From positions 23,224 through 87,223 of the forward strand of contig NZ_CANLZX010000007.1 in NCBI RefSeq assembly GCF_947495675.1: DNA of 64,000 bases, given 5' to 3'. The translations under genes and the position numbers were made by a program. The stretch comes from an uncultured Algibacter sp. (GTDB lineage Bacteria; Bacteroidota; Bacteroidia; Flavobacteriales; Flavobacteriaceae). The notes under the pieces were generated by a model that was not told the origin of the DNA, did not search any database, and saw only the letters and a program-made list of their open reading frames with translations. Numbering within the stretch: position 1 is the stretch's first letter; the number at the start of each line of letters is the position of its first letter. This document shows, one piece after another, positions 1-64,000 of the stretch.

Positions 1-1937
1 CCTGGTTTATCTTTACCTAAAGATTTTCCGTTTAAAAACAGTTCTACTTCCTCTGCATTAGAATATACCCAAACCGGAATTACCGTTCCTTTTTCCATTC
101 TTGGATGGGTCCAATGAGGAAGCATATGAATCATGGTTTCATTAGTCCATTGACTTTGATAGAAGTAGAATAAATCCTTTTTAAATCCTGCTACATCTAA
201 GGCTCCTCCCATAAATAAATTAAATGGTAAACCTCCATGAGCTAAACCTGCCTCTCCGTAATAATCGAAACCTGTCCAACGGAAATGACCACTATGCCAA
301 GGATTATCACGCATAACTTCCCAATATTTTCTAGCTGATACTCTTACAGTAGCATTATCATAAGACGAATTGAAACTTTGTTTTCTGTTTCGCCAGTTTT
401 TTGGATTAATCCCTTCGTAGAAAAATACTTCTTTATCAGTTAAATTTGGCAACTCGTAAGTTCCTGGTAATTCATTATCTCTCCACCAAGTTTGTGTTCT
501 GTAATAGCCTCGTGTTTGCCATGTATGTGGTGCTTCGGTAGAAATAAATGGTTTATCAAAGGTTTTACTTTCAATAAATGCTTTTGTTTCTGAACCTCCG
601 TTTACACCTTCAATATCCATATCTTCTGGGTTTCCTGCACCAGATGTAAATAATCGAGTTGGGTCTAAATTTTTTCCGAATTTCACTAAGTCTGGTGCAA
701 TATCGTCATGAGTTTCGTTTCCTAAACTCCAAACAAAAATACTAGGATGATTACGGTCTCTAGTAATCCACTCTTTTACATCGCGTTGCCACCACTCATC
801 AAAAGCTTGTTTCCCATAATCTTGTGGTGCTTTTTTGTGCCAACCATCAAATATTTCATCCATAACTAACAACCCTATTTGATCACATATATCATAAAAC
901 ATTGGTGGTGTTGGGTTGTGCGATGGGCGAATGGCATTAATGCCCATATCTTTTAAAGATTGTAATTTCCAACGTAATAAAGGTTTTGTCCAAGCGCCTC
1001 CTACAGGACCACCTTCCCAATGCTCGCAAACACCTTTTAGCTTTACATTTTCACCATTTAACCAAAAGCCAGTTTCGGTTTTCCAGTCTACGGTTTTAAA
1101 TCCAAAAATAGTTTCTAACTCATCAATAACTCTTTTACCATCTAAAATTTGGGTAACGGCTTTGTATAAGGTTGGACTTTCTGGACTCCACAATCTTGGG
1201 TTTTCTATTTCAAATTGATATGTTGGGTTTGCAACTTTTAATTTTTTACATGTATTAACCAATTCTTTTCCCTCTGGAGAAAACAATTTCACTTCATATT
1301 TTAGATTCTTTAAATCGCCATTAATTTCTGCATCAATAGAAACAGTCGCTTTACCTTCTTTAATTGAGGGCGTTTTTATAAAAATACTATTGGGTATAAA
1401 ATGCGTCGGGTTTACAACAATTAATTTTACTGGTGCGTAAATTCCACAAGGATGATACCAACGTGCTGATGGTTCTAAACTATTATCGACCCTAATCGCA
1501 ATGGTGTTTTTACCTTGTTTTAAATATTTAGAAATATCGTAACGAAAACTGATATAACCATAAGGTCTTTTACCTAAATGGTTGCCATTTATCCAAACTT
1601 CACTATTCATATAAACCCCATCAAAATTGATGTAGGTTACCTTTGATAGGTTTTGTTTTTTTACCTCAAAAGTTTTTCTATACCAGCCAATACCTCCATC
1701 ATGATAACCGCCACCTTGACCTTGATCGCCTCCTTTACGAACGCCTTTTTCAAAAGACCAATCGTGCGGCACGTTTAATGTTTGCCAGTTGAAATCATTA
1801 ACATTTTCTTTTGAAAATGATTGATTATCATCTAAAATAAACTGCCAATTATTATTGAAATTTATTTCCGCACGTTGCGAAAAAAGTTCCAACGACAAAA
1901 ACATTAGAGAAAGTATTATTATGAAATGCTTTTTCAT
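1..1937 (-). CDS. Glycoside hydrolase family 2 (beta-galactosidase/beta-glucuronidase-like). The N-terminal ~645 codons are present; the 3' end runs off the left window edge.
   Basis: Absent from the ORF track because it is open at the edge. Reverse complement from the ATG at 1937..1935 reads MKKHFIIILSLMFLSLELFSQ (signal peptide) ...NNNWQFILDD...WQTLNVPHDWSFE...GGIGWYRKTFE. In the same frame, around 714..755, it encodes RNHPSIFVWSLGNE, the GH2 acid/base region. Confidence 0.85.
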   Translation of the reverse strand, partial: MKKHFIIILSLMFLSLELFSQRAEINFNNNWQFILDDNQSFSKENVNDFNWQTLNVPHDWSFEKGVRKGGDQGQGGGYHDGGIGWYRKTFEVKKQNLSKVTYINFDGVYMNSEVWINGNHLGKRPYGYISFRYDISKYLKQGKNTIAIRVDNSLEPSARWYHPCGIYAPVKLIVVNPTHFIPNSIFIKTPSIKEGKATVSIDAEINGDLKNLKYEVKLFSPEGKELVNTCKKLKVANPTYQFEIENPRLWSPESPTLYKAVTQILDGKRVIDELETIFGFKTVDWKTETGFWLNGENVKLKGVCEHWEGGPVGGAWTKPLLRWKLQSLKDMGINAIRPSHNPTPPMFYDICDQIGLLVMDEIFDGWHKKAPQDYGKQAFDEWWQRDVKEWITRDRNHPSIFVWSLGNETHDDIAPDLVKFGKNLDPTRLFTSGAGNPEDMDIEGVNGGSETKAFIESKTFDKPFISTEAPHTWQTRGYYRTQTWWRDNELPGTYELPNLTDKEVFFYEGINPKNWRNRKQSFNSSYDNATVRVSARKYWEVMRDNPWHSGHFRWTGFDYYGEAGLAHGGLPFNLFMGGALDVAGFKKDLFYFYQSQWTNETMIHMLPHWTHPRMEKGTVIPVWVYSNAEEVELFLNGKSLGKDKP

Positions 1938-1988
1938 GGTATTGCGATAGTGTTTTTTATTTAAACTGATTTTATATAGATTTATATT

Positions 1989-3431
1989 TTACCTAGGAAT
2001 ATCATTTTGCAAGAATGGCTTATCCCTTGGAAATTGTTTTTCTAAAAGCATTTTCATTCTTTTTTCAACTTTCTTATATTTTATATTTCCAGATAAATTA
2101 ACATAAGATAAAAGGCTGTTTTTATGCTCGTATAATTCGGCTTGCAAAACCTCATTAGTTTGAGAATTTCTCCATTCTGTATAACGCCACTCGCCATCTG
2201 TTGCCGTACAACCCATTATTTTTTTTCCTCTAGCAAACACACTTGTTGCCACTTTATCCCATCTTTTTTTTGGATTATCAATTACAGAAAGTAAACTTCT
2301 TCCTTCCGATTTTGGATCTTGTAATCCACATAATTCAACTAAAGTTGGAAATATATCTACATTTTCTACTAAGGCATCAGATGATTTGCCAATAACTCTA
2401 TGTTTATAGCCTGTTTCTCTACTAATAATTAACGGAACTCTTACATCAATTTCTAGATTAGAATGTTTACACCAAGCTCCATATTCACCTATTTTATATC
2501 CATGATCGCTCATAAAAATAACCATAGTGTTTTTACGTAAATCTAATTTTTCTAGAGTATTCATGATTTTACCAATTTGAGCATCGATAAAACTAACAGA
2601 TGCGTGATAACCATGAATTAAAGTTTGGGTTAAATCATCATCTAAATCGCCTTCTTTGGGTATTCCATAATATCCCCTTAGTTCTCCCCAATTAGTTAAT
2701 GCTAATCTGTAAGCATCTTCAGGTTTTTTTCTTGAAGGAATTTTGAAATTATCTTTATTATGTAAATCCCAATATTTTTTTGGAGCATTAAATGGTAAAT
2801 GGGGTTTACTTAAACCTACAAACATCAAGAACTTATCATCTTTAATTTTGTGCAATGTTTCTATGGCATATTTTGAAACACGACCATCTTTATAAGCCTC
2901 ATCTTCTACATCTGCATCTTCGTAAGCAGGGCCTTTAACAGATTTTTTACCTTGCTTTTTTAATTTCTCTATTAAAGCTAAGTTGTCTGGCTTTAAATAG
3001 CTATTTGGCTCTTTCTCATAAAAATTCGTCCAACTTTCTTTATCATCATGACCATGATGATATACTTTACCAATACTTACCGTTTTATACCCATTAGCCT
3101 TGAATAATTGTGGCATGGAAATTACATTTTTATGAATTTTCCGAAATGGTGTAAAAATACTATATATACCCAGAGACTCTGGACGTAATCCTGTTAACGT
3201 ACTCATTCTAGAAGGACCACAAATAGCTTGTTGTGTATAAGCTTTATTAAACATTACTCCTTCTGAAGCTAGCTTATCTATGTTTGGTGTTATTGCTGTT
3301 TCGCTTCCGTAGCATCCTAATTCTGCTCTTAAATCATCAACGTAGAAAACCAATATATTTGGTCGTTCTGCTTGAGCTGAAGTTGATAAAAAATAAAATA
3401 CTGTTAAAAATAAAAATATATAATTTTTCAT
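1989..3431 (-). CDS. S1 sulfatase, iduronate-2-sulfatase-like, secreted
   Basis: 480 aa with a signal peptide. [12 protein letters not shown]...[36 protein letters not shown] closely parallels the human IDS active-site region. The C-x-P-x-R formylglycine motif is present. Confidence 0.9.
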
Positions 3432-3471
3432 TGTAAAAAATGATCTATTGGTTTTAGTAATACTATTAAAA

Positions 3472-5160
3472 TTATTTTTTAGCTATTTGCTTAGCTTTGG
3501 TATAGCTACCTGTCCTATTTAACTCATCATAAATTCGCATTTTCCAATAATAGGTTTTGCCTTGTTCTAATTTAAGATTACTAGGTTTTTCAGCTTCATT
3601 TGAAGTGCTTTGTATATTAGCACTATTCCAAACATCTCCTATATTGTTATTAATGTTTTCTTGAGAAGAGGCTACTAAAATTTGATATGCTGTTTGTTTT
3701 TGTATGGTGTTTGACAAATCCCAACTGAATGCTTTACCATCAAATCTATTTTCTACAATAGTTAAGGCATAAGGGTCTTTATACTTTTCTATTAAATTTT
3801 CACACTTTGCTCTTAAGTTATTTAACACGTCTTTGTATTGCTTATCATTAACAAGGTTGTTTGTTTCTCTTGGATCGTCTTTTAAATTGTATAATTCTTC
3901 AATAGATTTATTATCAACATATCTAAAATACTTCCAGTCTTTAGTTCTAACCCCTTCACTTGGTGCTATATTTTTAAAGTCCCATAAATGTTCTATTAAA
4001 ACCGTATCTCTTTCTAAATTCACTTGTTTTTCATCAATAAAAGGTTTTAAACTTTTTCCGTGCCAACTTGCAGGTGCTTCTACGTTAGCAAAATCTAAAA
4101 TTGTAGATGGTATATCTATATTTAATGCCATGGCATCAACATCTTTATGTTGTTTATTCCTTGGGTCGTAAATAATTAAAGGTACTTTTAATGAGTTATC
4201 GTACATTAACCATTTTCCAGAAATTTGTCTTTCGCCTAAGAAAAACCCATTATCTCCCATTAAAACAATAACTGTATTATCTGCTATGCCTTTAGCTTCT
4301 AATTTTGTTCTTATTTTGGCTATTTCGTTATCAATTCCAGCTAGCATTCTAAAATAGCCTTTAACACTATGTTGATATTTCTCTGGTGTATCATAACGCC
4401 AATACCAACGTAAACGATTAAAACCATCCTTTACCAATTGTGGTAGCTTATTATAATCTTCATCAGAAGAAATATTAGCATCTGGCACGGTTACATTTTC
4501 TAAAACATGATTGTTTTCTTCTTGCCAAAAGTATTGCTCTACAGTATTATCGCTTGCATGAGGTGCGCTAAAACTCAGTTGTAAACAAAACGGCTTATCT
4601 GTTGGTGCTTTGTCTAAAAACTGTAGTGCTTTTTCTCCTGTATAACGTGTTAAGTGCACCGTATCTTTACCTAAAGTTTTGTAGTAATAACTGGTAATAT
4701 CTTTACGGTCGTATCTTAAATCGTAATTTTCATGAACATCATAAAGTGAGTCTAGTTTTTTATATTTTACACCAAACTTCCCATATAAACCAGTATAATA
4801 TCCAGCTTTTTTAAGCAGTCGTGGATATGCGTTTTCCATATATTCGTCTTTCATAACTCCTGTTGTAAAACTGTAGTTATGTGTTCGCTCTTGTAAGCCA
4901 CTAAATATACTAGCTCTACTTGCTGCACAAATTGGTGTTGTCGCAATGGTATTTTCAAAAAACACACCATTTTTTGCTAGTTTATCCATTTCTGGAGTGT
5001 GTGCTAAATCATTTCCAGCATAGCCTAAAGCATCCCATCTTTGATCGTCTGTTAGGATAAAAATAATATTAGGTTTTTCTTCTTTAATTTCAGAAGACTT
5101 GTTATTATTACAAGCTAGAAATGACAATCCTATTATTGATAATGTTAGTAATTTATTCAT
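3472..5160 (-). CDS. S1 sulfatase fused to a C-terminal GH78-N-terminal-like Ig/FN3 module
   Basis: 562 aa. [14 protein letters not shown]...[13 protein letters not shown] gives a C-x-A-x-R motif. The last ~90 aa ([22 protein letters not shown]...DVWNS...[12 protein letters not shown]) align with the N-termini of the four GH78 proteins in this window. Confidence 0.85.
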
Positions 5161-5195
5161 TTTAATAATATTGATTAAATAAATATATAGAAGTT

Positions 5196-6695
5196 TTACT
5201 TTACTGGTTTTGGTGATTGTACAACTCCCTTGCCTACTTCAAATTCCCAATGTGGAACAGCTGGCTTTTTCTTATCAAATGTGTAGTTGTATTTTTTGAG
5301 ATAATAATCTCTTGATTTAAATTCATCTCCAATTTGAGCTAATTTCCCATTCAATTTATTATCTAATTCTAATTGAATTGTTTTAAACTCAGGTTTACCT
5401 AACAAATTATTCATTTGGTAAGGATCTGTGACATTATCAAAAAACATACTTGGGCCATTAGGTGTTCTTGCATAGGTGTATTGTTTGGTTCTAATGGCTC
5501 GATATGGTAAACTACTGTAATTGCCTGCAAAAGGAGCAACACTCATTACTAATGCTACTCTATCTGCACTCGAATCAGGATTCTTTATTAGTGCTGTTAA
5601 ATTTTCTCCTTCAATATCTTGTGGAATTTTTATGTTAGACAACCCTAACAACGAAGGTAAAATATCAGGCGTGTTTATAGGTGCATTTATAATTGCACCT
5701 TTTTGCTTATCTATTCCTGGATAGCTTATTAAAAATGGGACTTTTATAGATTCATCCCATGCGCGCTGTTTCTGAAAAGGTCTAACATCATGTGCCCCCA
5801 TCATTTCGCCATGGTCGGCAGAAAAAACTACTATAGTATTATTTAATATATCAAGTTCTTTTAATTTATCTAAAACGGTTCCAATGGCTTCATCGGTTGC
5901 GGTTGCATGTGCATAGTAACCTTGCAATTCTTCACGACTTCTATCTTTAAACTTTTCAGCAACATTTGGGTTTAAGGTTAAAGATTCTGGCGGGTACAAA
6001 TCCTTATACTTTTTAGGCGCATTATCGTGCGGAAAATGTGGTGTTGCAATTGAAATGAATGCTAAAAAAGGTTTGTCATCTTTTGCATGCTCTGTTATAT
6101 ATTGATTGGCATCTTTAACAATTGCAAATGGCGAATACTCTTTCCAGTATTTTATCTCAGGATTATCATTATCATAATACGGCATTTTGGTGTAATTATG
6201 TGAGCACTCTAGAGCCTTCCAATAGTCAAAACCTTGGCGTCTTTCTTTTGGAGTGTAATTTAACCGTCCATGACCATCTAAATGCCATTTGCCCCAATAG
6301 GCAGTGTTATAACCTGCTTCTTTGTAAATTTCTGCCATTGTTAATTCTTCAGATGGCAAATACAAGTCATTAACAAACATACCTGTTGTTGTTGGAAACT
6401 TACCTGTTAATAATGCTGCTCTATGCGGTGTACAAACTGGCATTACAGATACGGCATTTGTAAAATTAACCGACGCTTTTGCAAACGCATCTAAATTGGG
6501 TGTTTTTACATCAGTATTCCCTGCGTATCCTAAAGCAGCCCCTCTCCATTGATCGGTTAGAATGTATACAATGTTTGGTTTTCTAGATACCTCTTTTGAA
6601 TTTTCTGATAATGACTCAGATTTTGTTTCTTTTTTACAACTTGATAAAGTAACTACTGTTAAAAATAGAGCTATCGAAAATAATTTGATTTTCAT
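5196..6695 (-). CDS. S1 sulfatase (lipoprotein), paralog of 56501..58000
   Basis: 499 aa with lipobox LSSC. PNIVYILTDQWRG...MPVCTPHRAALLTG gives a C-x-P-x-R motif. DHGEMMG lies in the metal/active-site region. Confidence 0.9.
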   Translation of the reverse strand: MKIKLFSIALFLTVVTLSSCKKETKSESLSENSKEVSRKPNIVYILTDQWRGAALGYAGNTDVKTPNLDAFAKASVNFTNAVSVMPVCTPHRAALLTGKFPTTTGMFVNDLYLPSEELTMAEIYKEAGYNTAYWGKWHLDGHGRLNYTPKERRQGFDYWKALECSHNYTKMPYYDNDNPEIKYWKEYSPFAIVKDANQYITEHAKDDKPFLAFISIATPHFPHDNAPKKYKDLYPPESLTLNPNVAEKFKDRSREELQGYYAHATATDEAIGTVLDKLKELDILNNTIVVFSADHGEMMGAHDVRPFQKQRAWDESIKVPFLISYPGIDKQKGAIINAPINTPDILPSLLGLSNIKIPQDIEGENLTALIKNPDSSADRVALVMSVAPFAGNYSSLPYRAIRTKQYTYARTPNGPSMFFDNVTDPYQMNNLLGKPEFKTIQLELDNKLNGKLAQIGDEFKSRDYYLKKYNYTFDKKKPAVPHWEFEVGKGVVQSPKPVK

Positions 6696-6713
6696 TTTTT
6701 GGATTAATTGATT

Positions 6714-7685
6714 TTATTTAATTTTTTGAACCCCTTCTTTTGTGGCGTAAATTTCTTGTATTGTTCCGTCTGCGTTATAATATAAATATTCGATACAGGT
6801 ATTTCTTCTAAATTTTGTACCTCCATTCCAACCTTGCCAATGGTAGAAGAAATAGTTTTGTCCTTTATATTCTACTATAGAATGATGATCTTGTCTTTGT
6901 TTTGGGTTAATCGCTCCTTTATACTGAAATGGTCCGTAAGGACTATCTCCCATAGCATAAAAACCTCCTAAACCTGCATTATAAGAATAGTAATACTTTC
7001 CTTTATATTTATGCATATAACTGGCTTCAAAGAAATTTTTAGCTCCATACTCTATAGCTCTAGGGGTTTCAGCTAATTCTAAAAGGTTGTCTTTTAATAA
7101 CGCCATTTTTGGTTCTCTAACACCCCAATACAAATACGTTTTCCCATCTTCATCAGTAAAAATACAAGGATCCAACCATTGTCCTTCAACACCTTCAATC
7201 CAACCTATATCTTTAAATGGTCCTTCAGGCACATCACTAACAGCAACACCACATCTCATATCATCTTTAGAACCTTTTACAGAATGCGGATACAATAAAT
7301 AATACTTATTATTTTTATAAATGGCTGTAGGTGCCCACATCCATCCTTTTGCACCCCACGGGATATTCTTAGAATGTAATACTTCTCCGTGGTCTTTCCA
7401 ATTTACCATATCTGTTGATGAAAAGGCATGGTACCCATCCATGGAATCATAGAATGTAGCATCTTCCATATCCTGAGAGGTGTACATCCATACTTTTCCA
7501 TCTTTCCATACATGTGCTGAAGGATCTGCAGTACGAATATGACGAATTACTGGATTGTTATTTACTTTTTCAATTGAAACTTCTTGCTGTTCTGTTTCTG
7601 TTACTTTTGTGTCGTTAGATTTACAGCTAATTACTATAGAAAGAACTAACAATAAAGTCTTTATTTTTCTGGCACTTACTCTCAT
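6714..7685 (-). CDS. GH43 family glycoside hydrolase (five-bladed propeller; xylosidase/arabinofuranosidase-like)
   Basis: 323 aa. RTADPSAHVWKDGKVWMY carries the general-base Asp context, LDPCIF the second Asp, and FFEASYMHKYKGKYYY the acid Glu context. Confidence 0.8.
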   Translation of the reverse strand: MRVSARKIKTLLLVLSIVISCKSNDTKVTETEQQEVSIEKVNNNPVIRHIRTADPSAHVWKDGKVWMYTSQDMEDATFYDSMDGYHAFSSTDMVNWKDHGEVLHSKNIPWGAKGWMWAPTAIYKNNKYYLLYPHSVKGSKDDMRCGVAVSDVPEGPFKDIGWIEGVEGQWLDPCIFTDEDGKTYLYWGVREPKMALLKDNLLELAETPRAIEYGAKNFFEASYMHKYKGKYYYSYNAGLGGFYAMGDSPYGPFQYKGAINPKQRQDHHSIVEYKGQNYFFYHWQGWNGGTKFRRNTCIEYLYYNADGTIQEIYATKEGVQKIK

Positions 7686-7714
7686 TTATCCTTTTTACAC
7701 TTTAAAATAAAATT

Positions 7715-9724
7715 CTAATTATTACCGCTTATGTAATCCAATAATATCGCTTTTACATCTTTTACTGTGCCTTGTTTTAGTCCATTTTTTGTATTCGCAC
7801 CAGTTATCCAATATAATATCATACCAGCATCTGAGCAATCCCACTTTCCTTTTTGAAATTTAACCACATCATCAACCTCAGCCATTTTACCATATAACCA
7901 TACTTGTTGTAACCTTGGGTCTTTATGGTCTCTAGCCCAATCCCACTCTGCAATATTAACTTTAAGTTTTATGTTCTGGTCTGGAATCCTAACTTCTTCA
8001 ACTCCAAAATCTAAAATTTGCTGCCATGTGTAAAAATCTCCCGCATCATCGTTAGCAGGGTGGTGTGTTATTACTTTTACATATTTATGTTTGTCTTTAG
8101 AACTCGCATCAAGTGCAAAACCAATTATATCCGGTTCGCCTGCTTCTATAATCCAAAGTGGGTCTTCAGCTGTTGATGCGTTAATGGCTTTAGCTAAATC
8201 TTTAGTAGTTTCATCTATATTCCATTTTGCATCTAAAAATTTAATCCCATCAAAACCACCCCATCGTCTTGCTGTAACATCGCAAACACTTTGCATAAGG
8301 GCATGACGTTCCATTTCTGCTTTTTCAGAAATTCTGTTAACACGAACAATATCACAACTATGAGAGTAGTGTACCAATGTGTTTTCTAAACCTGAGGCTC
8401 TTAATAAGGCTAAGGTAATGGCTGTACCACCTAAATCATCAGGGTCGGGGGAGTTACCATCAGCAACAACAGCAATACGACCTTTAGGCGCGTTTATCTC
8501 TGGCTTTGTATTTGGTAACACTTTTAGCGCTCCATTATAAGGTGTTTTTATAACATCTTTTCCTTTGCCAACTGGGGCAAAAATAATACCCGACCAGCGT
8601 GCTCTTGCCCATTCTTTTCCGTCTGCACTTCCAATTTTGGCAATGACCGTGATTTTATCGCCTTTTTTAAACTTTATATTTTCCCAGAGGGCGTTGTTAC
8701 TTTCTCCTTCTTCAAATAGATCTTTGGTTAATGGCGGTTTAAACGTTCCTAATTTTTTATCGTTGATTCTTATAGTAAATTCTGATTGTCCATCATTTTC
8801 TCCAACAGCAACAAATACCAAATCATAGTTTCCATTTTTAAACGTGAAAGGTGTTGTTGTTTGCGCTTCTTTTTGCTTGTTTGGATTAATCCCTAGCCAT
8901 TTACCTCCAGCGTGTTTATAAAACCCTGTGCCTTTAATTGGAAAATCATCAATAGGTAGGGTTTTATTTTCAATATTAGAAGCTGCTATTTGTTTGTAAT
9001 ACGATTGTAAAGGCCAAAGCGTGGTTACTTTTAAACCTTCGCCTTTTGGTGTGTAAGTACTGTCTTTGGTTAAAATGAATTTATCAAACTCAAAACCATC
9101 CTCACGCATACTAAATTGAATATCGTGAGTACCAGCTTTATCTATATCTAAATAAATTTCTTTTGGCAAACCGCAATGCACTTCTTTTGTTCTTTGCTTA
9201 CTCTCCCAAGTCCATTTATTTTTTCCTTCGCACCACTGCATGCGCTGCCCGTGCTCTGGCCACTCTCCATTTAATCCAACATGTAAACCATTATCCTCAC
9301 TCCCTGTGCTAAATGCACGCACCCAAACGTAATAGCGTCCTGGATTACTAAAACTAACTTTATAATGCAAGATACCCATTTCACCTGCCTTATTGGAAAA
9401 GTTTTCGCCTTGGACTAGCTTATCGGAATGTGTTATTCTTGTATCAGGTAATATTTCGACGTAAGTATTATTACTTGCATTGATGTGATGTGGAGCGTCT
9501 TCATCACTACCTACATTCGATACAGCATTCTTTGAAGTGATATACCATTGTCGTAGTTCTGAATTGCTCTGTTTATTGAAGTATTCAGCTTCAACAGCAA
9601 CCATACCGTTATTTTCTTGAAATATAACTTTGTTATCAACAATAGGCGTGTTGAATTTTGTGGACTGAGCGTTCAAAACTAAACTTGATACGATTAGCAA
9701 AAACGATACTAATTTTATTTTCAT
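7715..9724 (-). CDS. Secreted three-domain protein of unknown function: two CBM-like beta-sandwiches plus a C-terminal nucleoside-hydrolase-like (DUF1593-type) domain
   Basis: 669 aa with a signal peptide. The N-terminal module NGMVAVEAEYF...YYVWVRAF...DGFEFDKFIL resembles the module in 39763..40710. The C-terminal part reads GRIAVVADGNSPDPDDLGGTAITLALL, an Asp-cluster motif at a Rossmann-like strand end. Confidence 0.55.
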   Translation of the reverse strand: MKIKLVSFLLIVSSLVLNAQSTKFNTPIVDNKVIFQENNGMVAVEAEYFNKQSNSELRQWYITSKNAVSNVGSDEDAPHHINASNNTYVEILPDTRITHSDKLVQGENFSNKAGEMGILHYKVSFSNPGRYYVWVRAFSTGSEDNGLHVGLNGEWPEHGQRMQWCEGKNKWTWESKQRTKEVHCGLPKEIYLDIDKAGTHDIQFSMREDGFEFDKFILTKDSTYTPKGEGLKVTTLWPLQSYYKQIAASNIENKTLPIDDFPIKGTGFYKHAGGKWLGINPNKQKEAQTTTPFTFKNGNYDLVFVAVGENDGQSEFTIRINDKKLGTFKPPLTKDLFEEGESNNALWENIKFKKGDKITVIAKIGSADGKEWARARWSGIIFAPVGKGKDVIKTPYNGALKVLPNTKPEINAPKGRIAVVADGNSPDPDDLGGTAITLALLRASGLENTLVHYSHSCDIVRVNRISEKAEMERHALMQSVCDVTARRWGGFDGIKFLDAKWNIDETTKDLAKAINASTAEDPLWIIEAGEPDIIGFALDASSKDKHKYVKVITHHPANDDAGDFYTWQQILDFGVEEVRIPDQNIKLKVNIAEWDWARDHKDPRLQQVWLYGKMAEVDDVVKFQKGKWDCSDAGMILYWITGANTKNGLKQGTVKDVKAILLDYISGNN

Positions 9725-9730
9725 TTTTAA

Positions 9731-12505
9731 TTATTTAAGTTTTGATTGAAATTCGTATGATCCAGCTTGTACTTCTAATACGAATGCATCCTTCTCAGTA
9801 TTAGTTAATTTTACGTTTGAATTATCTTCAACGTTAGTATCGTTTAATAAGAGTGCTTGTTTCGTATTAGCTAGAATAACAACTTTTGCTGTGGTATTTG
9901 GAGGCACAACCACTTCTAATTTAAAATCATTACCTTTTATTTCCCAAGTAGAAGCTACTTTTCCATAAGGCGTATTTAAACTAGCTGCCGCTGATGTTAA
10001 TGGTTCTTTTGGTACAGGCGCTATTCTAATAGTTTTGTAACCAGCCTCTAAAGGTGCAATACCTGCAATACGTTCGTACATCCATTCACCAATAGCACCA
10101 TAAGCATAATGGTTTAGACTATTCATTTTTTGAGCATTAAAACCATCTTTTTTACTATAACTGTTCCAACGTTCCCAAATAGTGGTTGCGCCTTGATTTA
10201 TAGAATAAAACCATGACGGATAAGTTTCATTAAATAATAATTTGTACATCAAGTCTAATTCACCAGTTGCATCTAAAACTTCGTATAATAAAGGGGTACC
10301 TAAGAATCCGGTTCTTAAATGATTATCGGCTTCTGCTATTTTTCTTAATAAATGTATTTTAGCATTTGCTTTATTCTCTTCAGAAAGTAAACCAAAGGCT
10401 AAAGCTAGTAAATAAGAGGTTTGTGTTTCTGCGACATCTTTTACTTTTCCGTTATTAAAAAACTTGTTTTCAAAAGCATTTGCAACCGTTTTATAAATGG
10501 CATTATATTTTTCAAATTCTTCAGTTTTACCTAAAGCTTTAGCTGTTTTTGCTGTTAAGTTTGCAGAATGCGCAAAAAATGCAGTTCCTATTAAGCTTTT
10601 AGATGTATCTCCTTTATTGTCGCCATTTTCTGGAAGCGGCTGTAACCAGTCTGCAAAAAAGCCCATAGAAGAAATGTTATTTTTAGTAACACTTTCGTGG
10701 TATTTCACCCAGCCTTTCATGGTTTCAAAATTCTCTTCTAGGATTTTTTTATCTCCTGTTCTTAAGTAAATTTTCCAAGGTATAATGGTACATGCATCTC
10801 CCCAACCTGCACTTACTTTATTGTTGTATAAAACATCTGGAACAACCCAAGGAATAGCTCCATTATCGCTTTGTGATTCGCGAACACTTTGCATCCAACT
10901 TGCCCAAAACTTATATACATCGGCATTAAACATAGACGCTGGTGCAAATACTTGTGCATCTGCAGTCCATCCCATACGTTCGTCACGTTGCGGGCAATCG
11001 GTTGGGATATCAAAAAAGTTTCCTCTTAATCCCCAAACGATATTGCTTTGTAATTGATTTAACTTTTCGTGAGACGATGTAAAGGTTCCGTTTTCTTCAA
11101 AATCTGAATATTGCACTAATCCTGTTACCCAATCTTTTGATGGGGTTTTTGAAGTATCAAATCCGCTTAATTCTACATATTGAAATCCGTGAAATGTAAA
11201 TTTTGGCATCCATTCAATCACACCGTCCTTTGAAGCTGTATAATAATTAGTTGACTCCGCACTTCTATAATTTTCAGTATAAAACGTACCATCTGGAGAT
11301 AACTTTTCAGCAAATCGAACTTTTAATGTTTGCCCTTTTTTCATTGGCACTTTTAGCAAAGGCACACCTACCATATTCTGTTGAAAATCAAAAATAGCAG
11401 CTCCATCTTTTTCAATAATAGCTTTTGTTGCTAATTCAATTTTAGATTTAACTGTGGTATGTCTTTTAGGTTCTAGCCTTATGTCTTCCGTAACAGGAAA
11501 TGTTTTTACAGACTCCCATGTTTTATCATCAAAATTAGTAGTGGTCCAATTTGGCATTTCTAAATTGGCATCATAGGTTTCTCCATCGTAAATTTCAGAA
11601 ACTCGAATCGGTCCAGTTGTTGTTCCTTTCCATGTGTCATCAGATAAAATCATTTCTTTAGAACCATCTTTCATAATTAATTCTAATTGAAACAACATTT
11701 TAGGAGTTTCTGTATCGCTCCAATATGATTCCATCCAACCTAAACGTCCTGAATGCCATCCTGCAGCAACCTCAACACCTATGGTGTTTTGTCCAGATTC
11801 TATTAAATTGGTAACATCGTAAGTAATCGTTTCAATACGTTCTTTATAAGGCGTATATCCGGGAGGCATTACATCATCACTAACATCTTCTCCATTTATA
11901 GCCACATCAAAAACCCCTTTTGCGGTAATGTATAATCTTGCGGAAGCAACATCATTAGACAATTTGAAACCTTTTCTTAAGTATTGCGGTCTATGAATAA
12001 TATTATTTTGACTTCCTAAAACCTTTTCTTTTTTCGTGTCTAAACCAATCCATTTGGCTTTCCAATCATTATTATTCAATAAACCCAACTCAAAATGATT
12101 GATTTCACTCCATTTTGAAGCTTCATTATCTTGATTCCAATATTTAACTTGCCAATATACTTTTTGACGTGATTGTAAAGCTGCTCCTTCATACTTGATC
12201 CAAGTAGATTGTGCTGTTTGCTGTTTCTCAGAGTTCCATAAATCTGCATGATCAGGTAACAAATCTGGACTACTGGCCACTACTATTTGATATGCTGACT
12301 GACTTAAAACACCTTCTGAAACTGGCAACTGCCATGAAAAACTTGGCACTTTATCATAAAACCCTAATGGATTTTCAAACCCTTCTGAAATGGTTAATTT
12401 TTGAGCTTCTGCTATAGTTGCTTGTTCTTTACATGACGTAAAGCTCAAACAAACACTAGCACATAACGCATATATAAAATGTTTAAAGTTCATTTTTTTT
12501 AACAT
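9731..12505 (-). CDS. GH78 alpha-L-rhamnosidase (downstream copy of a tandem pair)
   Basis: 924 aa. The N-terminal module reads FSWQLP...QSAYQIVVASS...DLWNS...VYWQVKYWN. DIPTDCPQRDERMGWTADAQVF is the (alpha/alpha)6 catalytic-domain signature. The protein is colinear with 12509..15307. Confidence 0.9.
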   Translation of the reverse strand: MLKKMNFKHFIYALCASVCLSFTSCKEQATIAEAQKLTISEGFENPLGFYDKVPSFSWQLPVSEGVLSQSAYQIVVASSPDLLPDHADLWNSEKQQTAQSTWIKYEGAALQSRQKVYWQVKYWNQDNEASKWSEINHFELGLLNNNDWKAKWIGLDTKKEKVLGSQNNIIHRPQYLRKGFKLSNDVASARLYITAKGVFDVAINGEDVSDDVMPPGYTPYKERIETITYDVTNLIESGQNTIGVEVAAGWHSGRLGWMESYWSDTETPKMLFQLELIMKDGSKEMILSDDTWKGTTTGPIRVSEIYDGETYDANLEMPNWTTTNFDDKTWESVKTFPVTEDIRLEPKRHTTVKSKIELATKAIIEKDGAAIFDFQQNMVGVPLLKVPMKKGQTLKVRFAEKLSPDGTFYTENYRSAESTNYYTASKDGVIEWMPKFTFHGFQYVELSGFDTSKTPSKDWVTGLVQYSDFEENGTFTSSHEKLNQLQSNIVWGLRGNFFDIPTDCPQRDERMGWTADAQVFAPASMFNADVYKFWASWMQSVRESQSDNGAIPWVVPDVLYNNKVSAGWGDACTIIPWKIYLRTGDKKILEENFETMKGWVKYHESVTKNNISSMGFFADWLQPLPENGDNKGDTSKSLIGTAFFAHSANLTAKTAKALGKTEEFEKYNAIYKTVANAFENKFFNNGKVKDVAETQTSYLLALAFGLLSEENKANAKIHLLRKIAEADNHLRTGFLGTPLLYEVLDATGELDLMYKLLFNETYPSWFYSINQGATTIWERWNSYSKKDGFNAQKMNSLNHYAYGAIGEWMYERIAGIAPLEAGYKTIRIAPVPKEPLTSAAASLNTPYGKVASTWEIKGNDFKLEVVVPPNTTAKVVILANTKQALLLNDTNVEDNSNVKLTNTEKDAFVLEVQAGSYEFQSKLK

Positions 12506-12508
12506 GAT

Positions 12509-15307
12509 TTAAAGTTTAGTTTGAAAGTTATAGGTTCCTGGTTCTGCTAAAATCTTTACCGAATTTGTATCAGAACTCATTAATTTTAAATTTGAATTTT
12601 CTGTAAAAATACTTCCATTTACAAATAAATGATCTTTATTACCATAAGGAATATGTACCTCTGCAGAAGTATTAGGTGGAATTATAACATCAAGATTAAA
12701 AGAATCATTCTCAATTTTCCAAGATGATGAAGCTTTTCCATAAGGTGTTTTTACGCTTGCTGAAGCTGATGTTAAATATTCGGTATTAGGTAAAGGTGCA
12801 ATTCTAATTTTTAGGTAACCTGGTTCTAATGATGCTAGACCAGCGATACGCTCGTACATCCATTGGCCAATAGCGCCGTAGGCATAATGATTTAAACTAT
12901 TCATAGGCTGTGAATTGTAACCACCTTCTTTACTAAAGCTATTCCAACGTTCCCACATCGTGGTTGCGCCTTGATTTATAGAATAAAACCAAGATGGATA
13001 CGTTTCTTTAAATAGAATTTTATACATCAAATCTATTTCTCCCATATCATCTAAAACCTTTGGTAAAATTGGTGTTCCTAAAAAACCTGTTCCTAAATGA
13101 TAATCGGCATTTTTAATTTCTTCCAATAAATACTTTTGCGCTTTTATTTTGGTTTCTGGTTTAAATAAATCAAAATAAATACCTAGTAAATAACTTGTTT
13201 GTGTTTGTATTTCTCCTGTAAACTTTCCTTCTTCAAAAAAAGCATTTTCGAAAGCATTAGCAACTGCTTTGTATAAATCTCTATATTTTTTTGCATCCTC
13301 TGATTCACCTAGAACAACCGCAATTTTAGACACTAAATGTGCAGAATGTGCAAAAAAAGCGGCATGTATTAAGTCTTTTGGAGTATCACCTCTATTACCC
13401 AATTTATCAGATTTAGAAGGATAAGGTTGCAACCAATCTGAAAACGAATGCATCTTTGGTAAATAAGGTTGTTTTTTTACTTTAGATTGATAGTAACCAA
13501 CCCATTTTTTTGCCGACTCATAACTTTCTTCAAGCACAGTAATATCGCCAGTTGCATTGTAAATATCCCAAGGAATAATTACAGCAACGTCACCCCAACC
13601 AGAACTTCCATTTCTGGTTTGTAATACATCTGGTACAATAAAAGGCACCATACCATCTTTATGTTCAGATTGATTTTCTCTTAAACTTTGCAACCAAGCC
13701 GTCCAAAATGCATGTACATCATAGTTAAACAAAGATGTTGGTGCAATAACCTGTGCATCTCCTGTCCAACCCAAACGTTCATCACGTTGCGGACAATCTG
13801 TGGGGATATCGAAAAAATTATCTCTTAACCCCCAAGTAATATTACTTTGTAATTGATTCAATTTTTCATGAGAAGAAGTAAACATTCCGTTTTTCTCAAA
13901 ATCTGAATGCTGCGCTATACCTTGTACCCAAGAAGCTTCTGGTTTCGCATTTTTATCGTAACCACTTAATTCTAAAAATTGAAATCCGTGAAATGTAAAT
14001 TTTGGAACATACTCTATAATTTCATTTTTAGCAGCTACGTAATAATCGGTTGACTTTGCAGAACGATAATTCTTGGTGTAAAAAGTATTGTCTTTTAACA
14101 ACATTTCAGAAAAACGTATTTTTAAAGTATCGCCTTTTATCATAGGCACTTTTACTTTTGGTACGCCAACTATATTTTGTTTTAAATTAAAAACTGCCGA
14201 ATTATCATCAACTGAAACTATTTCTATATCTTTTAAAACCCCTTGATATTTTACAGTTTGATGTCTTTTTGGAGCTAATTTAACATCCTTAGAAATAGTT
14301 TCTGTTTCAACTAATTTCCATTTAGAATCATCAAAAGTAGCAATATTCCAATTTGGTATTTCAAAATTTGCATCATATACCTCACCATCATAAATACCAG
14401 CTAAACGTATGGGCCCATTAGTTGTTCCTCTCCAAGATTTATCAGAAACAATGGTTTGTTTTGAACCATCTTTCATGACAACTTCTAACTGAAATAAAAT
14501 TTTAGGTGATAAAAAATTATCATAAAGCGCGGTTAGTCTGCTAATTCTTCCTGAATGCCACCCAGAAGCTAACTCAACAGCTAAAGCGTTTTTTCCTGCT
14601 TGTAAAAGCTCAGTAACATCATAAGTCAATGTTTCTATACGGTGATTATATGGCGTCCAACCCGGTGTCATAACATCGTCACTTACATCTTTTCCATTTA
14701 AATGCACATCAAAAACACCTTTTGCTGTAATGTATAATCTTGCCAAAGCCACATCAGAGGCTAACTCAAAACCTTTCCTTAAATATTGTGGCCTGTGCAT
14801 TAAAAATTTACGAACACCCTTAATGCTATCTTTTGCAGTATCTAATCCTACCCATTTGGCTTGCCAGTCGGCATTGTTTAATAAACCTAATTCAAAAGAA
14901 TTGATTTCGCTCCAATTTGAAGCCTTTTTATCTTGATTCCAATACCTTACTTGCCAATATACTTTTTGTCTTGATTTTAGTGCTTTTCCTTGATATTTTA
15001 CAAAAGTTGATTGTTTACTTTTTTGTTTTTCAGAATCCCATAAATCGGGATTATTAGATAATAATTCTTTAGAAGATGCTACAACTATTTGGTAAGCAGA
15101 TTGGGATTTAATTTGTTCTGATACAGGTAATTCCCATGAAAATGTTGGATTGGGGTTATAAAACCCTATAGGATTTTTAAAACCTTCGGAAATTTTTAAG
15201 GATATTGGTACATTAATCCCTTCTTTAATACATGACACACATAAAAGTAACGAAACGATAACACAATATAATAAGAAATGAAAACTTGACTTTATTGATA
15301 ATTTCAT
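12509..15307 (-). CDS. GH78 alpha-L-rhamnosidase (upstream copy of a tandem pair)
   Basis: The ORF track starts at a GTG (15316); the ATG at 15307 (MKLSIKSS..., signal peptide) is the more likely start. It shares the FSWELP...QSAYQIVVASS...DCPQRDERLGWTGDAQV signatures. Its stop lies 3 nt upstream of the next GH78 start codon (12505). Confidence 0.9.
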   Translation of the reverse strand: MKLSIKSSFHFLLYCVIVSLLLCVSCIKEGINVPISLKISEGFKNPIGFYNPNPTFSWELPVSEQIKSQSAYQIVVASSKELLSNNPDLWDSEKQKSKQSTFVKYQGKALKSRQKVYWQVRYWNQDKKASNWSEINSFELGLLNNADWQAKWVGLDTAKDSIKGVRKFLMHRPQYLRKGFELASDVALARLYITAKGVFDVHLNGKDVSDDVMTPGWTPYNHRIETLTYDVTELLQAGKNALAVELASGWHSGRISRLTALYDNFLSPKILFQLEVVMKDGSKQTIVSDKSWRGTTNGPIRLAGIYDGEVYDANFEIPNWNIATFDDSKWKLVETETISKDVKLAPKRHQTVKYQGVLKDIEIVSVDDNSAVFNLKQNIVGVPKVKVPMIKGDTLKIRFSEMLLKDNTFYTKNYRSAKSTDYYVAAKNEIIEYVPKFTFHGFQFLELSGYDKNAKPEASWVQGIAQHSDFEKNGMFTSSHEKLNQLQSNITWGLRDNFFDIPTDCPQRDERLGWTGDAQVIAPTSLFNYDVHAFWTAWLQSLRENQSEHKDGMVPFIVPDVLQTRNGSSGWGDVAVIIPWDIYNATGDITVLEESYESAKKWVGYYQSKVKKQPYLPKMHSFSDWLQPYPSKSDKLGNRGDTPKDLIHAAFFAHSAHLVSKIAVVLGESEDAKKYRDLYKAVANAFENAFFEEGKFTGEIQTQTSYLLGIYFDLFKPETKIKAQKYLLEEIKNADYHLGTGFLGTPILPKVLDDMGEIDLMYKILFKETYPSWFYSINQGATTMWERWNSFSKEGGYNSQPMNSLNHYAYGAIGQWMYERIAGLASLEPGYLKIRIAPLPNTEYLTSASASVKTPYGKASSSWKIENDSFNLDVIIPPNTSAEVHIPYGNKDHLFVNGSIFTENSNLKLMSSDTNSVKILAEPGTYNFQTKL

Positions 15308-15395
15308 ATTAAACACAAAAAGATAACAATATTTTACGTCCCTAAAAAAGGTCTTAAATTAACTACCAAAGTCTTATTTTTTTTGATAAAAACTA

Positions 15396-15410
15396 TCCTG
15401 TACTGTCTCG
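15396..15410 (-). promoter_or_regulatory. Operator-like phased direct repeat (TCCTGtactgTCTCG, plus strand) upstream of the GH78 tandem operon
   Basis: Half-sites lie at 15396..15400 and 15406..15410, exactly 10 bp apart. The site is 89 nt from the ATG at 15307 and sits between terminator 15461..15495 and the gene. Confidence 0.55.
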
Positions 15411-15460
15411 AAATTTAAATATTTAATAAGAATTACTTTTCATCTGAATTTTATAAGTAA

Positions 15461-15495
15461 AAAAGCTAGAGATTTTAGAATCTCTAGCTTTTTTT
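15461..15495 (-). terminator. Rho-independent terminator after the BNR4-like gene
   Basis: A perfect 11-bp stem, AGCTAGAGATT (15464..15474) / AATCTCTAGCT (15479..15489), has a 4-nt loop. It is flanked by an A-run and a T-run, giving a U-tract on either strand. Confidence 0.8.
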
Positions 15496-15518
15496 AAACA
15501 AAATGTTTTTTTAACTTT

Positions 15519-17969
15519 TTATCTAATTATAAGTTTAGAATGGAAAACCCTTTGATTATCGTCAACTATTTTTATTAAATATAATCCCGATTTAAATCGA
15601 CCATTATTATCAATATCAATTCTATTTGAATTTATTGTATTTTGATAAATAATTTGTCCAAGCATATCGTTTATTACAATAGTAGCTTTATTTACGCCAT
15701 TAAGTAAAACGGTAAATTGATTGTTTGCTGGATTAGGAAAAACCTTCGCTGAAAAAGCATTGGCTTCTACTTCTGGTGCACTTAGCGTTGTAGATTCTAC
15801 TACCCATTTAGACCTGTCGTCGGAATTTCCAATATGTTCAATTATACCGTTGGCGTTGTGATATATATAATTTGAACCATTTCGTGTTCGAAATTGATAT
15901 GTACCATCACTACTGTTATAAATAACGGTAAACTGTTTATCCGAATCTTCTCTTGGTGCAGAAAACCCTGTATTGATAATATCATTTGGAGGATTGCCAG
16001 CTGCTCGTAATATTCCCCTATCAGATCTTTTACTTTCTATATTATAATATTCTCCAGCTTTTACAAATTCCCATTCCTTATCGCCAGAAGCACTATTATC
16101 GCCTGTATCACTTTCAACGACATCTGAACCTACAGAGTATAAATATTTGCCTGTAACAAAATTCTTAATTCTATAAATATCACCTGTTAGGTCTGTTGGA
16201 TCGAATTCACTAAAATTAACAGTATTTTCAATTGAAGATACTGTTTCATTATTCACATTATACGCAATAGCTTGAAGTGTATAGTCTCCTTCAGCAGTAG
16301 GTGACCAATCTATAGCATAAGGCGCACTATTGTCTTCACCAAAATAAGAACCATTTACCCAAAATTCAACCTTAGATATACTGCCATTTTCATCAACTGC
16401 ATTCGCCGAAACTTGAACTGTTTCTCCTATATCAAAAGATGCACCGTTGGATGGTGAAGTTAAAGATACTCTAAACGGTTCTTGCACAATATCTAAATCA
16501 ATAATCTGAAGATAAAGTGGCTGCGCATTACCCGATTTATCTTCCATTAAGTAATAGTATGCTTTACCATTTTCTATGTGGACAACGCCGTGGTCAAACT
16601 GTTTTCCACTAGTAGCCTCATAAACCTTCTCAAAATTATCAGTTCCGCCTTCTGCTTTGTACACAACTACCCTACCGTTATTTAAACCTACTGTATAAAC
16701 ATTAGGCCCTGAGGTGTAAAAAGATCCTGTTATAGATTTTTCTGTAGTTGTAAACTCTGTAGCACCTGCTGGCTTGTAGGTGTGTAAATTTTTAGTAACG
16801 TTATTATCCAAATCTCGTACCTGACTCTTAATATGTACATCCCCATTGTTGGTAACGGTCCAATCAAATCCCCCTACAATGTATACTCTATTTGGATTTG
16901 TTGTCTCTACGTAATCTCCAGGTTCCATGACTTTCATAAAATCGGCATCCCATAATGGAAGACTAAAAGATTCTCCTTTATAATTCTTCCAACCCGTAGC
17001 AGCCGTTTGATCATCTGAATAGGCATAATACACACCGTTTTGATAAAGATATTTATCATCATTGTTTTGTGACCTACGTTGAAAACCTAAACGAAACTTA
17101 CCGTTTACATATTTCATATCACCGTAAAGCCCCCAGTTATAATCAATTCCTGGTTGGCTTCTAGCATTTAACCTATTAAAATCTGTGAAATTACCCCAAT
17201 CTCCTGTATTGGCATCGTATTTTATAAACTTAAACATACCATTGTTATTACCACCTTCCCGCATAAGCATGAAAAGGTCACCATCATCATTTTGGAAAAA
17301 CCGTGGATAGGTCAATGCAACAAACTCAGATTGAGCAGCAGTACCTGGCATTCTTAAATGTTTATAATCATCATTAGAATTTTTAACAAACTTATCTAAT
17401 GTAAAATCTGCATCTGGAAGAGATGCCGCATTTTTAACTGAATAAGAATATCTAAAATAATCGTTAGCTAAACTTCCATTTGATGGTCTACTGGCACTGT
17501 AAGCATGCATATCATATAACAAATGAATTGTACCATCTAAAGGACTTATACCAACAGCTATGGTATTATGAGATTCTCCAATCCAGTATTGATTTTGATA
17601 TCCTGTATGCCTATGAGGAAACTCTATAGTTGCCATTGTACCGGTTACTGTATTGTAACGGGTAAGCATAACATGACGATCTGCTTTACCACCACGATAC
17701 CACGTCATAAAAACATAATCACCATAGGTTTTTATGGCATCTCCATGAGCAGAAATATTACGTCCAAAGAAAAAATCATATGGTGCATTATCTCCTGTAT
17801 TAGAGGTGCCACTAGAAACTTTACTACCATCAAAATGGAGACCTAAATCTGTGATTTTAACTTCCGTTTCTAGAATAACTTGAGCTAAACTGGTTTGAAA
17901 TAAACACAGCGTAAGAAGAACACTTAAGTTTTTTATTAAGAAACTTAAGTTTGGGGTATTTTTTTTCAT
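15519..17969 (-). CDS. Secreted multidomain protein: BNR4-like beta-propeller + Ig-like domain + ricin-type beta-trefoil + T9SS C-terminal sorting domain
   Basis: 816 aa. The propeller region is His-rich: FPHRHTGYQNQYWIGESHNTIAVGISPLDGTIHLLYDMHAYS. The Ig-like segment reads VSLTSPSNGASF...APYAIDW. The trefoil-like segment reads YRIKNFVTGKYLY...QFRTRNGSNYIY...SKWVVE. The T9SS CTD reads KVFPNPANNQFTV...GLYLIKIVD. The gene is bounded by an operator-like element upstream and a terminator downstream. Confidence 0.65.
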   Translation of the reverse strand: MKKNTPNLSFLIKNLSVLLTLCLFQTSLAQVILETEVKITDLGLHFDGSKVSSGTSNTGDNAPYDFFFGRNISAHGDAIKTYGDYVFMTWYRGGKADRHVMLTRYNTVTGTMATIEFPHRHTGYQNQYWIGESHNTIAVGISPLDGTIHLLYDMHAYSASRPSNGSLANDYFRYSYSVKNAASLPDADFTLDKFVKNSNDDYKHLRMPGTAAQSEFVALTYPRFFQNDDGDLFMLMREGGNNNGMFKFIKYDANTGDWGNFTDFNRLNARSQPGIDYNWGLYGDMKYVNGKFRLGFQRRSQNNDDKYLYQNGVYYAYSDDQTAATGWKNYKGESFSLPLWDADFMKVMEPGDYVETTNPNRVYIVGGFDWTVTNNGDVHIKSQVRDLDNNVTKNLHTYKPAGATEFTTTEKSITGSFYTSGPNVYTVGLNNGRVVVYKAEGGTDNFEKVYEATSGKQFDHGVVHIENGKAYYYLMEDKSGNAQPLYLQIIDLDIVQEPFRVSLTSPSNGASFDIGETVQVSANAVDENGSISKVEFWVNGSYFGEDNSAPYAIDWSPTAEGDYTLQAIAYNVNNETVSSIENTVNFSEFDPTDLTGDIYRIKNFVTGKYLYSVGSDVVESDTGDNSASGDKEWEFVKAGEYYNIESKRSDRGILRAAGNPPNDIINTGFSAPREDSDKQFTVIYNSSDGTYQFRTRNGSNYIYHNANGIIEHIGNSDDRSKWVVESTTLSAPEVEANAFSAKVFPNPANNQFTVLLNGVNKATIVINDMLGQIIYQNTINSNRIDIDNNGRFKSGLYLIKIVDDNQRVFHSKLIIR

Positions 17970-18035
17970 GCTTTTTTTTTTAATATTCGAAATTGAATAA
18001 TTATATAAAAATTATGAAAAAAAAGTTTAAAAGTA

Positions 18036-18050
18036 TCCTGCTCTATCCTG
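18036..18050 (-). promoter_or_regulatory. Operator-like phased direct repeat (TCCTGctctaTCCTG) upstream of the BNR4-like gene
   Basis: Two perfect TCCTG half-sites lie 10 bp apart, 67 nt from start codon 17969. Confidence 0.6.
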
Positions 18051-18072
18051 AAAAACAGACAAACAACTATAT

Positions 18073-18387
18073 TTACTCCATATAAAACACTTCTTCCAAA
18101 GGAATTGAGACTGGAGAGTTATCTGGATTAACGTCCATAATATCTGCCATAAAATCCCACCATTTTTTTACAATTGGATTATGTGCTAAATCTTGAGAAC
18201 CTCCATCTCCTGAAACTTTTTGAAAAGCAAAAAGGGTATGGGTTTCCTCATCAAAAAATATGGAATACTCACTTACACCATTATCTTTTAAAAGCTTTTC
18301 AAGTTCTGGCCATAGCTCATTATGGCGTTTAGTATAGGCTTCTTTTTGTCCTTTATTTAATTTCATTTTAAAAGCTAGTCTTTGCAT
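18073..18387 (-). CDS. rhaM: L-rhamnose mutarotase
   Basis: 104 aa with the typical RhaM length and sequence (MQRLAFKMKLNKGQKEAYTKRHNELWPEL...YSIFFDEETHTLFAF...WWDFMADIM). There is no signal peptide. Confidence 0.85.
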   Translation of the reverse strand: MQRLAFKMKLNKGQKEAYTKRHNELWPELEKLLKDNGVSEYSIFFDEETHTLFAFQKVSGDGGSQDLAHNPIVKKWWDFMADIMDVNPDNSPVSIPLEEVFYME

Positions 18388-18390
18388 AAT

Positions 18391-20106
18391 TTATTTAGTT
18401 TTATCAGTTTCAATATAAGGTATTGCTCCAGGATAACCCATTGGTACATTTGAAAAATACTTTTTGTCTTCTATTTTCTTAATTTGTTTATATGGTATCA
18501 TTTCATAATTTATATCATATAATACTAATTTCTCTTTAATTGATTTCTTGAACCACCTTGGACTTATTTGTATTGATTTATTTTCTTTTTTTAATAATAA
18601 AAGTTCTTCTTTAACTTTTAAAGTAGTTAAAGCTTCCCAACGAATATGAATAAATAATACAATTAATGCATTTATCATAATTAAAAAAATGAGTCCATAA
18701 TTAAATGCTTTTTTTTCTTTAAAAGAGTATAATCCAATAAGCATAGGTATAATAGGAATTAGCCATATTTGAGGAGCAAAACGGGCCCACCAAAAATGCT
18801 TACTTATTAGCAAAGAACTAATTATGGCACTATATGCTATAAGCACTAGAAGTCTTTTACTTTTATAATGCCTCAATAAATAAAACAAATAGAGTATTGA
18901 AAGAATTAAGATACCACTAAAAAAAGGACCAAAACCTGCAATTCTAGTTTCATGAAAACGGTAGGCTTTCCAACTTGAAATACTAGATATAAAAGGTATT
19001 GCTAATTCTGCATTATCTTGATTATCGTAAGGGGCATTTCCTGGTTTACCAAAATGAGCATAAAACAAACGAAACGGTAGTGATTTACCTTTCATATTTA
19101 AAGGTGTTTCATGCTTTTCATTCCCGTCTTTTCCTTGTTCTAGTTGACTTAGATATTCTTTAGATCCTAAAATGGGATATAATGGATTCCCTCTTTTATG
19201 CAGGTTTGAAACATAAGGATTGAATCCAAAAACAATTAGCCCTAATACAATTGCTAAAGTATGAAACCCTATATAGTTAAAAATCAAAGCTTTATTTTTT
19301 AATAGAATATACATAAATCCAAAGCCTGAAAAAATAATTAAAAATACTATACCTGTAAACTTTACATTGAGTAATCCAACTATTGCCATTATACCAATTA
19401 AGAGGTGTAAAAAATTATATTTACGAATTACAGAAAATAGAGCTGCTATATAAATACTGAGATACAAAAAAAGAAGACCATCTACTAAATAAGTTGCAAT
19501 TTCGCTCCACACTACAGGATTTAAAATAATTAAACTAGAAACAATAAAACTATTTCGTTTACTTAATCTAAACTTTCTTGATACTATATAAAAAAATAAG
19601 CTAGCAGCTATTAATACAATAAAATTAAGTGCTTTACCGGCTTCAATAAAACCAAAAGTACTGTATATAGATGCAGCCATATACCAGGATCCTTTAGGAA
19701 AATGAATAATTGATAAATCGTTACTTCTATTAAATTTTCTGATAGGTTCTGAAAAAGGGTTCCACCCTTCGGCTAAATTATAAATAGCAGACTGATGATA
19801 CCATTGTCCATCCCACGATAAATCCAAGAACAATCCTGAAACCAATAAAGAAAATACAATAAAAAAAAAACTTAGTAAAACCGAAACCTTAACTGTTCTT
19901 TTATCAATTTCATATTTCTTTCCTAAAATAAAAAGAACGATAACAGCCAAAATAACAGATAATGGAAATGTCCATGGTAAAAAAAAATGCCCAATAATAA
20001 AACTTAATAAAACCAATAAATGATTTAAACAAATAGTCAGTAACAGTATAAGGCAACAGCTTAATGTTATTTTATAACCAAAAGAATATTCATATTCTTT
20101 ATTCAT
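18391..20106 (-). CDS. Polytopic integral membrane protein of unknown function (12 or more hydrophobic helices; GT-C / O-antigen-polymerase-like architecture)
   Basis: 571 aa dominated by long L/I/F-rich segments. A loop, LDLSWDGQWYHQSAIYNLAEGWNPF, follows the early helices. I recognise no MFS/SSS/RhaT signature. The gene sits 3 nt upstream of rhaM. Confidence 0.6.
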   Translation of the reverse strand: MNKEYEYSFGYKITLSCCLILLLTICLNHLLVLLSFIIGHFFLPWTFPLSVILAVIVLFILGKKYEIDKRTVKVSVLLSFFFIVFSLLVSGLFLDLSWDGQWYHQSAIYNLAEGWNPFSEPIRKFNRSNDLSIIHFPKGSWYMAASIYSTFGFIEAGKALNFIVLIAASLFFYIVSRKFRLSKRNSFIVSSLIILNPVVWSEIATYLVDGLLFLYLSIYIAALFSVIRKYNFLHLLIGIMAIVGLLNVKFTGIVFLIIFSGFGFMYILLKNKALIFNYIGFHTLAIVLGLIVFGFNPYVSNLHKRGNPLYPILGSKEYLSQLEQGKDGNEKHETPLNMKGKSLPFRLFYAHFGKPGNAPYDNQDNAELAIPFISSISSWKAYRFHETRIAGFGPFFSGILILSILYLFYLLRHYKSKRLLVLIAYSAIISSLLISKHFWWARFAPQIWLIPIIPMLIGLYSFKEKKAFNYGLIFLIMINALIVLFIHIRWEALTTLKVKEELLLLKKENKSIQISPRWFKKSIKEKLVLYDINYEMIPYKQIKKIEDKKYFSNVPMGYPGAIPYIETDKTK

Positions 20107-20188
20107 ATACTAATATGATTTTTTCTTAGATAAAGAATTCTTACAACTATTTAAGATAATTATTATAAAATATTCAATCCTACTGTTT

Positions 20189-21973
20189 CTAATTTAAATC
20201 AGAAAGATTTATAGCTTTTGACTTACTAGGCTTAAAACCAATACGTTGAGACTGGACCATAATTATAGCATCTTTAGAAGCAGAAAATGGGTTTGTATAA
20301 ATCGACCACGTTTCAGGAAAATCACCACCTTTAGTTTTAATTTTATAACCTATTGATGCACCTTCTGTTTCGCAATTAATTTGAATTTCACCATTAGAAT
20401 AAGATATTAATGGTTGAGATGTTAGCGGTTTACTATCACTACCTTTCCAAAGTTGATTGATAAGTTCTGCTTCTGGTAAGTTTGGCTTATCACCAATTGC
20501 AACTAACCACCTATCCATTTCAGATCGTAATTCATTAAGCTTGTCTTTATAGTCTGGGTTATTAGCTAAATTATTTAATTCATGAGGGTCTGCTTTACAA
20601 TCAAACAACTCTTCTTTAGGTTTTGAATTTCTAAACCATTGCATTTGTAAATCGTTTAACTTACCAGTATCTTTTAATCTTAATAATTCTTGCATTGTCG
20701 GAATTTTTTCCCTGTAAGCAAGTGGTAAATAATAACCTTGTTCTGGTCTATAATTACGAATGTATTTAAATTGATTATCCTTTACTGCTCTTATAGCATC
20801 GGTTACTTCATCGAAACGGTCTGCAGCAGCATGTATATAGTTACGTTTATTTTTAGCCTGATAATCACCTAAAAATGCTTGTCCTTGCATATACTCTTCA
20901 GGCTTTTCACCTATTAAAGATAATAACGTTGGAGCAAAATCTGTAAAACTAATTAATTGCTCGTCTTTAGTTCCTGCATTCATTTTATTAGGAAAACGAA
21001 TAATCATTGGTGTATTTAAGCCTGAATCATAAATTAAACGTTTTTGCCTAGGTAATGGCCCTCCGTGGTCACCATAGAAAATGATAATGGTATTTTCTAA
21101 AAGTCCATCATCTTCTAATTGCTTTAAAACGGCTCCAACTTGATTGTCCATTTCGGCAATATTGTTGTACAATTTCCACATATCACGTTTAGTAACGTCA
21201 TTATCTGGAAGGTATGGCGGGATATTAAATTTTGTATCTTTAGGTAAATGCTTTGTAATATCTTCTTCTGCAATTCTATTTTTTGCTTCAGGTAGTCCGT
21301 TTTGTTTCCAAGCATAAGTTCTATCACCAGCACGGTAATGTCTTGTTTCTATTTGTCTAAAACCATAAGGTTCAAATAAGCCAGATTCGTGTGTTTCTGT
21401 AAAATTGAATATTGAAAAAAAAGGCTGATTATCTTTTCTGTTACGCCAATGTGCATAAGGACTACTTTCATCCCACGCTGTAACTGGTGCTCTAAATTGA
21501 TAATCTTCCTTATAATTATTAGTACAATAATATCCATTTAAACGGAGTAATTCACTAATCATTTTTACTTGAGAAGGGGGTACTGCTTCATACTTAGGCA
21601 AGCCTGTTTGCTTAGTATTAGATGTTGTACGCATATGGTTTGCACCAATACTTGAAGGGTACATTCCTGTTGCTATGGCTGCCCTACTAGGGGCACATAC
21701 ACCAGAAGTTGAATACAAATTAGGATAAATAACACCTTCGTTAGCTAAACGAGTTAAATTTGGTGTTTTAACAGTTAAGTCTCCAAAAGGTGGAATATAA
21801 GCTCCCATATCTTCTGTAACTAACCATAAAATATTAGGTTTCTTAGGTAATTCTACTTGCTCGTTATTTACTATCTGTTCATTTTTGCTTTTGGTGTTTT
21901 GACATGTAAAAAACATTAAACAAAATACGCTACAAATTAATGTATTAATTTTCATTTTTAATTGTATTATCAT
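20189..21973 (-). CDS. S1 sulfatase with a C-terminal Ig-like (chitobiase/hexosaminidase-C-like) domain
   Basis: 594 aa. PNILWLVTEDMG...SGVCAPSRAAIATGMYPSSIGANHMR gives a C-x-P-x-R motif. The last ~80 aa form a beta-rich tail (ISYSNGEIQINCETEGASIGYKIK...). The true start may be the second Met (MKINTL...). Confidence 0.9.
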   Translation of the reverse strand: MIIQLKMKINTLICSVFCLMFFTCQNTKSKNEQIVNNEQVELPKKPNILWLVTEDMGAYIPPFGDLTVKTPNLTRLANEGVIYPNLYSTSGVCAPSRAAIATGMYPSSIGANHMRTTSNTKQTGLPKYEAVPPSQVKMISELLRLNGYYCTNNYKEDYQFRAPVTAWDESSPYAHWRNRKDNQPFFSIFNFTETHESGLFEPYGFRQIETRHYRAGDRTYAWKQNGLPEAKNRIAEEDITKHLPKDTKFNIPPYLPDNDVTKRDMWKLYNNIAEMDNQVGAVLKQLEDDGLLENTIIIFYGDHGGPLPRQKRLIYDSGLNTPMIIRFPNKMNAGTKDEQLISFTDFAPTLLSLIGEKPEEYMQGQAFLGDYQAKNKRNYIHAAADRFDEVTDAIRAVKDNQFKYIRNYRPEQGYYLPLAYREKIPTMQELLRLKDTGKLNDLQMQWFRNSKPKEELFDCKADPHELNNLANNPDYKDKLNELRSEMDRWLVAIGDKPNLPEAELINQLWKGSDSKPLTSQPLISYSNGEIQINCETEGASIGYKIKTKGGDFPETWSIYTNPFSASKDAIIMVQSQRIGFKPSKSKAINLSDLN

Positions 21974-21979
21974 TGTGAC

Positions 21980-22011
21980 TTATATTGTTATAAGATAATA
22001 TAACAATATAA
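21980..22011. other. Perfect 13-bp inverted repeat in the GH2-sulfatase intercistronic gap
   Basis: TTATATTGTTATA (21980..21992) and TATAACAATATAA (21999..22011) are separated by a 6-nt spacer. The element lies between stop 22025 and start 21973. Confidence 0.6.
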
Positions 22012-22024
22012 AACACTAAATTAT

Positions 22025-25000
22025 TTACTTCTTTTTAGCAATAACAACATACATTCTAGCGTCTTCTGGAGCATCTCCATCACTATTTCCAGCCATAACT
22101 ACACTCTCTCCTGCTTTAACGTCACGCTTAAATAATGACATTTTAACTTCTCCTATAATGAAATCATCCCCTGTATCAACATAATCTTCAATTAAAAACT
22201 CTGGACGAGACACTCTATCATCATGTCCTACATAAAGTGTCATATCTTCTCCTGCTATAAATTGTAACAGGTCTCTTGCCCAATAACGACTATCTGAATT
22301 AGGTACTCTTACATATTCTGAACCATGTAAATAGCTTGGAATCTTTGTATAGTTATATTGTAAGTCAGTATATGGTTTCTTTCCCCAAAACACATTTGTT
22401 CTTAACATTGCTTGAGAGTCTCCTGTATAACTAAATTTAGTAAACAATTTACTCTTATTAGTAACACCTGGCACATAAGGAGGAATAAATGGTGTGTAAG
22501 CTGTTTTAGGTTCTTCTTTTACTACTGTCTTATAAAGTTGAGGCATTTTAGTACTTAAACCACCTTCTAAATTTACCGGTTTAGAATTTAAAGTAATGGT
22601 AGCATCTTTCAACCCTTGTCTTTTTGCTGTAATTTTAACTTCACCTGCTTTTAATAATGATTTAATTGCCACTCTATTTATACCGCATTCTGTATCTAGA
22701 TATAGGTTATTAATTGTGTTTTCTTTACCACTATTATAACCACCTCTCCATATACCTGCCCCTGATATAGTAAAATCTATACGTCCTTTATCTAATGGAC
22801 ATCTGTTACCTTCTTTATCAACAACTTCAACATCGATTAAAGCAATATCTGATCCATCTGCTAACCATCCATCGGCACCAGTTATAGATGTTAATTTAAT
22901 AGCTACAGGCTCTCCTGTAGTATGTTTAATTTGTGTTGCAGAAAGTTCATTATCAATATAAGCTTCTGCTCTTATTTCACCAGGTTTCCATTGTACATTA
23001 TCAAATTTATAAACATACCCATTATCTGGAATAGTATCAGTACCTATCAACTCATTATTTACAAATAATTTAACTGCTGCTGTATTGGATATAACATATA
23101 ATGGCTTGGTTGTATCTTCGGTATAATTCCAATGTCCAATTATATGAACTTGTGGTTCTGGTCGCCACATAGATTTTAAAGCATAAAACCCTTCTTTAGG
23201 TAAGCGAACAGCATCAACTTCTCCACTTGCTCTGGTAACTTCTGTAGGACATCTACCACCATGAGGTCCATCAGAAAAAATCCAATTTGCACCACCACTA
23301 TGGTAAGGCTTTTTACCCATTTTTTTCCACCAATGGTCTGCTTGTCTTACAGCAAATTCTTCTGACGTTAATTTATAGGTATTTCTGCTTAAATTTGGGT
23401 GACTGAAAAAGTTATCATCTGGTGAATATTTATCCCATGATCTACGTGGTGCTTCATCTCGACAATATTCACTTTCAATAATTGGTAGGTTAGGATATTC
23501 ACCTTCCCATCCTTCAGTTCCAATTTCAATACTAATGTATTTTTCTGACCAAGGTGCATTATCTGCACGTCTGTGTCCCATTAATCGTTTTCCTTTAGGA
23601 TCGAAAGTATCAATAACATCTAATATTTCCTGATAATGTGCTTCCGACTCAGCCCAGTTACCGCCTTCCCATATAAAAATAGATGGATGGTTACGGTAGT
23701 AAACAATCATATCTCTAAAAGCAGCAATACGTATATCCCAAGTTTCTCCTTCATCTTCAGATTCTCCTGCAACGCCAGGCATTAAGGTTACAAAACCATA
23801 TTTATCTCCCATGGCTATTTCAGCTGGAGATCCTGCGCAATGTCCCCAACGTATAAAATTACCTCCTGCTTCATCCATTAAATCATAGGTAAAATCTCTT
23901 AACCAGTCTGGTAAAGCAGCACCAAGTCCTGCCCAACTATTGGTTGGTTTTTGTCCCCATCCATGCAACTTTACATATTCCTTATTAATATGAAAACCAG
24001 AGTCTTTATTAAATTCAAAACTTCTTATTCCCAGAGGTGTTTCGTAACTATCTAATACAACATCATTTTGTTTAACCACGGTATAAACTTTATACATATA
24101 GGGGTTACGAGTGTACCAAAGTTGTGGGTTATCAATATTTAATTGTGTTTCAAATGTAAATTTTTCATTTGCTTTTATATCTTGAGAATTTGTTCCTTTT
24201 TGAACAATATTACCTTCTTTATTAATAATATAAGTTTCAAGAACCACATTTTTTTGTTCTTGATATTCATTATAAACTTCAGATTTTACAGTAACAGTTG
24301 CTTTATCGTTAGTAATGTTATCTGCATATGCATACGTACCAACTGTTTTTAAATTATCGTACAAAGGTAAAGTTACGTGTAAGGGATCCATAACATGTAA
24401 AAATACATTTCTATAAATTCCTCCATGTGTTGGGTGCCAATGTTCATGATTCCATACTAAAGGAAAATTATCTCTAAAATGATCGCCTCTGTCGTTATTA
24501 ACTTTTACGGCTATTACGTTTTCTTCTCCAAAATTAATGTGAGAAGTTAAATCAAATCCGAAAGGGATAAACCCTGTTTGGTTTTGACCAATATGCTTAC
24601 CATTAATATAAACATCGGCAATTTGTCGTACCGATTCAAATTCGATAAATATTTTTTTTCCTTTTTCTGATTCTGGAAGCGTGAAATTTTTTCTATACCA
24701 AACTGTACCTCGCCATTGATTATCTTCTCCATCGTGATGACCATGACTTAAATCATCAAAAGTATCAACATCATTAAAAGTATGCGGACAACTTATTGTG
24801 ACCCAGGATTTATCATCAAATTCTTTTGATTGAGCATGATCTGGATTCTCTTTTATAAATTTCCAATCAAGATTAAAATTATATTTAAACCTATTACCCT
24901 TAGATAAGTCTTTTTCATGATCTTGAGAGCTACAACCACTTAAAAACAAAGTAGTTAAACAAAAAAACAGACAAACTATACTTTTAAAACGCTTTTTCAT
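22025..25000 (-). CDS. GH2 family glycoside hydrolase with extended C-terminal domains (lipoprotein)
   Basis: 991 aa with lipobox LSGC. NFNLDWKFIKE...WVTISCPHTFND...WRGTVWYRKNF is the GH2 sugar-binding domain. YRNHPSIFIWEGGNW marks the TIM-barrel region. Ig-like repeats and a further ~150-aa unassigned tail follow. Confidence 0.85.
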   Translation of the reverse strand: MKKRFKSIVCLFFCLTTLFLSGCSSQDHEKDLSKGNRFKYNFNLDWKFIKENPDHAQSKEFDDKSWVTISCPHTFNDVDTFDDLSHGHHDGEDNQWRGTVWYRKNFTLPESEKGKKIFIEFESVRQIADVYINGKHIGQNQTGFIPFGFDLTSHINFGEENVIAVKVNNDRGDHFRDNFPLVWNHEHWHPTHGGIYRNVFLHVMDPLHVTLPLYDNLKTVGTYAYADNITNDKATVTVKSEVYNEYQEQKNVVLETYIINKEGNIVQKGTNSQDIKANEKFTFETQLNIDNPQLWYTRNPYMYKVYTVVKQNDVVLDSYETPLGIRSFEFNKDSGFHINKEYVKLHGWGQKPTNSWAGLGAALPDWLRDFTYDLMDEAGGNFIRWGHCAGSPAEIAMGDKYGFVTLMPGVAGESEDEGETWDIRIAAFRDMIVYYRNHPSIFIWEGGNWAESEAHYQEILDVIDTFDPKGKRLMGHRRADNAPWSEKYISIEIGTEGWEGEYPNLPIIESEYCRDEAPRRSWDKYSPDDNFFSHPNLSRNTYKLTSEEFAVRQADHWWKKMGKKPYHSGGANWIFSDGPHGGRCPTEVTRASGEVDAVRLPKEGFYALKSMWRPEPQVHIIGHWNYTEDTTKPLYVISNTAAVKLFVNNELIGTDTIPDNGYVYKFDNVQWKPGEIRAEAYIDNELSATQIKHTTGEPVAIKLTSITGADGWLADGSDIALIDVEVVDKEGNRCPLDKGRIDFTISGAGIWRGGYNSGKENTINNLYLDTECGINRVAIKSLLKAGEVKITAKRQGLKDATITLNSKPVNLEGGLSTKMPQLYKTVVKEEPKTAYTPFIPPYVPGVTNKSKLFTKFSYTGDSQAMLRTNVFWGKKPYTDLQYNYTKIPSYLHGSEYVRVPNSDSRYWARDLLQFIAGEDMTLYVGHDDRVSRPEFLIEDYVDTGDDFIIGEVKMSLFKRDVKAGESVVMAGNSDGDAPEDARMYVVIAKKK

Positions 25001-25023
25001 AAATTAAATAATGAGAAGTTACT

Positions 25024-27201
25024 TTAATTTTTAGCTGTTAAGATTATGGTTTTTAAGTCTTTTTCCATAGATGATGCCCCAACTGATATTGTAAATGTTC
25101 CTGGCTCCACCACTTTTTTCATATCTTGGTTTAACACATTAAGCTCATTAAAACCTAATTTAAAGGTTACTGTTTTTGTTTCACCTGGTTTTAAGGAAAT
25201 ACGCTCAAATCCTTTTAACATTTTAAGGTAACGTCCTACTGAAGCATAATCGTCTCTAACGTACATTTGTACTACCTCATCTCCTTGTCTATCCCCAGTA
25301 TTGGTAACTTCTATTGAAACTGTGGTTTCTCCATCTGTATTTATAGTATTACTTTCTAATTTAGGTTCTCCATATTTAAAAGTCGTATAACTTAATCCAT
25401 AACCAAATGGAAATAAGGGTGACTTATCAGTAAATCGGTACTTTCCTTTTCCAGATCCAATAAAATCAGGACGCTCAAGATAAGTTACAGGAACTTGCCC
25501 AACGGAGCGTGGAAAAGACATGGTTAGTTTACCTCCTGGATTTACGTCTCCAAAAATAACGTTAGCAACAGCATTACCTGCTCTCATACCACCATACCAA
25601 GTTTCAAGTACTGATGGTATGTTTTCGGCTATATAGTTGATACTTAATGGGCGTCCATTAATTAAAACCACAATAACTGGTTTTCCTGTTTTATGAATCG
25701 CCTCTACCAATTCATTTTGAACACCATACAAATCAAGATCAGAACGATCTCCACCTTCACCACATGTTTTATGAGAGCTACCTACTACTAGAACAACAGC
25801 ATCTGATTTTTTAGCGGCAGAAATAGCCTCAGGAAATCCTTCTTTTGAAAAACTATCAATATCACAACCTTTAGCGTAATTTATTTTTACATTATCTCCT
25901 ACTTTTTTCTTTAAACCATCAAGAACTGAAACATAATATGGTGGTAACCCTGAATAGCCACCCAATAGTTTATAGGTTTTCTTTTTAGGTCTCTCTTCAT
26001 GAGCGTTAGGGCCAATAACTGCTAAAGATTTTATTTTAGATAAATCTAGTGGTAAAAGATTATTATCATTTTTTAGCATAATCATAGATTTTTCTGCCAT
26101 TTCCAAAGCAAACTCACGATGTTCATCAGTACCAGCTTCTACAGTTTTCTCATCAATCTCTTTTGGTTTTGAATCAAATAAGCCTAATTTATATTTTGCT
26201 GTTAGAATACGTGATGTGGCTTTGTCTATATACTTCATCAATGAAGGATCCTGCTTTATTGTATCCTTCAATACATTGATATGATAGGTTGACAAATCAA
26301 CATTCTTACCAATTACCAAGTCCATATCAACACCCGCTTTTAATCCTAAAATAGCCGATTTAGCTCTGGTTTCAGGAATAAAATGCATAGTCTGTAATCT
26401 CCCAACATCATTATTATCAGAAACAATAAAACCATCAAAACCTAGCTCGTCTCGTAAAATATCCTTTAACAACCAAGTATTCATATGACAAGGAACTCCG
26501 TTAAAATCTTGATGCCCTGGCATAACGGAACCTACCTTTGCTTCCTTTACTGCTGCCTCAAACGATGGCAGATAAACCTCACGCAAACGACGTTCGGACA
26601 TATCACTAAATCCACCATTTATACCACGACGATTTTCAGGATATCCAACAAAATGCTTAGCTGTGGCGATAACATGATTTTCATCAAATTGCTCATCGCC
26701 TGTACCTTGTAAGCCCTCGATAAACGCAACACCCATTCGTGAAACTAAATAAGGGTCTTCACCATAAGATTCTTCAACACGACCATATCGTGCATCTCCT
26801 GAATAAACATCTAAATTGGGAGAATAACAATGAGTAACACCTAAAGCACGAGCTTCTAACGCTGTTTGTGAAGCCATTTTTTTGATTAACTCAGGTTCCC
26901 AGGTTGAAGCACAGGCCACCGCTTGTGGATAAACCGTTGTATTACCATAATAATCAAGAACAAGCCATAATCCATGTAATGCTTCCCCATACTTCATAAC
27001 AGGAATGCCCAATCTTTCATTGGCAGGTGCATCCTGAATCATTTCTGTCATCTTCTCTTCTAAGGTCATTTGACTAATTAAATTTTCAACTTTTGAGGCA
27101 ATTTCAGAATCTTTCTGAGACGTCGTTTTATTCGCTTTACTTTCTGAGTTGCAATTCAATAATAAGACTGTAAAAAATCCAAGAACAAATAATTTCTTCA
27201 T
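25024..27201 (-). CDS. GH3 beta-glucosidase/beta-xylosidase-like
   Basis: 725 aa. KHFVGYP is present, and GFDGFIVSDNND carries the nucleophile Asp in the SD motif. A C-terminal FnIII-like domain reads VQMYVRD...LKGFERISLKPGETKTV. Confidence 0.9.
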   Translation of the reverse strand: MKKLFVLGFFTVLLLNCNSESKANKTTSQKDSEIASKVENLISQMTLEEKMTEMIQDAPANERLGIPVMKYGEALHGLWLVLDYYGNTTVYPQAVACASTWEPELIKKMASQTALEARALGVTHCYSPNLDVYSGDARYGRVEESYGEDPYLVSRMGVAFIEGLQGTGDEQFDENHVIATAKHFVGYPENRRGINGGFSDMSERRLREVYLPSFEAAVKEAKVGSVMPGHQDFNGVPCHMNTWLLKDILRDELGFDGFIVSDNNDVGRLQTMHFIPETRAKSAILGLKAGVDMDLVIGKNVDLSTYHINVLKDTIKQDPSLMKYIDKATSRILTAKYKLGLFDSKPKEIDEKTVEAGTDEHREFALEMAEKSMIMLKNDNNLLPLDLSKIKSLAVIGPNAHEERPKKKTYKLLGGYSGLPPYYVSVLDGLKKKVGDNVKINYAKGCDIDSFSKEGFPEAISAAKKSDAVVLVVGSSHKTCGEGGDRSDLDLYGVQNELVEAIHKTGKPVIVVLINGRPLSINYIAENIPSVLETWYGGMRAGNAVANVIFGDVNPGGKLTMSFPRSVGQVPVTYLERPDFIGSGKGKYRFTDKSPLFPFGYGLSYTTFKYGEPKLESNTINTDGETTVSIEVTNTGDRQGDEVVQMYVRDDYASVGRYLKMLKGFERISLKPGETKTVTFKLGFNELNVLNQDMKKVVEPGTFTISVGASSMEKDLKTIILTAKN

Positions 27202-27232
27202 AAACTCTTTTTTAATAATTACTTTATTTTAA

Positions 27233-28633
27233 TTAATCAAAATTCCTTATTCCAGGAACAATTTTTATATCCAATATCCCTTCGGTTTTTGGCCATTTTA
27301 ATACTATTAATTTTTGACTTTTGGAATCCCAAATAAAATCTGTCGGATCAATTTCATTAGACAATTTATAAATTTCAAGTCCAACATTTTTTAAAGGATT
27401 ATAATATAAGACTGACTCTTGACCTATAAATATTGAAAAACCATCAGGATAATGTCTATTAGCACCAATAAATATTTTTGATGCACCTTTGCTATTATCT
27501 GGTTTTATTTTAACATCTAAACTTCTAGTTGCATGATTAAATAAAAAGGATTGAATATCTCCTGCAATAGATTGAGGAAAAGGTCTAGAAATCACATCTG
27601 TAATATACTTTCTTTCTACTGTACCTGCATCTGTTTTATCACTAAATATCGACCAAGTTGAAGGGCCACCTGGAAGAAAATTTTGCATGGTTCTATTTCC
27701 TAAAAACCAAGCTTTTATAGAACCTACACCCATCTTATCGAAAACTTCGGCAGTTCGGATATAAAGCTCTCTGTATTTTAATTGCCCTAGCTTGCCCTCT
27801 ATTATAGTATCGGTTGTTGCAAATGTTGGAAACCCCCATTCTCCAATTAAAATTGGAGCTTTTAACATATCTGATTCCTTATCAAATCGATCCATATTAC
27901 GCTTTATAAAGCTTATATCATTTTGGTATATATGCGGTGCAAAAATGATATTTTTTCTATTAATTGGCTTTGTAATTTCTGAGTATTGATTATTATCTAT
28001 TTTCTCTCCTTTATTCATAAAAATAGACTGAAATAATATCATTTTATCTTCATTTATTTTTTGACTTTCATCAATTATTTTTTGATATAAAGGAATAAGG
28101 TATTTGTTTGTTAAATTTTCATAAGAAATATCCATGGTTAACTTTCTTGGTTCATTAACCACATCGTATCCTAACACAGAAGATGCATTGGAATATCGGT
28201 TCCAAATTACTTTCCATGCATCTATATAAGTTTTATATTCATTCTTTTTATTTTGCCAGAATTCTTCCCAGACAAACTTATCTACACCATAAACTGTCAT
28301 TTTAAAAACCGTTTTTATACCATGGTATTTACCTAAAGCCACTAAAGAATCTAATTTAACCAAATAATCTGGCTCAAGCTTACCACCTGGAAAATTACTA
28401 AGTTTACCTAACTCCAACCGAATAACTTGGGTGTTAGCTCCCATTCGCACCATACGTACGTAGTCGTCGCTATTAAAAAACACTTCACCTTTATGGTCGT
28501 TGGTGTTTACTACAAAACCTCTGGGTATAATATGTTTTCCCATATCATCTCTAAGGCCATGTTTTATTTGTGAAAACGTGTGAAGTGAGCTTAAAAAACA
28601 AAAAAACAGAATGCATCTAACTTTTACGGACAT
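27233..28633 (-). CDS. Clan GH-A (GH5-like) glycoside hydrolase with a C-terminal beta-sandwich
   Basis: 466 aa. LGYDVVNEPR carries the NEP acid/base motif, FAPHIYQ the H-x-Y motif, and ILIGEWGFP the nucleophile Glu. It is the first gene after an operator-like element. Confidence 0.6.
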   Translation of the reverse strand: MSVKVRCILFFCFLSSLHTFSQIKHGLRDDMGKHIIPRGFVVNTNDHKGEVFFNSDDYVRMVRMGANTQVIRLELGKLSNFPGGKLEPDYLVKLDSLVALGKYHGIKTVFKMTVYGVDKFVWEEFWQNKKNEYKTYIDAWKVIWNRYSNASSVLGYDVVNEPRKLTMDISYENLTNKYLIPLYQKIIDESQKINEDKMILFQSIFMNKGEKIDNNQYSEITKPINRKNIIFAPHIYQNDISFIKRNMDRFDKESDMLKAPILIGEWGFPTFATTDTIIEGKLGQLKYRELYIRTAEVFDKMGVGSIKAWFLGNRTMQNFLPGGPSTWSIFSDKTDAGTVERKYITDVISRPFPQSIAGDIQSFLFNHATRSLDVKIKPDNSKGASKIFIGANRHYPDGFSIFIGQESVLYYNPLKNVGLEIYKLSNEIDPTDFIWDSKSQKLIVLKWPKTEGILDIKIVPGIRNFD

Positions 28634-28698
28634 GAAAAAGGATTTATTATTACAATTTTATTACCAATCAAAGTTAAATTGAAGAATAAAATTTTGTA

Positions 28699-28713
28699 TC
28701 CTGTACAGTACTG
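28699..28713 (-). promoter_or_regulatory. Operator-like phased direct repeat (TCCTGtacagTACTG) upstream of the GH5-like/GH3/GH2 operon
   Basis: Half-sites lie at 28699..28703 and 28709..28713, 66 nt from start codon 28633 and downstream of the susD terminator. Confidence 0.55.
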
Positions 28714-28773
28714 CAAAATAAAATATTTAAAGAATTAGTATAAATTACACTATTTATTAGCGTTTTTAACAAC

Positions 28774-28808
28774 AAAAAGACCGAAAGAAAACTTCTTCCG
28801 GTCTTTTA
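28774..28808 (-). terminator. Rho-independent terminator after susD
   Basis: The stem GACCGAAAGAA (28779..28789) / TTCTTCCGGTC (28793..28803) is 11 bp with one mismatch and a 3-nt loop. On the minus strand it is followed by TTTTTG. Confidence 0.65.
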
Positions 28809-28841
28809 AACTAAACTAACTCAAAAAAATAAAACTAATAT

Positions 28842-30425
28842 TTATCTATACCCATTATTTGTTGGATCTGATTCCAATAAAGCTGGATTATTTTCTAATT
28901 CTTGTAAAGGAATAGGCAATAAAACATGATATGGTTTTATATTTACATTAGGCTCCCAGAAACGATATTCAAGATTCTGAACTACATCTAATAATATTCC
29001 CCATCTAATCAAGTCATATCTTCTAGTTGCTTCTCCGGCTAACTCCCATTTACGTTCATCGTAAATAGCTCTTCTAAACGATTCTTGATCTAGTCCTAAT
29101 ATAGCTTCAGCTTCTACTTGAGTAGCAAAAGCACGCTCTCTTACTTCTCTTATATATTCAAAAGCAGTGTTAGGGTTTCCTCCAGGGCGTTCGTTTTCGC
29201 ATTCAGCAGCCATTAAGGCAACATCAGCTAAACGGAATACCATTCTATTATCTGAGTGGTTAAAACGCGGTGAAGTTTCCAAATCTAAATTCCAAAATTT
29301 AGCCATGTAAGGAAATACTAAATCGAAACCTAAATAGTTATCTACAATATTAAGTTCTCTTCTTAAATCATTCATAGGAAATTTTTCCGCAAAATCTTTC
29401 GAAGCAACTTGTAAACCAGTTCCATTAAAGGCTTGTCCATTTGCAGCAAGCGCAGCTCCAAGAGCTCCTCTTTCATCGGTATTAAGGGGTTCATCTCTTA
29501 AACGCGGGTTAAACATACTTGGTCTCCAACTATTATTACCAGCAAATGAACGGCCAGGAAAAGCAGGATCAAATATACCTTCAATGTCCTTTGCAAAATC
29601 TAATGACCAAATAATCTCAGCATTATATTCATTTAACGGATCAAAAACATCATTATAGTTTGGTAAAATGGTATGAGGAGATCCATTTAAAATTTCATTA
29701 CACTTATCTAAACCAGCTTGCCAGTTTTTCTGCTTCATATAAATTTTAGCCATAATTGTAGCGGCTGCCCATTTTGAAGCTCTACCGCTTTGATCACCGG
29801 TATATGAATCTTGTAAATTATCTTGAGCAAACTGTAAATCTACTAAAGTACCTGCAATTATAGTTGCTTCATCTGTTCTTCCTAATGCACCTATTTCCTC
29901 TAGTGTAAGCACTTCTGTATAATATGGTGCCGCGCCCCAAAGATTAGTAATGTGCCAGTAACATAAACCTCTTAGAAATGTAGCTTCTGCAATAATATCT
30001 GTTCGAGCTGGTTCAAGTATGCCTTCATTCCCAGTTACTCTATCTATAATTACATTGGTATTTAATATGACTCTATAAAGATCCTTCCAAGTATCAGAAA
30101 CACTCATTTTTTGAACAGATACATCTGCCAAAGCTTCATTCATTGTATAATTACCAATAGGCTGTACAAAATTTGCAGCACGGTTAGGTTCAATGATATC
30201 GGCACCATTATCATAAAAATGATCAAGCCCTACTTGCCCGTATATAGAATTATTCTTTAAAATGGCATATGTACCATTAATAGCTTGTCTTGCATCACTT
30301 TCTGAAGCAAAAAAGGTTTCAGGAGAAACAAGTGCTCTTGGTTCTTCTTCTAAAAAACTCTCACAACTAAAACATGAGAATATCATAAAGACGTATAAAA
30401 TTATATTTTTTGTTTTCATAATCAT
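28842..30425 (-). CDS. SusD/RagB-family outer-membrane glycan-binding lipoprotein
   Basis: 527 aa with lipobox FSCFSC. Typical SusD features are present (AIATIMAKIYMKQKNW TPR-like helices; C-terminal RKWELAGEATRRYDLIRWG). It lies 7 nt downstream of susC. Confidence 0.9.
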   Translation of the reverse strand: MIMKTKNIILYVFMIFSCFSCESFLEEEPRALVSPETFFASESDARQAINGTYAILKNNSIYGQVGLDHFYDNGADIIEPNRAANFVQPIGNYTMNEALADVSVQKMSVSDTWKDLYRVILNTNVIIDRVTGNEGILEPARTDIIAEATFLRGLCYWHITNLWGAAPYYTEVLTLEEIGALGRTDEATIIAGTLVDLQFAQDNLQDSYTGDQSGRASKWAAATIMAKIYMKQKNWQAGLDKCNEILNGSPHTILPNYNDVFDPLNEYNAEIIWSLDFAKDIEGIFDPAFPGRSFAGNNSWRPSMFNPRLRDEPLNTDERGALGAALAANGQAFNGTGLQVASKDFAEKFPMNDLRRELNIVDNYLGFDLVFPYMAKFWNLDLETSPRFNHSDNRMVFRLADVALMAAECENERPGGNPNTAFEYIREVRERAFATQVEAEAILGLDQESFRRAIYDERKWELAGEATRRYDLIRWGILLDVVQNLEYRFWEPNVNIKPYHVLLPIPLQELENNPALLESDPTNNGYR

Positions 30426-30432
30426 TATTTTT

Positions 30433-33400
30433 TTAAAAAGTTACGTTTAAACCAAGTGTTATAACTCTTGGGTTAGGATATTGTGCACTAAGATATCCTT
30501 GTGCTATATTACTACGACCAAAACTACTTGCTTCTGGATCAATTAATCTCGTTTTAGAAAACAATAATAAATTCGTTCCTGAAAAATAAACGGTTGCATT
30601 GTTAATTCCGTCTAATCCCATTTTATCAACAGGGAAATTATATGCTAATCTCACGTTTTTTAGACGTATGTGCGATCCATCTTCAACATATTCCGAATTA
30701 CTTGGTGTGTTTGTAACAGAATCTGCACCTGCTCTAGGAATATTAGATGTTTCATTAACACCTTCTATCCAACGGTCACGTAAATCTCCAAACTTAACAC
30801 CTTCTCCACGGTTAAAATAATTATTCCTCATGTTTAGGTTGTAGACTTCATTGCCCGTAGTACCTTGAAAATAGAAAGAAAAATCCCAGTTCTTATATGA
30901 AAATGAGTTTTCAAATCCAAAAATTAAATCTGGTGTAGGATCTCCTAAAATCACGTTATCCTCAGTTGAAATAATACCATCCGGAACACCATCAGGACCG
31001 CTAATATCGTCAAATCTAGACCCACCAACAACTTGAGCAGTTAAACCAGAAGCATCAATCTCAGCTTGACTTTTCCATGTCCCTAAGTATCTAACTCCTG
31101 TGTAAACAGGAACTGATTCTCCAACAATTAAACGTGTATTACCAGACCCAATAATAGGATCTACTACAATATCAATAAAATCTACACCACCAAGGTCTAA
31201 AATTTTGTTTCTGTTTGCAGATAATGTTACCGTAGAATTCCAATTAAAATTAGAGGTTCTAACATTTGTAGAGTTTACAAGAAATTCCCATCCTTTATTT
31301 TCTAAAGATCCAACATTTTGTAATTGACTATTAAAACCTGTTTGTCTTGGAATAGTTACATCTAATAATAAATCTTCTGTTTTCTTGTAGTAATAATTAA
31401 ATTCTGTAAAAACTCTACCACCAAACAAAGATGCTTCTAGAGCGATATCGAACGAACTTGTAGTCTCCCACATTAAATTGGGATTTGAAGGCCTACCAAG
31501 AGTCAAACCGGGCACTTCTTTACCATTAAGTGTTGTATTTGCTTCAGTTAATTCTCCAAAAGTTCTATATGGCTCAATAGCTTGATTACCTGATTTACCC
31601 CAACTAGCTCTTAATTTTAAATCTTGAAACACATTTTGATCTTGCATAAAATCTTCTTCAGATATTTTCCAAGCTCCTGCTATTGAAGGGAAAAACGCAT
31701 ATTTATTACCTGGTGCAAAACGAGAACTACCATCTGTTCTTCCTACTAAAGTTAAAAGGTATTTATCTTTATAGCTATAATTTAATCTTCCGAAAAAAGA
31801 TGCTATTTGAAATGCACTATAATCACTAGAAACCGCTGCCCTAACTGGATCTGAAAAACCTAAGTTATCAAAACCTACTGCATCACTTGTAATTCCTGCA
31901 GCCTCTGATAAAGCTATTTCAGTAGCTACTTTTTGAAAAGAAGCACCTGCAAGTGCGGTAATACTATGATTTTCTCCAAAATCTGATTGATATTGTATAG
32001 TATTTTCATTATTCCATCCTGTACTAGCAACTGTTCTCACACTCGCTGTACCTCCATCGGGTACGTTATCTGCGAGAAAACCTGGCAATTGACTAGATGT
32101 AAATCTATTTTGCTTAGTATTGTTAAATTCTGGACTAAATGTAGAACGAATAGTCCACTTTGGAGCTGGACTATACTCTAAATAAACTGTTGCTAATAAA
32201 TTATTAGTAAACGTTTCATTAGTATTCAATGCTATAGCAGCTAAAGGGTTATTAAAAGGAGCTCCTGCAACCTCATCTCGTCCATTAAAGGTTCCATCGT
32301 CATTAAAAGCAGGCTGTGTACGAAGTATACCAAAAGCTGCCTGACTAAAACTACCCAGCGCGTTATCTTGTTCTAGTCTAGAATAATTTAATCTAAATCC
32401 TGTTTTTACTTTATCGTTAATTTTAAGATCTAAATTTGTTCTGAAAATATATTTTTCAATACCAGAACTCCTAACGATACCTTCTTGATTAAAATAATTA
32501 AACGATGTGTAATAATTAACATTATCTGATGCTCCAGAAACAGAAATATCTGCATTATAAATTGGAGCAGTTCCTAATACTAAATCAACCCAATCGTTGT
32601 CAGGATATGAAGATGGATCACCTGGAAATGGCTCTGCAGCAGACCTAAAACGAGCACTTTCGTTTGTAAACTCTATTTGCTCCCTTTGAGAAAGTCTATC
32701 TGGTAATTCTGGTAACATTTGTGAACTTGTATATAGATTTAGACTAATCTGTGGTTTTCCAGTTCCAGCTCCTACACCATTTTTTGTAGTTACTAAAACT
32801 ACCCCATTTGCACCTCTAGAACCATAAATGGCAATAGAAGAAGCATCTTTTAAAACCTCGATAGATTTAATATCGTTACTATTAATGTTGTTTAAGTTGA
32901 AATTTGTACCAACCACAATACCATCAATAACCCAAAGCGGCTCATTACTTCCCGTAATGGAGTTACCTCCTCTTACTCTAATAACAGTACCAGCACCTGG
33001 CGCACCACTAGTTTGTGTTACTTGAACACCGGCAGCTCTTCCTTGTAAAGCTTGATCTACTCTGGCAACTGGTACAGCCGTTAAATCTTCTGAACTTACA
33101 GATGATACCGATCCTGTTAAATCTGATTTTCGTTGCGTACCGTAACCAATAACAACGACTTAATCTAGCTTATTGTCTTGCTCTAAAGATACATTGATTT
33201 GAGTTTGATTACCTACAAGTATTTCTTTTGTTGAGTAACCAATGTAAGAAATAACAAGTGTACTTAGTGCATCTGCCTTAATAGTAAACTCTCCATCAAA
33301 ATCAGTAGTTGTACCTTGTGATGTCCCTTTAATTAATACTGTTGCTCCTGGTAGTGGTTGACCGTCTGCAGTAACTGTACCTTTTACAGACTGCGCATTA

Positions 33401-33489
33401 GACATTGCCATACAAGAAAATGCCAAAATAACACACATCCAGGTTTTCCGAAAACTCGAACGAATACTTAATTTAGTTTTTAAATTCAT
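30433..33489 (-). pseudogene. SusC-like TonB-dependent transporter interrupted by one in-frame TAA (33160..33162)
   Basis: ORFs 33160..33489 (signal peptide plus CarboxypepD_reg-like domain, ending ...LEQDNKLD*) and 30433..32916 are in the same frame. I translated the stretch between them and found no further stop: VVVIGYGTQRKSDLTGSVSSVSSEDLTAVPVARVDQALQGRAAGVQVTQTSGAPGAGTVIRVRGGNSITGSNEPLWVIDGIVVGTNF (plug domain). The stop replaces the Glu of the conserved LDEVVV(I/V)GYGT junction. The total length of 1018 codons is a normal SusC length. Confidence 0.8.
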
Positions 33490-33548
33490 AAAATTTTAGT
33501 TTGATTGTTAATAGATTCCTAAAATATTATGAATTTTTTTATCAACTG

Positions 33549-33613
33549 TCCTGTTGCATCCCTTACTATCCTGCACTACCCTGTGCTATTCTGTACTATT
33601 CTGTACTATCCAA
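33549..33613 (-). promoter_or_regulatory. Array of ~7 helically phased copies of the 10-bp unit (T[CT]CTG+TACTA) upstream of susC
   Basis: The plus strand reads TCCTGttgca TCCCTtacta TCCTGcacta CCCTGtgcta TTCTGtacta TTCTGtacta TCCaa, every half-site exactly 10 bp from the next. The array ends 60 nt from the susC ATG (33489) and begins 13 bp after terminator 33626..33662. Confidence 0.65.
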
Positions 33614-33625
33614 TAATAGGTTGTT

Positions 33626-33662
33626 AAAAAAAAATCTCAGACTACATAGTAATCTGAGATTT
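33626..33662 (-). terminator. Rho-independent terminator after the GH39-like gene 33695..35383
   Basis: The 10-bp perfect stem AAATCTCAGA (33632..33641) / TCTGAGATTT (33653..33662) is extendable by 3 further pairs. On the minus strand the stem is followed by a run of T, from the 9-A run at 33626..33634 on the plus strand. Confidence 0.8.
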
Positions 33663-33694
33663 CACAACTAAAAGAATGGTTATTTACTCTTTAT

Positions 33695-35383
33695 TTATTG
33701 AGGAATTAATTCAATTAATTTAACACTATGTGGTTCTAAATCCACTTGTAAGGTAAGCTTACCATCTATTTTTTTTACAATAGAATCTGTGATTGTTAAT
33801 GGCAATTTAGCCAACTGTGTATATTTGGTTAAGTTGGAATTTAACACGTTATCCCATCCATCTCCAAAACGATCTGAAGGTCTGTTTCCATAAATACGGC
33901 CGTTCGTATTTTCAACGATACCAGCTGCTCTTAAATCTTTATAAAGTTCGTGCATCATGATACCATGGTTTTTATCTATAGTCCACTCTTTCATTTTCCA
34001 GCTTGTACCGCCGGAAATTTGCCCACCATCTAATTGAGGGTAAAGCGTTCTGTTTGAAGTGCTTGTACGGCTTGTATTATGATTATAAACCATTAAGTAG
34101 ATAATATCACCTTTTATAACAGGTATTACACCTGCATGGCCACTAAGATTATCAATAGTTTCTAATCTACTACCTCCTTCCATCTTCAAAAACATTTCGG
34201 TTACATTCCGTCTACCTTGAGGTAAATTACTAGATTCTATTTCTTGTCCCCAATCATAAATTTCAGTAATTCTATTCTCATAAGCCAAGTCTGCAATTCT
34301 TGCATACCAACTTGCTCCTAATTCTGTTGCGTCTGTTAAACTAAGCCCACGAACCCTATTTTCGTCACGCAATATCCCAAATTCTTGAATATCAAAAGGT
34401 ATATTACTAAACTGTGGGTAACTATTTAATTTAGCTCTGTACGCATCTACAGTTTCAGGAAACTTAACTGTGTTTTCGTCAATTTTCTCGTAGTATGAAA
34501 TACAGAAAAAATCCATTTTTGTCCCTACTTCTCCTGTTGCATAATTGGTACCATTGGCACAATGATCAATAATCTCTGTAGTGAAAGTAGCAACGCCTTC
34601 GGTTAAATTATTTCCTGGGCCAATAATAGCATCCGGAATAACTTTTAAAACCTCATCTACTGTAATATCGTAATGTTTAAAAAACTCATCTTTAGTGCCA
34701 TTCCAATGTTGGGGCGAATAGTTTGGCTCTGTAGCTACTCGAAAGCGCCATGTTTTAACTTCATTCATACCAAACTCATTAACAAGTGTTTGCATAAATG
34801 CATTTATGTATTGTCTCCAAATATCATAATCATCTGGCGGGTTTGTATTCCCATAGGTATTTACCTCTTTTACCGCATTCATTTCCCATGGCACATTATC
34901 TAATACAATTCTAGGTTTAAAACCGGTTAACATAAAATTGCGCATATCATTTAACAAATCACTAAAATCTGTTATGATATTTCCCGAACCATCCACACCT
35001 TTGTAAAAGTCATTTTTGTTATCCGTTCTACCACCCAAAACACGAACCAAATTATAACTTTTAACATACGGCTTAATATTTTCTATATTGGTCCTAAAAC
35101 CAGAACTACTAAAACGCGTTTGATTTATCATTGGTCTTGTTGACCAGAAATTATATAATTGCCCTACAACTGCGCCAGTATTAATACTAACTAAATTATC
35201 GGGATCTACAACAATTACAGGCTGTTCTGGCTCTTCTGGTTCTTCTGGTTCTTCAGGATCTGGATTTTCAATAACCGGTTCGGTTAAATCTTCTGACTTT
35301 GAACATGTAAAAAATATGGTGAATAATGAGAGAAATAGAAGAATAGATAATCTTCTAAAGGAATATAACATTTTCATAAGCAA
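33695..35383 (-). CDS. Clan GH-A, GH39-like glycoside hydrolase (lipoprotein with a Pro/Glu-rich linker)
   Basis: 562 aa. The PEEPEEPEEPEQP linker follows the lipobox. WRFRVATEPNYSPQHW resembles the GH39 W-x-F-E-x-WNEP acid/base region. DIQEFGI is a candidate nucleophile. The gene is monocistronic, between an operator-like element and a strong terminator. Confidence 0.5.
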   Translation of the reverse strand: MLMKMLYSFRRLSILLFLSLFTIFFTCSKSEDLTEPVIENPDPEEPEEPEEPEQPVIVVDPDNLVSINTGAVVGQLYNFWSTRPMINQTRFSSSGFRTNIENIKPYVKSYNLVRVLGGRTDNKNDFYKGVDGSGNIITDFSDLLNDMRNFMLTGFKPRIVLDNVPWEMNAVKEVNTYGNTNPPDDYDIWRQYINAFMQTLVNEFGMNEVKTWRFRVATEPNYSPQHWNGTKDEFFKHYDITVDEVLKVIPDAIIGPGNNLTEGVATFTTEIIDHCANGTNYATGEVGTKMDFFCISYYEKIDENTVKFPETVDAYRAKLNSYPQFSNIPFDIQEFGILRDENRVRGLSLTDATELGASWYARIADLAYENRITEIYDWGQEIESSNLPQGRRNVTEMFLKMEGGSRLETIDNLSGHAGVIPVIKGDIIYLMVYNHNTSRTSTSNRTLYPQLDGGQISGGTSWKMKEWTIDKNHGIMMHELYKDLRAAGIVENTNGRIYGNRPSDRFGDGWDNVLNSNLTKYTQLAKLPLTITDSIVKKIDGKLTLQVDLEPHSVKLIELIPQ

Positions 35384-35425
35384 TTTGTTTACTTCAAAAA
35401 TAAATAAAAACCAACTAACAAACCA

Positions 35426-35455
35426 TCCTGTACTGTACTGTACTGTACTGTAATG
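35426..35455 (-). promoter_or_regulatory. Operator-like element merged with a pentanucleotide microsatellite (TCCTG TACTG TACTG TACTG TACTG TAATG) upstream of the GH39-like gene
   Basis: It carries the same TCCTG/TACTG words as the other sites, 43 nt from start codon 35383. Confidence 0.55.
35428..35452. repeat. Perfect (CTGTA)5 pentanucleotide microsatellite
   Basis: Five uninterrupted CTGTA units were counted base by base at 35428..35452. Confidence 0.95.
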
Positions 35456-35547
35456 CTATTATAAATAGAATTAATAAATTTTTGAAAGTTAAATACCTAT
35501 GTTAGATAAAAAAACATCTTGAGTTAACAACATATTGTATATTTAAA

Positions 35548-36321
35548 CTACAAAGACTTCAATCTAATATTTTTAAAAGACACAGTCATTGGTGGACCAA
35601 CATGCACTTGAACGCCAACGAATCCTTTTAAACTTCTATTTGTAGTATCTAAATCGATTACTTCACTCATTAAAACACCGTTTACATAATGCTGCATTAG
35701 ACTATCTACAACAATTAAATGCATGTCATTCCAGTCATTTTCTTTTACATTCGACTTTAGAGTTTTAGTATCCCCTAAAGAAGCCACAACATCTCTAGTT
35801 TGCCAACAATTCTTTTTAACGTTTTCTTTAATGTTTTTAATAGAAATGCTATCTGGCAAAGCATTAATTACCACTTTCTCTCCAATATATGCTAAAGTGG
35901 TTCGCTTTTTTTCTTCGTAATTTTGACCAGTATATTTATTTTTTCCATCAATATCACATTGGTAACCTTTTAAAGCAAAGGGGAAACCATCAATAACTTG
36001 ACTTCTATAATTAACACCACTATTACCCGATTTGGAAATTTTGTACTGTAATTTTAATTCAAAATTTTCAGGTTGTTCTTTATTATAAATTATAAAAGTA
36101 TTTCTTTTTAAAATAGTCTCTGGAGTTACTTCACCAACCAAAATACCGTCTTTAACCTTCCAATAAGCAGTATCACCCTTCCAACCTTCTAAATTTTCAC
36201 CATTAAAAATAGATCTGAATCTTGATGCCTCTTTATTAGCTTGGTTATTCACATTATACTTACATGAAAAACACGTAATTAGAAATAGTAAACATATCGT
36301 TTTAATAATATTTAAAATCAT
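35548..36321 (-). CDS. DUF1080 (3-keto-disaccharide hydrolase-like, concanavalin-type) lipoprotein
   Basis: 257 aa. FNGENLEGWKGDTAYWKVKDGILVGE...SGNSGVNYRSQ...GYQCDIDG...VQVHVGPPMTVSFKNIRLK matches the DUF1080 pattern. Confidence 0.75.
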   Translation of the reverse strand: MILNIIKTICLLFLITCFSCKYNVNNQANKEASRFRSIFNGENLEGWKGDTAYWKVKDGILVGEVTPETILKRNTFIIYNKEQPENFELKLQYKISKSGNSGVNYRSQVIDGFPFALKGYQCDIDGKNKYTGQNYEEKKRTTLAYIGEKVVINALPDSISIKNIKENVKKNCWQTRDVVASLGDTKTLKSNVKENDWNDMHLIVVDSLMQHYVNGVLMSEVIDLDTTNRSLKGFVGVQVHVGPPMTVSFKNIRLKSL

Positions 36322-36331
36322 TTTATTAATA

Positions 36332-37927
36332 TTAATCTAATGTTATCTTACTCTTCCACCAATTTTCATTTGGTTGAAAATCTTTTGATAGAACTTCTAA
36401 TCGTTGCTTTTCCAGGGCTGGTAATTTTTTATTTATGGTATTTAAATAACGATTTTGCGCTTTAACTTTACTGTATTCAACATCTTTAACGGGATATTTA
36501 GCACCTACTTTTTTTAACCAAGACAATAAATTATGGCTTAATTCTTTTGCTATTTCTGAATGTTGTGCAATCACATTTAAATTGTCATTTTCGTTTGAAG
36601 GTAACTTATACAACTCTTCACGACCATCTTCCCAATAGTGAATTAGTTTCCATCCATTTTGTTGAATTATAGAAGCTGGTTCGCCACCTTGATTACCGTA
36701 GTGAGGATAGTGCCAATACAATGGCCTATTTACAGCTAAAATCTTTCCTTCCAGTAATGGCTTAAGACTTATACCATCTATATGCTGTTTTGGTAGTAGT
36801 GGCACATTGGCAACATCAAGTAGTGTAGGATAAAAATCGGTATTAATTACGGGGAAATCTGTTGTAGTACCCGTTTTTTTTAACCATGGTATTTTTATAA
36901 AATAAGGTTCTCGAATACCACCTTCCCATTGATAGCCTTTTCCGCCTCTTAACGGCAGGTTACTTGTTGCATAATGATCGCCTGAGGCTACACCTCCGTT
37001 ATCGGAAGTAAAAACTACAATGGTATTTTCTTCTAATCCGTTATCTTTTAATGCTTTTAAAACAATACCAACAGCATCGTCCATGGTTTCTACTAACCCT
37101 GCATAAACTGGATTGTCTTGAACTTTACGAATTGGTAAAACACGTTCCATACTGTAACCAGTATTTGCTATACCTATTGAATCGGCTTTATCGCGGTATT
37201 TTGCCCATTTAGGTTCTGTAGTTTGTATAGGTGCATGTACTGCATAAAAGGATAAGAAAGCAAAAAATGTGGTGTCTTTATGTTTTGAAATAAAATTGGC
37301 TGTTTCATTGGCTAAACGTAATGTTAAATTTTCTCCTTTTTGCTTATTGGGCAATTTAGGGTTATTCCATGGTGAGAAGAAACCGCCTCTAGGCGAACCC
37401 GCATCTATACCTGCAATATTAATATCGAAACCATGATTTTCGGGGTATGCTCCTTCACCGCCTAAATGCCATTTTCCAGCAAAAAAGGTTTTGTATCCGT
37501 TATTTTTAAAAGCTTCAGCAATAGTAATATCTTCTTGCGGTAATGCATGAACATAATCTGCTGGTAATAACTTATCATAACGATTTCTTTTACGCCAATC
37601 TTCTCCTGTTTTGGCACCAATCCAATCGGTAATACCATGACGAGCAGTAAACTTTCCTGTCATGATGCTGGCTCGTGATGGACTACAAACTCTACTAGCT
37701 GCATAGCCTTGAGTAAACATCATCCCTTCGTTTGCCAATTTATCTACATTTGGTGTTTCGTAAAATGTACTACCTGTAACACCTAAATCATGATACCCTA
37801 AATCGTCAACTAAAATGAATAAAATATTCGGTTTTTGATGTTGCTTTATAATTTCTGATGCTTTGAATTTACATCCAAAAAAAAAGAAAATACTAATACC
37901 AAAAAACAGCTTATTTAGTATATGCAT
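36332..37927 (-). CDS. S1 sulfatase (arylsulfatase A-like)
   Basis: 531 aa. PNILFILVDDLGYHDLG...SRVCSPSRASIMTGKFTARHG gives a C-x-P-x-R motif. SDNGG and KGYQWEGGIREP are also present. Confidence 0.9.
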   Translation of the reverse strand: MHILNKLFFGISIFFFFGCKFKASEIIKQHQKPNILFILVDDLGYHDLGVTGSTFYETPNVDKLANEGMMFTQGYAASRVCSPSRASIMTGKFTARHGITDWIGAKTGEDWRKRNRYDKLLPADYVHALPQEDITIAEAFKNNGYKTFFAGKWHLGGEGAYPENHGFDINIAGIDAGSPRGGFFSPWNNPKLPNKQKGENLTLRLANETANFISKHKDTTFFAFLSFYAVHAPIQTTEPKWAKYRDKADSIGIANTGYSMERVLPIRKVQDNPVYAGLVETMDDAVGIVLKALKDNGLEENTIVVFTSDNGGVASGDHYATSNLPLRGGKGYQWEGGIREPYFIKIPWLKKTGTTTDFPVINTDFYPTLLDVANVPLLPKQHIDGISLKPLLEGKILAVNRPLYWHYPHYGNQGGEPASIIQQNGWKLIHYWEDGREELYKLPSNENDNLNVIAQHSEIAKELSHNLLSWLKKVGAKYPVKDVEYSKVKAQNRYLNTINKKLPALEKQRLEVLSKDFQPNENWWKSKITLD

Positions 37928-37939
37928 GAATTTTAAACT

Positions 37940-39736
37940 TTATTTAGCTGCTTTTGGCCCATCATAATCATAGGTAAACCAATCAACATCTATATAACCT
38001 GTATCTGCTTTTTCATTCCAAGAGAAAAACCCTAATCTATCGCCTGTCCATTTTCCAAATGCAATAGTAAATGTTGGTCCAAAACGTGTATAATTTTTAC
38101 CATCGATACTATATTCATAAGTGGCTTGGTTTATATTATTTGAGGTTCTTACATATAAGTTGTTACCTGTTATATCTGGCCCTTTTGTTTTTTTAGACAT
38201 TGGATCCATATAAAACAGACTCTTTTTACCATTTTCATCTACTTCAACACCCAACAAATTAAAGACACCTCCATATCTTACAAATCCTGCTAATTGATGT
38301 GGTTTCATGCCTGAAACATCAAACTTTGCTACAGCAGTACCTGTTGTAATTCCCATAATTCGTTGACTTAATGTGTTACAAGCTCTCCAGAAATCTGAAT
38401 CTGAACCATCATTGTTTGTCCACTCGTTTATATTTGGTCCATAACCTTTTTCGTTTGGTAATATTTTGCTTGCTTTAAGGCGTAGCCACCCTGGGCGCTC
38501 GGTTAAAGACCAATGTGAGTTTCTTGGATTATGGTTCCATTCCCATTGAAAACCTAATTTTGAAGAAGAAAAATCATCATCTGAACTTGGAGCAGAGATT
38601 GGATAACCATCTATAGGTTTTTTATATTGTTTTACAGGTTCGCCAATACCATCATTATCTTCGTCTACACCAATTATTGGCCAACCATCAACCCATGTAA
38701 CAGGTGCTAAACATTGTGGTCGACCTTGAAAAGGAATATCATCATTTTGTATTAACTGATGCATATACCACCACGATTTATCTGGTGCTTGCATTAAACC
38801 TCCTTGACTACAACTACGATTATTAAATGCTGTTCCTTTTTCTAGAACAGTTTTTACTTCATAAGGTCCATATATACTTTCTTTAGAGCGTAATACAATT
38901 TGCTTCCTATCATTTTTAGGGTTTTTAACACCTGGTTTTGTAGAAGTATCACCCATAGTCCATTGTGCTAAAAAGATATACCAAGTGCCCTCTATTTTAT
39001 AGATTTTTGCAGCTTCGGCTCCCATTCCTGTGTAGGCTAATTTACCTTCATCTAAGATTTTTGTACCATCCCAACTCATTTCGTAAATTCTATTCTCATT
39101 ACCTTCAATGGTGTTTTCTGGTCCTTTTTGCTTTCCTGCTGTATTAATTATTACGTAAGCTTTATGTGCTTCTTCATCCCAAAAAACTCCTGGATCGTCT
39201 AATACTTTTGCTTTTGGAAGCATCATGATGGGCTTACTCCATGGACCTTTAATATCTTTAGCTGTGGCCACCATTAAACCATGTTGATAGTCTATTTGGT
39301 AACAATACCAAGTCCCTTCATGATAAGCCAAATCGCCTGCCCATGTACCAAAAGAATAGCCATTCATGCGATCCCAATTATATTCTGGAGCCCATGATAA
39401 ACTTTCAAACACATGGCCAACATTTGTCCAGTTTACCATATCCTTAGATTCTAGAATAGGCATACCAGGTGACATATGTTGTTTAGATGTAATCATGTAA
39501 TATGTATCGCCAACTTGCTCGATATCAGAATCTGGATAATCGGCATTTAAAATAGGGTTGATGTATGTGCCATCGCCTTGATCGCCAAAACTCCCTATTT
39601 TAGCTTCAACTTGAGCTATATCCTTAGATTTTAATATTTCATTTTCTGAATTCTCTGTATTTTTTTTACAGCTTAATACGCTTAAAACAGAAACTAAAAC
39701 AAATGCTTTAAAAACACTTACATGTTGTATATTCAT
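37940..39736 (-). CDS. GH43 family glycoside hydrolase with a C-terminal concanavalin-like domain
   Basis: 598 aa. YINPILNADYPDSDIEQVGDTYYMITS...ILESKDMVNWTNVGHV is the propeller N-terminus. The C-terminal beta-sandwich reads FQWEWNHNPRNSHWSL...GWLRL. Confidence 0.85.
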   Translation of the reverse strand: MNIQHVSVFKAFVLVSVLSVLSCKKNTENSENEILKSKDIAQVEAKIGSFGDQGDGTYINPILNADYPDSDIEQVGDTYYMITSKQHMSPGMPILESKDMVNWTNVGHVFESLSWAPEYNWDRMNGYSFGTWAGDLAYHEGTWYCYQIDYQHGLMVATAKDIKGPWSKPIMMLPKAKVLDDPGVFWDEEAHKAYVIINTAGKQKGPENTIEGNENRIYEMSWDGTKILDEGKLAYTGMGAEAAKIYKIEGTWYIFLAQWTMGDTSTKPGVKNPKNDRKQIVLRSKESIYGPYEVKTVLEKGTAFNNRSCSQGGLMQAPDKSWWYMHQLIQNDDIPFQGRPQCLAPVTWVDGWPIIGVDEDNDGIGEPVKQYKKPIDGYPISAPSSDDDFSSSKLGFQWEWNHNPRNSHWSLTERPGWLRLKASKILPNEKGYGPNINEWTNNDGSDSDFWRACNTLSQRIMGITTGTAVAKFDVSGMKPHQLAGFVRYGGVFNLLGVEVDENGKKSLFYMDPMSKKTKGPDITGNNLYVRTSNNINQATYEYSIDGKNYTRFGPTFTIAFGKWTGDRLGFFSWNEKADTGYIDVDWFTYDYDGPKAAK

Positions 39737-39762
39737 TTAAAAATTTATTTAAAATGTTTCAA

Positions 39763-40710
39763 TTATAATTTAATAATCTTTTTTAACAATGTCGTTTTAC
39801 TATCTTTTGTGGATATAAAATAAATTCCACTAATTAAATCGTTAATATCAATAATTTGATTTCTGGATGTACTTGTATATTCACGAACGGTAGCACCATG
39901 TATATTAGATATAATAAGTTTGGAGTTAAGTGGTAAATTTTTAAAATTCACAATACCATTGGTTGGGTTTGGGTACACTTTAATTTCTTCTAAATTACTT
40001 TCAGAGCCTATTGATAATGAACCATTGTAGCATGAAGATTCGCTATTTGATAAATTGAAAGCAACACTATCAGAAATACCATTTAATCTTAACACCATTC
40101 TATCTAATAGACAATAAGAAGACCTTGCATCTAAAGTTATTTTATATATCCCAGGGTTGTTAAAAGTAACAAAGACTCTATGAGAATCGCCATCATTAGT
40201 ATTGGCAACAAATCTCCACTCCTGCGTATTTCCAAAAATTTTAAAAAAACCTAATTCTGATTTTCCTTCCGGGCAATCATTATTTGCATCGGTTTCACAA
40301 GCAGGTCTAGGGATAACTCTATGACCAGATTTTATACCATAATAATCATCGGCATCAATTTTTAACCAAGAATCGTTGTGCTCTCCATTAGATGTTCCCA
40401 TATTTATTTTCATGTGCCAAGCAAATCTATAGGTACCAGGAGTATTTATTTTAATATTATAAACAATTGGAGCATTTGATAAGTTGTTAAAAGATTGTGG
40501 ACCATCCCAGTATATATAACCACTACCTGTATAACCAGAAACACTATTATCTATTTTCCAGTTTGGGTGATTTATTATACCGGACTCCATTTCAATTGTT
40601 AAAAGTCCGTTTTGCTCTTCAAATGGTAATGTACCATCACAGGCTGCTGTTTGTGCAAACACACCCATTGATAATATTAAAAGAAAAAGAAATGTAATTC
40701 TATTTTTCAT
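39763..40710 (-). CDS. Secreted CBM-like beta-sandwich protein with a T9SS C-terminal sorting domain
   Basis: 315 aa. NGLLTIEMESG...GYIYWDGP...GTYRFAWHMK...LLDRMVLRL resembles the N-terminal module of 7715..9724. The CTD reads KVYPNPTNGIVNF...SGIYFISTKD. It is the first gene after an operator-like element. Confidence 0.6.
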   Translation of the reverse strand: MKNRITFLFLLILSMGVFAQTAACDGTLPFEEQNGLLTIEMESGIINHPNWKIDNSVSGYTGSGYIYWDGPQSFNNLSNAPIVYNIKINTPGTYRFAWHMKINMGTSNGEHNDSWLKIDADDYYGIKSGHRVIPRPACETDANNDCPEGKSELGFFKIFGNTQEWRFVANTNDGDSHRVFVTFNNPGIYKITLDARSSYCLLDRMVLRLNGISDSVAFNLSNSESSCYNGSLSIGSESNLEEIKVYPNPTNGIVNFKNLPLNSKLIISNIHGATVREYTSTSRNQIIDINDLISGIYFISTKDSKTTLLKKIIKL

Positions 40711-40789
40711 TTTTATTGTATTTTAATTTAAATTAGATATATATAATTACTTAACTTTTCAAATATAATCAAGCAATTCAGGTATATTG

Positions 40790-40804
40790 TCCTGAACTGT
40801 CATG
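40790..40804 (-). promoter_or_regulatory. Operator-like phased direct repeat (TCCTGaactgTCATG) upstream of the CBM-like T9SS gene operon
   Basis: Half-sites lie at 40790..40794 and 40800..40804, 80 nt from start codon 40710. Confidence 0.5.
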
Positions 40805-40893
40805 TATCATTTATAAAAACACCTAATAAAGTAAAAAACTAATTTATGTTATTTAACCAAAACAGTTTTCACTTCTTTTAAATATCTAAAAGA

Positions 40894-40930
40894 GAAAAAG
40901 AAAATATAGTATTACCATATTTTCTTTTTC
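40894..40930 (-). terminator. Probable terminator hairpin after GH78 gene 40940..43801
   Basis: A perfect 14-bp stem, GAAAAAGAAAATAT (40894..40907) / ATATTTTCTTTTTC (40917..40930), has a 9-nt loop. It is AT-rich and followed on the minus strand by TCTTTTAG. Confidence 0.5.
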
Positions 40931-40939
40931 AAATTATAA

Positions 40940-43801
40940 CTATTTAGATTTTGAATATTCAATTTGATAATTCCCAGAACCTAAAACTATAGAATCTTCT
41001 TTAATTTTAAGAGTGTTATTTTGTTTGAATTCTGAAATAGATTTTCCATTTATTTTTAAACTTTCAAGTTCTGAAGGTGTCACTAGAACCCTTGCTTCTG
41101 TATTAAACGGTACTTCAAGATTCATATGCAACACTTTATCGTTTATTGTCCAATTATTGGTAATATCGCCATAAGGAGTTGGAACTTTTACTTCCGTTTT
41201 TGTAATTGCATTAGGAAACTCAGGGTTTACAGTAAATGCTTTGTAACCTGGTTGATCTTCTGAAGATTTAATACCACCTAAAGATTCATAAAAATAAGCT
41301 GCAAAACCACTATGCATTGGGTGATTTAAAGAGTTTGTTGGCCCTTCCATTTCTTCCCAAACAAATTGGCGTTCTGGCCATGTGGTAAATCCTGAATTCA
41401 TGACATAGGTTTGACTTGGAAAATCTGGAGTTGTTAGAATTTGATGTGCTAAATCTGCTTTTCCGTATTTAGATAATACGGTGTAAATATATCTATTACC
41501 ATGTATTCCTGTTGAATGATGACCACCTTTAACTTTAACAATATCATGTGCTAAACCATTCACAATACTTTCAATATCATTTTCTGGTGCTAAACCAAAT
41601 TGTAAAGCTTGAACAGTTGCCGTTTGACTTTGATACCATTTGTGCTTTGTGTTAGGAATTTCAACTAAAAATTGCTTGTTAAATGCCTCTTTTAATTCGT
41701 TTTGTTCTTGCTTCATTTTTGCGGCATAAGCAGCATCATTATTCATTTCAGCAAAGGTTTCCATAATACCCAAAACATCATAAAAATAAGCGTTTGCCGA
41801 AATAATAGGATCGCATTCCATGGCACTAGGATTTTTACGTCGGTCCCATCGTGGTGGACACCAATCGCCCATACCATCTTGCATAATGCCATTTTCGCCT
41901 TTAAAGTTGAGATAGAAATTGGTCAAGTTTCTCATTTCTTCATAGTACTCTTTTACTATAGCATCATCTCCATAAAACTTGTAATTATACCATGGCAAAT
42001 ACATGGTGGCCACACCCCAATCTATTTTTGCATAGGTTGATGTACGTTTTCCTGGAGCTATCATAGTTGGTACTTGAAACTTTATATCTGGATTATTATG
42101 TCCTTTTGTTGGTCGCATTTGCGTACGGATGTCTTCCATATATTTTTTATAGAAATCGTACATATCGTAATTGTAAAGTGCATATTCACAAAATGCATGT
42201 GCATCTCCCAACCAACCACATTTTTCACGGTGCGGACAATCTTCTGGAATACCGTGAACATTGTCTACAATCGTCCATTTACTAATACTGTGCATTTTGT
42301 TTAGTAATTCATCTGAAGATGTAAAACTTCCTGTTTCTTGAATATCTGTAGCCACCAAAACTGCTTTTATCATCTTAGCATCTGGTTTTCTAGAAACACC
42401 ATTTATTTTTGCATATCTAAACCCGTGATAACTAAATTTAGGTTCCCAAGATTCTATGCCATCTCCTTTACAAATGTATTTATAAATTTGTGCCATTCCA
42501 TTTGCGCCACCTCCTGTAGAGCCTGGAAAAATATCTTTCCCATTGGTTAATAATGCTTCGGTTGTTGTGATTTCAATTAATTGCCCTTCTTTTCCTTGAA
42601 CATTTAATTTTACCCAACCTGCAATGTTTTGTCCAAAATCAACAATCCAATTACCATCTGGTGCTTTAAACACCTTTTGTGGTTCAAATTCTTTTAATTT
42701 TTTAATTGGAGGAATTTGACTCGCACTTATTTTTTTTACTTGCGGAGATGCTACTTTTGCATTACCCCATTTAGCATCATTATAGCCAACTGTATTCCAA
42801 TTTCCTAATTCATAACGCGCATCATAGGTGTCGCCTCCATAAATATTATTGAATACTATTGGTCCTGTAGCTTCTTTCCAGTTTTCGTCTGTATAAAAAT
42901 CTGATGATGTACCATCTTTATAAATCAATTTCACCAAACAACGCACGGTTGGTGGGCCGTAAGACACTCCTTTTTTATTAGATTCTGGATCACGGCTCCA
43001 AGAAATATTTTGTCCGTAAAATCCATTTCCTAATATAATTCCAAAGGCATTTTTACCAGATTTTAACTGTTCTGTAATATTATAATTTACATAATAGGCT
43101 TGCTTATCGTAGTTAGATGGCGCAGGATCTAAAACATGATCTCCAACTTTAGTTCCATTTAAATACAACTCATAATAACCTAAACCGCAAATATAAACTT
43201 GTGCATTTTCAACATCTTTACTAAGGTCTATCTCATTTCTAAAATAACTAGCTGCAAAACCATCAACTGGTTTGGCTTTTTTCATATTACCTCTTTTATA
43301 ATCTCTAAATCGATGCTCTGAAGTTCGCGTATCTTTATTTAGTGTGATCCATTTTGAAGCTCCCCAATTTTCGGCATCCATCAAACTCATTTCGAATTCT
43401 TGAATCTCTGACCATTTAGAAACCGTACCCTGTTCATCCCAAATTTTTACTTTCCAAAAGTATTTTTGCATTGGTTTTAAACCTGTGCCTTTATATTTTA
43501 CAAAAGTTGATTTGTTGCTTTTTACTTTTTTAGTATCCCATAAATCAGCATCTCCTTCATTTAATTTTTCTTTTGATGATGAAACCAATATGTGATATGC
43601 TGATTGAGATTTGTTAAATCCATCAATATTTACAATCCAAGAGAAATCGAATTGATTGTTTTCTATGGTAGTTGGATTTTCTTTAGCATTAACTAATAAT
43701 TTTTCAAAAGATATTGGCTTACCTGATGTAGAAACATCTTTACAAGAAAAGCATATAATTAAGATTATAATAAGTGAGAATAAAGTTTGTTTTTTGACCA
43801 T
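40940..43801 (-). CDS. GH78 alpha-L-rhamnosidase
   Basis: 953 aa. The N-terminal module reads FDFSWIV...QSAYHILVSSS...DLWDT...KYFWKVKIWD. GIPEDCPHREKCGWLGDAHAF is the catalytic-domain signature. Confidence 0.9.
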   Translation of the reverse strand: MVKKQTLFSLIIILIICFSCKDVSTSGKPISFEKLLVNAKENPTTIENNQFDFSWIVNIDGFNKSQSAYHILVSSSKEKLNEGDADLWDTKKVKSNKSTFVKYKGTGLKPMQKYFWKVKIWDEQGTVSKWSEIQEFEMSLMDAENWGASKWITLNKDTRTSEHRFRDYKRGNMKKAKPVDGFAASYFRNEIDLSKDVENAQVYICGLGYYELYLNGTKVGDHVLDPAPSNYDKQAYYVNYNITEQLKSGKNAFGIILGNGFYGQNISWSRDPESNKKGVSYGPPTVRCLVKLIYKDGTSSDFYTDENWKEATGPIVFNNIYGGDTYDARYELGNWNTVGYNDAKWGNAKVASPQVKKISASQIPPIKKLKEFEPQKVFKAPDGNWIVDFGQNIAGWVKLNVQGKEGQLIEITTTEALLTNGKDIFPGSTGGGANGMAQIYKYICKGDGIESWEPKFSYHGFRYAKINGVSRKPDAKMIKAVLVATDIQETGSFTSSDELLNKMHSISKWTIVDNVHGIPEDCPHREKCGWLGDAHAFCEYALYNYDMYDFYKKYMEDIRTQMRPTKGHNNPDIKFQVPTMIAPGKRTSTYAKIDWGVATMYLPWYNYKFYGDDAIVKEYYEEMRNLTNFYLNFKGENGIMQDGMGDWCPPRWDRRKNPSAMECDPIISANAYFYDVLGIMETFAEMNNDAAYAAKMKQEQNELKEAFNKQFLVEIPNTKHKWYQSQTATVQALQFGLAPENDIESIVNGLAHDIVKVKGGHHSTGIHGNRYIYTVLSKYGKADLAHQILTTPDFPSQTYVMNSGFTTWPERQFVWEEMEGPTNSLNHPMHSGFAAYFYESLGGIKSSEDQPGYKAFTVNPEFPNAITKTEVKVPTPYGDITNNWTINDKVLHMNLEVPFNTEARVLVTPSELESLKINGKSISEFKQNNTLKIKEDSIVLGSGNYQIEYSKSK

Positions 43802-43842
43802 AACTATTTTCTAATTTGAAGATTTTTTAGGTTAATTACCCT

Positions 43843-46431
43843 TTATTTTATTATAATTTTATGATTTGAAATACCTTGCTCACTCTCTATTTGTAATATA
43901 TAAATACCTTTTTGTTTATTCTGAAAACGAATTTGTTTTTCTGATTTAAAGCTCCCTTTTTGAACTTCTACTCCATTTATTGAGTAAATTCTATATTGAG
44001 CTTTTCCTCCATTGTTTATTTTAATGTTAAAGACTCCTATACTAGGATTAGGAAACACCTTAACCTTTTGTAGGTTATTTTTATCTACAGATAATTGACC
44101 TTTAGAAAATATGGCTTTGATATTCATATCTGATGTTATTACTAATGCTAAAGGATTATCAGTACTAGTTACATCTCCTTCCCAACGTTCAAACTCCCAA
44201 CCTTCATCTGCAATAGCATTTAAACTAAATTCTTGCCCATTTAGTGCTGTACCACTACTATAATTTAAAAGACCTTGTCCTTCTTTACTTAGCGTTATTG
44301 TATGGATAGTTGGATCTGTAGGAATAAATTCAATGCTATCAAAAATGATACTTCCAGAACTGAAATTATTATAAAATTTAAATTCATTAATAGTACCTGT
44401 CCATAGCCCCCAATTAGTTAAATCAAAATCTAAGGTATGCCATTGGTTATCATTAGGTACTGTTTCTTTTTTTCTTCCAGACAAAAAACTTGTACCTGGT
44501 GCATTTGGTAACATTTGAAGATCTGGTTTATCTGTACTATTTTTAACTACAATTCTTAAGGTGCCATATAAACTAGCATTTATATTTAGATCTGTTATAG
44601 CTATCATAGGCCAAGTAACATCTGAAGTAAAAGGCACACTTAATTTATCATTTTCTGTATTAATTGTTACCTCTCCATTAACTGCATACCAAGACCAAGC
44701 TGAAAAATCATCAGTAGTAGTCCAAACATAAGTTGCTGGAGTAATGGCTTCCACAAAGCTTGCTTCTGGTCTAAATTCAAATTTTTCAAAAGCAAAAGAT
44801 TCAATTTCAGTTGATACATTAACTTCAGACCCTGATTTACCATCATTTCGTTCTTCAGTATTAATACTTTTCCATTCTGTAAATTGATGAGGGCTTGGAT
44901 TTTCATAATTTTGATATGCAGTAAACCCTTCTTCTGTTAAGGTTCGTTCTGGTGCTCCTTTCTCATCATAACCACTCTTTACATAGTTTGAATTGTTGAT
45001 TAAAAAATTCTGAAGTTTGTTATTCTCTTTACCATAAGATTTACTTCTATAATACAAGGTTGTACCAACAGGTAGATCTGTTGTAAACGAAACATCTACA
45101 GTTTCCTTGTTTCTATAAGTTAAGGAACTACTATTATAATTATAGATTAACGCATCATATTCATTCTCAGTATTATTTTTTACAAAGATGGCATCCAACT
45201 CATTTGTTGATGTATTAGGACTCCCGGAAATACTAGTTTCATAACGAATTAAACCTAGCATCTCATTTAATTCTTTTATAGCATCTGGATTTTCACTTCC
45301 TGTTCTATTTCCCCATCTGTAAATAAATTCTAAGCCTTTGTCCTTATTCTTATAATAAGTATTGGAAAAAATCAATTCTACGATTTCTCTATGTGAAGTT
45401 TCACAACCAATTGTTCCTTTACCGTCTGCTCCATTCATGGTCGTTACGGTTTTATACTCCATAATATCTATTGACGTTTCAGGATTCCATTTAGGATTAT
45501 TTATAAGAGGCGCAAAATTTTTGATGTATTTTCCATTCATATCCCTAAGAACACTATTACCAATAACAATATAATCTGAAAGTCCCCAAAAGTCACATGT
45601 TATATTATTATCAAAATTATAATCTATTAAGTCTTCTATAAATGATGCATAAGGTTCACCTTTATAATTTAATACTGATCCACTCTTATATATAAAACCT
45701 GGGTTTCTAGTGTGCAAGCCTATCTTAGCATTTGGTAATATAGCTCTAACGGCTTGTACTGTATTTGCAAAATGCTCGATAAAATCTTGCTTTGTGCCAT
45801 ACCAATGCTCTGGAGTTTCAATTTCTGAACCTACTCTAAAACGCCATGACAACACTTTTTCTTCACCATAGGTCTCAACCAATTTTGTCATTAAAGCTTT
45901 TATAAAATCATGGTAAGCTTGTTTATCTGCAGGAGGCAAAGAGTTTCCATAAATTGATATTCTCTCATTTTCTCGAAAATTAATATTATCTCGTGTGCCT
46001 TCTGGAATAAATGTATACCCATGTTGAAAAGCCCATGGTGGTTGATCTAAAGCTATTTGTAAAATTTCAGTTTGTGAATTAACAACTTTATTTAGTCTAT
46101 CTATTAGCGCATCCCATTGATAAACGTATTGATTATTAATAGAATCGTAAATACAAGGATCAAAATCTAAATCTTTTACATTTTCATCATTAACTTTTTT
46201 ATTAATACCTCCAATCATCCTTACTATATTCATTTTAAGGCCAGGACGAATATTAGATCCATTTCTTGGACTTATTCGATTAGCAGTATTCCAAACATCA
46301 TGAATAGGGAGTTTTCTATCACTTTCACTTGTAAAATCGGTGGATAAGTTTACTTGACCTTGAGTTGAAGTAACTAAAATAAAACACAATAAAATAAAAA
46401 TATTGCATTTAATAAAACTAAAATTTTTCAT
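43843..46431 (-). CDS. Clan GH-A, GH39-like glycoside hydrolase with CBM-like/Ig domains and a T9SS C-terminal sorting domain
   Basis: The ORF track begins at a TTG (46470). The ATG at 46431 (MKNFSFIKCNIFILLCF..., signal peptide) is the more likely start. WRFRVGSEIETPEHW is paralogous to WRFRVATEPNYSPQHW of 33695..35383. The CTD reads VKVFPNPSIGVFNIK...KGIYILQIESEQG. Confidence 0.5.
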   Translation of the reverse strand: MKNFSFIKCNIFILLCFILVTSTQGQVNLSTDFTSESDRKLPIHDVWNTANRISPRNGSNIRPGLKMNIVRMIGGINKKVNDENVKDLDFDPCIYDSINNQYVYQWDALIDRLNKVVNSQTEILQIALDQPPWAFQHGYTFIPEGTRDNINFRENERISIYGNSLPPADKQAYHDFIKALMTKLVETYGEEKVLSWRFRVGSEIETPEHWYGTKQDFIEHFANTVQAVRAILPNAKIGLHTRNPGFIYKSGSVLNYKGEPYASFIEDLIDYNFDNNITCDFWGLSDYIVIGNSVLRDMNGKYIKNFAPLINNPKWNPETSIDIMEYKTVTTMNGADGKGTIGCETSHREIVELIFSNTYYKNKDKGLEFIYRWGNRTGSENPDAIKELNEMLGLIRYETSISGSPNTSTNELDAIFVKNNTENEYDALIYNYNSSSLTYRNKETVDVSFTTDLPVGTTLYYRSKSYGKENNKLQNFLINNSNYVKSGYDEKGAPERTLTEEGFTAYQNYENPSPHQFTEWKSINTEERNDGKSGSEVNVSTEIESFAFEKFEFRPEASFVEAITPATYVWTTTDDFSAWSWYAVNGEVTINTENDKLSVPFTSDVTWPMIAITDLNINASLYGTLRIVVKNSTDKPDLQMLPNAPGTSFLSGRKKETVPNDNQWHTLDFDLTNWGLWTGTINEFKFYNNFSSGSIIFDSIEFIPTDPTIHTITLSKEGQGLLNYSSGTALNGQEFSLNAIADEGWEFERWEGDVTSTDNPLALVITSDMNIKAIFSKGQLSVDKNNLQKVKVFPNPSIGVFNIKINNGGKAQYRIYSINGVEVQKGSFKSEKQIRFQNKQKGIYILQIESEQGISNHKIIIK

Positions 46432-46497
46432 TTTTTTTTTTTTATAACTATCATCATTATACTCTCTCAAAATAACAACTTTATTATATGATTAATA

Positions 46498-46512
46498 ACC
46501 TGTACTATCCTG
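46498..46512 (-). promoter_or_regulatory. Operator-like phased direct repeat (ACCTGtactaTCCTG) upstream of the GH39-like T9SS gene
   Basis: Half-sites lie at 46498..46502 and 46508..46512, 67 nt from the preferred ATG at 46431. Confidence 0.55.
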
Positions 46513-46963
46513 CATAAAAACGCATCAACACTTTTTTACTCAATAGTGTGAATTTTTATCTAGATTAATACTCTGTGTTCTGGAGGTTATGAAAATTTAG
46601 CAAATAGCTGTGGTTGCTATGAGATTACTGATGGTAATATTTTAAAAGACGAAGAAGCTAGTAGCACCAACCTAAGTACTAGGCCTCTACTTTATGCTAT
46701 CAAAACTTCAGACAATAAAAATAAACTTGAAAAACTATGTAACGATTAACCCTTTATGTAACTAAAAATGGAGATATGTTGCTAATAGTTGAGCTTTTTC
46801 AAAAATAAAAGTAGGCAATACTAAAACCTACATTAAACACTACCATACTACAGAACGGGTTTACCCTAGTTATGCACTTATTACAAAAGTGATACTGGGA
46901 ATTTAACTGCACATGTTGTATATAAAAAGGTTAAGTTCTAAAGGGAATAAACAATAAGATATT

Positions 46964-48724
46964 TTAGTTTACAACAATTTTATGAGTTGAAACACCTTGA
47001 CTACCTCTTAGTTGCAGAATATATATTCCTGTTTGATTATTATCAAAATGAATCTCTTTAGATGATATGAAATTTCCTTTTTGAATTTCTAAACCGTTAA
47101 TTGAATAAATTCGATACTGCACTTCTTCTCCATGAGTTAGTTTTACATTAAACGTACCTTTATTAGGATTTGGATATATGCTTATCTCATCTTGCTTTAC
47201 GATTTTTGAATTAGATAATGATGCATTAGTTAATTCTATAATATTTATTGAAAATTTTGGTAATATAATACTTTCGCTACCATCGCTAATTAAAGTTAAA
47301 GGATCTACATCTATCCCCATAGTTCTTTCTTCGTCCATTGTAGAAAACGCAATTGCTTTATGTACTGCAGCATCTGTATAAGCTACCCCATCAATATTTA
47401 CATTGAATGGCACGTCTTGATCACTAAGATTTACAACAAAAACAGAGGTATTTCCATCTTTAGTTACCACTCTTGCATTAACTGCTTTTACGCTATCTTC
47501 AAGGTTAGCTACTTGTACATCGCTTTCAATTAATGTGGTATTTTCAAGTGCCAAACGTATAATTTCATAAGTTGAACCAAAAAGAGTTTTTTCTAAAGGA
47601 TATTTAATTCTTGGACGTTCTACACCACTTGGAGCAATATAGGTTTCCCAAACATAATGTGAGTTTAATTGTCCATTAACACTAAACCAATTGGCACGTT
47701 CAAAAACATCTTGATTTTGACTCATATAGATATAACAATCTGCCATTCCTAAAGCAGATACCGCATTCGGGCCACCAGATTTCACACCCCACTCTGTTAA
47801 CCAAATGGGCTTATTGGGTGCAACTTGATGTGCATAATCGTAAATAGAATTTCCTAGATGTTTACGTGCTGTAAGTGCCGTACCAAAAGCTTCATCACTA
47901 TTGGCAGCATCATCAGGATCTGAACCTACGTAGGTATGTACTGTAACTGCATCAAAATAAGTTAAATCTTCTGTTAAATCTGCATTCCAATTAGGGTTTG
48001 CCCAACTATCTTTTCTTAATAATGGTATAGATACTTTTATATTGGGATCTTTAGCTTTAAGTGCTGCTGACATGGCTTTTGCTCTAGCAATATAGTCTTC
48101 TGTATTTGGAATAATAGAGCTTCGTTGACCTGGATAAAAACACTCGTTACCCATTTCAACAACTTTTACTTCTAAACCCCTAGCTATCAAATCATCATAT
48201 CGTGCTATGGTTTCCGGACATCCGTTATTAAAATCAGTACCATCTGCACTCATGTTAAAAGTCCACATCATATCAAACCCCTTGCCTGTTGTAGATTTTC
48301 TTGAAGTATTTAAACTTGTTAGCCCATCAATACCAACTTTAATATTATTGCTATCAAATATTTTTATATTAGCTAATAAATCAGGAGATTTTGTTCTAAT
48401 AGTCTTGCTAACTCCTTGTTCGTATTGAAAGCTTTCTGTTCCAAAAAGACGAGTAACATCACGCCGCCAATCATACCAGTTAGCCCATAAACCATGAGGA
48501 AACCTTATAGTTATAGGTTTTAATTTGTTTATTAAATCCTTCTCTTTTGTAGTTGAAAAATGATGTGTATTTGTTCCAAGTAATAAATTGTTATACACTT
48601 CTTTTGATGTTGAAGTTATATTAATAGTTGCTTCCATATTAGACGGCAAACTAAAAGGGTAATCTTGAGCATATAATGATGCTGAGATTAGTAGTACTAA
48701 GCAAAAATTAAGTAATCTCTTCAA
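46964..48724 (-). CDS. Clan GH-A TIM-barrel glycoside hydrolase (GH51/GH79/GH30-like motifs) with a T9SS C-terminal sorting domain
   Basis: 586 aa with a TTG start followed by a good signal peptide (KRLLNFCLVLLISASLYAQ). IRFPHGLWANWYDW resembles R-[FY]-P-G-G...Y-x-W. VVEMGNECF is the candidate acid/base, VHTYVG the H-x-Y motif and IWLTEWGVK the candidate nucleophile. The CTD reads ISIYPNPNKGTFNVK...GIYILQLRG. Confidence 0.5.
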   Translation of the reverse strand: MKRLLNFCLVLLISASLYAQDYPFSLPSNMEATINITSTSKEVYNNLLLGTNTHHFSTTKEKDLINKLKPITIRFPHGLWANWYDWRRDVTRLFGTESFQYEQGVSKTIRTKSPDLLANIKIFDSNNIKVGIDGLTSLNTSRKSTTGKGFDMMWTFNMSADGTDFNNGCPETIARYDDLIARGLEVKVVEMGNECFYPGQRSSIIPNTEDYIARAKAMSAALKAKDPNIKVSIPLLRKDSWANPNWNADLTEDLTYFDAVTVHTYVGSDPDDAANSDEAFGTALTARKHLGNSIYDYAHQVAPNKPIWLTEWGVKSGGPNAVSALGMADCYIYMSQNQDVFERANWFSVNGQLNSHYVWETYIAPSGVERPRIKYPLEKTLFGSTYEIIRLALENTTLIESDVQVANLEDSVKAVNARVVTKDGNTSVFVVNLSDQDVPFNVNIDGVAYTDAAVHKAIAFSTMDEERTMGIDVDPLTLISDGSESIILPKFSINIIELTNASLSNSKIVKQDEISIYPNPNKGTFNVKLTHGEEVQYRIYSINGLEIQKGNFISSKEIHFDNNQTGIYILQLRGSQGVSTHKIVVN

Positions 48725-48781
48725 TATTTCTTTTTTATAAGTTTAATTAAGTAAATGTAGAACTTCTTAAAACTAATCATA

Positions 48782-48796
48782 TCCTGTACTGTCCTG
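48782..48796 (-). promoter_or_regulatory. Operator-like phased direct repeat (TCCTGtactgTCCTG, best copy) upstream of the clan GH-A T9SS gene
   Basis: Two perfect TCCTG half-sites lie 10 bp apart, 58 nt from start codon 48724. On the coding strand a TACATTTA (near TAnnTTTG, -7-like) box follows about 25 nt downstream of the repeat. Confidence 0.6.
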
Positions 48797-48865
48797 ACAA
48801 ACGTTATAAATACAAGACATAGCTGGACAATTATAAATACTTAACAGTTTATTTTTACTTATTTT

Positions 48866-50305
48866 TTAACAAATAGTTACAACCCTTAAGTTTAAAAGTT
48901 TACCAAGTTTTTCTAATTTATTACCTATGTGCCCTACTCCAATAGCACAATGATGTGATGGTCCTTGCTTAGACCACTCATTCATAAAAGCTCTTGCTCC
49001 TATTGAAAAACGGTAGCGGCTATTGGTATTCCCAATTTGTAAAACAGGACCTTCTACAGATTCGCCTTCTGCTACTAATAAAAAGACATCGTCTTTACCT
49101 TCTACCACAGATAATAAGGTTACATGACCATGTTTTACCGTCATTTGAATAGATAATCCTTTTCCTGGTTTTCCGTGATAAACTGGTAGTGGTACTAACT
49201 GTACATTTCCTTCGGCAATTGCAAAATGCGCTGGACCATCATGACCAAGCATAACAATATCATCATTAAAATCCATGGCATAAAATTCAGAAAAAGAACC
49301 ACCAACACCAAAGGCATCCATTATTTTCATGGCTTGGGCATTTTTAACTTCATACTCGCCAGCTACAGGTATATTTCTTCCTGTTAATAAGGTGTTTCCT
49401 GCAATAACAGAGGTTACAATGTTTTCATATTCATTACCAGATTCTCCTTCATAATAATAGGCTAAAGAACCAAGGTTATGAGCATCTACTAATTTATCAA
49501 GTGCTACCGATGTTTTAGCGGCGCGAATCAATTCTGATTCTTCACATTCTTCAACAACCTCAAAAGTATTGTAAAATTCTTTAATTTTTGCTTGCACCTC
49601 TACTTCCGTGGCTTCATCTCTGTATTTTTTTACTTCGCACATTTCAACAACTTCTATATGCGTACCAAAAGCTGCCGATTGCTTCGTTAAATCTGAATAC
49701 ACATCTAACATTCCGCAGTAATAATGCCCTAAAACACCTAGTCGATTATTATTCATAACAGAAGCCACGTTAGCTGCATCTATCCAATCTTGAATATCAT
49801 CCCAAACAGCTTGCTCTCCTAAATATCCTGTTACAAATTCGTAATCTAACCCAGAACGATTAAATACATTTGCAATTTCTGGTGCAGAACATGCCTGACA
49901 ATGTGCAAGCCACTCCCCCGTCATTAAACCACGGTCTCCCATTTTATTAAATTTATCATAATCAATGGCAGCAACTGGTTGAATATTTAATATAACTATG
50001 GGGCATTTTAATTTTTGAACAACCGGTAAAACCGTAGATGATAACGCATACGTAGAAACGTATAAAAACACAATATCTACATCATTCTTCTTTAAACCAT
50101 CTGCTGCTACTCTTGCTTTAACAGGCGAATCAATCAACCCTACATTTACAACCTCTGCACCAAATTCGTTCATTTTATCAGCTATCTGCTTTTGATAGCC
50201 TTCTAAACGCTCTAACAAACCTTCAAATTGAGGCCAATAGGTGTCCAAGCCAATTCCAAATAGTCCTACTTTTATTCCACTTTCTTTTTTAATATTCATT
50301 TTCAA
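48866..50305 (-). CDS. L-arabinose-isomerase (AraA) family sugar isomerase, cytoplasmic, specificity unknown
   Basis: 479 aa without a signal peptide. It is colinear with E. coli AraA, and the four metal-ligand contexts are conserved: AGEYEVKNAQAMKIM (cf. AGEGDWKTAALLRIM), SFSEFYAMDF (cf. SFMEDYTYHF), MLGHDGP (cf. LGSHMLE) and GPSHHCAIGVGH (cf. GGAHHTVFS). Confidence 0.8.
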   Translation of the reverse strand: MKMNIKKESGIKVGLFGIGLDTYWPQFEGLLERLEGYQKQIADKMNEFGAEVVNVGLIDSPVKARVAADGLKKNDVDIVFLYVSTYALSSTVLPVVQKLKCPIVILNIQPVAAIDYDKFNKMGDRGLMTGEWLAHCQACSAPEIANVFNRSGLDYEFVTGYLGEQAVWDDIQDWIDAANVASVMNNNRLGVLGHYYCGMLDVYSDLTKQSAAFGTHIEVVEMCEVKKYRDEATEVEVQAKIKEFYNTFEVVEECEESELIRAAKTSVALDKLVDAHNLGSLAYYYEGESGNEYENIVTSVIAGNTLLTGRNIPVAGEYEVKNAQAMKIMDAFGVGGSFSEFYAMDFNDDIVMLGHDGPAHFAIAEGNVQLVPLPVYHGKPGKGLSIQMTVKHGHVTLLSVVEGKDDVFLLVAEGESVEGPVLQIGNTNSRYRFSIGARAFMNEWSKQGPSHHCAIGVGHIGNKLEKLGKLLNLRVVTIC

Positions 50306-50320
50306 ACTTTTTACTTTCTA

Positions 50321-53300
50321 TTACTTTTCTATTATTCGAGATACTTTTAACACCACAGGCCCTACCAATCCTGCAGGTAATAATTCGTCTCCTCTTTTAT
50401 AAAATGGATAGGTGGTAAAAGTAGATCGCTGCCCTAAAGGTGCTGGTTCATTATTTGTATACCAATCTACCATCTTATTTCTATTGATAAGCGATAACTG
50501 TGGATCTTTAATTAATAATGGTGTTTTAAGGTGTGGTTGTAAATTGTAACCAGAAACATTAGGGAAGTTTTCGTCACCAATTAAACGATTTGTCCATTGG
50601 TTTGTAACTTCTATCTTTAAGTTATTTTTACCTGCTTTTAAAACAGAAGTAATATCAATGGTTTGGGGTGCTTTCCAAAGAACACCTAAGTCTTTTCCAT
50701 TTAAAATAACCCTCGCAATTTCGTAAACCTTCCCTAAATCAAGTATAAACTTGTTTTTAGAAGTTAGTATTTTTTTATCGACCTTAAATGTTTTTTGATA
50801 AATAGCTGTTCCGGAGTAATACTTTATTCCTTCAAAATTATGAGAAGTCCAATCAATCAATTTTGGAAAGGTAAAACTTTGTACACCTGCTTTTAAATCT
50901 GGAAAAGCAACTTCCCAATCACCTTTTATTACAATTGGCTCTAGAAGATTTTTAACCTCTAATTTTTGTTGTTTTCCATCTGCATAAAAAATAGCATACA
51001 CACCGTTTTTGCTGGCTTCAATTTCTGCTTTACCCGCTGAGTTTAACTTAAAGCTAAGTTCTGGATTATCTATAACACTAGCCGTAGTAATTGAATTTAT
51101 AGATGCGGATGATTCTCTAAAAACTACAAAACCAGAACCCTGAGAAGGAAGTGTAATAGCAACTTTGGTTTTACCATTGCTATGCTCAAACCCCACTAAT
51201 TTTGTTATAGATCCATCCATTGGATTCCAAAACTCAGGAATTTTTCCTTCTACGTTAAAGGTACATTCGTAGGTACGTTTTTCTTTCTCTGGATTGAAGA
51301 AAAAATAAATATCTTCATTTGCAGATGTACGATGTGCATAATTAATTTGCTCGCCTCCTTTTATCTTTAAATCTACAGGAATATTATATTTTTTATATAT
51401 GTCATTCCAATTGTAGATTGTACTTGTGGTTGGTTTACTCCATATTTGTTCTAATAATTTAGAAAACTCAATTTCGTCTTTTTCTGATACTAAATAGCCT
51501 CCAATTTTACCGGGCTTATTTCCTATAATAATTACACCTTTATTCGCCAATTCTGCTATTCTTTTTAAGGTAGCAAGACGCATTTCTTTTTGGTTGCCTA
51601 AATAAAGTACACGATAACGAGTACCTTCTGGTAAAACAAGTTGTCCGTTTTCTACCGAAATACGGTTTAAAAGAACATCTGCATTTACACCATCATAATT
51701 GATATGATTTGGCAAATTTCTTACTCCTTTGCGTGATGCGGTAGTACTAGGAGAACCATCACCTACAAAAGCTAGTACATCAGACACAGGCACTCCCTGA
51801 CGTAAAAGATACTGTCCACGAGCTAAATACTTAAACCAGCTTTTACCTGCATTATCCCACCAGGTTTGTGTACGATCTATATGTGACCCAAAACCGCTCA
51901 TACCCATTCCTGGTTTTACTTTTGTATTGGCTTGGTGTGCAAAACGGTGAAAGACTATTTCATTAATTCCAGCAGCCCAACCCTTATCTCCAAATTCTTT
52001 AAAGAAACCTGGATGTCCTTCAAAATTGACATTAGGTCCCGAAGTAAAAGCTTCTGCAGAAATAATATTACGACCATAAATATGACCAGCAGATACTGCT
52101 ACACCCGTCATTGATTTTCCACTAGCATGAAATTCTCCCATTGGTATATCAAAACTACGAGCGGCATCTAAAGTATTAAAAGGACCATTCCCATAAGGTT
52201 CTACATAACTCTTTAACCCATCTGCATGAATAAGCTCTGTAGCATAATCAAAGTAATTTTCACACATAAGCTTACTGTTTAAATTACGAATATCCCAAAG
52301 TACACGTTCTGTAGTACCTGCATTATCTACATAACGACCTGCGTACAATGGCAAGAAATTTGTAATATCGTAACCGTATTCTGCTTGAAATTGTTTTTCA
52401 TAATCTTTTGTCCAATTTTGTCCTCCTACTTCATAGCTATCAATTTCTACATATTGTAAGGCATTTGGTGCTATTTTACTAGAAGCATCTATCACCTTTC
52501 TTACATGGCCATCGTAAAAAATCTTAAAAGATTCACGGCTAAATTTATCAACTTCCCAACCGGTACCTGCAACAGAAGCAGGATCATTTAAAGCACCTGT
52601 GGTAGTATATCCAACACGCATAATTGTCCACTTTCCTTTAGGCAATGTTGTTTTTAACACTCCTTTATCATCAACATATTTAGTTAAATTTAAAATTTCA
52701 GATTTCTTAATAACCTTACTAGCATCTACTGCCTCTAACTTTGGTAACCCTCCATTATTGGCTCTATGAATATTGGTACGAGAAATCATATTATCATAAC
52801 GAGCTGTATTTGTTAGGCTAATTTCTGCAATATCTAAAGGCACATCTGTTACAAAACGAAAATATTGTGCAGTTATACCTTTAAAGGTCTTGTCAATTGT
52901 ATATTCATACTTACCATGTCTAGACATTTTAATAACAAATTCGTCTTTAAAATTGATGCCATCGTAAGAACTTTGTAAAAGTTGTGGTACTTTATAACGC
53001 TGCCTTTGTGTTTTAAGAAGAAACGATTGTACGGTTAATGGTTTTCCAAAATTCCATTGTATCCAAGCCTTACCATCTTTAGGAACTCTTAACTCTGTAC
53101 GTTCATCAATTTTACCATTGGTAGCAATATTAATATCAAAATCTTTATTTGAACTCGTGATAATCGTTGGATTTTCTGAATCTATAATTTCTGACGCCAA
53201 AGCTGGATAAGCTAAAACGGCAATCTCTTTATAAAATCCTCCAATTTTACTAGGGCTAGGCAAAAACATTTTAACGTTGCCGCCATTTACAATAACCTCA

Positions 53301-53713
53301 CGATGCACCACTTGTTTCATAGAATGCTCTACGGGTACCCAAGGTCCACCGCTAGAAGTCCATCCATCGCAATTATGAATCCCAAAACTCAACCCTAAAC
53401 GTTCACATTCCGCAGCAGCGTGCGCAGTAATTTCAATATATTCTGGTGAATTAAAATCAACAGGTCCGTTTGGTATTCTATGAGTTACATTAAAAAGAAT
53501 AATGCCGCCAATACCTACATCGGCAATAGCCTCTAAATCTTTGGTCATTCCTACTTTACTCATATTTCCGCCCATCACATGCATCCACGTTAATGGACGA
53601 TTCTCTGGTAATGGATTTTTAAATAATTGTTCTGAAATAGAATTCTCTTGCTTCTGCGAATAACTAGACATTCCTATTAATAAAATTCCTATTAAAATTT
53701 TTATTTTATTCAT
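50321..53713 (-). CDS. Large secreted glycoside hydrolase, GH106-like (putative alpha-L-rhamnosidase)
   Basis: 1130 aa. N-terminal FKNPLPENRPLTWMHVMGGNMSKVGMTKDLEAIADVGIGGIILFNV is followed by a C-terminal galactose-binding-like jelly roll (ARVILNGKDLGVLWKAPQTIDITSVLKAGKNNLKIEVTNQWTNRLIGDE). I know this architecture from GH106-type proteins. The family call comes from memory of that pattern, not from a search. Confidence 0.5.
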   Translation of the reverse strand: MNKIKILIGILLIGMSSYSQKQENSISEQLFKNPLPENRPLTWMHVMGGNMSKVGMTKDLEAIADVGIGGIILFNVTHRIPNGPVDFNSPEYIEITAHAAAECERLGLSFGIHNCDGWTSSGGPWVPVEHSMKQVVHREVIVNGGNVKMFLPSPSKIGGFYKEIAVLAYPALASEIIDSENPTIITSSNKDFDINIATNGKIDERTELRVPKDGKAWIQWNFGKPLTVQSFLLKTQRQRYKVPQLLQSSYDGINFKDEFVIKMSRHGKYEYTIDKTFKGITAQYFRFVTDVPLDIAEISLTNTARYDNMISRTNIHRANNGGLPKLEAVDASKVIKKSEILNLTKYVDDKGVLKTTLPKGKWTIMRVGYTTTGALNDPASVAGTGWEVDKFSRESFKIFYDGHVRKVIDASSKIAPNALQYVEIDSYEVGGQNWTKDYEKQFQAEYGYDITNFLPLYAGRYVDNAGTTERVLWDIRNLNSKLMCENYFDYATELIHADGLKSYVEPYGNGPFNTLDAARSFDIPMGEFHASGKSMTGVAVSAGHIYGRNIISAEAFTSGPNVNFEGHPGFFKEFGDKGWAAGINEIVFHRFAHQANTKVKPGMGMSGFGSHIDRTQTWWDNAGKSWFKYLARGQYLLRQGVPVSDVLAFVGDGSPSTTASRKGVRNLPNHINYDGVNADVLLNRISVENGQLVLPEGTRYRVLYLGNQKEMRLATLKRIAELANKGVIIIGNKPGKIGGYLVSEKDEIEFSKLLEQIWSKPTTSTIYNWNDIYKKYNIPVDLKIKGGEQINYAHRTSANEDIYFFFNPEKEKRTYECTFNVEGKIPEFWNPMDGSITKLVGFEHSNGKTKVAITLPSQGSGFVVFRESSASINSITTASVIDNPELSFKLNSAGKAEIEASKNGVYAIFYADGKQQKLEVKNLLEPIVIKGDWEVAFPDLKAGVQSFTFPKLIDWTSHNFEGIKYYSGTAIYQKTFKVDKKILTSKNKFILDLGKVYEIARVILNGKDLGVLWKAPQTIDITSVLKAGKNNLKIEVTNQWTNRLIGDENFPNVSGYNLQPHLKTPLLIKDPQLSLINRNKMVDWYTNNEPAPLGQRSTFTTYPFYKRGDELLPAGLVGPVVLKVSRIIEK

Positions 53714-53741
53714 TGTATTAATATATAATTCCGGAAACTTA

Positions 53742-56492
53742 TTAGATGCTAGCCTTAAATTGATACTTCCCAGCTTCTACTTTATATAAAGCATTTCCGT
53801 TTTCAAAACGAAGGAAGGTTACTCCTTCACTTTTTTTCATTGCTTTTCCGTTTTCAGTAATACTTTTTAAATTATTTGTTGGTATATAAACTGTAGCTTG
53901 AGAATTAGGAGGAATACTTACACTTAATGTAAATTGTTTATCATAATGCTCCCAACGGCTACTTATTTTCCCATAAAGGGATGTCGTACTTCCTTCTACA
54001 AAACTCAAATCGCGTGCTAGTATTGGTTGAATAATGAAAGATTGAAAACCAGGAGACAAAGGGTCTGGACGAATACCCGCGAGACTTTTTGTCATCCAAG
54101 ACGCTACTCCTGTGTAACAGGTATGAATACGACTAGATACATCTACATTCCAATACTCTGGCCAAGTGTTTTCTCCGCGCTCAATAAAATACCCGTAACT
54201 CGGTTGTACCTTACTAGAAAGTGCTTTAAAAAACAAATCACTTCGTCCAGATTCTTCAATCATATACTTAAAGAAAACGGGTAAGCCAGAACTTCCCATA
54301 TCTAAATAAGCCTGATTATCTGTAAGTTCTTTTTCTATGTTAGCAAATACTTTATCACGAAGATTTTTAGGTGCAACGCCTGTCATTAAAGCAAAAGCTT
54401 GTTGTACCTGAGTTCCGTTTGAATAGGTATTTGTTTCAGAATTAAAAAAGTGTTGATGTATAGCCTTTCTCAATGCATCTAAGCGTTTTTTATAAAGCAT
54501 AGCCTCATTTTCTTTACCTTGTATACGTGCCATTTTAATGACATCTGATAAGTTCATTGCATATACGCAGTTGTTAAAATATTGCGCCTCTGGAGTATCT
54601 CCCCATTCCTTTCGTTTTTTAGGTGCTGCCCAATCCCCAAGAAATTTTCCTTTGTGTCCCGCATAATTAACAAGTAGTCCGTTTTCTACATTTTTATTTA
54701 AATATTCCAACCACTTAATAGCCGCTGGATATATTCGGTCAAAAATTTGTTTATCCCCATAAACTTGATAATATGCCAACGCAATATTTATTCCTGCACT
54801 ACTCCACATTGGGCCACCGAAATGATGATTAATTTGTGGTGCCGTATGATAAAACCATCCGTTTTCTGTTTGTACATCTGCCCAATCTCGCACATGTTTC
54901 ATGTACAATGCGCCACTTTGGTAATTTGGCAACGCTATACCCCAAGAGGTTGCAAAAGCTACTTCGCCATACCCTAATCGTTCTCTATGTGGGCAATCCA
55001 TGGTAAAACCTTCTACCGTGTTTGCACGATAGGTCCATAAATCTGCCTCGTAAATTTTATTGAATAATTCTTTTGATGACGTAAAATGCCCAACCTGTTT
55101 AATATCGGTTGCAAGCACCAAACCTTTTACATCACTAAGTTCTGGTTTTTGCCTTAAACCTTCAATAGTTACATATCGTCCTGCTATATAATTAAATCGA
55201 TTTCTAAAGACCTCTTCCCCTATTCCTGTACAAATATATTCATTAAGCTGTCCAAAATCTTGCCCAGTTTTATCATCATCGGCCACTTTAATTTTTATGA
55301 CATCACCTGCTTGCTGTCCTCTTATTTTTAGTTCTACCCAACCTGTAAAATTCTTACCTAAATCTACAAAGTAAGTCTCTTCACCAGAAATATTTTTAGC
55401 AGAAATGGTTTCAATAATACGAGTTGGCTCCATCATTTGAGAAGAAAGCTTTGCTTTAATGGTTGTTTCTTCTGCTAAATCCCAATTTGTATCATCAAAC
55501 TCAGGTAAATTCCACCCTTGTATATATTGTTGGGCATCCACAATTTCACCACCGTGATCTCTATATTTTATTTTCCCTCGGTTTTTACTGTTAGCCGCAT
55601 GGCATCTCCAATCTTTTCCTGTTTCTAAAGAAATCGACTTTCCTTTTTCATCTTCGCCATTAAGTTGAACACGTAAGGCTTGAAACGTGTTAAAGGTTGT
55701 GTAACGAGACCATCCTGGGCCTGTCCAAAATGCTATAACATTATCGCCTTTCACTAATAAATCACTAATATCGTAAGTAACATACAAAATACGTTTGTCT
55801 AAACGCGTTTGAGCAGGTGCTAAAAAACGATTATCTGCTTTTTTGCCATTTACATACAACTCGTGATAACCACATGAAGCCACATGAAGAAATGCTTTTT
55901 TAGCCGGAGCAGATAAATTTAGATTTTTCCGAAACCATAAATGTTGTTCTACCGGAAGATTAGTTTTGTGATCTGTTGCTAATTCAGTTGTTTTTTCTTT
56001 ATCAGCAGTCTTAGCAACTTTATCCATATTGGGATGTCTAATCCAAGAGGCTGTCCAATCTTTATCTGAAAGTAATCCTATAGAAAAACGAGCAGATTTA
56101 CTCCAATTACTAGCTTTACCATCTTTATCAAAAACACGAACTTTCCAATAACAATCTTGATTTGAAACTAATGTTTTACCTACATAAGAGACCAAAGCAG
56201 ATTGCGATGATTTAATTTTACCACTATCCCATAAATCGCCTTCGTTTTTAGTTAAAAGTTCTGGGCTACTAGCTACAAGTATATAATAAGCCGTTTGCTT
56301 TTGACCTCTAACATATGCTTCGTCAAAAATCTGCCAACTTAAACGTGGTTTATTAGTGTCTATCCCTAAAGGATTTACCAAATATTCACATCTTAATTCT
56401 TTTACATCTATATGTTTAACCTTTTGAGCACAACATACATTCAAAAAAGCCAAACAAAGTAGTACTAGAAAATTTCGAATTTTATAATCCAT
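53742..56492 (-). CDS. GH78 alpha-L-rhamnosidase
   Basis: 916 aa. The N-terminal module reads PRLSWQI...QTAYYILVASS...DLWDS...CYWKVRVFD. FTMDCPHRERLGYGE is the catalytic-domain signature. Confidence 0.9.
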   Translation of the reverse strand: MDYKIRNFLVLLCLAFLNVCCAQKVKHIDVKELRCEYLVNPLGIDTNKPRLSWQIFDEAYVRGQKQTAYYILVASSPELLTKNEGDLWDSGKIKSSQSALVSYVGKTLVSNQDCYWKVRVFDKDGKASNWSKSARFSIGLLSDKDWTASWIRHPNMDKVAKTADKEKTTELATDHKTNLPVEQHLWFRKNLNLSAPAKKAFLHVASCGYHELYVNGKKADNRFLAPAQTRLDKRILYVTYDISDLLVKGDNVIAFWTGPGWSRYTTFNTFQALRVQLNGEDEKGKSISLETGKDWRCHAANSKNRGKIKYRDHGGEIVDAQQYIQGWNLPEFDDTNWDLAEETTIKAKLSSQMMEPTRIIETISAKNISGEETYFVDLGKNFTGWVELKIRGQQAGDVIKIKVADDDKTGQDFGQLNEYICTGIGEEVFRNRFNYIAGRYVTIEGLRQKPELSDVKGLVLATDIKQVGHFTSSKELFNKIYEADLWTYRANTVEGFTMDCPHRERLGYGEVAFATSWGIALPNYQSGALYMKHVRDWADVQTENGWFYHTAPQINHHFGGPMWSSAGINIALAYYQVYGDKQIFDRIYPAAIKWLEYLNKNVENGLLVNYAGHKGKFLGDWAAPKKRKEWGDTPEAQYFNNCVYAMNLSDVIKMARIQGKENEAMLYKKRLDALRKAIHQHFFNSETNTYSNGTQVQQAFALMTGVAPKNLRDKVFANIEKELTDNQAYLDMGSSGLPVFFKYMIEESGRSDLFFKALSSKVQPSYGYFIERGENTWPEYWNVDVSSRIHTCYTGVASWMTKSLAGIRPDPLSPGFQSFIIQPILARDLSFVEGSTTSLYGKISSRWEHYDKQFTLSVSIPPNSQATVYIPTNNLKSITENGKAMKKSEGVTFLRFENGNALYKVEAGKYQFKASI

Positions 56493-56500
56493 CTTTTTAA

Positions 56501-58000
56501 TTAATTAGAAACCGCTTTTGGTGATTGTACTACGCCGTTTCCTTTTTCCCAACTCCAATAATCTATAGCCTTTCTGTTTTTATCCAATACATAATTCCAT
56601 TTTTTTAGATAAAATTCTTTGGGTTTAAAATCATCACCCACATCTTTTAATGCTTTTTGAAGTTTAGCGTCTAAGTCTTTTTGTAGTGTTTCAAACTCTG
56701 GTTTATCCAATAAATTATTCATTTGATACGGATCTTTAACGTTGTCAAAAAGTTGAGTTGCGCCTTGCGGACTACGTGTATAACTATATTGCTTGGTTCT
56801 AATAGCTCTGTAAGAAGGATCTTTATAACTGCTAGAAAAAGGACTCACTCCCATTATCAAAGCAACACGGTCTGCATTAGGATCTGGATTTTTTATTAAC
56901 TGAGAGATGTCTTCGCCCTCTATACTATTTGGTACTTTACTATTTGTTAAACCTAACAAAGAAGGTAAAATATCTGGTGTATTTATGGGTGCATTTACTA
57001 CAGCTCCTTTATTTTGATGAATACCTGGGTAGCTTATTAAAAACGGAACTCTAGTAGATTCATCCCAAGCTAATTGCTTTGTAAAAGGCACTTCTCCGTG
57101 ACCACCCATCATTTCTCCATGATCTGCAGAAAACACTATAATAGTATTCTCTAATAAATTTAATGCTTTAATTTTTGCTAAAACACTACCAATAGCTTCA
57201 TCTGTTGCTGTGCAATGTGCATAGTAGCCTTGTAATTCTTTACGTGTTTTTTCTTCTAAATTTTTAGGAACATTTGCGTTGATTTTTAAGCCTTCCGTTG
57301 GGTACATGTCTTTATACTTCTGAGGAGCGCTATAATGCGGAAAATGAGGTGTAGAAATAGAAATAAACATTAAAAATGGATTTTCATCATTTACGTGTTC
57401 ACTCAAATATTTATTAGCATCTTTGGTAATAGCAAAAGGCGAATATTCGTCCCAATATTTAATGTTTGTGTCTTCATTATCATAATAAGGCATTTTATTA
57501 TAATCGTGAGAACATTCTAAGGCTTTCCAATAGTCAAATCCTTGACGTCTTTCTTTAGGTATGTAATTAGAGCGTCCATGACCATCTAAATGCCATTTAC
57601 CCCAATAAGCAGTAGAATAGCCTTCTGTTTTAAAAATTTCGGCCATACATAATTCTTCTTCTGGCAAATACAAATCGTTTATAAACATCCCTGTAGATGT
57701 TGGGTACTTTCCGGTAAGTAAGGCGGCTCTATGCGGTGTACAAACAGGTGTTACCGAAACTGCATTTGTAAAATTTACAGACTCCTTAGCAAACTTATCT
57801 AGATTAGGTGTTTTAACATTGGTATCTCCAGCATATCCTAAAGCCGAACCTCTCCATTGGTCGGTTAAAATATAAACGATATTAGGCTTTTTATTAGATT
57901 GAATTGCTGATTTAGTATTCTCATTTTTTTTAATATTCGCACAACTTGATAGCGTTATGGTTACTATGGAAAAGACACCTAGAATTTTATATATTTTCAT
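56501..58000 (-). CDS. S1 sulfatase (lipoprotein), paralog of 5196..6695
   Basis: 499 aa, the same length as 5196..6695 and colinear with it. PNIVYILTDQWRGSALGYAGDTNVKTPNLD...TPVCTPHRAALLTGKYP gives a C-x-P-x-R motif. Confidence 0.9.
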   Translation of the reverse strand: MKIYKILGVFSIVTITLSSCANIKKNENTKSAIQSNKKPNIVYILTDQWRGSALGYAGDTNVKTPNLDKFAKESVNFTNAVSVTPVCTPHRAALLTGKYPTSTGMFINDLYLPEEELCMAEIFKTEGYSTAYWGKWHLDGHGRSNYIPKERRQGFDYWKALECSHDYNKMPYYDNEDTNIKYWDEYSPFAITKDANKYLSEHVNDENPFLMFISISTPHFPHYSAPQKYKDMYPTEGLKINANVPKNLEEKTRKELQGYYAHCTATDEAIGSVLAKIKALNLLENTIIVFSADHGEMMGGHGEVPFTKQLAWDESTRVPFLISYPGIHQNKGAVVNAPINTPDILPSLLGLTNSKVPNSIEGEDISQLIKNPDPNADRVALIMGVSPFSSSYKDPSYRAIRTKQYSYTRSPQGATQLFDNVKDPYQMNNLLDKPEFETLQKDLDAKLQKALKDVGDDFKPKEFYLKKWNYVLDKNRKAIDYWSWEKGNGVVQSPKAVSN

Positions 58001-58032
58001 TGCTAATCATTTAGAATTGTTTCAGGTATATA

Positions 58033-60909
58033 TTAATATTTTAAAAGTTTTACCGGTCCTTCTATACCTGTTGGAACAAGATCTTTGTATCTTCTTGTCC
58101 AACCATTTGTCATTTTATTGTCTTTAAGGGATTTAGCGTAATTTGCCAATACTGTGGTATAATGAATTTCTATTTCATTATTTCCTTTTTTAAGATAATC
58201 TTCTATATTATAAAGCGCTTTTCCGTACCAACGTTTCCCTACTTTTTGTCCATTTATGTACAACTCTGTAACTCCTTCGTTTACATCGCCTAAATCTAAA
58301 TGTGTAAAATCTGTTGTGTTACTTACCGTTGTTTTATAAATTATTTTTCCACCAAAACCACTTTGTGTGCTATCATTAGATTTGCTAAAATCGATAAGTT
58401 CTTTCATTTGCCACGTAAAAGTTTGCTTATCTATTTGATTTCCTGTTACGGTCCAATTCACATCTAATACTTTAGAATCTTTTATTTTAGTGCTTACAGG
58501 AACAGCTTTTACAGATGGTTTTTCGTCTTCAAAAATTAATAATAAAGATTCTAAAGGATTTAAACTGATGCTTAACTCATTTGTTTTAGAAGCGTAATAA
58601 TACGGTGTTCTTTCTCCTGTTTCAGGATTCCAAACCCAAGGGTATTTCCCTTCAACAGGAAATTTAGCATCAAAATTGGTGGTTTCGAATCTGTGTATAT
58701 TAGTAAAGAAGTAAATATCTTTATCGGCAGTAAACTGATGTAATTGATACACCTTTTTAGTTGGATTGCTAATTACAACATCTGCAGCAATTTTAGATTC
58801 TTTTAAGATCTGTTCTGTCCATGGCAATAAGTCATCTAAAGACTTTGGTTCTTTTACCTGAATAAAAGATTTAGGATTTTCTGCCAACAACTTATCTAAA
58901 GTACTTTTTACAATGTTATCATTTTTTTCAAAATCTTTAAAATGTAATGATTTTGTAGGTATTTGATCTACAACCACTACTTTTCCTCCAGATTCTACAT
59001 AGTTTTTTATAATGATTGTAGCCTCTGGACTAATCGATTTTAAGCTTGCTAAAACAAGTAAATCATAAGTCATATCACCAAAAGAAATAGTCCCTTCATT
59101 AATTACAGCCCCTTCTAAAACTCTTTGATTGATGTATTCACACGAATATCCTAACTGACTAATAGGCTCCCATAATTTATACAAATACCCTAAGTTGTTT
59201 TGTAGTTTGCCACGGTTTAATCCGTAATCTCCCCAGACATCTGCAGTTGGACCAACAATAGCCACCGATTTTTCTGCTTGCGAATTTTGGAAAACATAAG
59301 ATAAACGCGCATTATAATCTGTCCAATGACTTAAATGCTCCCACCATGTATTTCGTTCACTAAAATAAGTACCGAAACGCACCCAACCAGGAAACTCAAC
59401 TTCGGGTGGCGAATAATTATACCCATGCACTACAGTATGATTAATTCCTGTAATGAAATTCATATCATCATGCTGCTTTATCTCTTCTAGAGTTGCTTTA
59501 AAAACTCCATGTAAATTGGTAAATGCTTCACTACTTGTAATTTTCTTTCCTGTTAAGTGTGCCCCTGCAGATGCGTGCATGTTCCAAAGCATATACCCAT
59601 GACTCTCTTTCCATTTCCAAATAGAATCTTTCATTTCAACGGTATAAATCCAGTTATTACTTTCAGGAATATCTGGTATCATATTACCATCTAAAAGTCC
59701 CATTAAAAAAGGCGTACCATAGGCTTGGTAACGACATAACACATTATTTTCTTCACAAAAATCTTTATAAGTTTGGGTAAAGTTCTTTAAGAATGTTTCT
59801 ACCAATAGTTTATTATAATCATAACGTACACGCTTTAATTGATCTTTAAACTCTTGTGTGAAATTTTCAGAATATTTAGCTTTTGAATAATCATCATAAG
59901 CTAAATAAAATACAAAAGGCATCCAATTGTCTAATTTGTAACCATAGGTTTTGGAGAAAAGTTCAGCAAAACCATCTGTCCAGTTAGCACCAGAAACTTC
60001 TATACTATCACAAAACAAAGCTCTTATCAAATCGCTTAAAGGATATCCAGATCGCTCAGATATTTTCTTTAATCTATTTAAATACGCTAAGGTCATTTCT
60101 TTTTTATAATGATTCATTACGGGGCCTGCACCTCCTGGCGCACCTAATGTTACATCTCTAAAATTTTGTTGTACTAAGCCATAGCTTAAAAAGTAATTTC
60201 CTACTTTTTCTATCTTGTATGATAATTTTCCGTTGCTATCTATATGTTTTTTAAGATCTATCACCTCATTTGCATTCTCGCAATTTTCTGGTACTAACGT
60301 TACGTGCGATAGTTTGTAAATTGTACGCTCGCTAATGTGTTTTTGAGCACGATAGTTTTTATATTTTTCTTTATATAAATTGATAAGAAAAGGTTCATCT
60401 ACAGAAATAGTTTCTCCGCCTTTATAAGAGACATTATCGGAAACCATACGCTGGCAAGTTTCATCATCTTTAAGAAACTCTCCACCAAATGGCCAACCTG
60501 TACCGGCAATCATATCGGTAATCATGCCTAAATCTTTGGCTTTTTTACTAGCATGTACTACCATATCAATCCATTCGTCACTCATCCAAACTAAGGACTT
60601 ATCGCCATTATCAGGAGCTGCTGGCATACCAATAGGATTAATTTCTACACCACCAAAACCGACATTATAAAGCGATTCTAATTCTCTATCTAATTCTTTA
60701 GCTTTAATTTTATCTCCGTTCCACCACCAACGTACAAATGGACGGGCTTGGGCTGGTGGATTTTGGAATCCATTATAAAAATTTTGACTTGTCGATTCCG
60801 ATTTACCTTTATTACAACTACTTAAATTAATCAATGCGAATATTAACAGTACAAATATTGATAACTTTTTCAATTTGAAACTAACAAATACTCTTTTTAT
60901 GTTTTTCAT
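58033..60909 (-). CDS. Large secreted glycoside hydrolase, GH106-like (putative alpha-L-rhamnosidase)
   Basis: 958 aa. FQNPPAQARPFVRWWWNGDKIKAKELDRELESLYNVGFGGVEINPI is followed by a C-terminal jelly roll (VTELYINGQKVGKRWYGKALYNIEDYLKKGNNEIEIHYTT). The N- and C-terminal logic matches 50321..53713. Confidence 0.55.
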   Translation of the reverse strand: MKNIKRVFVSFKLKKLSIFVLLIFALINLSSCNKGKSESTSQNFYNGFQNPPAQARPFVRWWWNGDKIKAKELDRELESLYNVGFGGVEINPIGMPAAPDNGDKSLVWMSDEWIDMVVHASKKAKDLGMITDMIAGTGWPFGGEFLKDDETCQRMVSDNVSYKGGETISVDEPFLINLYKEKYKNYRAQKHISERTIYKLSHVTLVPENCENANEVIDLKKHIDSNGKLSYKIEKVGNYFLSYGLVQQNFRDVTLGAPGGAGPVMNHYKKEMTLAYLNRLKKISERSGYPLSDLIRALFCDSIEVSGANWTDGFAELFSKTYGYKLDNWMPFVFYLAYDDYSKAKYSENFTQEFKDQLKRVRYDYNKLLVETFLKNFTQTYKDFCEENNVLCRYQAYGTPFLMGLLDGNMIPDIPESNNWIYTVEMKDSIWKWKESHGYMLWNMHASAGAHLTGKKITSSEAFTNLHGVFKATLEEIKQHDDMNFITGINHTVVHGYNYSPPEVEFPGWVRFGTYFSERNTWWEHLSHWTDYNARLSYVFQNSQAEKSVAIVGPTADVWGDYGLNRGKLQNNLGYLYKLWEPISQLGYSCEYINQRVLEGAVINEGTISFGDMTYDLLVLASLKSISPEATIIIKNYVESGGKVVVVDQIPTKSLHFKDFEKNDNIVKSTLDKLLAENPKSFIQVKEPKSLDDLLPWTEQILKESKIAADVVISNPTKKVYQLHQFTADKDIYFFTNIHRFETTNFDAKFPVEGKYPWVWNPETGERTPYYYASKTNELSISLNPLESLLLIFEDEKPSVKAVPVSTKIKDSKVLDVNWTVTGNQIDKQTFTWQMKELIDFSKSNDSTQSGFGGKIIYKTTVSNTTDFTHLDLGDVNEGVTELYINGQKVGKRWYGKALYNIEDYLKKGNNEIEIHYTTVLANYAKSLKDNKMTNGWTRRYKDLVPTGIEGPVKLLKY

Positions 60910-60930
60910 TATTATTATTATTGTTGTTTT

Positions 60931-62829
60931 TTATCTCTTATATGAAAAATTCTCTGATCCTATCTTTTGCATGCGCATAAAAACGTGGCAAGCTGCTCTT
61001 ACTTTATAATTGCGATCATCCATATTATACACCTCGAGAATAGTTGCTTCATAAGGCTTTTTATTTTTAAGGTAAAGCAATTGATTAATAGCTATTAGAG
61101 CGACCTCCATATTTTCGCTTCGACAATATTCCTTTAATTTTTCTTCAGCTTCTTTGTTACCAAATTCATTAAATGCCATAGCAGAAGCCATTACAGCAAC
61201 CGGAAGATATGTATCTTTCATTGCTAAAATAATTTCTTGTTTATATGGCTTAATTAATTCTGAATTTTGAGAACGTAAACCAAGCATTGCCCAATAGCGT
61301 ACAAACTTATTTGAATCTGCTAATAAACAAATTTGTTTTTTTGTTACTTTCTCAGTCCGTTTACCAGAAAGAGATGCAGCAGTATAAATCTGCTTTATCG
61401 GATATTTATTGTTGTCTAGTCTAAACTCATAAGCTGTACTAGTTTGTGAAATTAACCCAATTTCATACTCAGGTAAAAAATGTATATCTCGCGTTTCTAT
61501 TATGTTCTTATCCAAAAGCTTTTGCATTTTTTTCAATACATTTTTGTATTTGGGATTTCCTGCTAAATTTTTAATCTCCCATATATCATTTTTAATATCG
61601 TAAAGATATTCAGCGGGGCGTTCCTCAAACAAACTCTTTTGTAATTCATTAAGAGTACCCTTTTTTAAATCACTTCGCATTTCCTTAGTAATATCACCAA
61701 CTTCTACATAACGAATAGAGCGCATTTGCGGAATATAGGGCATAAAATTTCTTGAATACATAAATCGACCATCCGTAATACTACGAACCAAATCTGGACC
61801 ATTATCAGCCCGATCTGCCGACAATTCCAAATAATCCACAATTTCAGAACGATTTCTACCTAATAATACCCTTCCAACCATATGGTCTGGTATTTTAGCT
61901 CCTACCAATTCTAAGATAGTAGGTGCTAAATCTTTAAAATCTATAAGTTCACTAGTTACAGTACCGCTTGTTCCCCAAGGAGAAAGATGCTTGTACTTTT
62001 CTGGAAACCATATTACAAAAGGGGCACGGTAACCTAAATTTATTCCATTGGTTTTTCCTCTAGGAATGCCCTCTCCATGATCGGCATAAAAGAAAATAAT
62101 AGTATTCTCTTTTAAATTGTCTTTTTCTAATCTATCTAATAATTCCCCTATTCTAATATCAGCAAGTTTTATCGAATTATAAACACGCGCAAAATGTTTA
62201 CGCATTTCTGGGGTGTCTTTATAAAAAGGAGGCATTTTAAATGCATCTTCGGCAATTCTTTCCTTTTCTGGAATTTGCCCTAATACATTTTCTAGATACC
62301 AATTATAAGGCTGGCTCATTGTACGTGATTGATGGGATTCCGTAAAATTAAAAACAGAAAAAAATGGTTGCCCTGGCTTTCTATTCCACCATCCTGCGGT
62401 ATTAGAACTTTCATTCCAAGCCTCTTTTGTAAAAGCTCTCATATTGGCCACATTGTAATCGGTTTTTACATTATTACTTACATAATAACCTTGCTGTTGT
62501 AAATAATATGGAAACCCTTTAATGTAATTTGGTATGGTATAATTACTACGATGGTTACCAGTACCCATTTTAAATGTATGCACGCCTGTTATTATTGCAC
62601 TTCTACTTGCAGAACACACACTACCCGTAGAAAAAGCATTTGTAAACCTTACCCCTTCCTTAGCTAGTTTGTCTATTACAGGTGTTCTAGCTTCTTGATT
62701 GCCATAACAACCAATAAACTGTGGAGATGTATCCTCTATAGTTACCCAAAGAATATTCGGTTTTTCTTGCGCTACTAAATTTGTTATGCTAAATATCGAG
62801 AATACTAATAATAGTTTTTTAATTATCAT
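60931..62829 (-). CDS. S1 sulfatase with a C-terminal HEAT/ARM-like helical repeat domain
   Basis: 632 aa. PNILWVTIEDTSP...GSVCSASRSAIITGVHTFKMGTGNHRS gives a C-x-A-x-R motif. The C-terminal ~170 aa are helical repeats (VRYWAMLGLRSQ..., LPVAVMASAMAFNEFGN..., EVALIAINQLLYL...). Confidence 0.85.
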   Translation of the reverse strand: MIIKKLLLVFSIFSITNLVAQEKPNILWVTIEDTSPQFIGCYGNQEARTPVIDKLAKEGVRFTNAFSTGSVCSASRSAIITGVHTFKMGTGNHRSNYTIPNYIKGFPYYLQQQGYYVSNNVKTDYNVANMRAFTKEAWNESSNTAGWWNRKPGQPFFSVFNFTESHQSRTMSQPYNWYLENVLGQIPEKERIAEDAFKMPPFYKDTPEMRKHFARVYNSIKLADIRIGELLDRLEKDNLKENTIIFFYADHGEGIPRGKTNGINLGYRAPFVIWFPEKYKHLSPWGTSGTVTSELIDFKDLAPTILELVGAKIPDHMVGRVLLGRNRSEIVDYLELSADRADNGPDLVRSITDGRFMYSRNFMPYIPQMRSIRYVEVGDITKEMRSDLKKGTLNELQKSLFEERPAEYLYDIKNDIWEIKNLAGNPKYKNVLKKMQKLLDKNIIETRDIHFLPEYEIGLISQTSTAYEFRLDNNKYPIKQIYTAASLSGKRTEKVTKKQICLLADSNKFVRYWAMLGLRSQNSELIKPYKQEIILAMKDTYLPVAVMASAMAFNEFGNKEAEEKLKEYCRSENMEVALIAINQLLYLKNKKPYEATILEVYNMDDRNYKVRAACHVFMRMQKIGSENFSYKR

Positions 62830-62863
62830 TATTTAAATTTTTAATAAGATTAATCTGCTTTAG

Positions 62864-64000
62864 TTATTCTATTTCTAATTTAGTACGTTCTGCTTTTAAA
62901 GAGGGTTTATTCCAATTAATAAACATTGATACAGCACCTTTTATTTGTTTTTCTATTAGAATTGGCTGTGCGTCTGGACCAAATACCTTAGCTGGTTTCC
63001 ATTTAGAACCTACTGCTGAAATTTCATCAAAAAAGAAAAACCCTTCTTGTTTTGGATAATGCCAAGTTGCTTTTTTAGGATCATTACCATTTACAGGGTT
63101 TAATACACCTAAAGTTACATCTGTTTTGTTTTTAAAACCAACATTAAGATTGTTAGTTAAATAGAATACAGCCCAATGCCAAGGTGCAAAATAACCTTCA
63201 AATTCGGGTCCATTATAAACTTGTCCCGGAATATTTATTTTTTTATCAATAGCATAAACATCTAAAATACCGCCTTGTGTTCGGTTGTTATAAATTCTCC
63301 AAGGCCCTTCGCCTAACCAACGTTTTCTATTAACATCTTTTGCTGCAACTTCAATTCCTATACCTGAATAATGATATTTGCCTTTTGTTAAAGTATAGGC
63401 ATAATCTAGAGCTATTTCTCCATTAGGCTTTAATGTCCATTTAAGAGTATCAAAACCTTTAGTATTTGTTGCTTCAATTATAAATTGATTTTCTTGTTTT
63501 GTAATAGTTGCTTTTGATGTTGATGATGTCTGGTTCTTTATAGATACATCGTCTGCTTTAAAGGTAAGAAAAGGGAAATTAGCTAAACTCGTTGCTTTAT
63601 CATTATCTAAAACGGATACTAATATTCCACTAGACTCATCAAAACGAAGTGTTGTTTTTCCTCTATGAAATGTAAAACCATCTTTTTTATCTTGCACAAA
63701 TGCTTTATTTTCTGATACTCTAAAACTATTTTTAGGTTCTGTAATAGGTAAGCGTTTATCATACACTAAGCGACCTTGGTTATCAAATACTTCGATAACA
63801 AGTGCATCATTTTTAATAAATGACTTTGGCAATGCGACTACTAATTGTCCTTTTTCTCCTGCCTTTATATTCGCTTTATTTACTGTTCCTGTTTTTATAG
63901 TTCTATGTCCGTTACTTGCAGCATCTGGGTTTGCAAAGTCAATCAATTTCCAATTAATAGTACATTGGTTAAGATTAACAAATGAAAATTTATTATGTAT
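62864..64000 (-). CDS. GH2 beta-galactosidase, C-terminal part (LacZ domain-5-like); the 5' end runs off the right window edge
   Basis: The track 'start' at 63946 is a TTG. I translated upstream of it and the frame stays open to position 64000 (...IHNKFSFVNLNQCTINWKLIDFANP...). WLGEGPWRIYNNRTQGG parallels the LacZ small-chain motif W-x-G-x-G-P-x-E-N-Y-x-D-R. Confidence 0.75.
   Translation of the reverse strand: MHNKFSFVNLNQCTINWKLIDFANPDAASNGHRTIKTGTVNKANIKAGEKGQLVVALPKSFIKNDALVIEVFDNQGRLVYDKRLPITEPKNSFRVSENKAFVQDKKDGFTFHRGKTTLRFDESSGILVSVLDNDKATSLANFPFLTFKADDVSIKNQTSSTSKATITKQENQFIIEATNTKGFDTLKWTLKPNGEIALDYAYTLTKGKYHYSGIGIEVAAKDVNRKRWLGEGPWRIYNNRTQGGILDVYAIDKKINIPGQVYNGPEFEGYFAPWHWAVFYLTNNLNVGFKNKTDVTLGVLNPVNGNDPKKATWHYPKQEGFFFFDEISAVGSKWKPAKVFGPDAQPILIEKQIKGAVSMFINWNKPSLKAERTKLEIE

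Follow-up and report, generated by a model that had tools for sequence, protein, structure and literature searches.

An unnamed family of nucleoside-hydrolase-fold domains linked to ulvan loci as a candidate for carbohydrate processing in Flavobacteriaceae

The stretch of DNA analysed here (the window, 64 kb in full) is an Algibacter ulvan utilisation locus, and it is the setting of a gene for a 669-aa secreted protein (Table 1). Ulvan is a major and under-used green-tide biomass, and its enzymatic breakdown is being worked out enzyme by enzyme. An earlier note on this DNA had placed the gene at its present position. The open reading frame (ORF) list and the translation give an ORF that runs uninterrupted over the whole interval, and its strand, which that note did not give, is the minus strand. 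Because Algibacter aquimarinus has a protein 98% identical to it, and 1746 homologues are found at E<=1e-3, this is a real gene and not a chance ORF. Both peptides that had been quoted from the protein are present in it, NGMVAVEAEYF at residues 39-49 and GRIAVVADGNSPDPDDLGGTAITLALL at residues 415-441. The gene had also been described as lying between a GH78 gene and a GH43/sulfatase block, with which the coordinates and the Pfam matches agree, all of these genes being on the same strand.

Table 1. The 669-aa gene, the parts of its product and related or neighbouring genes, with positions in the window
Feature	Position	Strand	Basis and remarks
Whole gene, 669-aa secreted protein	7715..9724	minus	ORF list and translation; stop codon 7715-7717
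Signal peptide, residues 1-20 (MKIKLVSFLLIVSSLVLNAQ)	9665..9724	minus	Read from sequence
D1, GH115_C / CBM6-35-like beta-sandwich, residues ~35-225	9050..9622	minus	Pfam PF17829, E 2.4e-8
D2, CBM36-like second beta-sandwich, residues ~245-385	8570..8992	minus	AF2 model all-beta
D3, nucleoside-hydrolase-fold alpha/beta domain, residues ~413-669, ~260 aa	7718..8488	minus	AF2 model and VIA
Asp cluster D422-G-N424-S-P-D427-P-D429-D430, directly after beta-strand 1 of D3	8435..8461	minus	Conservation; DSSP of model
D629-C-S631-D632 (DxSD), ~210 residues past the Asp cluster	7829..7840	minus	Conservation
GH78 alpha-L-rhamnosidase, upstream	9731..12505	minus	Pfam; 6 nt from the start codon of the 669-aa gene
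GH43, downstream	6714..7685	minus	Pfam; 29 nt past the stop of the 669-aa gene
Three S1 sulfatases, after GH43	5196..6695, 3472..5160, 1989..3431	minus	Pfam
315-aa T9SS cargo protein with distant D1 paralogue	39763..40710	minus	hhalign; Por_Secre_tail match

The protein has the three-domain layout that had been proposed for it, with a first beta-sandwich (D1) recognised by both Pfam and VIA, a second beta-sandwich (D2) recognised by VIA, and an alpha/beta domain (D3) seen in the AF2 model. When the D1 model is compared by VIA, it matches the C-terminal domains of GH115 at Z 14.6-16.0, CBM6E at Z 13.9 and CBM35/CBM6 at Z 12-12.7 (CBM6/35 overall Z 12-14), while D2 matches CBM36 (1ux7, 7ay3) at Z 11.5-11.6 over model residues 233-368. 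Both domains have the beta-jelly-roll fold of the CBM6/35/36 fold group, as judged by VIA on the model. The signal peptide, as read from the sequence, has no lipobox Cys, and Pfam finds no Por_Secre_tail match (T9SS tail) in the protein, which is therefore probably periplasmic.

The C-terminal domain had been likened to nucleoside hydrolases and DUF1593-type proteins, and a structural search had been suggested as a check; at the level of the fold, Foldseek and VIA searches with the AF2 model (pLDDT 94.8 for D3) bear this out. The 13 best VIA matches of D3 are all nucleoside-hydrolase-fold chains (Z 15.0-16.8, ~220 residues aligned) and include 2YHG, the Sde_0182 prototype of DUF1593. These matches cover model residues ~14-270, the first match of another fold follows at Z 7.2, and the top Foldseek matches are the same proteins. 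The domain also stands outside the Pfam and NCBIfam families, in line with the earlier note, which had assigned the protein to no CAZy family: D3 has no Pfam match in any of 35 members, no NCBIfam model covers it, sequence searches against the PDB with the whole protein and with a D3 profile returned nothing meaningful, and no paper on the family was found in the literature. The family is nevertheless a large one, with at least 604 clusters at 50% identity and with members that diverge down to 31-35% identity. Very probably, then, D3 represents an unnamed, ulvan-linked family with the nucleoside-hydrolase fold, which makes the domain a promising candidate for a carbohydrate-processing function of a new kind.

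Within the protein, conservation is highest in D3, with a mean identity of 77% against 71% for D1, 70% for D2 and 37-53% for the linkers. Across 115 diverse D3 domains drawn from 50%-identity clusters, the residues of the Asp cluster (D422-x-N424-x-x-D427-x-D429-D430) are 97-99% conserved. The aspartates D629 and D632 of the DxSD motif are positioned 207-210 residues downstream of this cluster; in the same 115 domains D629 and S631 are 100% and D632 is 98% conserved, so that the residue ahead of D632 is an invariant Ser, while the residue ahead of D629 varies. The near-invariant polar residues of D3 number about 17 (DGNxxDxDD, H554, N558, DQN and DxSD), and R416, D422, N424, D427, D429, D430, H554, N558, D582, Q583, N584, D629, S631 and D632 are 86-100% conserved in the 115 domains. 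DSSP of the model puts nearly all of the conserved residues at the C-terminal ends of strands 1, 4, 5, 6 and 7, and from these positions relative to the strands they are predicted to cluster in one pocket. In nucleoside hydrolases, Ca2+ and ribose are bound at this end of the beta-strands.

The nucleoside hydrolases themselves (PF01156; S. solfataricus 3T8I, E. coli RihA/RihB/RihC) align with D3 at Z 15-16.8 and rmsd 3.2-3.9 A over 211-227 residues. In both, strand 1 is followed by an Asp-rich loop, and another conserved Asp comes ~210-230 residues downstream. The fingerprint differs, being D-x-D-x-x-x-D-D in nucleoside hydrolases and D-x-N-x-x-D-x-D-D in D3, where the two are equated by position and by eye. 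An alignment by eye also makes 'GP(L/M)(S/E)' after strand 4 and 'xDAxxxxxY' of D3 colinear with E. coli RihB, and the 'DCSD' region colinear with its 'VHDATC'; DxSD may be the counterpart of the His-Asp pair of these enzymes. PF01156 (IU_nuc_hydro) has no match at E<=1 in any of the 35 D3 members. Five D3-bearing genomes were searched as well: three have no match, and two have matches that were not compared with D3. When D3 was compared by hhalign, in global and local mode, with a thin profile built from RihA/B/C and two further nucleoside hydrolases, the probability was 0.1%; in the absence of a signal here, the residue-level mapping of D3 is by eye alone. In active nucleoside hydrolases, the leaving group is activated by the residue that precedes the last Ca2+-binding Asp, a His, Trp or Cys (PMC8910321), whereas D3 has Ser at this position. 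Unlike nucleoside hydrolases, D3 is a secreted domain that is joined to CBM-like modules and encoded in a polysaccharide locus. The top Foldseek match of D3 is to the XopQ/HopQ1 type III effectors (4P5F, 7JLU; Z 15.3), which have the same nucleoside-hydrolase fold but are plant-pathogen effectors of unrelated biology and, unlike the 669-aa protein, have no CBM-like modules. XopQ keeps the Ca2+ site, has no nucleosidase activity and only binds ADP-ribose (PMC8910321).

A further relative by fold is the C-terminal domain of Sde_0182 from Saccharophagus degradans (2YHG; PF07632, Sde182_NH-like, formerly DUF1593), which aligns with D3 at Z 15.2 over 222 residues, a score tied with those of true nucleoside hydrolases. 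Sde_0182 consists of binding modules/CBMs, a beta-sandwich and a nucleoside-hydrolase-like domain (PMC8910321), which is the same kind of layout as in the 669-aa protein, and both are tied to carbohydrate metabolism. It is inactive on nucleosides and has been proposed to be a sugar-binding module; together with XopQ it is the best-known relative of this type outside nucleoside metabolism, and both are without demonstrated activity (PMC8910321). In the ESM Atlas, PF07632 is the named cluster nearest to D3 (score 0.92, from language-model features). The hhalign match of D3 to 20 flavobacterial PF07632 proteins is faint (probability only 13%, E 0.0022) and aligns the Asp motif of beta1 and the 'PLWI..GG/GE' motif of strand 4. 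The PF07632 HMM has no match in 35 D3 members or in five D3-bearing genomes, and matches in 15 of 151 Flavobacteriaceae genomes with E down to 1e-117. D3 differs from PF07632 in size (~260 aa, against proteins of 431-551 aa for most flavobacterial members of PF07632) and in its own invariant set of DGNxxDxDD, H554, N558, DQN and DxSDAGM, and D3 is an ulvan-locus hallmark. The earlier note regarded the recruitment of a nucleoside-hydrolase-like fold to glycan degradation as undescribed, which overstates the novelty of the concept, since a carbohydrate-associated protein with CBMs, a beta-sandwich and then a nucleoside-hydrolase-like domain was reportedly described structurally in 2011 (2YHG; PF07632). 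It is the particular D3 family, and any activity for it, that is undescribed.

The association of the family with polysaccharide utilisation loci (PULs) in other taxa, and its co-occurrence with GH78 and sulfatase genes, had been put forward as a check and are borne out. Of 273 related loci, the best 80 were compared: 71 have an S1 sulfatase within 10 kb, 47 have GH78 and 25 have GH106, and in 15 of the 80 the gene next upstream is a GH78 of the same type as in the window. The neighbouring sulfatase varies in type, with no single conserved sulfatase partner found in these 80 loci. In 151 Flavobacteriaceae genomes, PL28 is present in 8 of the 10 carriers of ulvan-type D3, and D3 is present on the same contig in 8 of the 9 genomes with a PL28 ulvan lyase (Fisher p = 7e-11, not corrected for kinship); in this family, ulvan-type D3 tracks ulvan lyase genes almost one-to-one. 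No Formosa agariphila locus is among the best 80 of the 273 related loci, and the published ulvan pathway of this species needs no such protein (PMC8511951), so the role of the 669-aa protein would be accessory or specific to certain ulvan structures. A role of D3 as a stand-in for an unsaturated uronyl hydrolase was rejected, as GH88/GH105-type genes are on the same contig in each of five D3- and PL28-bearing genomes.

There is a precedent in P29_PDnc / PL37 of the F. agariphila ulvan PUL, the most recently studied 'conserved hypothetical' of ulvan loci, which had a new activity and is a first-of-its-kind oligosaccharide dehydratase (PMC8511951). PL37 is a 622-aa protein made of an (alpha/alpha)6 toroid and a beta-sandwich (PMC6168547). 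The 669-aa protein, with its two beta-sandwiches and alpha/beta domain, differs from it in fold and length and is not homologous, and the catalytic D248/R300/K303 pattern of PL37 (PMC6168547, PMC8511951) is absent from the protein and from the whole 64-kb window. A 571-aa neighbour (18391..20106) was considered as a PL37 equivalent and rejected, being a polytopic membrane protein.

The family is found in a range of architectures. In ~24 species the gene is split into a D1+D2 gene and a D3 gene, each with its own signal peptide (Algibacter sp. R77976 has such a split form), and single-domain forms of D3 (~285 aa) exist, so D3 also occurs as a separate secreted polypeptide. Elsewhere, D3 forms the N-terminus of T9SS cargo proteins whose other domains are all Ig domains, accompanies CBM6/35 in proteins where no other catalytic domain is recognised, or is fused to GH106 rhamnosidase, PL7 alginate lyase, and beta-lactamase-like or CN-hydrolase domains. 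Going by these arrangements (N-terminal in T9SS cargo, alone with CBM6/35, or fused), D3 appears to occupy the place where a catalytic head is expected. The gene contexts of distant D3 members were taken from 14 flavobacterial regions. In one SusC/D locus, a GH88-like gene neighbours a D3 member.

We propose that the 669-aa protein serves the ulvan degradation system as a modular accessory component, probably periplasmic, in which D1 and D2, of the CBM6/35/36 type, would hold an ulvan-derived oligosaccharide containing uronate and rhamnose. D3 would be the working part, with an acidic site at the ends of its beta-strands that is formed by DGNxxDxDD after strand 1 and DxSD ~210 residues on. By analogy with nucleoside hydrolases, this site would most likely hold a Ca2+ that clamps two neighbouring hydroxyls of the terminal sugar, and D3 would cleave or modify the terminal sugar of ulvan oligosaccharides beside the GH78 rhamnosidases and S1 sulfatases. 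The binding of Ca2+ and of sugar, the catalysis and the substrate are all predicted here, and we give the statement as a whole, with D3 as a Ca2+-dependent enzyme, slightly less than an even chance of being right. To our knowledge, the nucleoside-hydrolase fold is not known to act on polysaccharides. It is more doubtful that D3 is the founder of a new enzyme family in which the Ca2+/diol machinery of nucleoside hydrolases is re-used on anionic algal polysaccharides, for O-glycosidic cleavage or other processing of the terminal sugar, with D3 obligately paired to a GH115_C-like beta-sandwich, be it fused, adjacent or split off. If that is true, the family would be new to CAZy, with a fold that no glycoside hydrolase or lyase is known to use, and would account for a missing or alternative step in ulvan breakdown.

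A less probable alternative would make D3 a Ca2+-dependent sugar-binding module without catalysis, and the whole protein a periplasmic or surface protein with three binding modules that binds or chaperones glycans. This would fit the nearest named family, Sde182_NH-like (by ESM score, hhalign E-value and Z to 2YHG), and the Ser at the leaving-group position, and has parallels in Sde_0182, with its like layout and no nucleoside activity, and in XopQ, which has kept a Ca2+ site but is limited to binding ADP-ribose (PMC8910321). A conserved Ca2+ site alone does not tell binding from catalysis, as XopQ has the site without known activity. Fusion to domains that are themselves catalytic (GH106, PL7) is also CBM-like behaviour, but the stand-alone secreted D3 and the Ig-only T9SS cargo with D3 would then be left without a catalytic partner. 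The number of near-invariant polar residues is moreover higher, at 31-35% identity, than is usual for binding modules, the conservation of the protein peaks in D3 and not elsewhere, and the lipoprotein signal typical of surface glycan-binding proteins is missing from the 669-aa protein.

It is improbable that D3 is an enzyme other than a glycosidase, in which the Ca2+/Asp site neutralises a uronate carboxylate or sulfate, and which acts as a lyase, an epimerase/dehydratase-like enzyme or an esterase on uronate oligosaccharides. D3 members do occur with uronate-directed enzymes (PL28 loci, the PL7 fusion and the GH88-like neighbour), but this association is indirect, and the fusions to GH106 rhamnosidase, beta-lactamase-like and CN-hydrolase domains count against it. 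The binding-module folds nearest to D1 are CBM35/CBM6, along with the C-terminal domain of GH115 glucuronidases, and several CBM35s bind uronates via Ca2+. The invariant H554, R416, D629 and S631, which are absent from nucleoside hydrolases, could serve acid-base chemistry; however, we know of no enzyme with the nucleoside-hydrolase fold that has lyase, epimerase, dehydratase or esterase chemistry. That D3 is a genuine nucleoside or riboside hydrolase scavenging ribose, as in Bacteroides ribose utilisation systems, is most improbable despite the common fold and the existence in Bacteroidetes of SusC/D-linked loci with true nucleoside hydrolases (bioRxiv 10.1101/574913), as both PF01156 and hhalign miss D3, its fingerprint is altered and the leaving-group residue missing, the related domain of Sde_0182 has no activity on nucleosides (PMC8910321), and the 64-kb ulvan locus has no ribokinase or nucleoside transporter.

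With D3 unnamed, its putative pocket unusually well conserved and metal-site-like, and its fold not known from polysaccharide-active proteins, an assay could bring to light either an activity not seen before or a Ca2+-dependent glycan-recognition domain of a new type. D3 at any rate merits a Pfam/CAZy entry, by which hundreds of 'hypothetical proteins' in marine polysaccharide loci would become recognisable. Elsewhere in the window, the 315-aa T9SS cargo protein had been said to carry a module paralogous to D1, and hhalign identifies it as a distant paralogue (probability 97.3%, E 1.7e-11, 153 columns, 18% identity). Relatives of this cargo protein adjoin D3 genes in other genomes.

The ORF for the 669-aa protein is genuine and lies on the minus strand, as does every one of the 30-odd long ORFs of the window. 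The product begins with MKIKLVSFLLIVSSLVLNAQ, a type-I signal peptide that lacks a lipobox cysteine, and no T9SS tail is recognised in it by Pfam. Those ORFs of the window with a recognised family make up an ulvan-type utilisation locus, with a PL28-type endo-ulvan lyase, glycosidases (five GH78 and two GH106 genes, plus GH2, GH3, GH39 and GH43 genes), SusC/SusD and many S1 sulfatases. The earlier note had placed the gene between a GH78 and a GH43/sulfatase block, and this position is confirmed (see table). At 98% identity, an Algibacter aquimarinus protein annotated as 'hypothetical protein' is the nearest homologue, and 1746 of the candidates examined are homologous at E ≤ 1e-3.

Positions of the features discussed, in window coordinates unless another sequence is named
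Feature	Position	Strand	Remarks
669-aa protein gene	7715..9724	-	
GH78 gene	9731..12505	-	stop 6 nt upstream of the 669-aa gene's start codon
GH43 gene	6714..7685	-	29 nt beyond stop of the 669-aa gene; then three S1 sulfatases
PL28-type endo-ulvan lyase	15519..17969	-	beta-trefoil and T9SS tail
Polytopic membrane protein, 571 aa	18391-20106	-	within ulvan locus, adjoins PL28 lyase gene; no Pfam match
Weak GH5-like protein	27233-28633	-	relatives in 20/80 related loci
SusC ORF	30433-32916	-	GTG start; of the Plug domain keeps just its end (profile positions 73-107)
T9SS protein, 315 aa	39763-40710	-	distant paralogue of D1
T9SS cargo protein, 586 aa	46964-48724	-	tail is sole recognisable domain
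S1 sulfatase	3472-5160	-	copy of GH78 N-terminal Ig domain at C-terminus (Ig_Rha78A_N, E 2.3e-9)
Split genes (D1+D2; D3)	L047:9968-11224; 11268-12125		
GH88/GH105-type uronyl hydrolase, A. aquimarinus	G001:C2:323019-324029		~124 kb from D3 gene, same contig

The C-terminal domain (D3) was suggested in the earlier note to be nucleoside-hydrolase-like, and its predicted structure firmly supports this. A model of residues 400-669, built with 34 diverse short relatives (pLDDT 94.8, pTM 0.93), was compared with 48,161 PDB representatives using an aligner independent of Foldseek. Thirteen chains matched at Z 15.0-16.8 over ~211-243 residues, and every one has the nucleoside-hydrolase fold. They are nucleoside hydrolases from archaea, bacteria, protozoa, plants and yeast, together with XopQ and with 2YHG, the domain of Saccharophagus degradans Sde_0182 that is related to nucleoside hydrolases. 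The assignment is firm because the first unrelated fold reached only Z 7.2, and Foldseek ranked the same proteins first.

At the level of sequence, none of 35 diverse D3 proteins matches PF01156 (IU_nuc_hydro) or PF07632 (Sde182_NH-like) at E ≤ 1. The PF07632 HMM detects typical proteins of its family in 15 out of 151 Flavobacteriaceae genomes and has no match in five D3-bearing genomes; PF01156 has no match in three of those five, and its matches in the other two were not compared with D3. With hhalign, the D3 profile gave no signal against five nucleoside hydrolases, and just 13% probability (E 0.0022) against 20 flavobacterial PF07632 proteins, in an alignment pairing 'GRIAxxADGNxxDxDD' with 'KxRxIxLTDxxxxPDD' and 'PLWIIEAGEPD' with 'RPLWIxxWGGxN'. 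PF07632 is also the nearest named cluster in the ESM Atlas (0.92). We read D3 as a distinct, unnamed family of the nucleoside-hydrolase-like superfamily, closest to the Sde182 type. When 1.84 billion cluster representatives were searched exhaustively with phmmer, 604 clusters were recovered at E ≤ 1e-3 (70 at E ≤ 1e-30), ranging in architecture from stand-alone, signal-peptide-bearing proteins of ~285 aa up to 1895-aa proteins.

Across 115 full-length domains from these representatives, 85-100% conservation is seen at R416, D422, G423, N424, D427, D429, D430, N515, S517, G529, H554, N558, D582, Q583, N584, W596, D629, S631, D632, G634 and M635. Apart from N515/S517 and W596, the conserved polar residues sit at or just past the C-terminal ends of model strands 1, 4, 5, 6 and 7. 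The active-site cavity of nucleoside hydrolases lies at the C-terminal ends of β1 and β4; two Asp of DxDxxxDD and a third ~230 residues downstream form its floor and hold a Ca2+ to which the ribose 2'- and 3'-hydroxyls bind (PMC8910321). In the model, D3 carries its strongly conserved acidic and polar residues in the part of the fold that takes up Ca2+ and a sugar diol in those enzymes. Compared by eye with E. coli RihB, five motifs follow the same order and may be equivalent: VADGNSPDPDD (RihB LDCDPGHDD), EAGEPD, or AGPME in distant members (VGPLSN), THHPAND (GGAYGTGN), IPDQN (GLDLT) and CSDAGMILY (VHDATCIGY). On this comparison, the invariant Ser631 would occupy the position of the leaving-group-activating His, Trp or Cys.

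The sole Pfam match of the 669-aa protein is GH115_C (PF17829, E 2.4e-8, residues 35-221), with none in NCBIfam or in a PDB sequence search. A model of residues 20-400 (pLDDT 84.6) comprises two beta-sandwiches: D1, closest to C-terminal domains of GH115 glucuronidases (Z 14.6-16.0) and next to CBM6/CBM35 modules (Z 12-14), and D2 (model residues 233-368), which matches CBM36 (Z 11.5-11.6). The paralogous module noticed earlier in the 315-aa T9SS protein was confirmed by profile comparison of D1 with that protein and its relatives (97.3% probability, E 1.7e-11).

In ~24 species (loci L027, L034-L040, L044-L060) two adjacent genes encode D1+D2 (~415-430 aa) and D3 (~286-305 aa), a natural case of gene fission or fusion inside one family; in the five loci inspected, both genes have a start codon and a signal peptide of their own. 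A D1+D3 form of ~510 aa lacks D2, and a D1+D1+D2 form of ~685 aa lacks D3. In non-ulvan flavobacterial loci (L111, L116, L117, L119, L121, L122), small relatives of the 315-aa paralogue adjoin D3 proteins or are fused to them, which suggests that the pairing is obligate, and in one distant member D3 precedes GH115_C. From the split, D1+D3, adjacent or fused and D3-GH115_C forms, D3 with a D1-type sandwich emerges as the recurring unit. More widely in the family, D3 is joined to Laminin_G_3, DUF5060 with Collagen_bind_2, CBM6/35 with a T9SS tail, beta-lactamase-like or CN-hydrolase domains, or Ig-domain stalks with T9SS tails, and one SusC/D locus encodes it alongside a GH88-like gene and a GH29 fucosidase. 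Metagenomic proteins combine it with a GH106 rhamnosidase (P0130, 1486 aa, D3 C-terminal) or a PL7 alginate lyase (P0267, 1018 aa), or join DUF1080 (3-keto-disaccharide-hydrolase-like) to a homologue covering 100% of the 669-aa protein (P0054, 893 aa). D3 works as an independent secreted unit.

Relatives are encoded in 273 species genomes. The best 80 loci, from Flavobacteriaceae, Saprospiraceae, Cyclobacteriaceae, Marinilabiliales-type Bacteroidia and one planctomycete, were examined with 10-kb flanks, classified by comparison with the window's own proteins: S1 sulfatases occur at 71, GH78 at 47, SusD at 27, GH106 at 25, GH2 and GH3 at 23 each, DUF1080 at 22 and PL28 at 15. Among 151 evenly drawn Flavobacteriaceae genomes, 21 have the D3 family, 10 its high-scoring ulvan-type form and 9 PL28; the latter two co-occur in 8, on the same contig and mostly 3-15 kb apart (one 52 kb; Fisher p = 7e-11, relatedness ignored). 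The possibility raised in the earlier note that homologues lack PUL association in other taxa is therefore contradicted by the sulfatase and GH78 neighbours and by the PL28 co-occurrence, and the ulvan-type clade of D3 is a marker of ulvan loci.

Our preferred mechanism is that D3 would act in the periplasm as a Ca2+-dependent enzyme on the terminal sugar of ulvan oligosaccharides, assisted by the CBM-like modules. This draws on the depth of conservation, on D3 being the best-conserved part of the 669-aa protein, on its stand-alone forms and on architectures in which it is the sole candidate catalytic domain. The main rival is that D3 is a Ca2+-dependent binding module. Against an enzyme, we know of no activity for any D3 family member, and the serine at the putative leaving-group position also speaks against catalysis. 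No catalysis is known for Sde_0182 or XopQ, both of which retain the site (PMC8910321); the published ulvan pathway of Formosa agariphila needs no such protein to be complete (PMC8511951), and the best 80 of the 273 include no locus from F. agariphila. Identity with PL37/P29_PDnc, a dehydratase likewise once a 'hypothetical' of ulvan loci, was rejected, PL37 being an (α/α)6 toroid (PMC6168547).

The novelty proposed in the earlier note stands in part. As 2YHG is an earlier example of a nucleoside-hydrolase-like domain within a modular carbohydrate-associated protein, the concept is not categorically new, but in the literature we found no description of the D3 family, its invariant motif set, its partnership with D1 or its tight association with ulvan loci.

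Two further observations concern the locus. The uronyl hydrolase of A. aquimarinus lies so far from the D3 gene that the ulvan genes of that genome may reach past, or stand apart from, the stretch matching the window. The S1 sulfatase carrying Ig_Rha78A_N is reminiscent of P36, a GH78-S1_25 fusion of Formosa agariphila.

Follow-up and report, generated by a model that had tools for sequence, protein, structure and literature searches.

The window, by which we mean the whole 64-kb stretch of DNA analysed, carries an ulvan locus with genes for a PL28-type lyase, SusC and SusD, sulfatases, glycoside hydrolases and T9SS-secreted proteins (Table 1). On the coding (minus) strand, all eight of its real intergenic gaps longer than 100 bp contain an 18–20-bp tandem repeat with the consensus CAkGAyAGTA-CAGGAtAG. 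The original prediction had put the same element, in the same orientation, into eight such gaps, with half-sites spaced by exactly 10 bp and with 43–89 nt between the end of the site and the start codon; all eight sites were found where predicted, the spacing is correct, and the measured distances agree. One gap (17970–18390) is shorter than the ORF list implies, with rhaM lying inside it, and another (32917–33694) holds the N-terminus of a susC broken by a stop codon; in both cases, a true gap of >100 bp with the motif remains. The susC promoters of orthologous loci carry four units, and the GH39 box is kept ahead of GH39 orthologues in many genera. No RNA families were found in the window with Rfam, and a scan for sigma-70-type promoters, with 94 matches versus 94.3 expected, was uninformative, as anticipated for this phylum.

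Table 1. Boxes, predicted promoter elements and terminator-like hairpins of the window
Feature	Position	Strand	Box sequence	PWM score (bits)	-7 box	Predicted TSS	Start codon	Remarks
GH78_b-...-sulfatase operon	15391..15410	-	CGAGACAGTA CAGGATAGTT	24.1	15366-15374	~15361	GTG 15316 or ATG 15307	intergenic
PL28-type ulvan lyase	18031..18050	-	CAGGATAGAG CAGGATACTT	26.1	TAATTTTT 18007-18014	~18002	ATG 17969	
GH5-like/GH3/GH2/sulfatase operon	28694..28713	-	CAGTACTGTA CAGGATACAA	22.6	TAACTTTG 28669-28676	~28664		
Intrinsic-terminator-like hairpin, end of susCD unit	28775..28807	-						directly upstream of GH5-like/GH3/GH2/sulfatase box
susC/susD array	33544..33613	-	GGATAGTA CAGAATAGTA CAGAATAGCA CAGGGTAGTG CAGGATAGTA AGGGATGCAA CAGGACAGTT	15.6-25.3	TATTTTAG 33519-33526	~33514	ATG 33489	seven phased 10-bp units; overlapping matches
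Intrinsic-terminator-like hairpin, end of GH39 unit	33631..33663	-						directly upstream of susC array
GH39	35421..35455	-	CAGTA x4 + CAGGATGG (CAGGA)	27.1	TATTTTTG 35395-35402		ATG 35377	5-bp sub-repeat
T9SS-protein/GH43/sulfatase/3-keto-disaccharide-hydrolase operon	40785..40804	-	CATGACAGTT CAGGACAATA	21.5	TATATTTG 40760-40767			
GH39-like/GH78_c operon	46493..46512	-	CAGGATAGTA CAGGTTATTA	22.9	TTATTTTG 46468-46475		ATG 46431	
T9SS_586 gene	48777..48796	-	CAGGACAGTA CAGGATATGA	25.2	TACATTTA 48752-48759		TTG 48724	

We scanned the window with a position weight matrix (PWM) trained on 214 sites, all from other genomes. On the coding strand, 15, 14, 11 and 8 matches were seen at ≥14, ≥16, ≥18 and ≥20 bits, respectively, compared to means of 0.44, 0.14, 0.04 and 0.03 in 200 block shuffles of the window; the opposite strand gave 0. 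The strict pattern CAG[GT]A-N5-CAG[GT]A matched six times on the minus strand and 0 times on the plus strand, while the loose two-mismatch pattern of the original prediction was weakly enriched (40 matches versus 26.9 expected). The strict matches are all intergenic, and the top PWM match within coding DNA, the codon string of a conserved GH78 peptide, reaches 16.4 bits. The information profile is asymmetric, describing a direct repeat of CAGGAyAG, and the matches are strand-specific; the box is not a palindrome of the kind bound by AraR and most GntR regulators. These data confirm CAGGA-N5-CAGGA as a real element and, at the level of sequence, predict a protein-binding site in every promoter of the ulvan locus. 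They support the earlier view of a direct repeat in fixed orientation that is part of the promoter architecture.

Conservation was analysed in 1.48 Mb of DNA (86% coding), made up of the window and 76 orthologous loci. Reversing the sequences as a control lowered the number of matches at ≥14 bits from 279 to 20. Of the 279, 251 fall between genes, and a co-oriented gene lies ahead for 229 of 235 intergenic matches. For transcription-unit first genes with a homologue in the window, 161 of 246 are preceded by a box; for the others, the count is 24 of 154 (odds ratio 10, P = 1e-23). None of the flanking housekeeping genes has one. Footprinting of the orthologous loci, as suggested originally, finds the box conserved at 207 promoters in the 76 loci.

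These 207 promoters share a rigid geometry. In 176 of them, the Bacteroidota –7 box TAnnTT begins exactly 27 nt past the C of the proximal CAGGA; counting position 28 as the –7 start, TA falls at 28–29 and TT at 32–33. Each position of the 19-nt spacer (positions 9–27) carries <0.25 bit, and there is no information upstream of the 18-bp box either. All eight window promoters have a –7 box matching at 4–6 of 6 positions, with predicted 5'UTRs of 13–54 nt. A flavobacterial transcription start site (TSS) map places the –7 box at –12 to –5 (PMC9723704). Given this and the fixed spacing, the box is predicted to lie at about –49 to –32, over –33, with TSSs predicted from the –7 box. The original prediction had located it just upstream of –33; the one spacing shared by the 176 promoters puts it on –33 itself. 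If –12 to –5 is the place of the –7 box, the CAGGA box would be centred at about –40.5, a class II geometry, again as judged from predicted TSSs. Between the box and the –7 element, we found no G-containing consensus of the TTTG/TTG type expected for a –33 element, and the CAGGA box fills that place. Flavobacterial promoters show hardly any –33 element (PMC7366714), and hence its absence here is no proof of activator dependence. In no case does the box overlap the –7 box or the predicted TSS, and extra units always lie upstream and in phase. The usual –33/–7 geometry was also sought in 42 motif-free promoters, which gave no signal. The Bacteroides thetaiotaomicron promoter motif PM2, considered as a counterpart, is a different, near-palindromic motif.

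In a metagenome scan anchored on the exact motif pattern, genes downstream of boxes include susC (at least 28), GH78 (at least 7), GH106 (at least 3), rhaEW, rhaT, lldD and ECF sigma factors. Such exact patterns catch ∼3% of real sites, and hence this sample is biased towards consensus-like sites. Among the matches listed, GH78, GH106 or rha genes occur in 39 of 102 non-repeat loci and in 22 of 43 loci of ≥8 kb. The box is found upstream of susC, GH78, GH106, rhaT, rhaM and rhaEW-rhaI-rhaB in diverse Bacteroidota. The box is thus not specific to ulvan PULs: it also serves rhamnose genes widely in Bacteroidota, the rha catabolic operon among them. It appears to be read by a rhamnose-sensing regulator not described before, which would control rhamnose-related genes in many members of the phylum.

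No regulator gene lies in the 64 kb (none among the 30 large ORFs, none in the 493-bp gap), as had been stated, and the idea of a trans-acting factor encoded outside the window stands, with the number of transcription units lowered from about nine to about eight. In 76 genomes, we searched the 10 kb on either side of GH39 for regulators; Pfam identified ∼70 unlabelled ORFs there as mostly enzymes, transporters, housekeeping genes and one transposase. Regulatory genes in this range encode, in L046, a hybrid two-component system (HTCS), beside which lies the gene of the 346-aa regulator described below; in L018, an ECF sigma/anti-sigma pair, to which pairs in L020 and L058 are homologous by clustering; at one locus edge, an Lrp/AsnC protein; and, in an unrelated small locus (L053/L056), an AraC protein. 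Genes of 310–360 aa divergent from boxes were considered as regulators and are actually PL28 lyases and Gfo/Idh oxidoreductases.

One protein, GntR/PBP, recurs beside boxes. It is ∼346 aa long, with an N-terminal GntR winged helix and a C-terminal sugar-binding domain of the LacI/periplasmic-binding-protein type (Pfam GntR and Peripla_BP_3). Its AF2 model (pLDDT 90) matches LacI/RbsR/TreR cores in Foldseek (E = 1e-12), and its winged helix scores best against MocR-type regulators, which bind direct repeats. In homologues as distant as 37% identity, positions S51, D53 and T54 of the recognition helix never vary. The protein falls under no NCBIfam model. Among the matches listed, 7 of 120 motif-anchored loci have the gene. 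It lies beside regulated genes in L114, L139, L141, L142, L155, L162, L179, L203, L204, L046, L077, L079 and L202, and its usual location is next to the rhaEW-rhaI-rhaB catabolic operon or within other ulvan loci. Of the 13 loci with the regulator, 9 have a site of ≥14 bits no more than 500 bp from its gene. In Arenibacter algicola, the gene and rhaEW-rhaI-rhaB are transcribed divergently; one box (25 bits) lies 64 nt ahead of rhaEW, and another (26 bits) precedes the neighbouring susC. Pairing with rha genes is also seen in Formosa sp. PL04, L114, L139 and L141. In L120, the box-bearing rha operon ends in a classical LacI-family gene instead, an arrangement seen once. This association of GntR/PBP with the box is a correlative co-localisation, and we assume that the source genome encodes the protein outside the window. 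One caveat here is that, in the ulvan loci L046, L077, L079 and L202, an HTCS gene always follows the GntR/PBP gene, so the two regulators are confounded there. The literature searched yielded no description of the regulator or of the operator sequence; for the latter, this is as originally stated.

We infer, with a probability of roughly 0.6, that the box is the operator of a trans-acting one-component L-rhamnose regulon factor, most likely GntR/PBP and most likely a class II-type activator. Each promoter of the locus is a rigid cassette of two tandem 10-bp units, 19 nt of unconserved A/T-rich DNA, and a sigma-A –7 box, TAnnTTTG. A dimer would place its two winged helices on the box in tandem, offset by one helical turn. 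The effector would be a cytoplasmic sugar, probably L-rhamnose from ulvan breakdown, and the sugar-bound protein would most likely recruit RNA polymerase in class II fashion, so that the approximately eight transcription units of the window would be switched on together with the rhamnose catabolic genes. Additional phased units at susC may lead to cooperative, stronger occupancy. An activator binding as a tandem dimer had been predicted, and the geometry is indeed typical of an activator; the HTCS (AraC-type) and OmpR-like families named for it are unsupported. The winged helix mentioned there was right in spirit, as the co-localising protein has a GntR winged helix.

The same operator and protein could instead mediate repression, with a dimer on –49 to –32 blocking region-4 or upstream RNA polymerase contacts when rhamnose is lacking, and rhamnose releasing it. 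To our knowledge, AraR is the sole characterised protein with the GntR plus LacI-type architecture, and it is a repressor with palindromic operators. Most LacI- and GntR-type sugar regulators also repress, the GntR/PBP winged helix matches the AraR N-terminal domain (4egy), the protein has a LacI-family fold, and the weakness of –33 in flavobacteria makes its absence here undiagnostic. We nonetheless consider repression unlikely. The spacing is constant to one base pair in 85% of the 207 independent promoters, across many genera. Direct polymerase contact requires such a fixed distance; steric repression does not, and operator positions there usually scatter. Also against repression are the position of the box, clear of the –7 box and predicted TSS throughout, and the addition of units only upstream and in phase.

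It is improbable that the reader of the box is the AraC-type output domain of an HTCS, sensing periplasmic ulvan oligosaccharides. As with Bacteroides HTCS operators, direct repeats stand ahead of susC/PUL operons, and HTCS genes are present inside orthologous ulvan loci (HTCS-1 in L046, L077, L079 and L202; HTCS-2 in L080 and L081), where the GH2 gene directly after HTCS-1 bears a box. Moreover, a lone AraC-type domain generally touches two major grooves ∼10 bp apart, and class II MarA-type sites are similarly rigid in spacing. However, the window has no HTCS and only some ulvan loci have one; among the matches listed, an HTCS-1 orthologue is found in 0 of 120 motif-anchored metagenome loci; and, in HTCS-free loci, the box is predicted to control cytoplasmic rhamnose catabolic operons, genes that set it apart from the Bacteroides operators. 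Predicted HTCS operators are direct repeats of two 12–16-bp sites with a ∼21-bp period (PMC3878776), compared to 10 bp here, and at most promoters the 18-bp site stands alone, with no other conserved site at a distance of 21 bp. The HTCS-2-adjacent promoter does have a 21-bp repeat, but of another sequence (AGGAGTTTTnTCYAC-N6-AGGARTTTT), and CAGGA boxes occur elsewhere in those loci. Finally, the HTCS-1 recognition helices are unlike each other (SRSMLFTK versus RPKYFSQC), a poor fit to two identical half-sites.

Another regulator (OmpR/PhoB-type or LacI-family), or a role of the box as the upstream element of an ECF sigma promoter, is very improbable: the geometry resembles that of OmpR/PhoB/CpxR-type sites, the LacI gene closes the rha operon of L120, and sigma/anti-sigma genes adjoin boxes in L018, L020, L058, L113, L159 and L165, but ∼200 motif-bearing loci contain 0 Trans_reg_C-type regulators (PhoB as a query aligned to receiver domains alone, residues 5–120), the LacI gene is a single observation, the ECF genes are positioned downstream of boxes and are hence targets, the downstream element is the sigma-A –7 box TAnnTTTG and not the CGT-type –10 that flavobacterial ECF promoters have (PMC9723704), and a two-unit 18-bp site is too long for a –35-type contact.

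In its mechanism, the proposed GntR/PBP activation resembles PhoB at pho boxes, OmpR at F/C sites and MarA/SoxS at class II marboxes, where tandem repeats spaced by one helical turn take the place of the upstream promoter element and keep a rigid distance to the downstream one. The box shows the 10–11-bp period over the –35 region that characterises OmpR and PhoB sites, and some promoters have further in-phase copies on the upstream side, as in OmpR F1-F2-F3. The likeness is one of mechanism, not of family membership; unlike in those systems, no such protein is tied to the boxes, and the promoter is of the Bacteroidota –7/–33 rather than the sigma-70 type. GntR/PBP shares with Bacillus subtilis AraR the GntR winged helix and LacI/GalR-type effector domain (Pfam GntR and Peripla_BP_3; Foldseek core, 4egy), although detectable sequence similarity is confined to the winged helix. 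Like AraR, it would be a cytoplasmic monosaccharide sensor over catabolic genes and glycosidases for polymers of that sugar. However, AraR represses via palindromes at variable positions, whereas the CAGGA repeats are direct, phased by 10 bp and set at a single position (–49 to –32), and activation is the more likely mode here. In B. thetaiotaomicron, ManR (GntR family) and AraR (NrtR family) have predicted regulons with susCD and glycosidases (Ravcheev et al. 2013, PMC3878776). There too, a monosaccharide-responsive cytoplasmic regulator joins a catabolic operon with susC/susD and extracellular or periplasmic glycosidases, but sugar, taxa and motif differ, and the CAGGA regulon spans entire ulvan loci of 60+ kb with at least eight promoters. 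For rhamnose, Bacteroides uses an AraC-type RhaR, with a predicted repeat of 21-bp period (PMC3870299).

How marine flavobacteria regulate their PULs is poorly understood; a text search found one experimentally characterised regulator of these loci, the alginate repressor AusR (PMC7641319). From the box, a concrete and testable scheme of regulatory wiring can be drawn for one of the largest loci known. Because all ulvan units share an operator with the rhamnose catabolic genes, the end-product rhamnose, and not only periplasmic oligosaccharides, would drive expression. Rhamnose alone reportedly induces ulvan locus proteins in Formosa agariphila, which would fit rhamnose control. Tentatively, and with odds somewhat short of even, we extend this to a single GntR/LacI-chimeric monosaccharide sensor that, as a class II activator on CAGGA boxes, would be the master switch of giant ulvan/rhamnoside loci in several Bacteroidota classes. 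Its targets would be susC/susD, secreted lyases, sulfatases and subordinate ECF-sigma systems. It would add a fourth major mode of PUL control to SusR, HTCS and ECF/anti-sigma, and a direct-repeat activator mechanism new for the AraR-type architecture. For Bacteroidota genetic tools, the box-to-(–7) cassette provides a compact 45-bp, probably rhamnose-inducible promoter module. The motif also serves as a genomic marker for assigning orphan genes to the rhamnose/ulvan regulon, among them lone GH39 paralogues, T9SS-secreted proteins without an assigned function and a 571-aa ORF without a Pfam match.

The window is an ulvan-type polysaccharide utilisation locus (PUL) from a flavobacterium with 33% G+C, and all 30 of its large ORFs lie on the minus (coding) strand. 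The nearest genomes are those of Algibacter amylolyticus (GH39 identity 94%), Flaviramulus multivorans and Algibacter luteus. All eight tandem repeats originally claimed for its promoters (CAGGA boxes) were found where they had been placed. Their coding-strand sequence is (C)AkGAyAGTA-CAGGAtAG, i.e. two tandem 10-bp units. The strict pattern CAG[GT]A-N5-CAG[GT]A matches the minus strand of the window six times, always between genes, and the plus strand not at all, whereas the looser two-mismatch pattern of the original prediction is only marginally enriched (40 matches versus 27 expected). With a weight matrix built from 214 sites, all from genomes other than that of the window, the coding strand yielded 15 matches of at least 14 bits and the opposite strand none, compared to 0.44 in shuffled sequences. 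Each real gap longer than 100 bp holds a site of 21–27 bits, in keeping with the claim that every long gap carries one. No box was seen in gaps below 100 bp of the window, one of which (82 bp) retains a degenerate remnant and nothing more. The susC gap contains seven phased units, and the GH39 gap a 5-bp CAGTA sub-repeat. These data confirm the repeated element of the window as strongly non-random. The only matches of moderate score within genes are three occurrences of one codon string (…GCAGGTTGGGG/T) encoding a conserved GH78 peptide, a predictable class of false positives in genome-wide scans with this matrix.

Features of the window and of related loci (L-numbers: loci encoding GH39 relatives, or metagenome loci anchored on the box)
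Feature	Locus	Coordinates	Strand	Basis
PL28-type ulvan lyase (1)	window		minus	Pfam
GH78 (4) and GH106 (2) rhamnosidases	window		minus	Pfam
Sulfatases (8)	window		minus	Pfam
GH2, GH3, GH39, GH43 enzymes	window		minus	Pfam
3-keto-disaccharide hydrolase	window		minus	Pfam
T9SS-secreted proteins (several)	window		minus	Pfam
susC/susD and small rhaM gene	window		minus	Pfam
Sulfatase/GH2 junction	window	1940-1989
In-gene matrix matches	window	10800-10819; 42612-42631; 55336-55355
571-aa ORF	window	18391-20106	minus
82-bp gap with box remnant	window	near 20180
CAGGA boxes (two of the eight)	window	28694-28713; 48777-48796	minus
Predicted TSSs (eight)	window	15361; 18002; 28664; 33514; 35390; 40755; 46463; 48747	minus
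susC: start; in-frame TAA	window	33489; 33160-33162	minus
Stretch following T9SS protein gene	window	46513-46963
Sulfatase/GH2 junction with regulator pair	L046
Sulfatase/GH2 junction with regulator pair	L077	8744-14056
Sulfatase/GH2 junction with regulator pair	L079	8820-14056
Sulfatase/GH2 junction with regulator pair	L202	10001-15307
GH39 paralogue with variant box	L053	~9940
GH39 paralogue with variant box	L056	~9738
GH39 paralogue with variant box	L074	~9928
Boxes at ECF sigma/FecR/susC/susD unit	L018	~8710-9000
21-bp-period direct repeat	L080	14137-14166
21-bp-period direct repeat	L081	14125-14154

In a set of 207 promoters, TAnnTT starts at position 28, numbered from the first base (C) of the proximal CAGGA, in 176 cases; it is shifted by one or two positions in 6 and unmatched in 25. 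In this set, no information content is seen in the 19-nt spacer or in the sequence that precedes the 18-bp box. The transcription start site (TSS) map of Flavobacterium psychrophilum puts TAnnTTTG, the -7 box of sigma-A promoters in Bacteroidota, at -12 to -5 (PMC9723704), and it follows that the CAGGA box should span about -49 to -32, the usual place of the -33 element, whose TTG consensus is absent at box promoters. Hence the box, which the original prediction had set upstream of the -33 element, lies over it, although the activator-like geometry was right in outline. TSSs of the window are predicted some 39 nt downstream of the proximal C, and predicted 5′UTRs measure 13–54 nt.

Across 76 loci encoding GH39 relatives, from species-representative genomes, the box precedes GH39, susC, GH78, PL28, GH5-like/GH3 and sulfatase units, as well as T9SS-protein, rhaT/rhaM and ECF-sigma/anti-sigma/susCD units. 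It is kept in Algibacter, Flaviramulus, Hyunsoonleella, Seonamhaeicola, Lutibacter, Mariniflexile, Polaribacter, Olleya, Flavicella, Maribacter and Aquimarina, and in two Saprospiraceae MAGs; among the loci compared, those of Marinilabiliales, Cyclobacteriaceae, Bacteroidales and PVC bacteria have none. Over 1.48 Mb (86% coding), 279 matches of at least 14 bits were counted, versus 20 in a reversed-sequence control, and 251 of the 279 are intergenic. A co-oriented gene lies downstream of 229 of 235 intergenic matches, and in divergent intergenic regions each direction has its own single box. First genes of transcription units carry a box in 161 of 246 cases when they have a homologue in the window, compared to 24 of 154 otherwise (odds ratio 10, p = 1e-23), these 24 being mostly PL28, rhaT, T9SS and ECF-sigma genes. 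The operator/-7 cassette is rigid, strand- and promoter-specific, and conserved across families. A GH39 paralogue (identity 55–59%) has a variant box ending CAGGAGAGTTA at the correct spacing from the -7 box, in L074 despite housekeeping genes all around; apparently it either belongs to the regulon as an outlying member or responds to a paralogous regulator.

Searching JGI metagenome contigs for the exact pattern box + N20 + TANNTT gave at least 120 loci. Eighteen of the 120 listed are one near-identical repeat, CATGAAATTGCAGGACAAAATAGTGTTAGGCCTACATTACATT, in ORF-poor contigs from few samples (Ga0209781, Ga0209364) with no relation to PULs (L089, L090, L097, L104, L106, L131, L134, L140, L144, L146, L172, L187, L190 and others). 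The other listed loci range in G+C from 0.29 to 0.60; nearly all have the match in intergenic DNA, usually with a long ORF less than ~100 nt downstream. Among the matches listed, these ORFs encode susC-like proteins (28), GH78 (7), GH106 (3), ECF sigma factors and proteins of rhamnose catabolism, the last group comprising rhaEW (bifunctional aldolase/dehydrogenase), rhaT, a lactate-type dehydrogenase dependent on FMN, and oxidoreductases of the Gfo/Idh type. GH78, GH106, rhaEW, rhaI, rhaB, rhaT or rhaM genes occur in 39 of the 102 listed non-repeat loci, and in 22 of the 43 listed loci of at least 8 kb. Given this gene set, the box marks a rhamnose/rhamnoside regulon that is present in diverse Bacteroidota and includes the ulvan locus as one large member. 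The specificity for ulvan loci first supposed must be given up, as the box also stands before rhamnose catabolic genes. Boxes also precede ECF sigma/FecR anti-sigma/susC/susD units (L018, L020, L058, L113, L159, L165), which points to a possible cascade, with a second, trans-envelope signalling system turned on by the rhamnose regulator.

Pfam identifies no regulator gene among the large ORFs of the 64 kb, and a candidate is encoded in other loci, consistent with the trans-acting factor originally envisaged. This is a 346-aa GntR-family protein (GntR/LacI-type), present in seven of the 120 listed motif-anchored metagenome loci, where AraC genes occur in three and a LacI gene in one. In Arenibacter algicola its gene is divergent from rhaEW-rhaI-rhaB, with a 25-bit box 64 nt before rhaEW and a 26-bit box before the adjacent susC; in Formosa sp. 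PL04 it has rha catabolic genes on one side and susCD on the other, and L114, L139, L141, L142, L155 and L162 show comparable pairings. In 9 of the 13 loci that have the gene, a site of at least 14 bits is found no more than 500 bp away from it. The cassette is associated both with rhamnose genes and with a single family of regulators. Pfam divides the protein into a winged helix of the GntR type and, after it, a core of the LacI/periplasmic-binding-protein type. NCBIfam offers no model that covers it; its AF2 model (pLDDT 90) matches RbsR, TreR, CcpA and LacI in Foldseek (E = 1e-12), and among solved structures the matches are confined to winged helices, namely the N-terminal domain of AraR and others like it. 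The winged helix scores highest against MocR-type factors, which bind direct repeats. Down to 37% identity, the residues of its recognition helix do not vary, which fits the unchanged motif. In several other ulvan loci this gene and that of a 1351-aa hybrid two-component system (HTCS-1) are inserted exactly at the sulfatase/GH2 junction. The junction of the window is a 45-bp gap with neither gene and no box, the pair having been either lost or never acquired.

We propose that a dimer of the GntR/LacI-type protein would bind the two 10-bp units in tandem, much as the original reading had it in outline, sense L-rhamnose or a close metabolite in the cytoplasm, and recruit polymerase from a class II position. 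The sign of regulation is probably activation, because the spacing is precise to one base pair, because the phased extension at susC is upstream only, and because the box stays clear of the -7 box and the predicted TSS in every case. AraR and LacI relatives are usually repressors, and -33 elements of flavobacteria are weak in general, so repression by this protein at the box is conceivable, but the same three features make it the less likely mode.

Regulatory genes in the GH39-anchored loci otherwise comprise an Lrp/AsnC gene at one locus edge, an AraC gene in an unrelated small locus, a few ECF-sigma pairs downstream of boxes, and HTCS genes of two groups (41–43% identity): HTCS-1, directly after the GntR-family gene in some ulvan loci, and HTCS-2, after a GH43-GH3-GH88 block. 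HTCS operators predicted in Bacteroides have a 21-bp architecture (PMC3878776), and the HTCS-2 neighbour gene has a classic 21-bp-period repeat of different sequence, the CAGGA boxes lying elsewhere in those loci. HTCS-1 orthologues and OmpR-type regulators are both absent from the listed motif-anchored metagenome loci. These data argue against the families first put forward (AraC-type HTCS output, OmpR-like) and make binding of the box by an HTCS quite improbable; binding by some other factor seems more improbable still, and both are less likely than repression. The conserved repeat in L080 and L081, AGGAGTTTTnTCYAC-N6-AGGARTTTT, lies directly after HTCS-2 and before a small T9SS protein gene, is followed by a -7 box, and is absent from the window; it is a good candidate for the operator of HTCS-2 itself.

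The candidate regulator shares the domain architecture of AraR (a GntR/LacI chimera) but differs in site symmetry, fixed position and probable mode. Functionally, it comes nearest to the ManR and AraR regulons predicted in Bacteroides thetaiotaomicron, in which monosaccharide sensors also control susCD and glycosidases (PMC3878776). Rhamnose control in Bacteroides is exerted by the unrelated AraC-type RhaR (PMC3870299). In keeping with the AraC-type RhaR of Bacteroidales and Marinilabiliales, regulator and box would be expected to be missing from these two groups and to occur in Flavobacteriia, Saprospiria and the Sphingobacteriia/Chitinophagia. Pho boxes, OmpR sites and class II marboxes resemble the cassette in mechanism, not in family membership. 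Our literature search found nothing on the box motif, the candidate regulator or any ulvan-locus operator. The regulon is apparently new and undescribed, and of an ordinary kind: an operator and the one-component, sugar-responsive transcription factor that would read it. It is of use for understanding and engineering marine PUL expression.

Terminator-like hairpins of the preceding unit lie directly before the box in two gaps (terminator scan), and a third, seen by eye, follows the ulvan-lyase gene and precedes a box. Together, hairpins and boxes divide the window into ~8 box-driven transcription units; one further unit begins past coordinate 64000. An in-frame TAA interrupts susC at a codon that specifies Glu in orthologues (…NKLD*VVVIGYGT versus …LDEVVVIGYGT), which creates a false 778-bp ‘gap’ in the ORF list; the gene is either a pseudogene or carries a sequencing error. 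A stretch of ~450 bp, unusually long given the tight packing of the locus, separates the stop codon of the 586-aa T9SS protein gene from the following box; it has no ORF above 37 aa and no Rfam match, and may be what is left of a gene or else encode an RNA that lacks annotation. The 571-aa ORF, which has no Pfam match at E ≤ 1e-5, belongs to the box-driven GH5-like…sulfatase operon and is a candidate for an uncharacterised ulvan-active protein.

Follow-up and report, generated by a model that had tools for sequence, protein, structure and literature searches.

The 64-kb stretch of the Algibacter contig analyzed here (the window) raises a simple question: was the susC gene of an otherwise intact polysaccharide locus inactivated by mutation and, if so, how recently, or does the stop codon that divides it exist only in the deposited sequence? 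All genes found in the window, 31 large ORFs and one small one, lie on the minus strand, at a coding density of 95.8%. Besides an ulvan lyase with a T9SS tail, they encode four GH78 and two GH106 rhamnosidases, GH3, GH5, two GH39, two GH43 and four GH2 enzymes (two of the latter cut by the window ends), nine sulfatases, a 3-keto-disaccharide hydrolase, a sugar isomerase and a small rhamnose-mutarotase-like (rhaM-like) product. With an ulvan lyase and rhamnosidases clustered together with sulfatases and a SusC/D pair, the window is, as judged from gene content, a predicted ulvan utilization locus. The ulvan PUL of Formosa agariphila KMM 3901, likewise a marine flavobacterial locus, reportedly contains an ulvan lyase, GH78/GH106-type rhamnosidases, GH2, GH3, GH39, GH43, many sulfatases, a rhamnose mutarotase and one SusC/D pair (Reisky et al. 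2019). The window would share this combination, and its lyase is of the "short ulvan lyase"/Uly1 type.

As originally predicted, there is a single susC in the window: no Plug or TonB-receptor domain was found elsewhere among the 31 large ORFs, two of which are truncated at the ends of the window. The idea of a second transporter in the window was likewise rejected after scanning all 31, none of which encodes another one. The remainder of the locus is intact as far as it is visible. ORF sizes are normal, signal sequences are present at the N termini, and the other 30 large ORFs of the 64 kb showed no further split gene, frameshift or stop. The gene order GH43-sulfatase-3-keto-disaccharide hydrolase-GH39-susC-susD-GH5-GH3-GH2-sulfatase recurs in Algibacter relatives, and among the 18 relatives compared the closest keep parts of the GH43 to GH2 order. 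A metagenome contig carrying a GH3 gene in the same 90%-identity cluster as the window GH3 ends before susC.

The ORF list of the window reports two pieces at susC, one of 109 aa with an ATG start (33160..33489) and one of 827 aa with a GTG start (30433..32916), and the source record has two ordinary CDS there, one of 109 aa and one of 905 aa that starts at ATT. The original prediction that the two listed ORFs are one 1018-codon SusC-like gene holds. When 33489..30433 of the minus strand is translated in a single frame, 1019 codons are obtained, two of them stops, namely codon 110 and the terminal one. The stretch from the TAA to the GTG that opens the 827-aa ORF (33159..32917, 81 codons) is free of stops, as had been claimed, and forms part of the Plug domain. 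On the minus strand the letters around the interruption read CAA GAC AAT AAG CTA GAT TAA GTC GTT GTT ATT GGT TAC GGT ACG CAA, and the frame next to the stop translates as K-L-D-*-V-V-V-I-G-Y-G-T-Q. With Glu restored at this codon, the 1018-aa protein aligns over 100% of its length, at 75-85% identity, with hundreds of SusC proteins of 1012-1021 aa. A chance juxtaposition of two ORFs was dismissed because of this end-to-end alignment. Coordinates are collected in Table 1.

Table 1. Features of the interrupted susC gene and its surroundings (positions are those of the window)
Feature	Position	Strand	Basis or remark
susC (SusC/RagA TonB-dependent transporter) frame	30433..33489	-	1018 codons + terminal stop, 1 interruption
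In-frame TAA, codon 110, in place of the Ton box Glu (D-E-V-V-V-I-G)	33160..33162	-	Translation and ortholog alignment
Ton box codons, D-(stop)-V-V-V-I-G	33145..33165	-	Alignment to Bt1763 (5t3r_D) and 8aa4_A
N fragment, 109 aa, signal peptide + NTE	33163..33489	-	PF13715 match; also a 109-aa protein in the source record
Stranded 908-codon part: Ton box remainder, plug, SusC signature, 22-strand barrel	30436..33159	-	Profile matches
susD, intact, 7 nt past the susC stop	28842..30425	-	Pfam SusD_RagB + SusD-like_3; 83-85% to same-position orthologs
About seven 10-bp direct repeats (GRATAGYRCA / CAGGAYAG), susC promoter region	33545..33611	-	TRF
Terminator-like hairpin, 15 pairs + T run, after the upstream GH39 gene; 5' boundary of susCD	33631..33663	-	
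Terminator-like hairpin, 15 pairs + T run, just past susD; 3' boundary of susCD	28775..28807	-	
Ulvan lyase with T9SS tail	15519..17969	-	"Short ulvan lyase" 6byp (Uly1 type), E=2.7e-168

Profile searches of the two parts reconstruct a complete family member. The N fragment matches CarbopepD_reg_2 (CarboxypepD_reg-like, PF13715; E=1.4e-18), and the 908-aa C-terminal part matches Plug (E=4e-20), the SusC signature TIGR04057 at its residues 96-126 (63.3 bits, cut-off 46.2) and TIGR04056 (OMP_RagA_SusC; 753 bits, cut-off 368) over positions 81-981 of 981. The 80 profile positions missing from the latter match are supplied by the N fragment as the CarboxypepD_reg NTE. At the DNA level, the gene thus has the SusC/RagA order of NTE, Ton box DEVVV (its Glu codon being the TAA) and Plug, with the susD partner adjacent downstream. 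The TAA at codon 110 means that it lacks the uninterrupted frame and exportable full-length protein of the family. It is a SusC/RagA member by descent and a pseudogene as written.

The best solved relative is 8aa4_A, a "SusC homolog" from an intact gut Bacteroides protein (E=1.6e-149, residues 22-1018), which serves as a structural reference only. Both this protein and Bt1763 (5t3r_D) show LDEVVV(V/T)GYGT opposite LD*VVVIGYGT of the window, with LDEVVVVGYGT in 8aa4_A. In Bt1763, the levan SusC of Bacteroides thetaiotaomicron (PDB 5t3r/6z8i), the Ton box is 82-DEVVVTG-88 and directly follows an NTE of about 9 kDa (Gray et al., 2021; PMC7782687). Bt1763 has the same succession of signal peptide, NTE (PF13715), Ton box DEVVV(T/I)G, plug and barrel as the window SusC, and the Ton box motifs of the two align residue for residue. 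By this alignment, the replaced Glu is the second residue of the Ton box DEVVVIG. Bt1763 variants with the Ton box deleted or changed to all-Ala are non-functional, and the NTE is needed too (PMC7782687); for SusC itself, deletion of the Ton box abolishes growth on starch (PMC10350073). The comparison has its limits, as the Bt1763 mutants are engineered in-frame deletions or substitutions whose proteins reach the membrane, whereas the natural stop in the window removes everything past the NTE. In addition, the substrate of Bt1763 is levan and that of the window system would be ulvan, and identity between the two proteins is modest (E=6.9e-115, in two segments).

As written, ribosomes stop at codon 110, and neither Ton box, plug nor barrel is made with an export signal. 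The sole product expected is the 109-aa polypeptide, comprising a signal peptide (about residues 1-32; MNLKTKLSIRSSFRKTWMCVILAFSCMAMSNA/Q, with cleavage at AMSNA/Q read from the sequence) and the NTE Ig domain (residues 34-105), which leaves a secreted NTE fragment of about 8 kDa. The domain scan thus agrees with the predicted truncation after the signal peptide and CarboxypepD_reg (NTE) domain. Downstream of the stop, the first in-frame ATG lies more than 140 codons away, and the 905-aa CDS of the source record begins at the ATT that is codon 4 after the stop (MGYGTQRKSD...). There is no hydrophobic leader at the start of this downstream frame, in line with the expectation that a re-initiated product would lack a signal peptide, and a 905-aa product could hardly reach the outer membrane.

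One could still imagine that a functional transporter is made in spite of the stop, be it through an ochre suppressor tRNA, a programmed recoding event or re-initiation. The TAA is followed by G, a context absent from all 30 natural stops in the window and a weak hint of leakiness, and the ATT start four codons downstream was placed by the source annotators. However, TAA is a regular terminator here rather than a reassigned codon, ending 26 of the 30 complete window genes (TAG ends the other four). Scans of the 64-kb window found no tRNA gene and, at the gathering threshold, no Rfam family, recoding elements included. None of 80 orthologs has a stop at this place, so that nothing points to a programmed event, and a re-initiated product would have no signal peptide and would be missing the first two Ton box residues (D-E). 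We consider bypass barely credible.

What the codon was before the stop can be read from relatives. We assembled 80 orthologous susC loci (L001-L080) from species-representative genomes of Algibacter, Hyunsoonleella, Seonamhaeicola, Maribacter, Polaribacter, Zobellia and others, which are 64-88% identical to the window susC over the 908-residue C-terminal part. Closest to the window are Algibacter and Hyunsoonleella species, with 85-88% identity in SusC and up to 95% in neighboring genes. All 78 copies that are clear of contig ends are uninterrupted ORFs of about 1008-1139 aa, and the other two are cut N-terminally by a contig end. The original prediction placed the stop at a conserved Glu and proposed an alignment of orthologs as a check; in this alignment the codon opposite the TAA encodes Glu in 80 of 80 loci (GAA in 57, GAG in 23), and a stop in none. 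The four closest relatives read GAT/GAC-GAA-GTN at this site. Since Glu is present in all orthologs and mostly encoded by GAA, a single G>T change from GAA suffices to create the stop, which bears out the proposed one-step transversion. A conserved sense codon has thus been replaced by a stop one substitution away, as in a recent nonsense pseudogene. The ulvan-type loci of these orthologs also have the promoter motif in common with the window, and they differ from it in having an uninterrupted gene with Glu where the window has TAA.

The same 80 orthologs were aligned with the window susC as a measure of constraint on the rest of the gene. At 246 invariant columns the window susC has no private substitution, while individual orthologs carry up to 10 changes in columns on which all the other sequences agree. 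Over 495 columns conserved at 90% or more it deviates once (N541D), against an ortholog median of 8 and a 10th percentile of 3. No indels relative to the orthologs were found in it, and susC is as similar to its nearest relatives (84-88%) as is the intact susD next to it (83-85%). Tajima-type relative-rate tests were outgroup-dependent, probably reflecting an unclean gene tree, and gave no consistent excess on the window branch; we place little weight on them. A single deviation among the conserved codons, which comprise about 1,080 non-synonymous sites, would limit neutral divergence since the loss of function to less than about 0.5%.

These data bear directly on the view that susC is an old pseudogene in a decaying locus, eroding since ulvan uptake was abandoned long ago. 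Nothing beyond the stop itself speaks for such a history. Against it stand the single lesion without indels, conserved-column deviations fewer than those of about 90% of intact orthologs, the lack of any consistent rate excess, the low ceiling on neutral divergence and the intactness of all neighboring genes. On the strength of the conserved-column counts a long-standing pseudogene was rejected, and we regard this history as very improbable. As susC shows neither further lesions nor relaxed constraint, which is the picture of a recent pseudogene, normal purifying selection acted on the gene up to the very recent past, or still does, with the TAA being an error. The lesion is either very young or a consensus error because the rest of susC is without decay and promoter, susD and synteny are conserved.

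The choice between a young mutation and an error is less straightforward, since the total lack of decay is also exactly what a sequencing error would look like. If the consensus is wrong, the strain has GAA and an intact, functional susC, and the TAA is a feature of the deposited contig alone. Such an error would account for the otherwise perfect conservation of the gene (no private change at invariant columns) and for the intact promoter, susD and synteny, and there is a single assembly only. The change itself belongs to a class of known artefacts, as C>A / G>T is the signature of oxidative damage during library preparation. However, consensus substitution errors are rare in assemblies without indel lesions, and the other 30 ORFs show none; moreover, a random single-base change in susC has only about a 4.7% chance of creating a stop. 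Nonsense pseudogenes, for their part, are common in bacterial genomes, and going by typical PGAP pseudogene counts those that are real far outnumber nonsense-creating consensus errors per genome. We therefore hold a consensus error to be unlikely, if clearly the most serious of the alternatives.

A genuine and evolutionarily very recent nonsense mutation in the susC of the ulvan locus is, in our judgment, the probable explanation. The clean state of the other 30 large ORFs, at the coding density given above, argues against a noisy assembly, and in the source record, too, the gene is split into two CDS. Independent copies of the region were sought in public data. Exact look-ups of the two SusC fragments and four neighboring proteins returned one NCBI contig only, of 164,520 bp, and no Logan/ENA copy, and a metagenome scan with a 35-nt pattern in which the critical base was left free, so as to accept either allele, gave 0 matches. 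The original list of three alternatives, that function was lost recently, that the consensus is wrong or that the strain depends on another SusC, is still the right one.

If the mutation is real, one G>T transversion (C>A on the plus strand, position 33162) would have turned the Ton box GAA into TAA, and the SusC/SusD importer of the locus would be null. The T9SS-tailed ulvan lyase would still be secreted, while uptake of ulvan oligosaccharides through the locus would be lost, although another SusCD pair elsewhere in the genome could substitute for it. The change may be a natural one that predates isolation by only a short time, or it may have been acquired in laboratory culture on medium free of ulvan, where it would be neutral. 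On prior grounds, loss of the sole transporter in a constrained 64-kb locus would be costly in nature, which counts against a real mutation. It is conceivable, but in our opinion highly improbable, that the stop was naturally selected. An ulvan degrader secreting T9SS-tailed lyases might have abandoned "selfish" uptake through SusCD at this locus, for instance in order to evade a phage or toxin for which this SusC is the receptor, and/or a free periplasmic NTE might have an activity of its own, for example by titrating a TonB partner.

How far the damage extends depends on the transcription unit. It appears that susC and susD form a separate bicistronic unit, because two strong hairpins bracket them and they have their own upstream region with a conserved repeat array. 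The CAGGA core of the repeats is invariant across eight orthologous upstream regions, and the motif is enriched upstream of other units of the locus; the array is presumed to be the operator of a locus regulator. A sigma-70 promoter scan was uninformative, as might be expected for Bacteroidota, with 23 matches against 20.8 expected. The translationally adjacent susD may suffer polarity from the early stop, and with this arrangement any such effect would be confined to susD.

The lesion is an ordinary nonsense pseudogene and no departure from known biology. Like other "internal stop" pseudogenes, it consists of a premature stop by single substitution, with intact orthologs and no compensating features, and it is particular only in hitting the sole transporter of a large intact PUL, at the Ton box. 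A literature search for premature stops in SusC returned mostly matches to "susceptibility", and one Elizabethkingia paper that is silent on SusC nonsense alleles. Nonsense pseudogenes are well known, as are the architecture of SusC and the function of its Ton box, and the finding opens no new biological question.

Its value lies rather in how the locus is read. If the base is real, the prediction "ulvan PUL, hence ulvan use" is wrong for this strain, the only SusC/D importer of the window being null. The two public CDS of 109 aa and 905 aa would be better merged and flagged as a pseudogene. If confirmed, the strain would be a natural single-base knock-out for which a TAA>GAA repair provides the isogenic control, and this mutant/repair pair would allow the part played by SusCD in marine ulvan uptake, and also the role of a free NTE domain, to be tested.

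The CAGGAYRGT direct-repeat motif occurs eight times in the window, against an expectation of 0.72, and always on the gene strand (8/8). Its usual form is two 10-bp repeats, CAGGAYAG-N2-CAGGAYA, and six of the eight copies lie 40-90 nt upstream of the start codons of separate units. Upstream of susC, the CAGGA core shows no variation across eight orthologous loci. Of 80 loci, 39 carry a strict match to the motif within 250 nt upstream of the gene, frequently near position -65. The motif is probably the operator of a locus regulator. A gene for this presumed regulator is not found within the 64-kb window: the 32 genes found there (31 large ORFs and the small ORF of the table), which all lie on the minus strand at a coding density of 95.8%, include no regulator, no inner-membrane transporter and no second SusC/D pair. 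A CAGGATGG motif directly adjoins the pentanucleotide repeat upstream of the GH39 gene, and it is possible that this repeat is a slippage-prone extension of the operator.

Features of the ulvan utilisation locus and its surroundings (window coordinates)
Feature	Position	Strand	Context
Intact 669-aa ORF	7715..9724	-	inside ulvan locus
Four proteins with T9SS C-terminal sorting domains	15519..17969, 39763..40710, 43843..46470, 46964..48724	-	
Small ORF, 104 codons, MQRLAFKMKLNKGQKEAYTKRHNELWPEL...YME*	18074..18388	-	inside 421-bp "gap" 17970..18390
Intact 571-aa ORF	18391..20106	-	inside ulvan locus
Largest CAGGAYRGT array, about seven 10-bp units	33545..33611	-	susC
Further CAGGAYRGT sites	15392, 35422, 46504, 48788		
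CAGGAYRGT motif, looser copies	gaps 17970-18390, 28634-28841, 40711-40939		
Perfect (TACAG)x5 pentanucleotide repeat	35428..35452	-	upstream of GH39 gene 33695..35383

The small ORF looks like a putative L-rhamnose mutarotase gene. A PF05336 rhaM gene stands at the equivalent position, before the lyase, in L081, a metagenome contig carrying a GH3 related to that of the window. Two larger ORFs are candidates for uncharacterised ulvan-active enzymes. Searches of Pfam, NCBIfam and PDB with the 571-aa protein, the N-terminus of which is odd, returned no matches; for the 669-aa protein, NCBIfam gave none and the sole Pfam match was a weak one to GH115_C.

In the source record, the N fragment of susC is entered as a separate 109-aa protein and the stranded part as a 905-aa protein with an ATT start (window 33145..33153), and no flag marks the two pieces as one pseudogene. 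Comparison of window 22025..43801 with four orthologous loci (L005, L017, L074 and L001) gave a mosaic pattern of identity. The GH39 of Algibacter amylolyticus (L017) is 95% identical to that of the window and its SusC only 81%. In an uncultured Algibacter (L074), GH3, GH2 and one sulfatase reach 92-94%. The SusC N-terminal fragment shares 85% identity with A. agarivorans (L005), compared to 61-74% with the other close relatives. Such a pattern suggests recombination among the loci compared.

The ulvan lyase and a GH39-like protein belong to the T9SS-tailed set of the locus, together with two further proteins. With these four proteins carrying sorting domains, extracellular depolymerisation would therefore continue even if SusC is null.

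What the first reader, a model, noticed from the sequence alone, without database searches (positions are those of the whole stretch)
33549..33613. Seven helically phased copies of the operator unit directly upstream of susC
Upstream of susC the two-half-site element is expanded to a 65-bp tandem array of a 10-bp unit: TCCTGttgca / TCCCTtacta / TCCTGcacta / CCCTGtgcta / TTCTGtacta / TTCTGtacta / TCCaa. All half-sites therefore lie on one face of the helix. The three promoter-proximal units are nearly identical (TTCTGTACTA), which suggests recent unit duplication.

susC/susD are usually the most strongly induced genes of a PUL. An expanded binding array could provide cooperative, high-gain activation. 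Alternatively the array length could be evolutionarily or phase-variable.
Basis: partly seen in the sequence, partly recalled or inferred. Interest (0 to 1): 0.65.

Follow-up and report, generated by a model that had tools for sequence, protein, structure and literature searches.

The report
Regulator-site array before ulvan susC
The 65-bp repeat upstream of susC is a real, unusually long row of binding sites for the still uncharacterised regulator that switches on ulvan and rhamnose utilisation genes in marine Bacteroidota; it is an extreme case of an ordinary kind of promoter architecture.

Summary
The array exists exactly as described: 33549-33613, period 10, no indels. It lies on the sense (minus) strand upstream of susC, between the GH39 terminator and a sigma-A-type -7 box.

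Its unit is half of a bipartite direct repeat, ACAGGAtAGTACAGGATAg. That repeat precedes at least eight other operons in this ulvan PUL. It also precedes the orthologous susC in about 70 of 80 genomes from several Bacteroidota families, and the L-rhamnose catabolic operon in five genomes.

The proximal half-site lies exactly 22 nt upstream of the -7 box, and the promoters lack a -33 TTG. I therefore read it as a class-II-like activator site. A repressor operator is the main rival.

The best candidate regulator has a GntR winged helix fused to a LacI-type sugar-binding core. It is encoded beside the rha operon or beside susC in 13 loci, but not in this window.

Most promoters carry 1-2 half-sites. 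Runs of four or more occur only at susC. This window (6 plus a remnant) and one other genome (6) are the extremes.

The near-identical units are promoter-distal, not proximal, and are a lineage-specific addition. Array length did not vary in five near-identical public assemblies, so phase variation is unsupported. A neighbouring (TACAG)5 array does differ by 15 bp.

The parts
33544..33613 (-). Tandem array of seven 10-bp units (5-nt half-site plus 5-nt spacer, read on the minus strand). Units: 33613-33604 TTGGAtagta; 33603-33594 CAGAAtagta; 33593-33584 CAGAAtagca; 33583-33574 CAGGGtagtg; 33573-33564 CAGGAtagta; 33563-33554 AGGGAtgcaa; 33553-33544 CAGGAcagtt. Predicted positions about -99 to -30.
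   Evidence: Sequence; TRF period 10; unit scoring.
33584..33613 (-). The distal three units, a lineage-specific extension of the array. Relatives have unrelated AT-rich sequence here.
   Evidence: Alignment A1 with L065, L053 and L007.
33544..33583 (-). The proximal four units, orthologous to the four-unit arrays of Algibacter marinivivus (L065), an uncultured Algibacter (L053) and Seonamhaeicola maritimus (L007).
33519..33526 (-). Predicted sigma-A -7 box TATTTTAG (consensus TAnnTTTG), 22 nt downstream of the proximal CAGGA. Predicted transcription start near 33514.
   Evidence: Box position -12 to -5 is taken from PMC9723704. The start site is inferred, not mapped.
30433..33489 (-). susC (CarboxypepD_reg + Plug + barrel). 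Start codon ATG at 33489-33487. In-frame TAA at 33162-33160.
   Evidence: 85% identical orthologues; public contigs read GAA at this codon.
28842..30425 (-). susD, co-transcribed with susC (7-nt gap).
33622..33663 (-). Intrinsic terminator of the upstream GH39 gene (15-pair stem plus T run). It bounds the array on the distal side.
35426..35452 (-). (TACAG)5-CAGGA pentamer array of the same motif upstream of the GH39 gene, with a -7 box at 35395-35402. It is 15 bp shorter in four public assemblies.
48782..48796 (-). Bipartite site CAGGAcagtaCAGGA upstream of a T9SS-sorted glycosidase gene (46964-48724).
46498..46512 (-). Bipartite site CAGGAtagtaCAGGT upstream of the GH39-T9SS gene.
40790..40804 (-). 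Bipartite site CATGAcagttCAGGA upstream of the operon that starts at 40710.
28699..28713 (-). Bipartite site CAGTActgtaCAGGA upstream of the GH5-GH3-GH2-sulfatase operon. A perfect -7 box TAACTTTG lies at 22 nt.
18036..18050 (-). Bipartite site CAGGAtagagCAGGA upstream of the ulvan lyase gene (15519-17969).
15396..15410 (-). Site GAGACAGTACAGGA upstream of the GH78-GH78-...-sulfatase operon. The -7 box is weaker (4 of 6).

Best explanation
The array is a row of three and a half copies of the 20-bp bipartite binding site (two direct 10-bp repeats, consensus ACAGGAtAGT-ACAGGATAg) of the transcription factor that controls a conserved L-rhamnose/ulvan regulon in Bacteroidota.

**Position.** It occupies about -99 to -30 of the susCD promoter. 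The last half-site (CAGGA, 33553-33549) lies exactly 22 nt upstream of a sigma-A -7 box. This is the same position as in every other promoter of the regulon. These promoters have no -33 TTG.

**Mechanism.** I infer that a dimer bound at the proximal pair of half-sites takes the place of the -33 contact and recruits RNA polymerase, as a class II activator does. The two further pairs upstream would add occupancy through side-by-side cooperative binding. This would give susCD the strongest or most sensitive response in the locus.

**Regulator.** The best candidate is a 348-aa protein with a GntR winged helix and a LacI-type sugar-binding core (AraR-like architecture). It is encoded next to the rhamnose operon or next to susC in other genomes, and it probably senses L-rhamnose or a rhamnose-containing ulvan fragment.

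**History.** The three distal units are a recent lineage-specific duplication. The motif's own 5/10-bp self-similarity makes such duplication easy.

**Shown:** the sequence, its conservation, the spacing, the regulon content, and the co-location with the regulator gene.

**Inferred:** binding, activation, cooperativity, the effector, and any benefit from the extra units.
For: - The motif precedes nine operons in the window, all in sense orientation.
- The consensus was built from 68 non-redundant orthologous susC promoters.
- Spacing to the -7 box is exactly 22 nt in 72 sites, against 1 at 21 nt and 2 at 23 nt. Satellite peaks at 32 and 42 nt come from arrays. Only 5 of 75 sites have TTG at the -33 position.
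- The composite module is about 44-fold enriched over shuffles.
- Genes downstream of the module are SusC (55), GH5 (14), sulfatases (11), ulvan lyases (23), GH78 (7), GH3 (6) and RhaEW (6).
- The same motif and spacing precede rhaEW-rhaI-rhaB, divergent from the GntR/LacI-type regulator gene, in five genomes.
- The regulator gene is adjacent to susC in L036, L037, L038, L041, L068 and L080.
- Regulator architecture: Pfam GntR + Peripla_BP_3; AlphaFold model with pLDDT 82 and Foldseek hits to LacI, RbsR and CcpA at E about 1e-11.
- Run lengths of in-phase half-sites are 1, 2, 4 or 6, with even numbers favoured, which fits one dimer per pair. Runs of four or more occur only at susC.
- Loci whose susC lacks the motif carry an ECF sigma factor plus FecR instead.
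Against: - No binding, footprint or transcription-start data exist. The RNA run that was tried gave no reads.
- No regulator gene lies in the 64-kb window, so the protein is inferred from other genomes.
- GntR- and LacI-type sugar regulators are usually repressors that bind palindromes. This site is a direct repeat.
- The distal half-sites are CAGAA. A at that position is rare in the upstream half-site of orthologues (5 of 68).
- Unit 2 (AGGGA) has two mismatches, so some units may bind weakly or not at all.
- susC carries a TAA stop in this sequence.
- The 10.0-bp period drifts out of helical phase over the full array.
Confidence: 0.6

Rival explanations
1. The protein binds the same sites but is a repressor, as AraR of Bacillus subtilis and AusR of Zobellia are. 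The site overlaps the -33 position and blocks RNA polymerase. Rhamnose or an ulvan fragment releases the protein. The multiple adjacent operators at susC give tight cooperative repression of the most strongly expressed operon.
For: - The candidate regulator has a GntR DNA-binding domain and a LacI-type core, and both families are mostly repressors.
- In the alginate PUL of Zobellia, AusR uses one, two or three operators, with three at the TonB-dependent transporter promoter, and more operators give stronger repression (PMC7641319).
- The 3' end of the site covers the place where a -33 TTG would sit.
Against: - The spacing to the -7 box is exact in more than 70 promoters of unrelated genes, while the intervening sequence is not conserved. 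AusR operators, by contrast, lie at variable positions: overlapping the -7 box, or 32 or 125 nt away.
- The promoters lack a -33 TTG (5 of 75), so they are unlikely to be strong without help.
- Extra sites extend away from the polymerase-binding region.
Confidence: 0.27
2. Only the proximal one or two pairs of half-sites work. The distal three units (33584-33613) are a neutral by-product of replication slippage in a self-similar sequence and have no effect on expression.
For: - The distal units are lineage-specific and nearly identical to each other.
- Their half-site CAGAA departs from the consensus.
- The related pentamer array at 35426-35452 differs by three units between near-identical strains, which shows that slippage happens here.
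Against: - Long arrays arose in several separate lineages, always at susC and never at 94 other promoters of the regulon.
- The seven-unit form is kept unchanged in five public assemblies.
Confidence: 0.3
3. The array is a phase-variable contingency repeat whose copy number changes at high frequency within a population and switches susCD expression.
For: It is a tandem repeat in a promoter. A neighbouring array varies between strains.
Against: - The units are imperfect (78% matches).
- There are no indels in contigs of X1, X2, X4, X25 and X26.
- The proximal site and its spacing to the -7 box would not change with copy number.
Confidence: 0.03
4. The repeat is the target of a hybrid two-component system or a SusR-like regulator, or it is the -35-like element of an alternative (ECF) sigma factor.
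For: These are the usual PUL regulators in Bacteroides, and their predicted sites are also direct repeats (PMC3878776).
Against: - The predicted sites of hybrid two-component systems have a period of about 21 bp. The period here is 10 bp, with a 5-bp sub-period.
- No such gene lies in the window or recurs in the 80 loci.
- SusC has no N-terminal signalling extension.
- The -7 box is of the sigma-A type.
- Loci that do have an ECF sigma factor and FecR lack the motif.
Confidence: 0.05

Closest known systems
AusR operators of the alginate utilisation system of Zobellia galactanivorans (PMC7641319)
   Same: Both involve a marine flavobacterial PUL controlled by a GntR-type protein through one, two or three copies of a site per promoter. 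In both, the highest copy number is at the TonB-dependent transporter (susC-like) promoter, and a sugar-derived effector is expected.
   Different: AusR belongs to the FadR subfamily. It binds palindromes that overlap the -7 box at variable positions, and it is a proven repressor. Here the site is a direct repeat fixed 22 nt upstream of the -7 box, the candidate protein has a LacI-type core, and up to 6-7 half-sites occur.
OmpR sites F1-F2-F3 at ompF and PhoB pho boxes (textbook knowledge, not tested here)
   Same: Both are contiguous tandem direct repeats with a 10-11 bp period. They abut or replace the upstream promoter element, they are bound head-to-tail by winged-helix proteins, and upstream copies help load the promoter-proximal one.
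   Different: Those proteins are phosphorylated response regulators of Proteobacteria. Here the candidate is a one-component sugar sensor in Bacteroidota, acting on a -33/-7 type promoter.
AraR of Bacillus subtilis (GntR winged helix plus LacI/GalR-type core; PDB 4egy matched at E 9e-7)
   Same: The domain architecture is the same, and both control a sugar and polysaccharide utilisation regulon. In both, two in-phase operators are used at strongly regulated promoters and one at others (as summarised in PMC7641319).
   Different: AraR operators are palindromic and AraR is a repressor. Sequence similarity to the present protein is limited to the winged helix.
DeoR-type RhaR sites of rhamnose regulons (PMC3870299)
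   Same: [quoted passage not shown]
   Different: The protein family and the taxa differ. That study does not describe the flavobacterial GntR/LacI-type regulator or this motif (GntR: 0 occurrences).
Predicted sites of Bacteroides hybrid two-component systems and SusR (PMC3878776)
   Same: Both are direct repeats upstream of susC-like genes of PULs.
   Different: Those sites are two conserved boxes about 21 bp apart, and the regulator is encoded in the PUL. Neither holds here.

Membership tests
Regulon site of the rhamnose/ulvan regulator (motif ACAGGAtAGTACAGGATAg) | Match to the bipartite direct repeat in sense orientation upstream of a gene | tested here: met
   The units of the array match. 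The same element precedes eight other window promoters and about 70 orthologous susC genes.
Regulon site of the rhamnose/ulvan regulator (motif ACAGGAtAGTACAGGATAg) | Proximal half-site 22 nt upstream of a TAnnTTTG -7 box | tested here: met
   For susC, CAGGA at 33553-33549 and TATTTTAG at 33526-33519. Across the regulon there are 72 sites at exactly 22 nt.
Regulon site of the rhamnose/ulvan regulator (motif ACAGGAtAGTACAGGATAg) | Bound by the GntR/LacI-type regulator | not testable with these tools
   Only co-location is available: the regulator gene lies next to motif-bearing rhaEW or susC in 13 loci.
Class II activator-dependent promoter | Site abuts or overlaps the upstream promoter element, which is itself weak or absent, at fixed spacing | tested here: met
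   TTG is present at the -33 position in 5 of 75 sites, and the spacing is invariant.
Class II activator-dependent promoter | Transcription depends on the bound protein | not testable with these tools
   No expression data. RNA run X36 gave no reads on the region.
OmpR/PhoB-type tandem site arrays | Contiguous direct repeats with a 10-11 bp period | tested here: met
   Period 10, no indels.
OmpR/PhoB-type tandem site arrays | Regulator is an OmpR/PhoB-family response regulator | tested here: not met
   No response regulator recurs in the window or loci. The candidate is a GntR/LacI hybrid.
GntR/AraR-type operator | Palindromic operator of the NyGTNxACNy type | tested here: not met
   The consensus is a direct repeat. 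Only the internal GTAC is self-complementary.
Bacteroides hybrid two-component system or SusR target | Two boxes about 21 bp apart, with the regulator gene in the PUL | tested here: not met
   The period is 10 bp, and no such gene is in the window.
ECF sigma/anti-sigma controlled PUL | ECF sigma and FecR genes next to a susC that has a signalling extension | tested here: not met
   Absent from the window. Where present (L052, L064), the motif is absent.
Phase-variable simple sequence repeat | Near-perfect repeat whose copy number differs among closely related strains or reads | tested here: not met
   78% matches. The length is the same in five public assemblies. Read-level heterogeneity could not be examined. 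The nearby (TACAG)5 array does meet this feature.

The most novel reading that the evidence does not exclude
The binding site is itself a microsatellite: alternating pentamers ACAGG/ATAGT, homogenised to (ACAGT)n in places. Replication slippage can therefore add or remove whole binding units upstream of a fixed promoter-proximal site. This would give marine Bacteroidota a fast, strain-level way to tune individual PUL promoters. Examples are susC with 2, 4 or 6-7 half-sites between lineages, and the GH39 promoter with 2 versus 5 pentamers between near-identical strains. The protein that reads the site would be a GntR/LacI-hybrid sugar sensor that, unlike its known relatives, acts as a class II activator on direct repeats.
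Probability: 0.25. Interest if true: 0.7.

Novelty: new member of a known kind. Interest (0 to 1): 0.55.

Why it matters
Ulvan PULs are used as models for algal-biomass turnover and as enzyme sources. The open literature I could search names no regulator or operator for them.

This analysis offers three things to test:
- a testable cis-element with a precise promoter geometry;
- a regulon that links ulvan degradation to L-rhamnose catabolism across several Bacteroidota families;
- a concrete candidate regulator.

The susC-specific expansion of sites fits the pattern seen for AusR, where the transporter promoter carries the most sites. It suggests a general rule for how PULs set the relative output of their operons.

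The strain-level change in the neighbouring pentamer array hints that such promoters evolve quickly.

Tried and rejected
- **Source contig.** I looked up two window-encoded sulfatases to extend the sequence beyond the window and find the regulator. Neither is on record.
- **Literature on the regulator.** Searches for an ulvan PUL regulator or for the motif strings found nothing relevant. Reisky et al. 2019 is not held. My recollection that rhamnose also induces the Formosa agariphila ulvan PUL therefore could not be checked and is not used as evidence.
- **RNA evidence for the start site.** The listed RNA runs are oligo-dT or cDNA libraries of a labelled host organism. X36 gave no reads.
- **More divergent public assemblies.** Contigs of X9-X12 break inside or near the array and say nothing about its length.
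- **Rfam.** Only sub-threshold hits on the terminator hairpin. An RNA element is rejected because the array lies upstream of the predicted start.
- **Small ORFs across the array.** None plausible.
- **The repeat finder.** It does not report overlapping tandem units. TRF was used instead.
- **E. coli-type -35/-10 scan.** Not informative for a Bacteroidetes promoter.
- **Hybrid two-component system, SusR, ECF sigma and phase-variation readings.** Considered and rejected, as set out under rival explanations.

Full report
**Observation.** Tandem Repeats Finder gives period 10, 4.8 copies, 78% matches and no indels at 33564-33611. Every gene of the window lies on the minus strand. The sense reading is therefore TTGGAtagta CAGAAtagta CAGAAtagca CAGGGtagtg CAGGAtagta AGGGAtgcaa CAGGAcagtt, followed by 22 nt, TATTTTAG, 29 nt and the susC ATG at 33489. 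The two identical units (CAGAATAGTA) are the promoter-distal ones. They lie next to the intrinsic terminator of the upstream GH39 gene at 33663-33631. There is no plausible ORF and no Rfam family in the spacer.

**Context.** The window is an ulvan-type polysaccharide utilisation locus of a low-GC flavobacterium. It encodes:
- four GH78 and two GH106 rhamnosidases;
- many sulfatases;
- GH39, GH43, GH2, GH3 and GH5 enzymes;
- an ulvan lyase with the PLH30 beta-trefoil;
- L-rhamnose mutarotase;
- one susC/susD pair.

No transcription factor is encoded in the 64 kb. SusC has no N-terminal signalling extension.

**The unit is a regulon motif.**
- Printing all intergenic regions in sense orientation shows CAGGA-N5-CAGGA(TA) upstream of eight further genes or operons.
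- With at most one mismatch, the pattern occurs 8 times against 1.58 expected. Seven of the 8 are in intergenic DNA on the minus strand.
- In 7 of the 9 promoters, a 5/6 or 6/6 match to the Bacteroidetes sigma-A -7 box TAnnTTTG lies 21-23 nt downstream of the last CAGGA.
- The -7 box occupies -12 to -5 in flavobacteria (PMC9723704). This puts the susC start near 33514 and the array at about -99 to -30.

**Related genomes.**
- A scan with SusC returned 80 orthologous loci (54-85% identity). They come from Algibacter, Hyunsoonleella, Maribacter, Polaribacter, Zobellia, Flavobacterium, Saprospiraceae and Cyclobacteriaceae.
- About 70 of them carry the motif upstream of susC.
- A matrix from 68 non-redundant promoters gives ACAGgAtAGTACAGGATAg, followed at +27 to +34 by TAnTTTnG.
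- Over window plus loci (1.79 Mb), the 10-mer core followed by a -7-like box at 21-23 nt occurs 155 times, against 3.55 in local shuffles.
- With a stricter box, the spacing is exactly 22 nt in 72 cases, 21 nt in 1 and 23 nt in 2. Small satellite peaks at 32 and 42 nt come from arrays. Only 5 of 75 such promoters have TTG where a -33 element would be.
- The genes behind these modules are SusC (55), GH5 (14), sulfatases (11), ulvan lyases of three kinds (23), GH78 (7), GH3 (6), GH39 and RhaEW (6).
- Loci without the motif (L052, L064) have an ECF sigma factor and FecR upstream of susC instead.

**How unusual is the array?**
- Counting half-sites within one mismatch of CAGGA at 10-bp steps, and allowing one weak unit inside a run, the 74 susC promoters give run lengths of 1 (29), 2 (36), 4 (7) and 6 (2). 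The two sixes are this window and Flavobacteriaceae/Kriegella sp. EG-1 (L028). The window has a seventh, 2-mismatch remnant.
- Among 94 motif-bearing promoters of other genes, none exceeds 3. Fisher p is about 5e-4, without correction for shared ancestry.
- Long arrays occur in several separate lineages: the window/L065/L053/L007 group, L020/L056/L073, L023, L028 and L068.
- The preference for even numbers fits one dimer per pair of half-sites.
- Alignment with L065, L053 and L007 shows that the window's four proximal units are orthologous to their four. The distal 30 bp replaces unrelated AT-rich sequence. The near-identical units are thus a recent, lineage-specific addition at the far end.

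**Strain-level variation.**
- Public runs hold nearly identical sequence. Contigs from X1, X2, X4, X25 and X26 span the array with 2-8 substitutions per 500-1000 bp and no indel in it.
- One substitution, 33574 C>T, turns TAGTG into the consensus TAGTA.
- Contigs drop rare variants, so heterogeneity within a population is untested. More divergent runs gave only fragments.
- By contrast, the (CTGTA)5 tract at 35428-35452 is 15 bp (three units) shorter in all four runs examined, with otherwise identical flanks. On the sense strand this tract is (TACAG)5, running into the CAGGA of the GH39 promoter. It is shorter than the assembler's 31-mer, so collapse is unlikely.
- The motif is a chain of alternating pentamers (ACAGG, ATAGT). 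This explains why such tracts arise.

**The regulator.**
- Clustering ORFs of the 80 loci that have no counterpart in the window and scanning representatives gave one recurrent transcription factor. It is about 348 aa, with a GntR winged helix and Peripla_BP_3.
- It lies next to susC in five Saprospiraceae loci and in Pseudozobellia, and elsewhere in two further loci.
- It has more than 3000 homologues at E <= 1e-20 and is 72-78% identical across flavobacterial genera.
- In five genomes it lies divergently next to rhaEW-rhaI-rhaB (with lldD in three of them), the L-rhamnose catabolic operon. The genomes are Kriegella sp. EG-1, Algibacter agarivorans, Maribacter ulvicola, Arenibacter algicola and a Jiulongibacter MAG. 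Two of them also supplied susC loci with the motif (L028, L001).
- In all five, GGTACAGTACAGGA precedes rhaEW, followed by 22 nt and a -7 box. The same motif precedes neighbouring GH78, GH43 and susC genes. In Algibacter agarivorans it also precedes the operon holding two paralogous regulator genes.
- No curated family or solved structure matches beyond the winged helix.
- An AlphaFold model (pLDDT 82) has a winged helix joined by a flexible linker to a LacI-type core. Its Foldseek hits are LacI, RbsR, CcpA and SghR at E about 1e-11. This is the architecture of Bacillus subtilis AraR.
- The rhamnose-regulon survey of 2013 does not mention this regulator type.

**Mechanism.**
- Shown: the site, its orientation, its exact spacing to a sigma-A -7 box, the absence of a -33 element, the regulon content, and the co-location with one regulator family.
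- Inferred: the protein binds as a dimer to two direct 10-bp repeats. The proximal dimer substitutes for the -33 contact and recruits polymerase. The upstream dimers at susC raise occupancy by cooperative side-by-side binding. The signal is rhamnose or a rhamnose-containing fragment.
- Main rival: a repressor. This is what the protein's relatives would suggest, and it has a precedent. In the Zobellia alginate system the GntR repressor AusR uses one to three operators, with three at the transporter promoter (PMC7641319).
- Against the repressor reading: AusR operators lie at variable positions and overlap the -7 box, whereas here the position is fixed and upstream, in promoters that lack a -33.
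- I put activator against repressor at roughly 2:1. I put the identity of the protein at about even odds.
- Whether the three distal CAGAA units contribute is open. A at that position is rare in orthologous upstream half-sites (5 of 68).

**Comparison and novelty.** Arrays of regulator half-sites next to a promoter are a known kind. Examples are OmpR at ompF and PhoB pho boxes (textbook knowledge), AusR and AraR. Predicted sites of Bacteroides hybrid two-component systems have a 21-bp period and do not fit. What appears new, as far as the searchable literature shows, is:
- this motif;
- the rhamnose/ulvan regulon it defines across Bacteroidota;
- the candidate regulator type;
- the susC-specific, slippage-prone expansion.

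**Limits.**
- There is no experimental evidence of binding or transcription.
- The source genome outside the window could not be retrieved.
- The statistics on promoters are not corrected for phylogeny.
- susC in this sequence carries an in-frame TAA (33162-33160). Every public contig, including the near-identical ones, reads GAA there. The gene may be broken in this strain, or the base may be an error. The array predates that change, because strains with an intact gene have the same array.

Noticed in passing
window 33160-33162 (minus strand codon TAA): susC has a single in-frame stop (LD*VVVIGYGTQ) in an otherwise full-length, 85%-conserved gene. At 33162, all public contigs read C (GAA, Glu) where the window reads A, including contigs about 99% identical. 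This is either a strain-specific nonsense mutation or a sequence error.
   Followed up: yes
window 35428-35452: The (CTGTA)5 tract is (TACAG)5 on the sense strand and forms the regulator site of the GH39 promoter. It is 15 bp (three units) shorter in contigs of four public runs whose flanks are otherwise identical. This is a strain-level copy-number change of a binding-site repeat.
   Followed up: yes
L082 7438-11047 (Algibacter agarivorans): Two tandem paralogues of the GntR/LacI-type regulator follow an FBPase-like gene whose promoter carries the motif at the standard 22-nt spacing. This suggests autoregulation, and possibly separate rhamnose and ulvan-fragment sensors.
   Followed up: partly
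L001, L002, L003, L005, L007, L010, L016, L024, L062, L067, L077, about 100-250 bp upstream of susC: A second copy of the motif lies on the opposite strand (seen as ..CCTGTnnTATCCTG..). It serves a divergently transcribed gene (PL40-like/GH115_C-like, GH3). These intergenic regions are therefore bidirectional regulon promoters.
   Followed up: partly
L051, L052, L064, L079: These orthologous susC genes lack the motif. L052 and L064 have an ECF sigma factor and a FecR anti-sigma gene just upstream, so the same transporter lineage is wired to a different regulatory system.
   Followed up: partly
L006, L009, L010, L012, L032, L049, L061, L062, L077 upstream of susC: A conserved insert CATAACGG(G/T)TAGT separates the upstream CAG-containing units from the proximal CAGGA. 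The distance is 14 or 24 bp instead of 10 or 20 bp, so not all lineages keep the 10-bp phasing upstream of the proximal site.
   Followed up: no
window 46471-46963: This intergenic region is unusually long (493 bp) and has no ORF of 60 aa or more. It contains a 23-bp tandem repeat just inside the gene start (46388-46433, TRF score 64). The annotated TTG start at 46470 overlaps the predicted -7 box (46468-46475), so the real start is probably a downstream ATG.
   Followed up: no
window 10809 and 32016-32025 (minus strand): Motif-like matches lie inside coding sequence (GH78 and susC). They are probably chance matches, but internal promoters are not excluded.
   Followed up: no
window 20175-20190: A degenerate copy of the site (AACAGTAGGATTG) lies upstream of the 571-aa hypothetical gene and rhaM. 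It has no good -7 box at 22 nt and may be a decayed or weak promoter.
   Followed up: no
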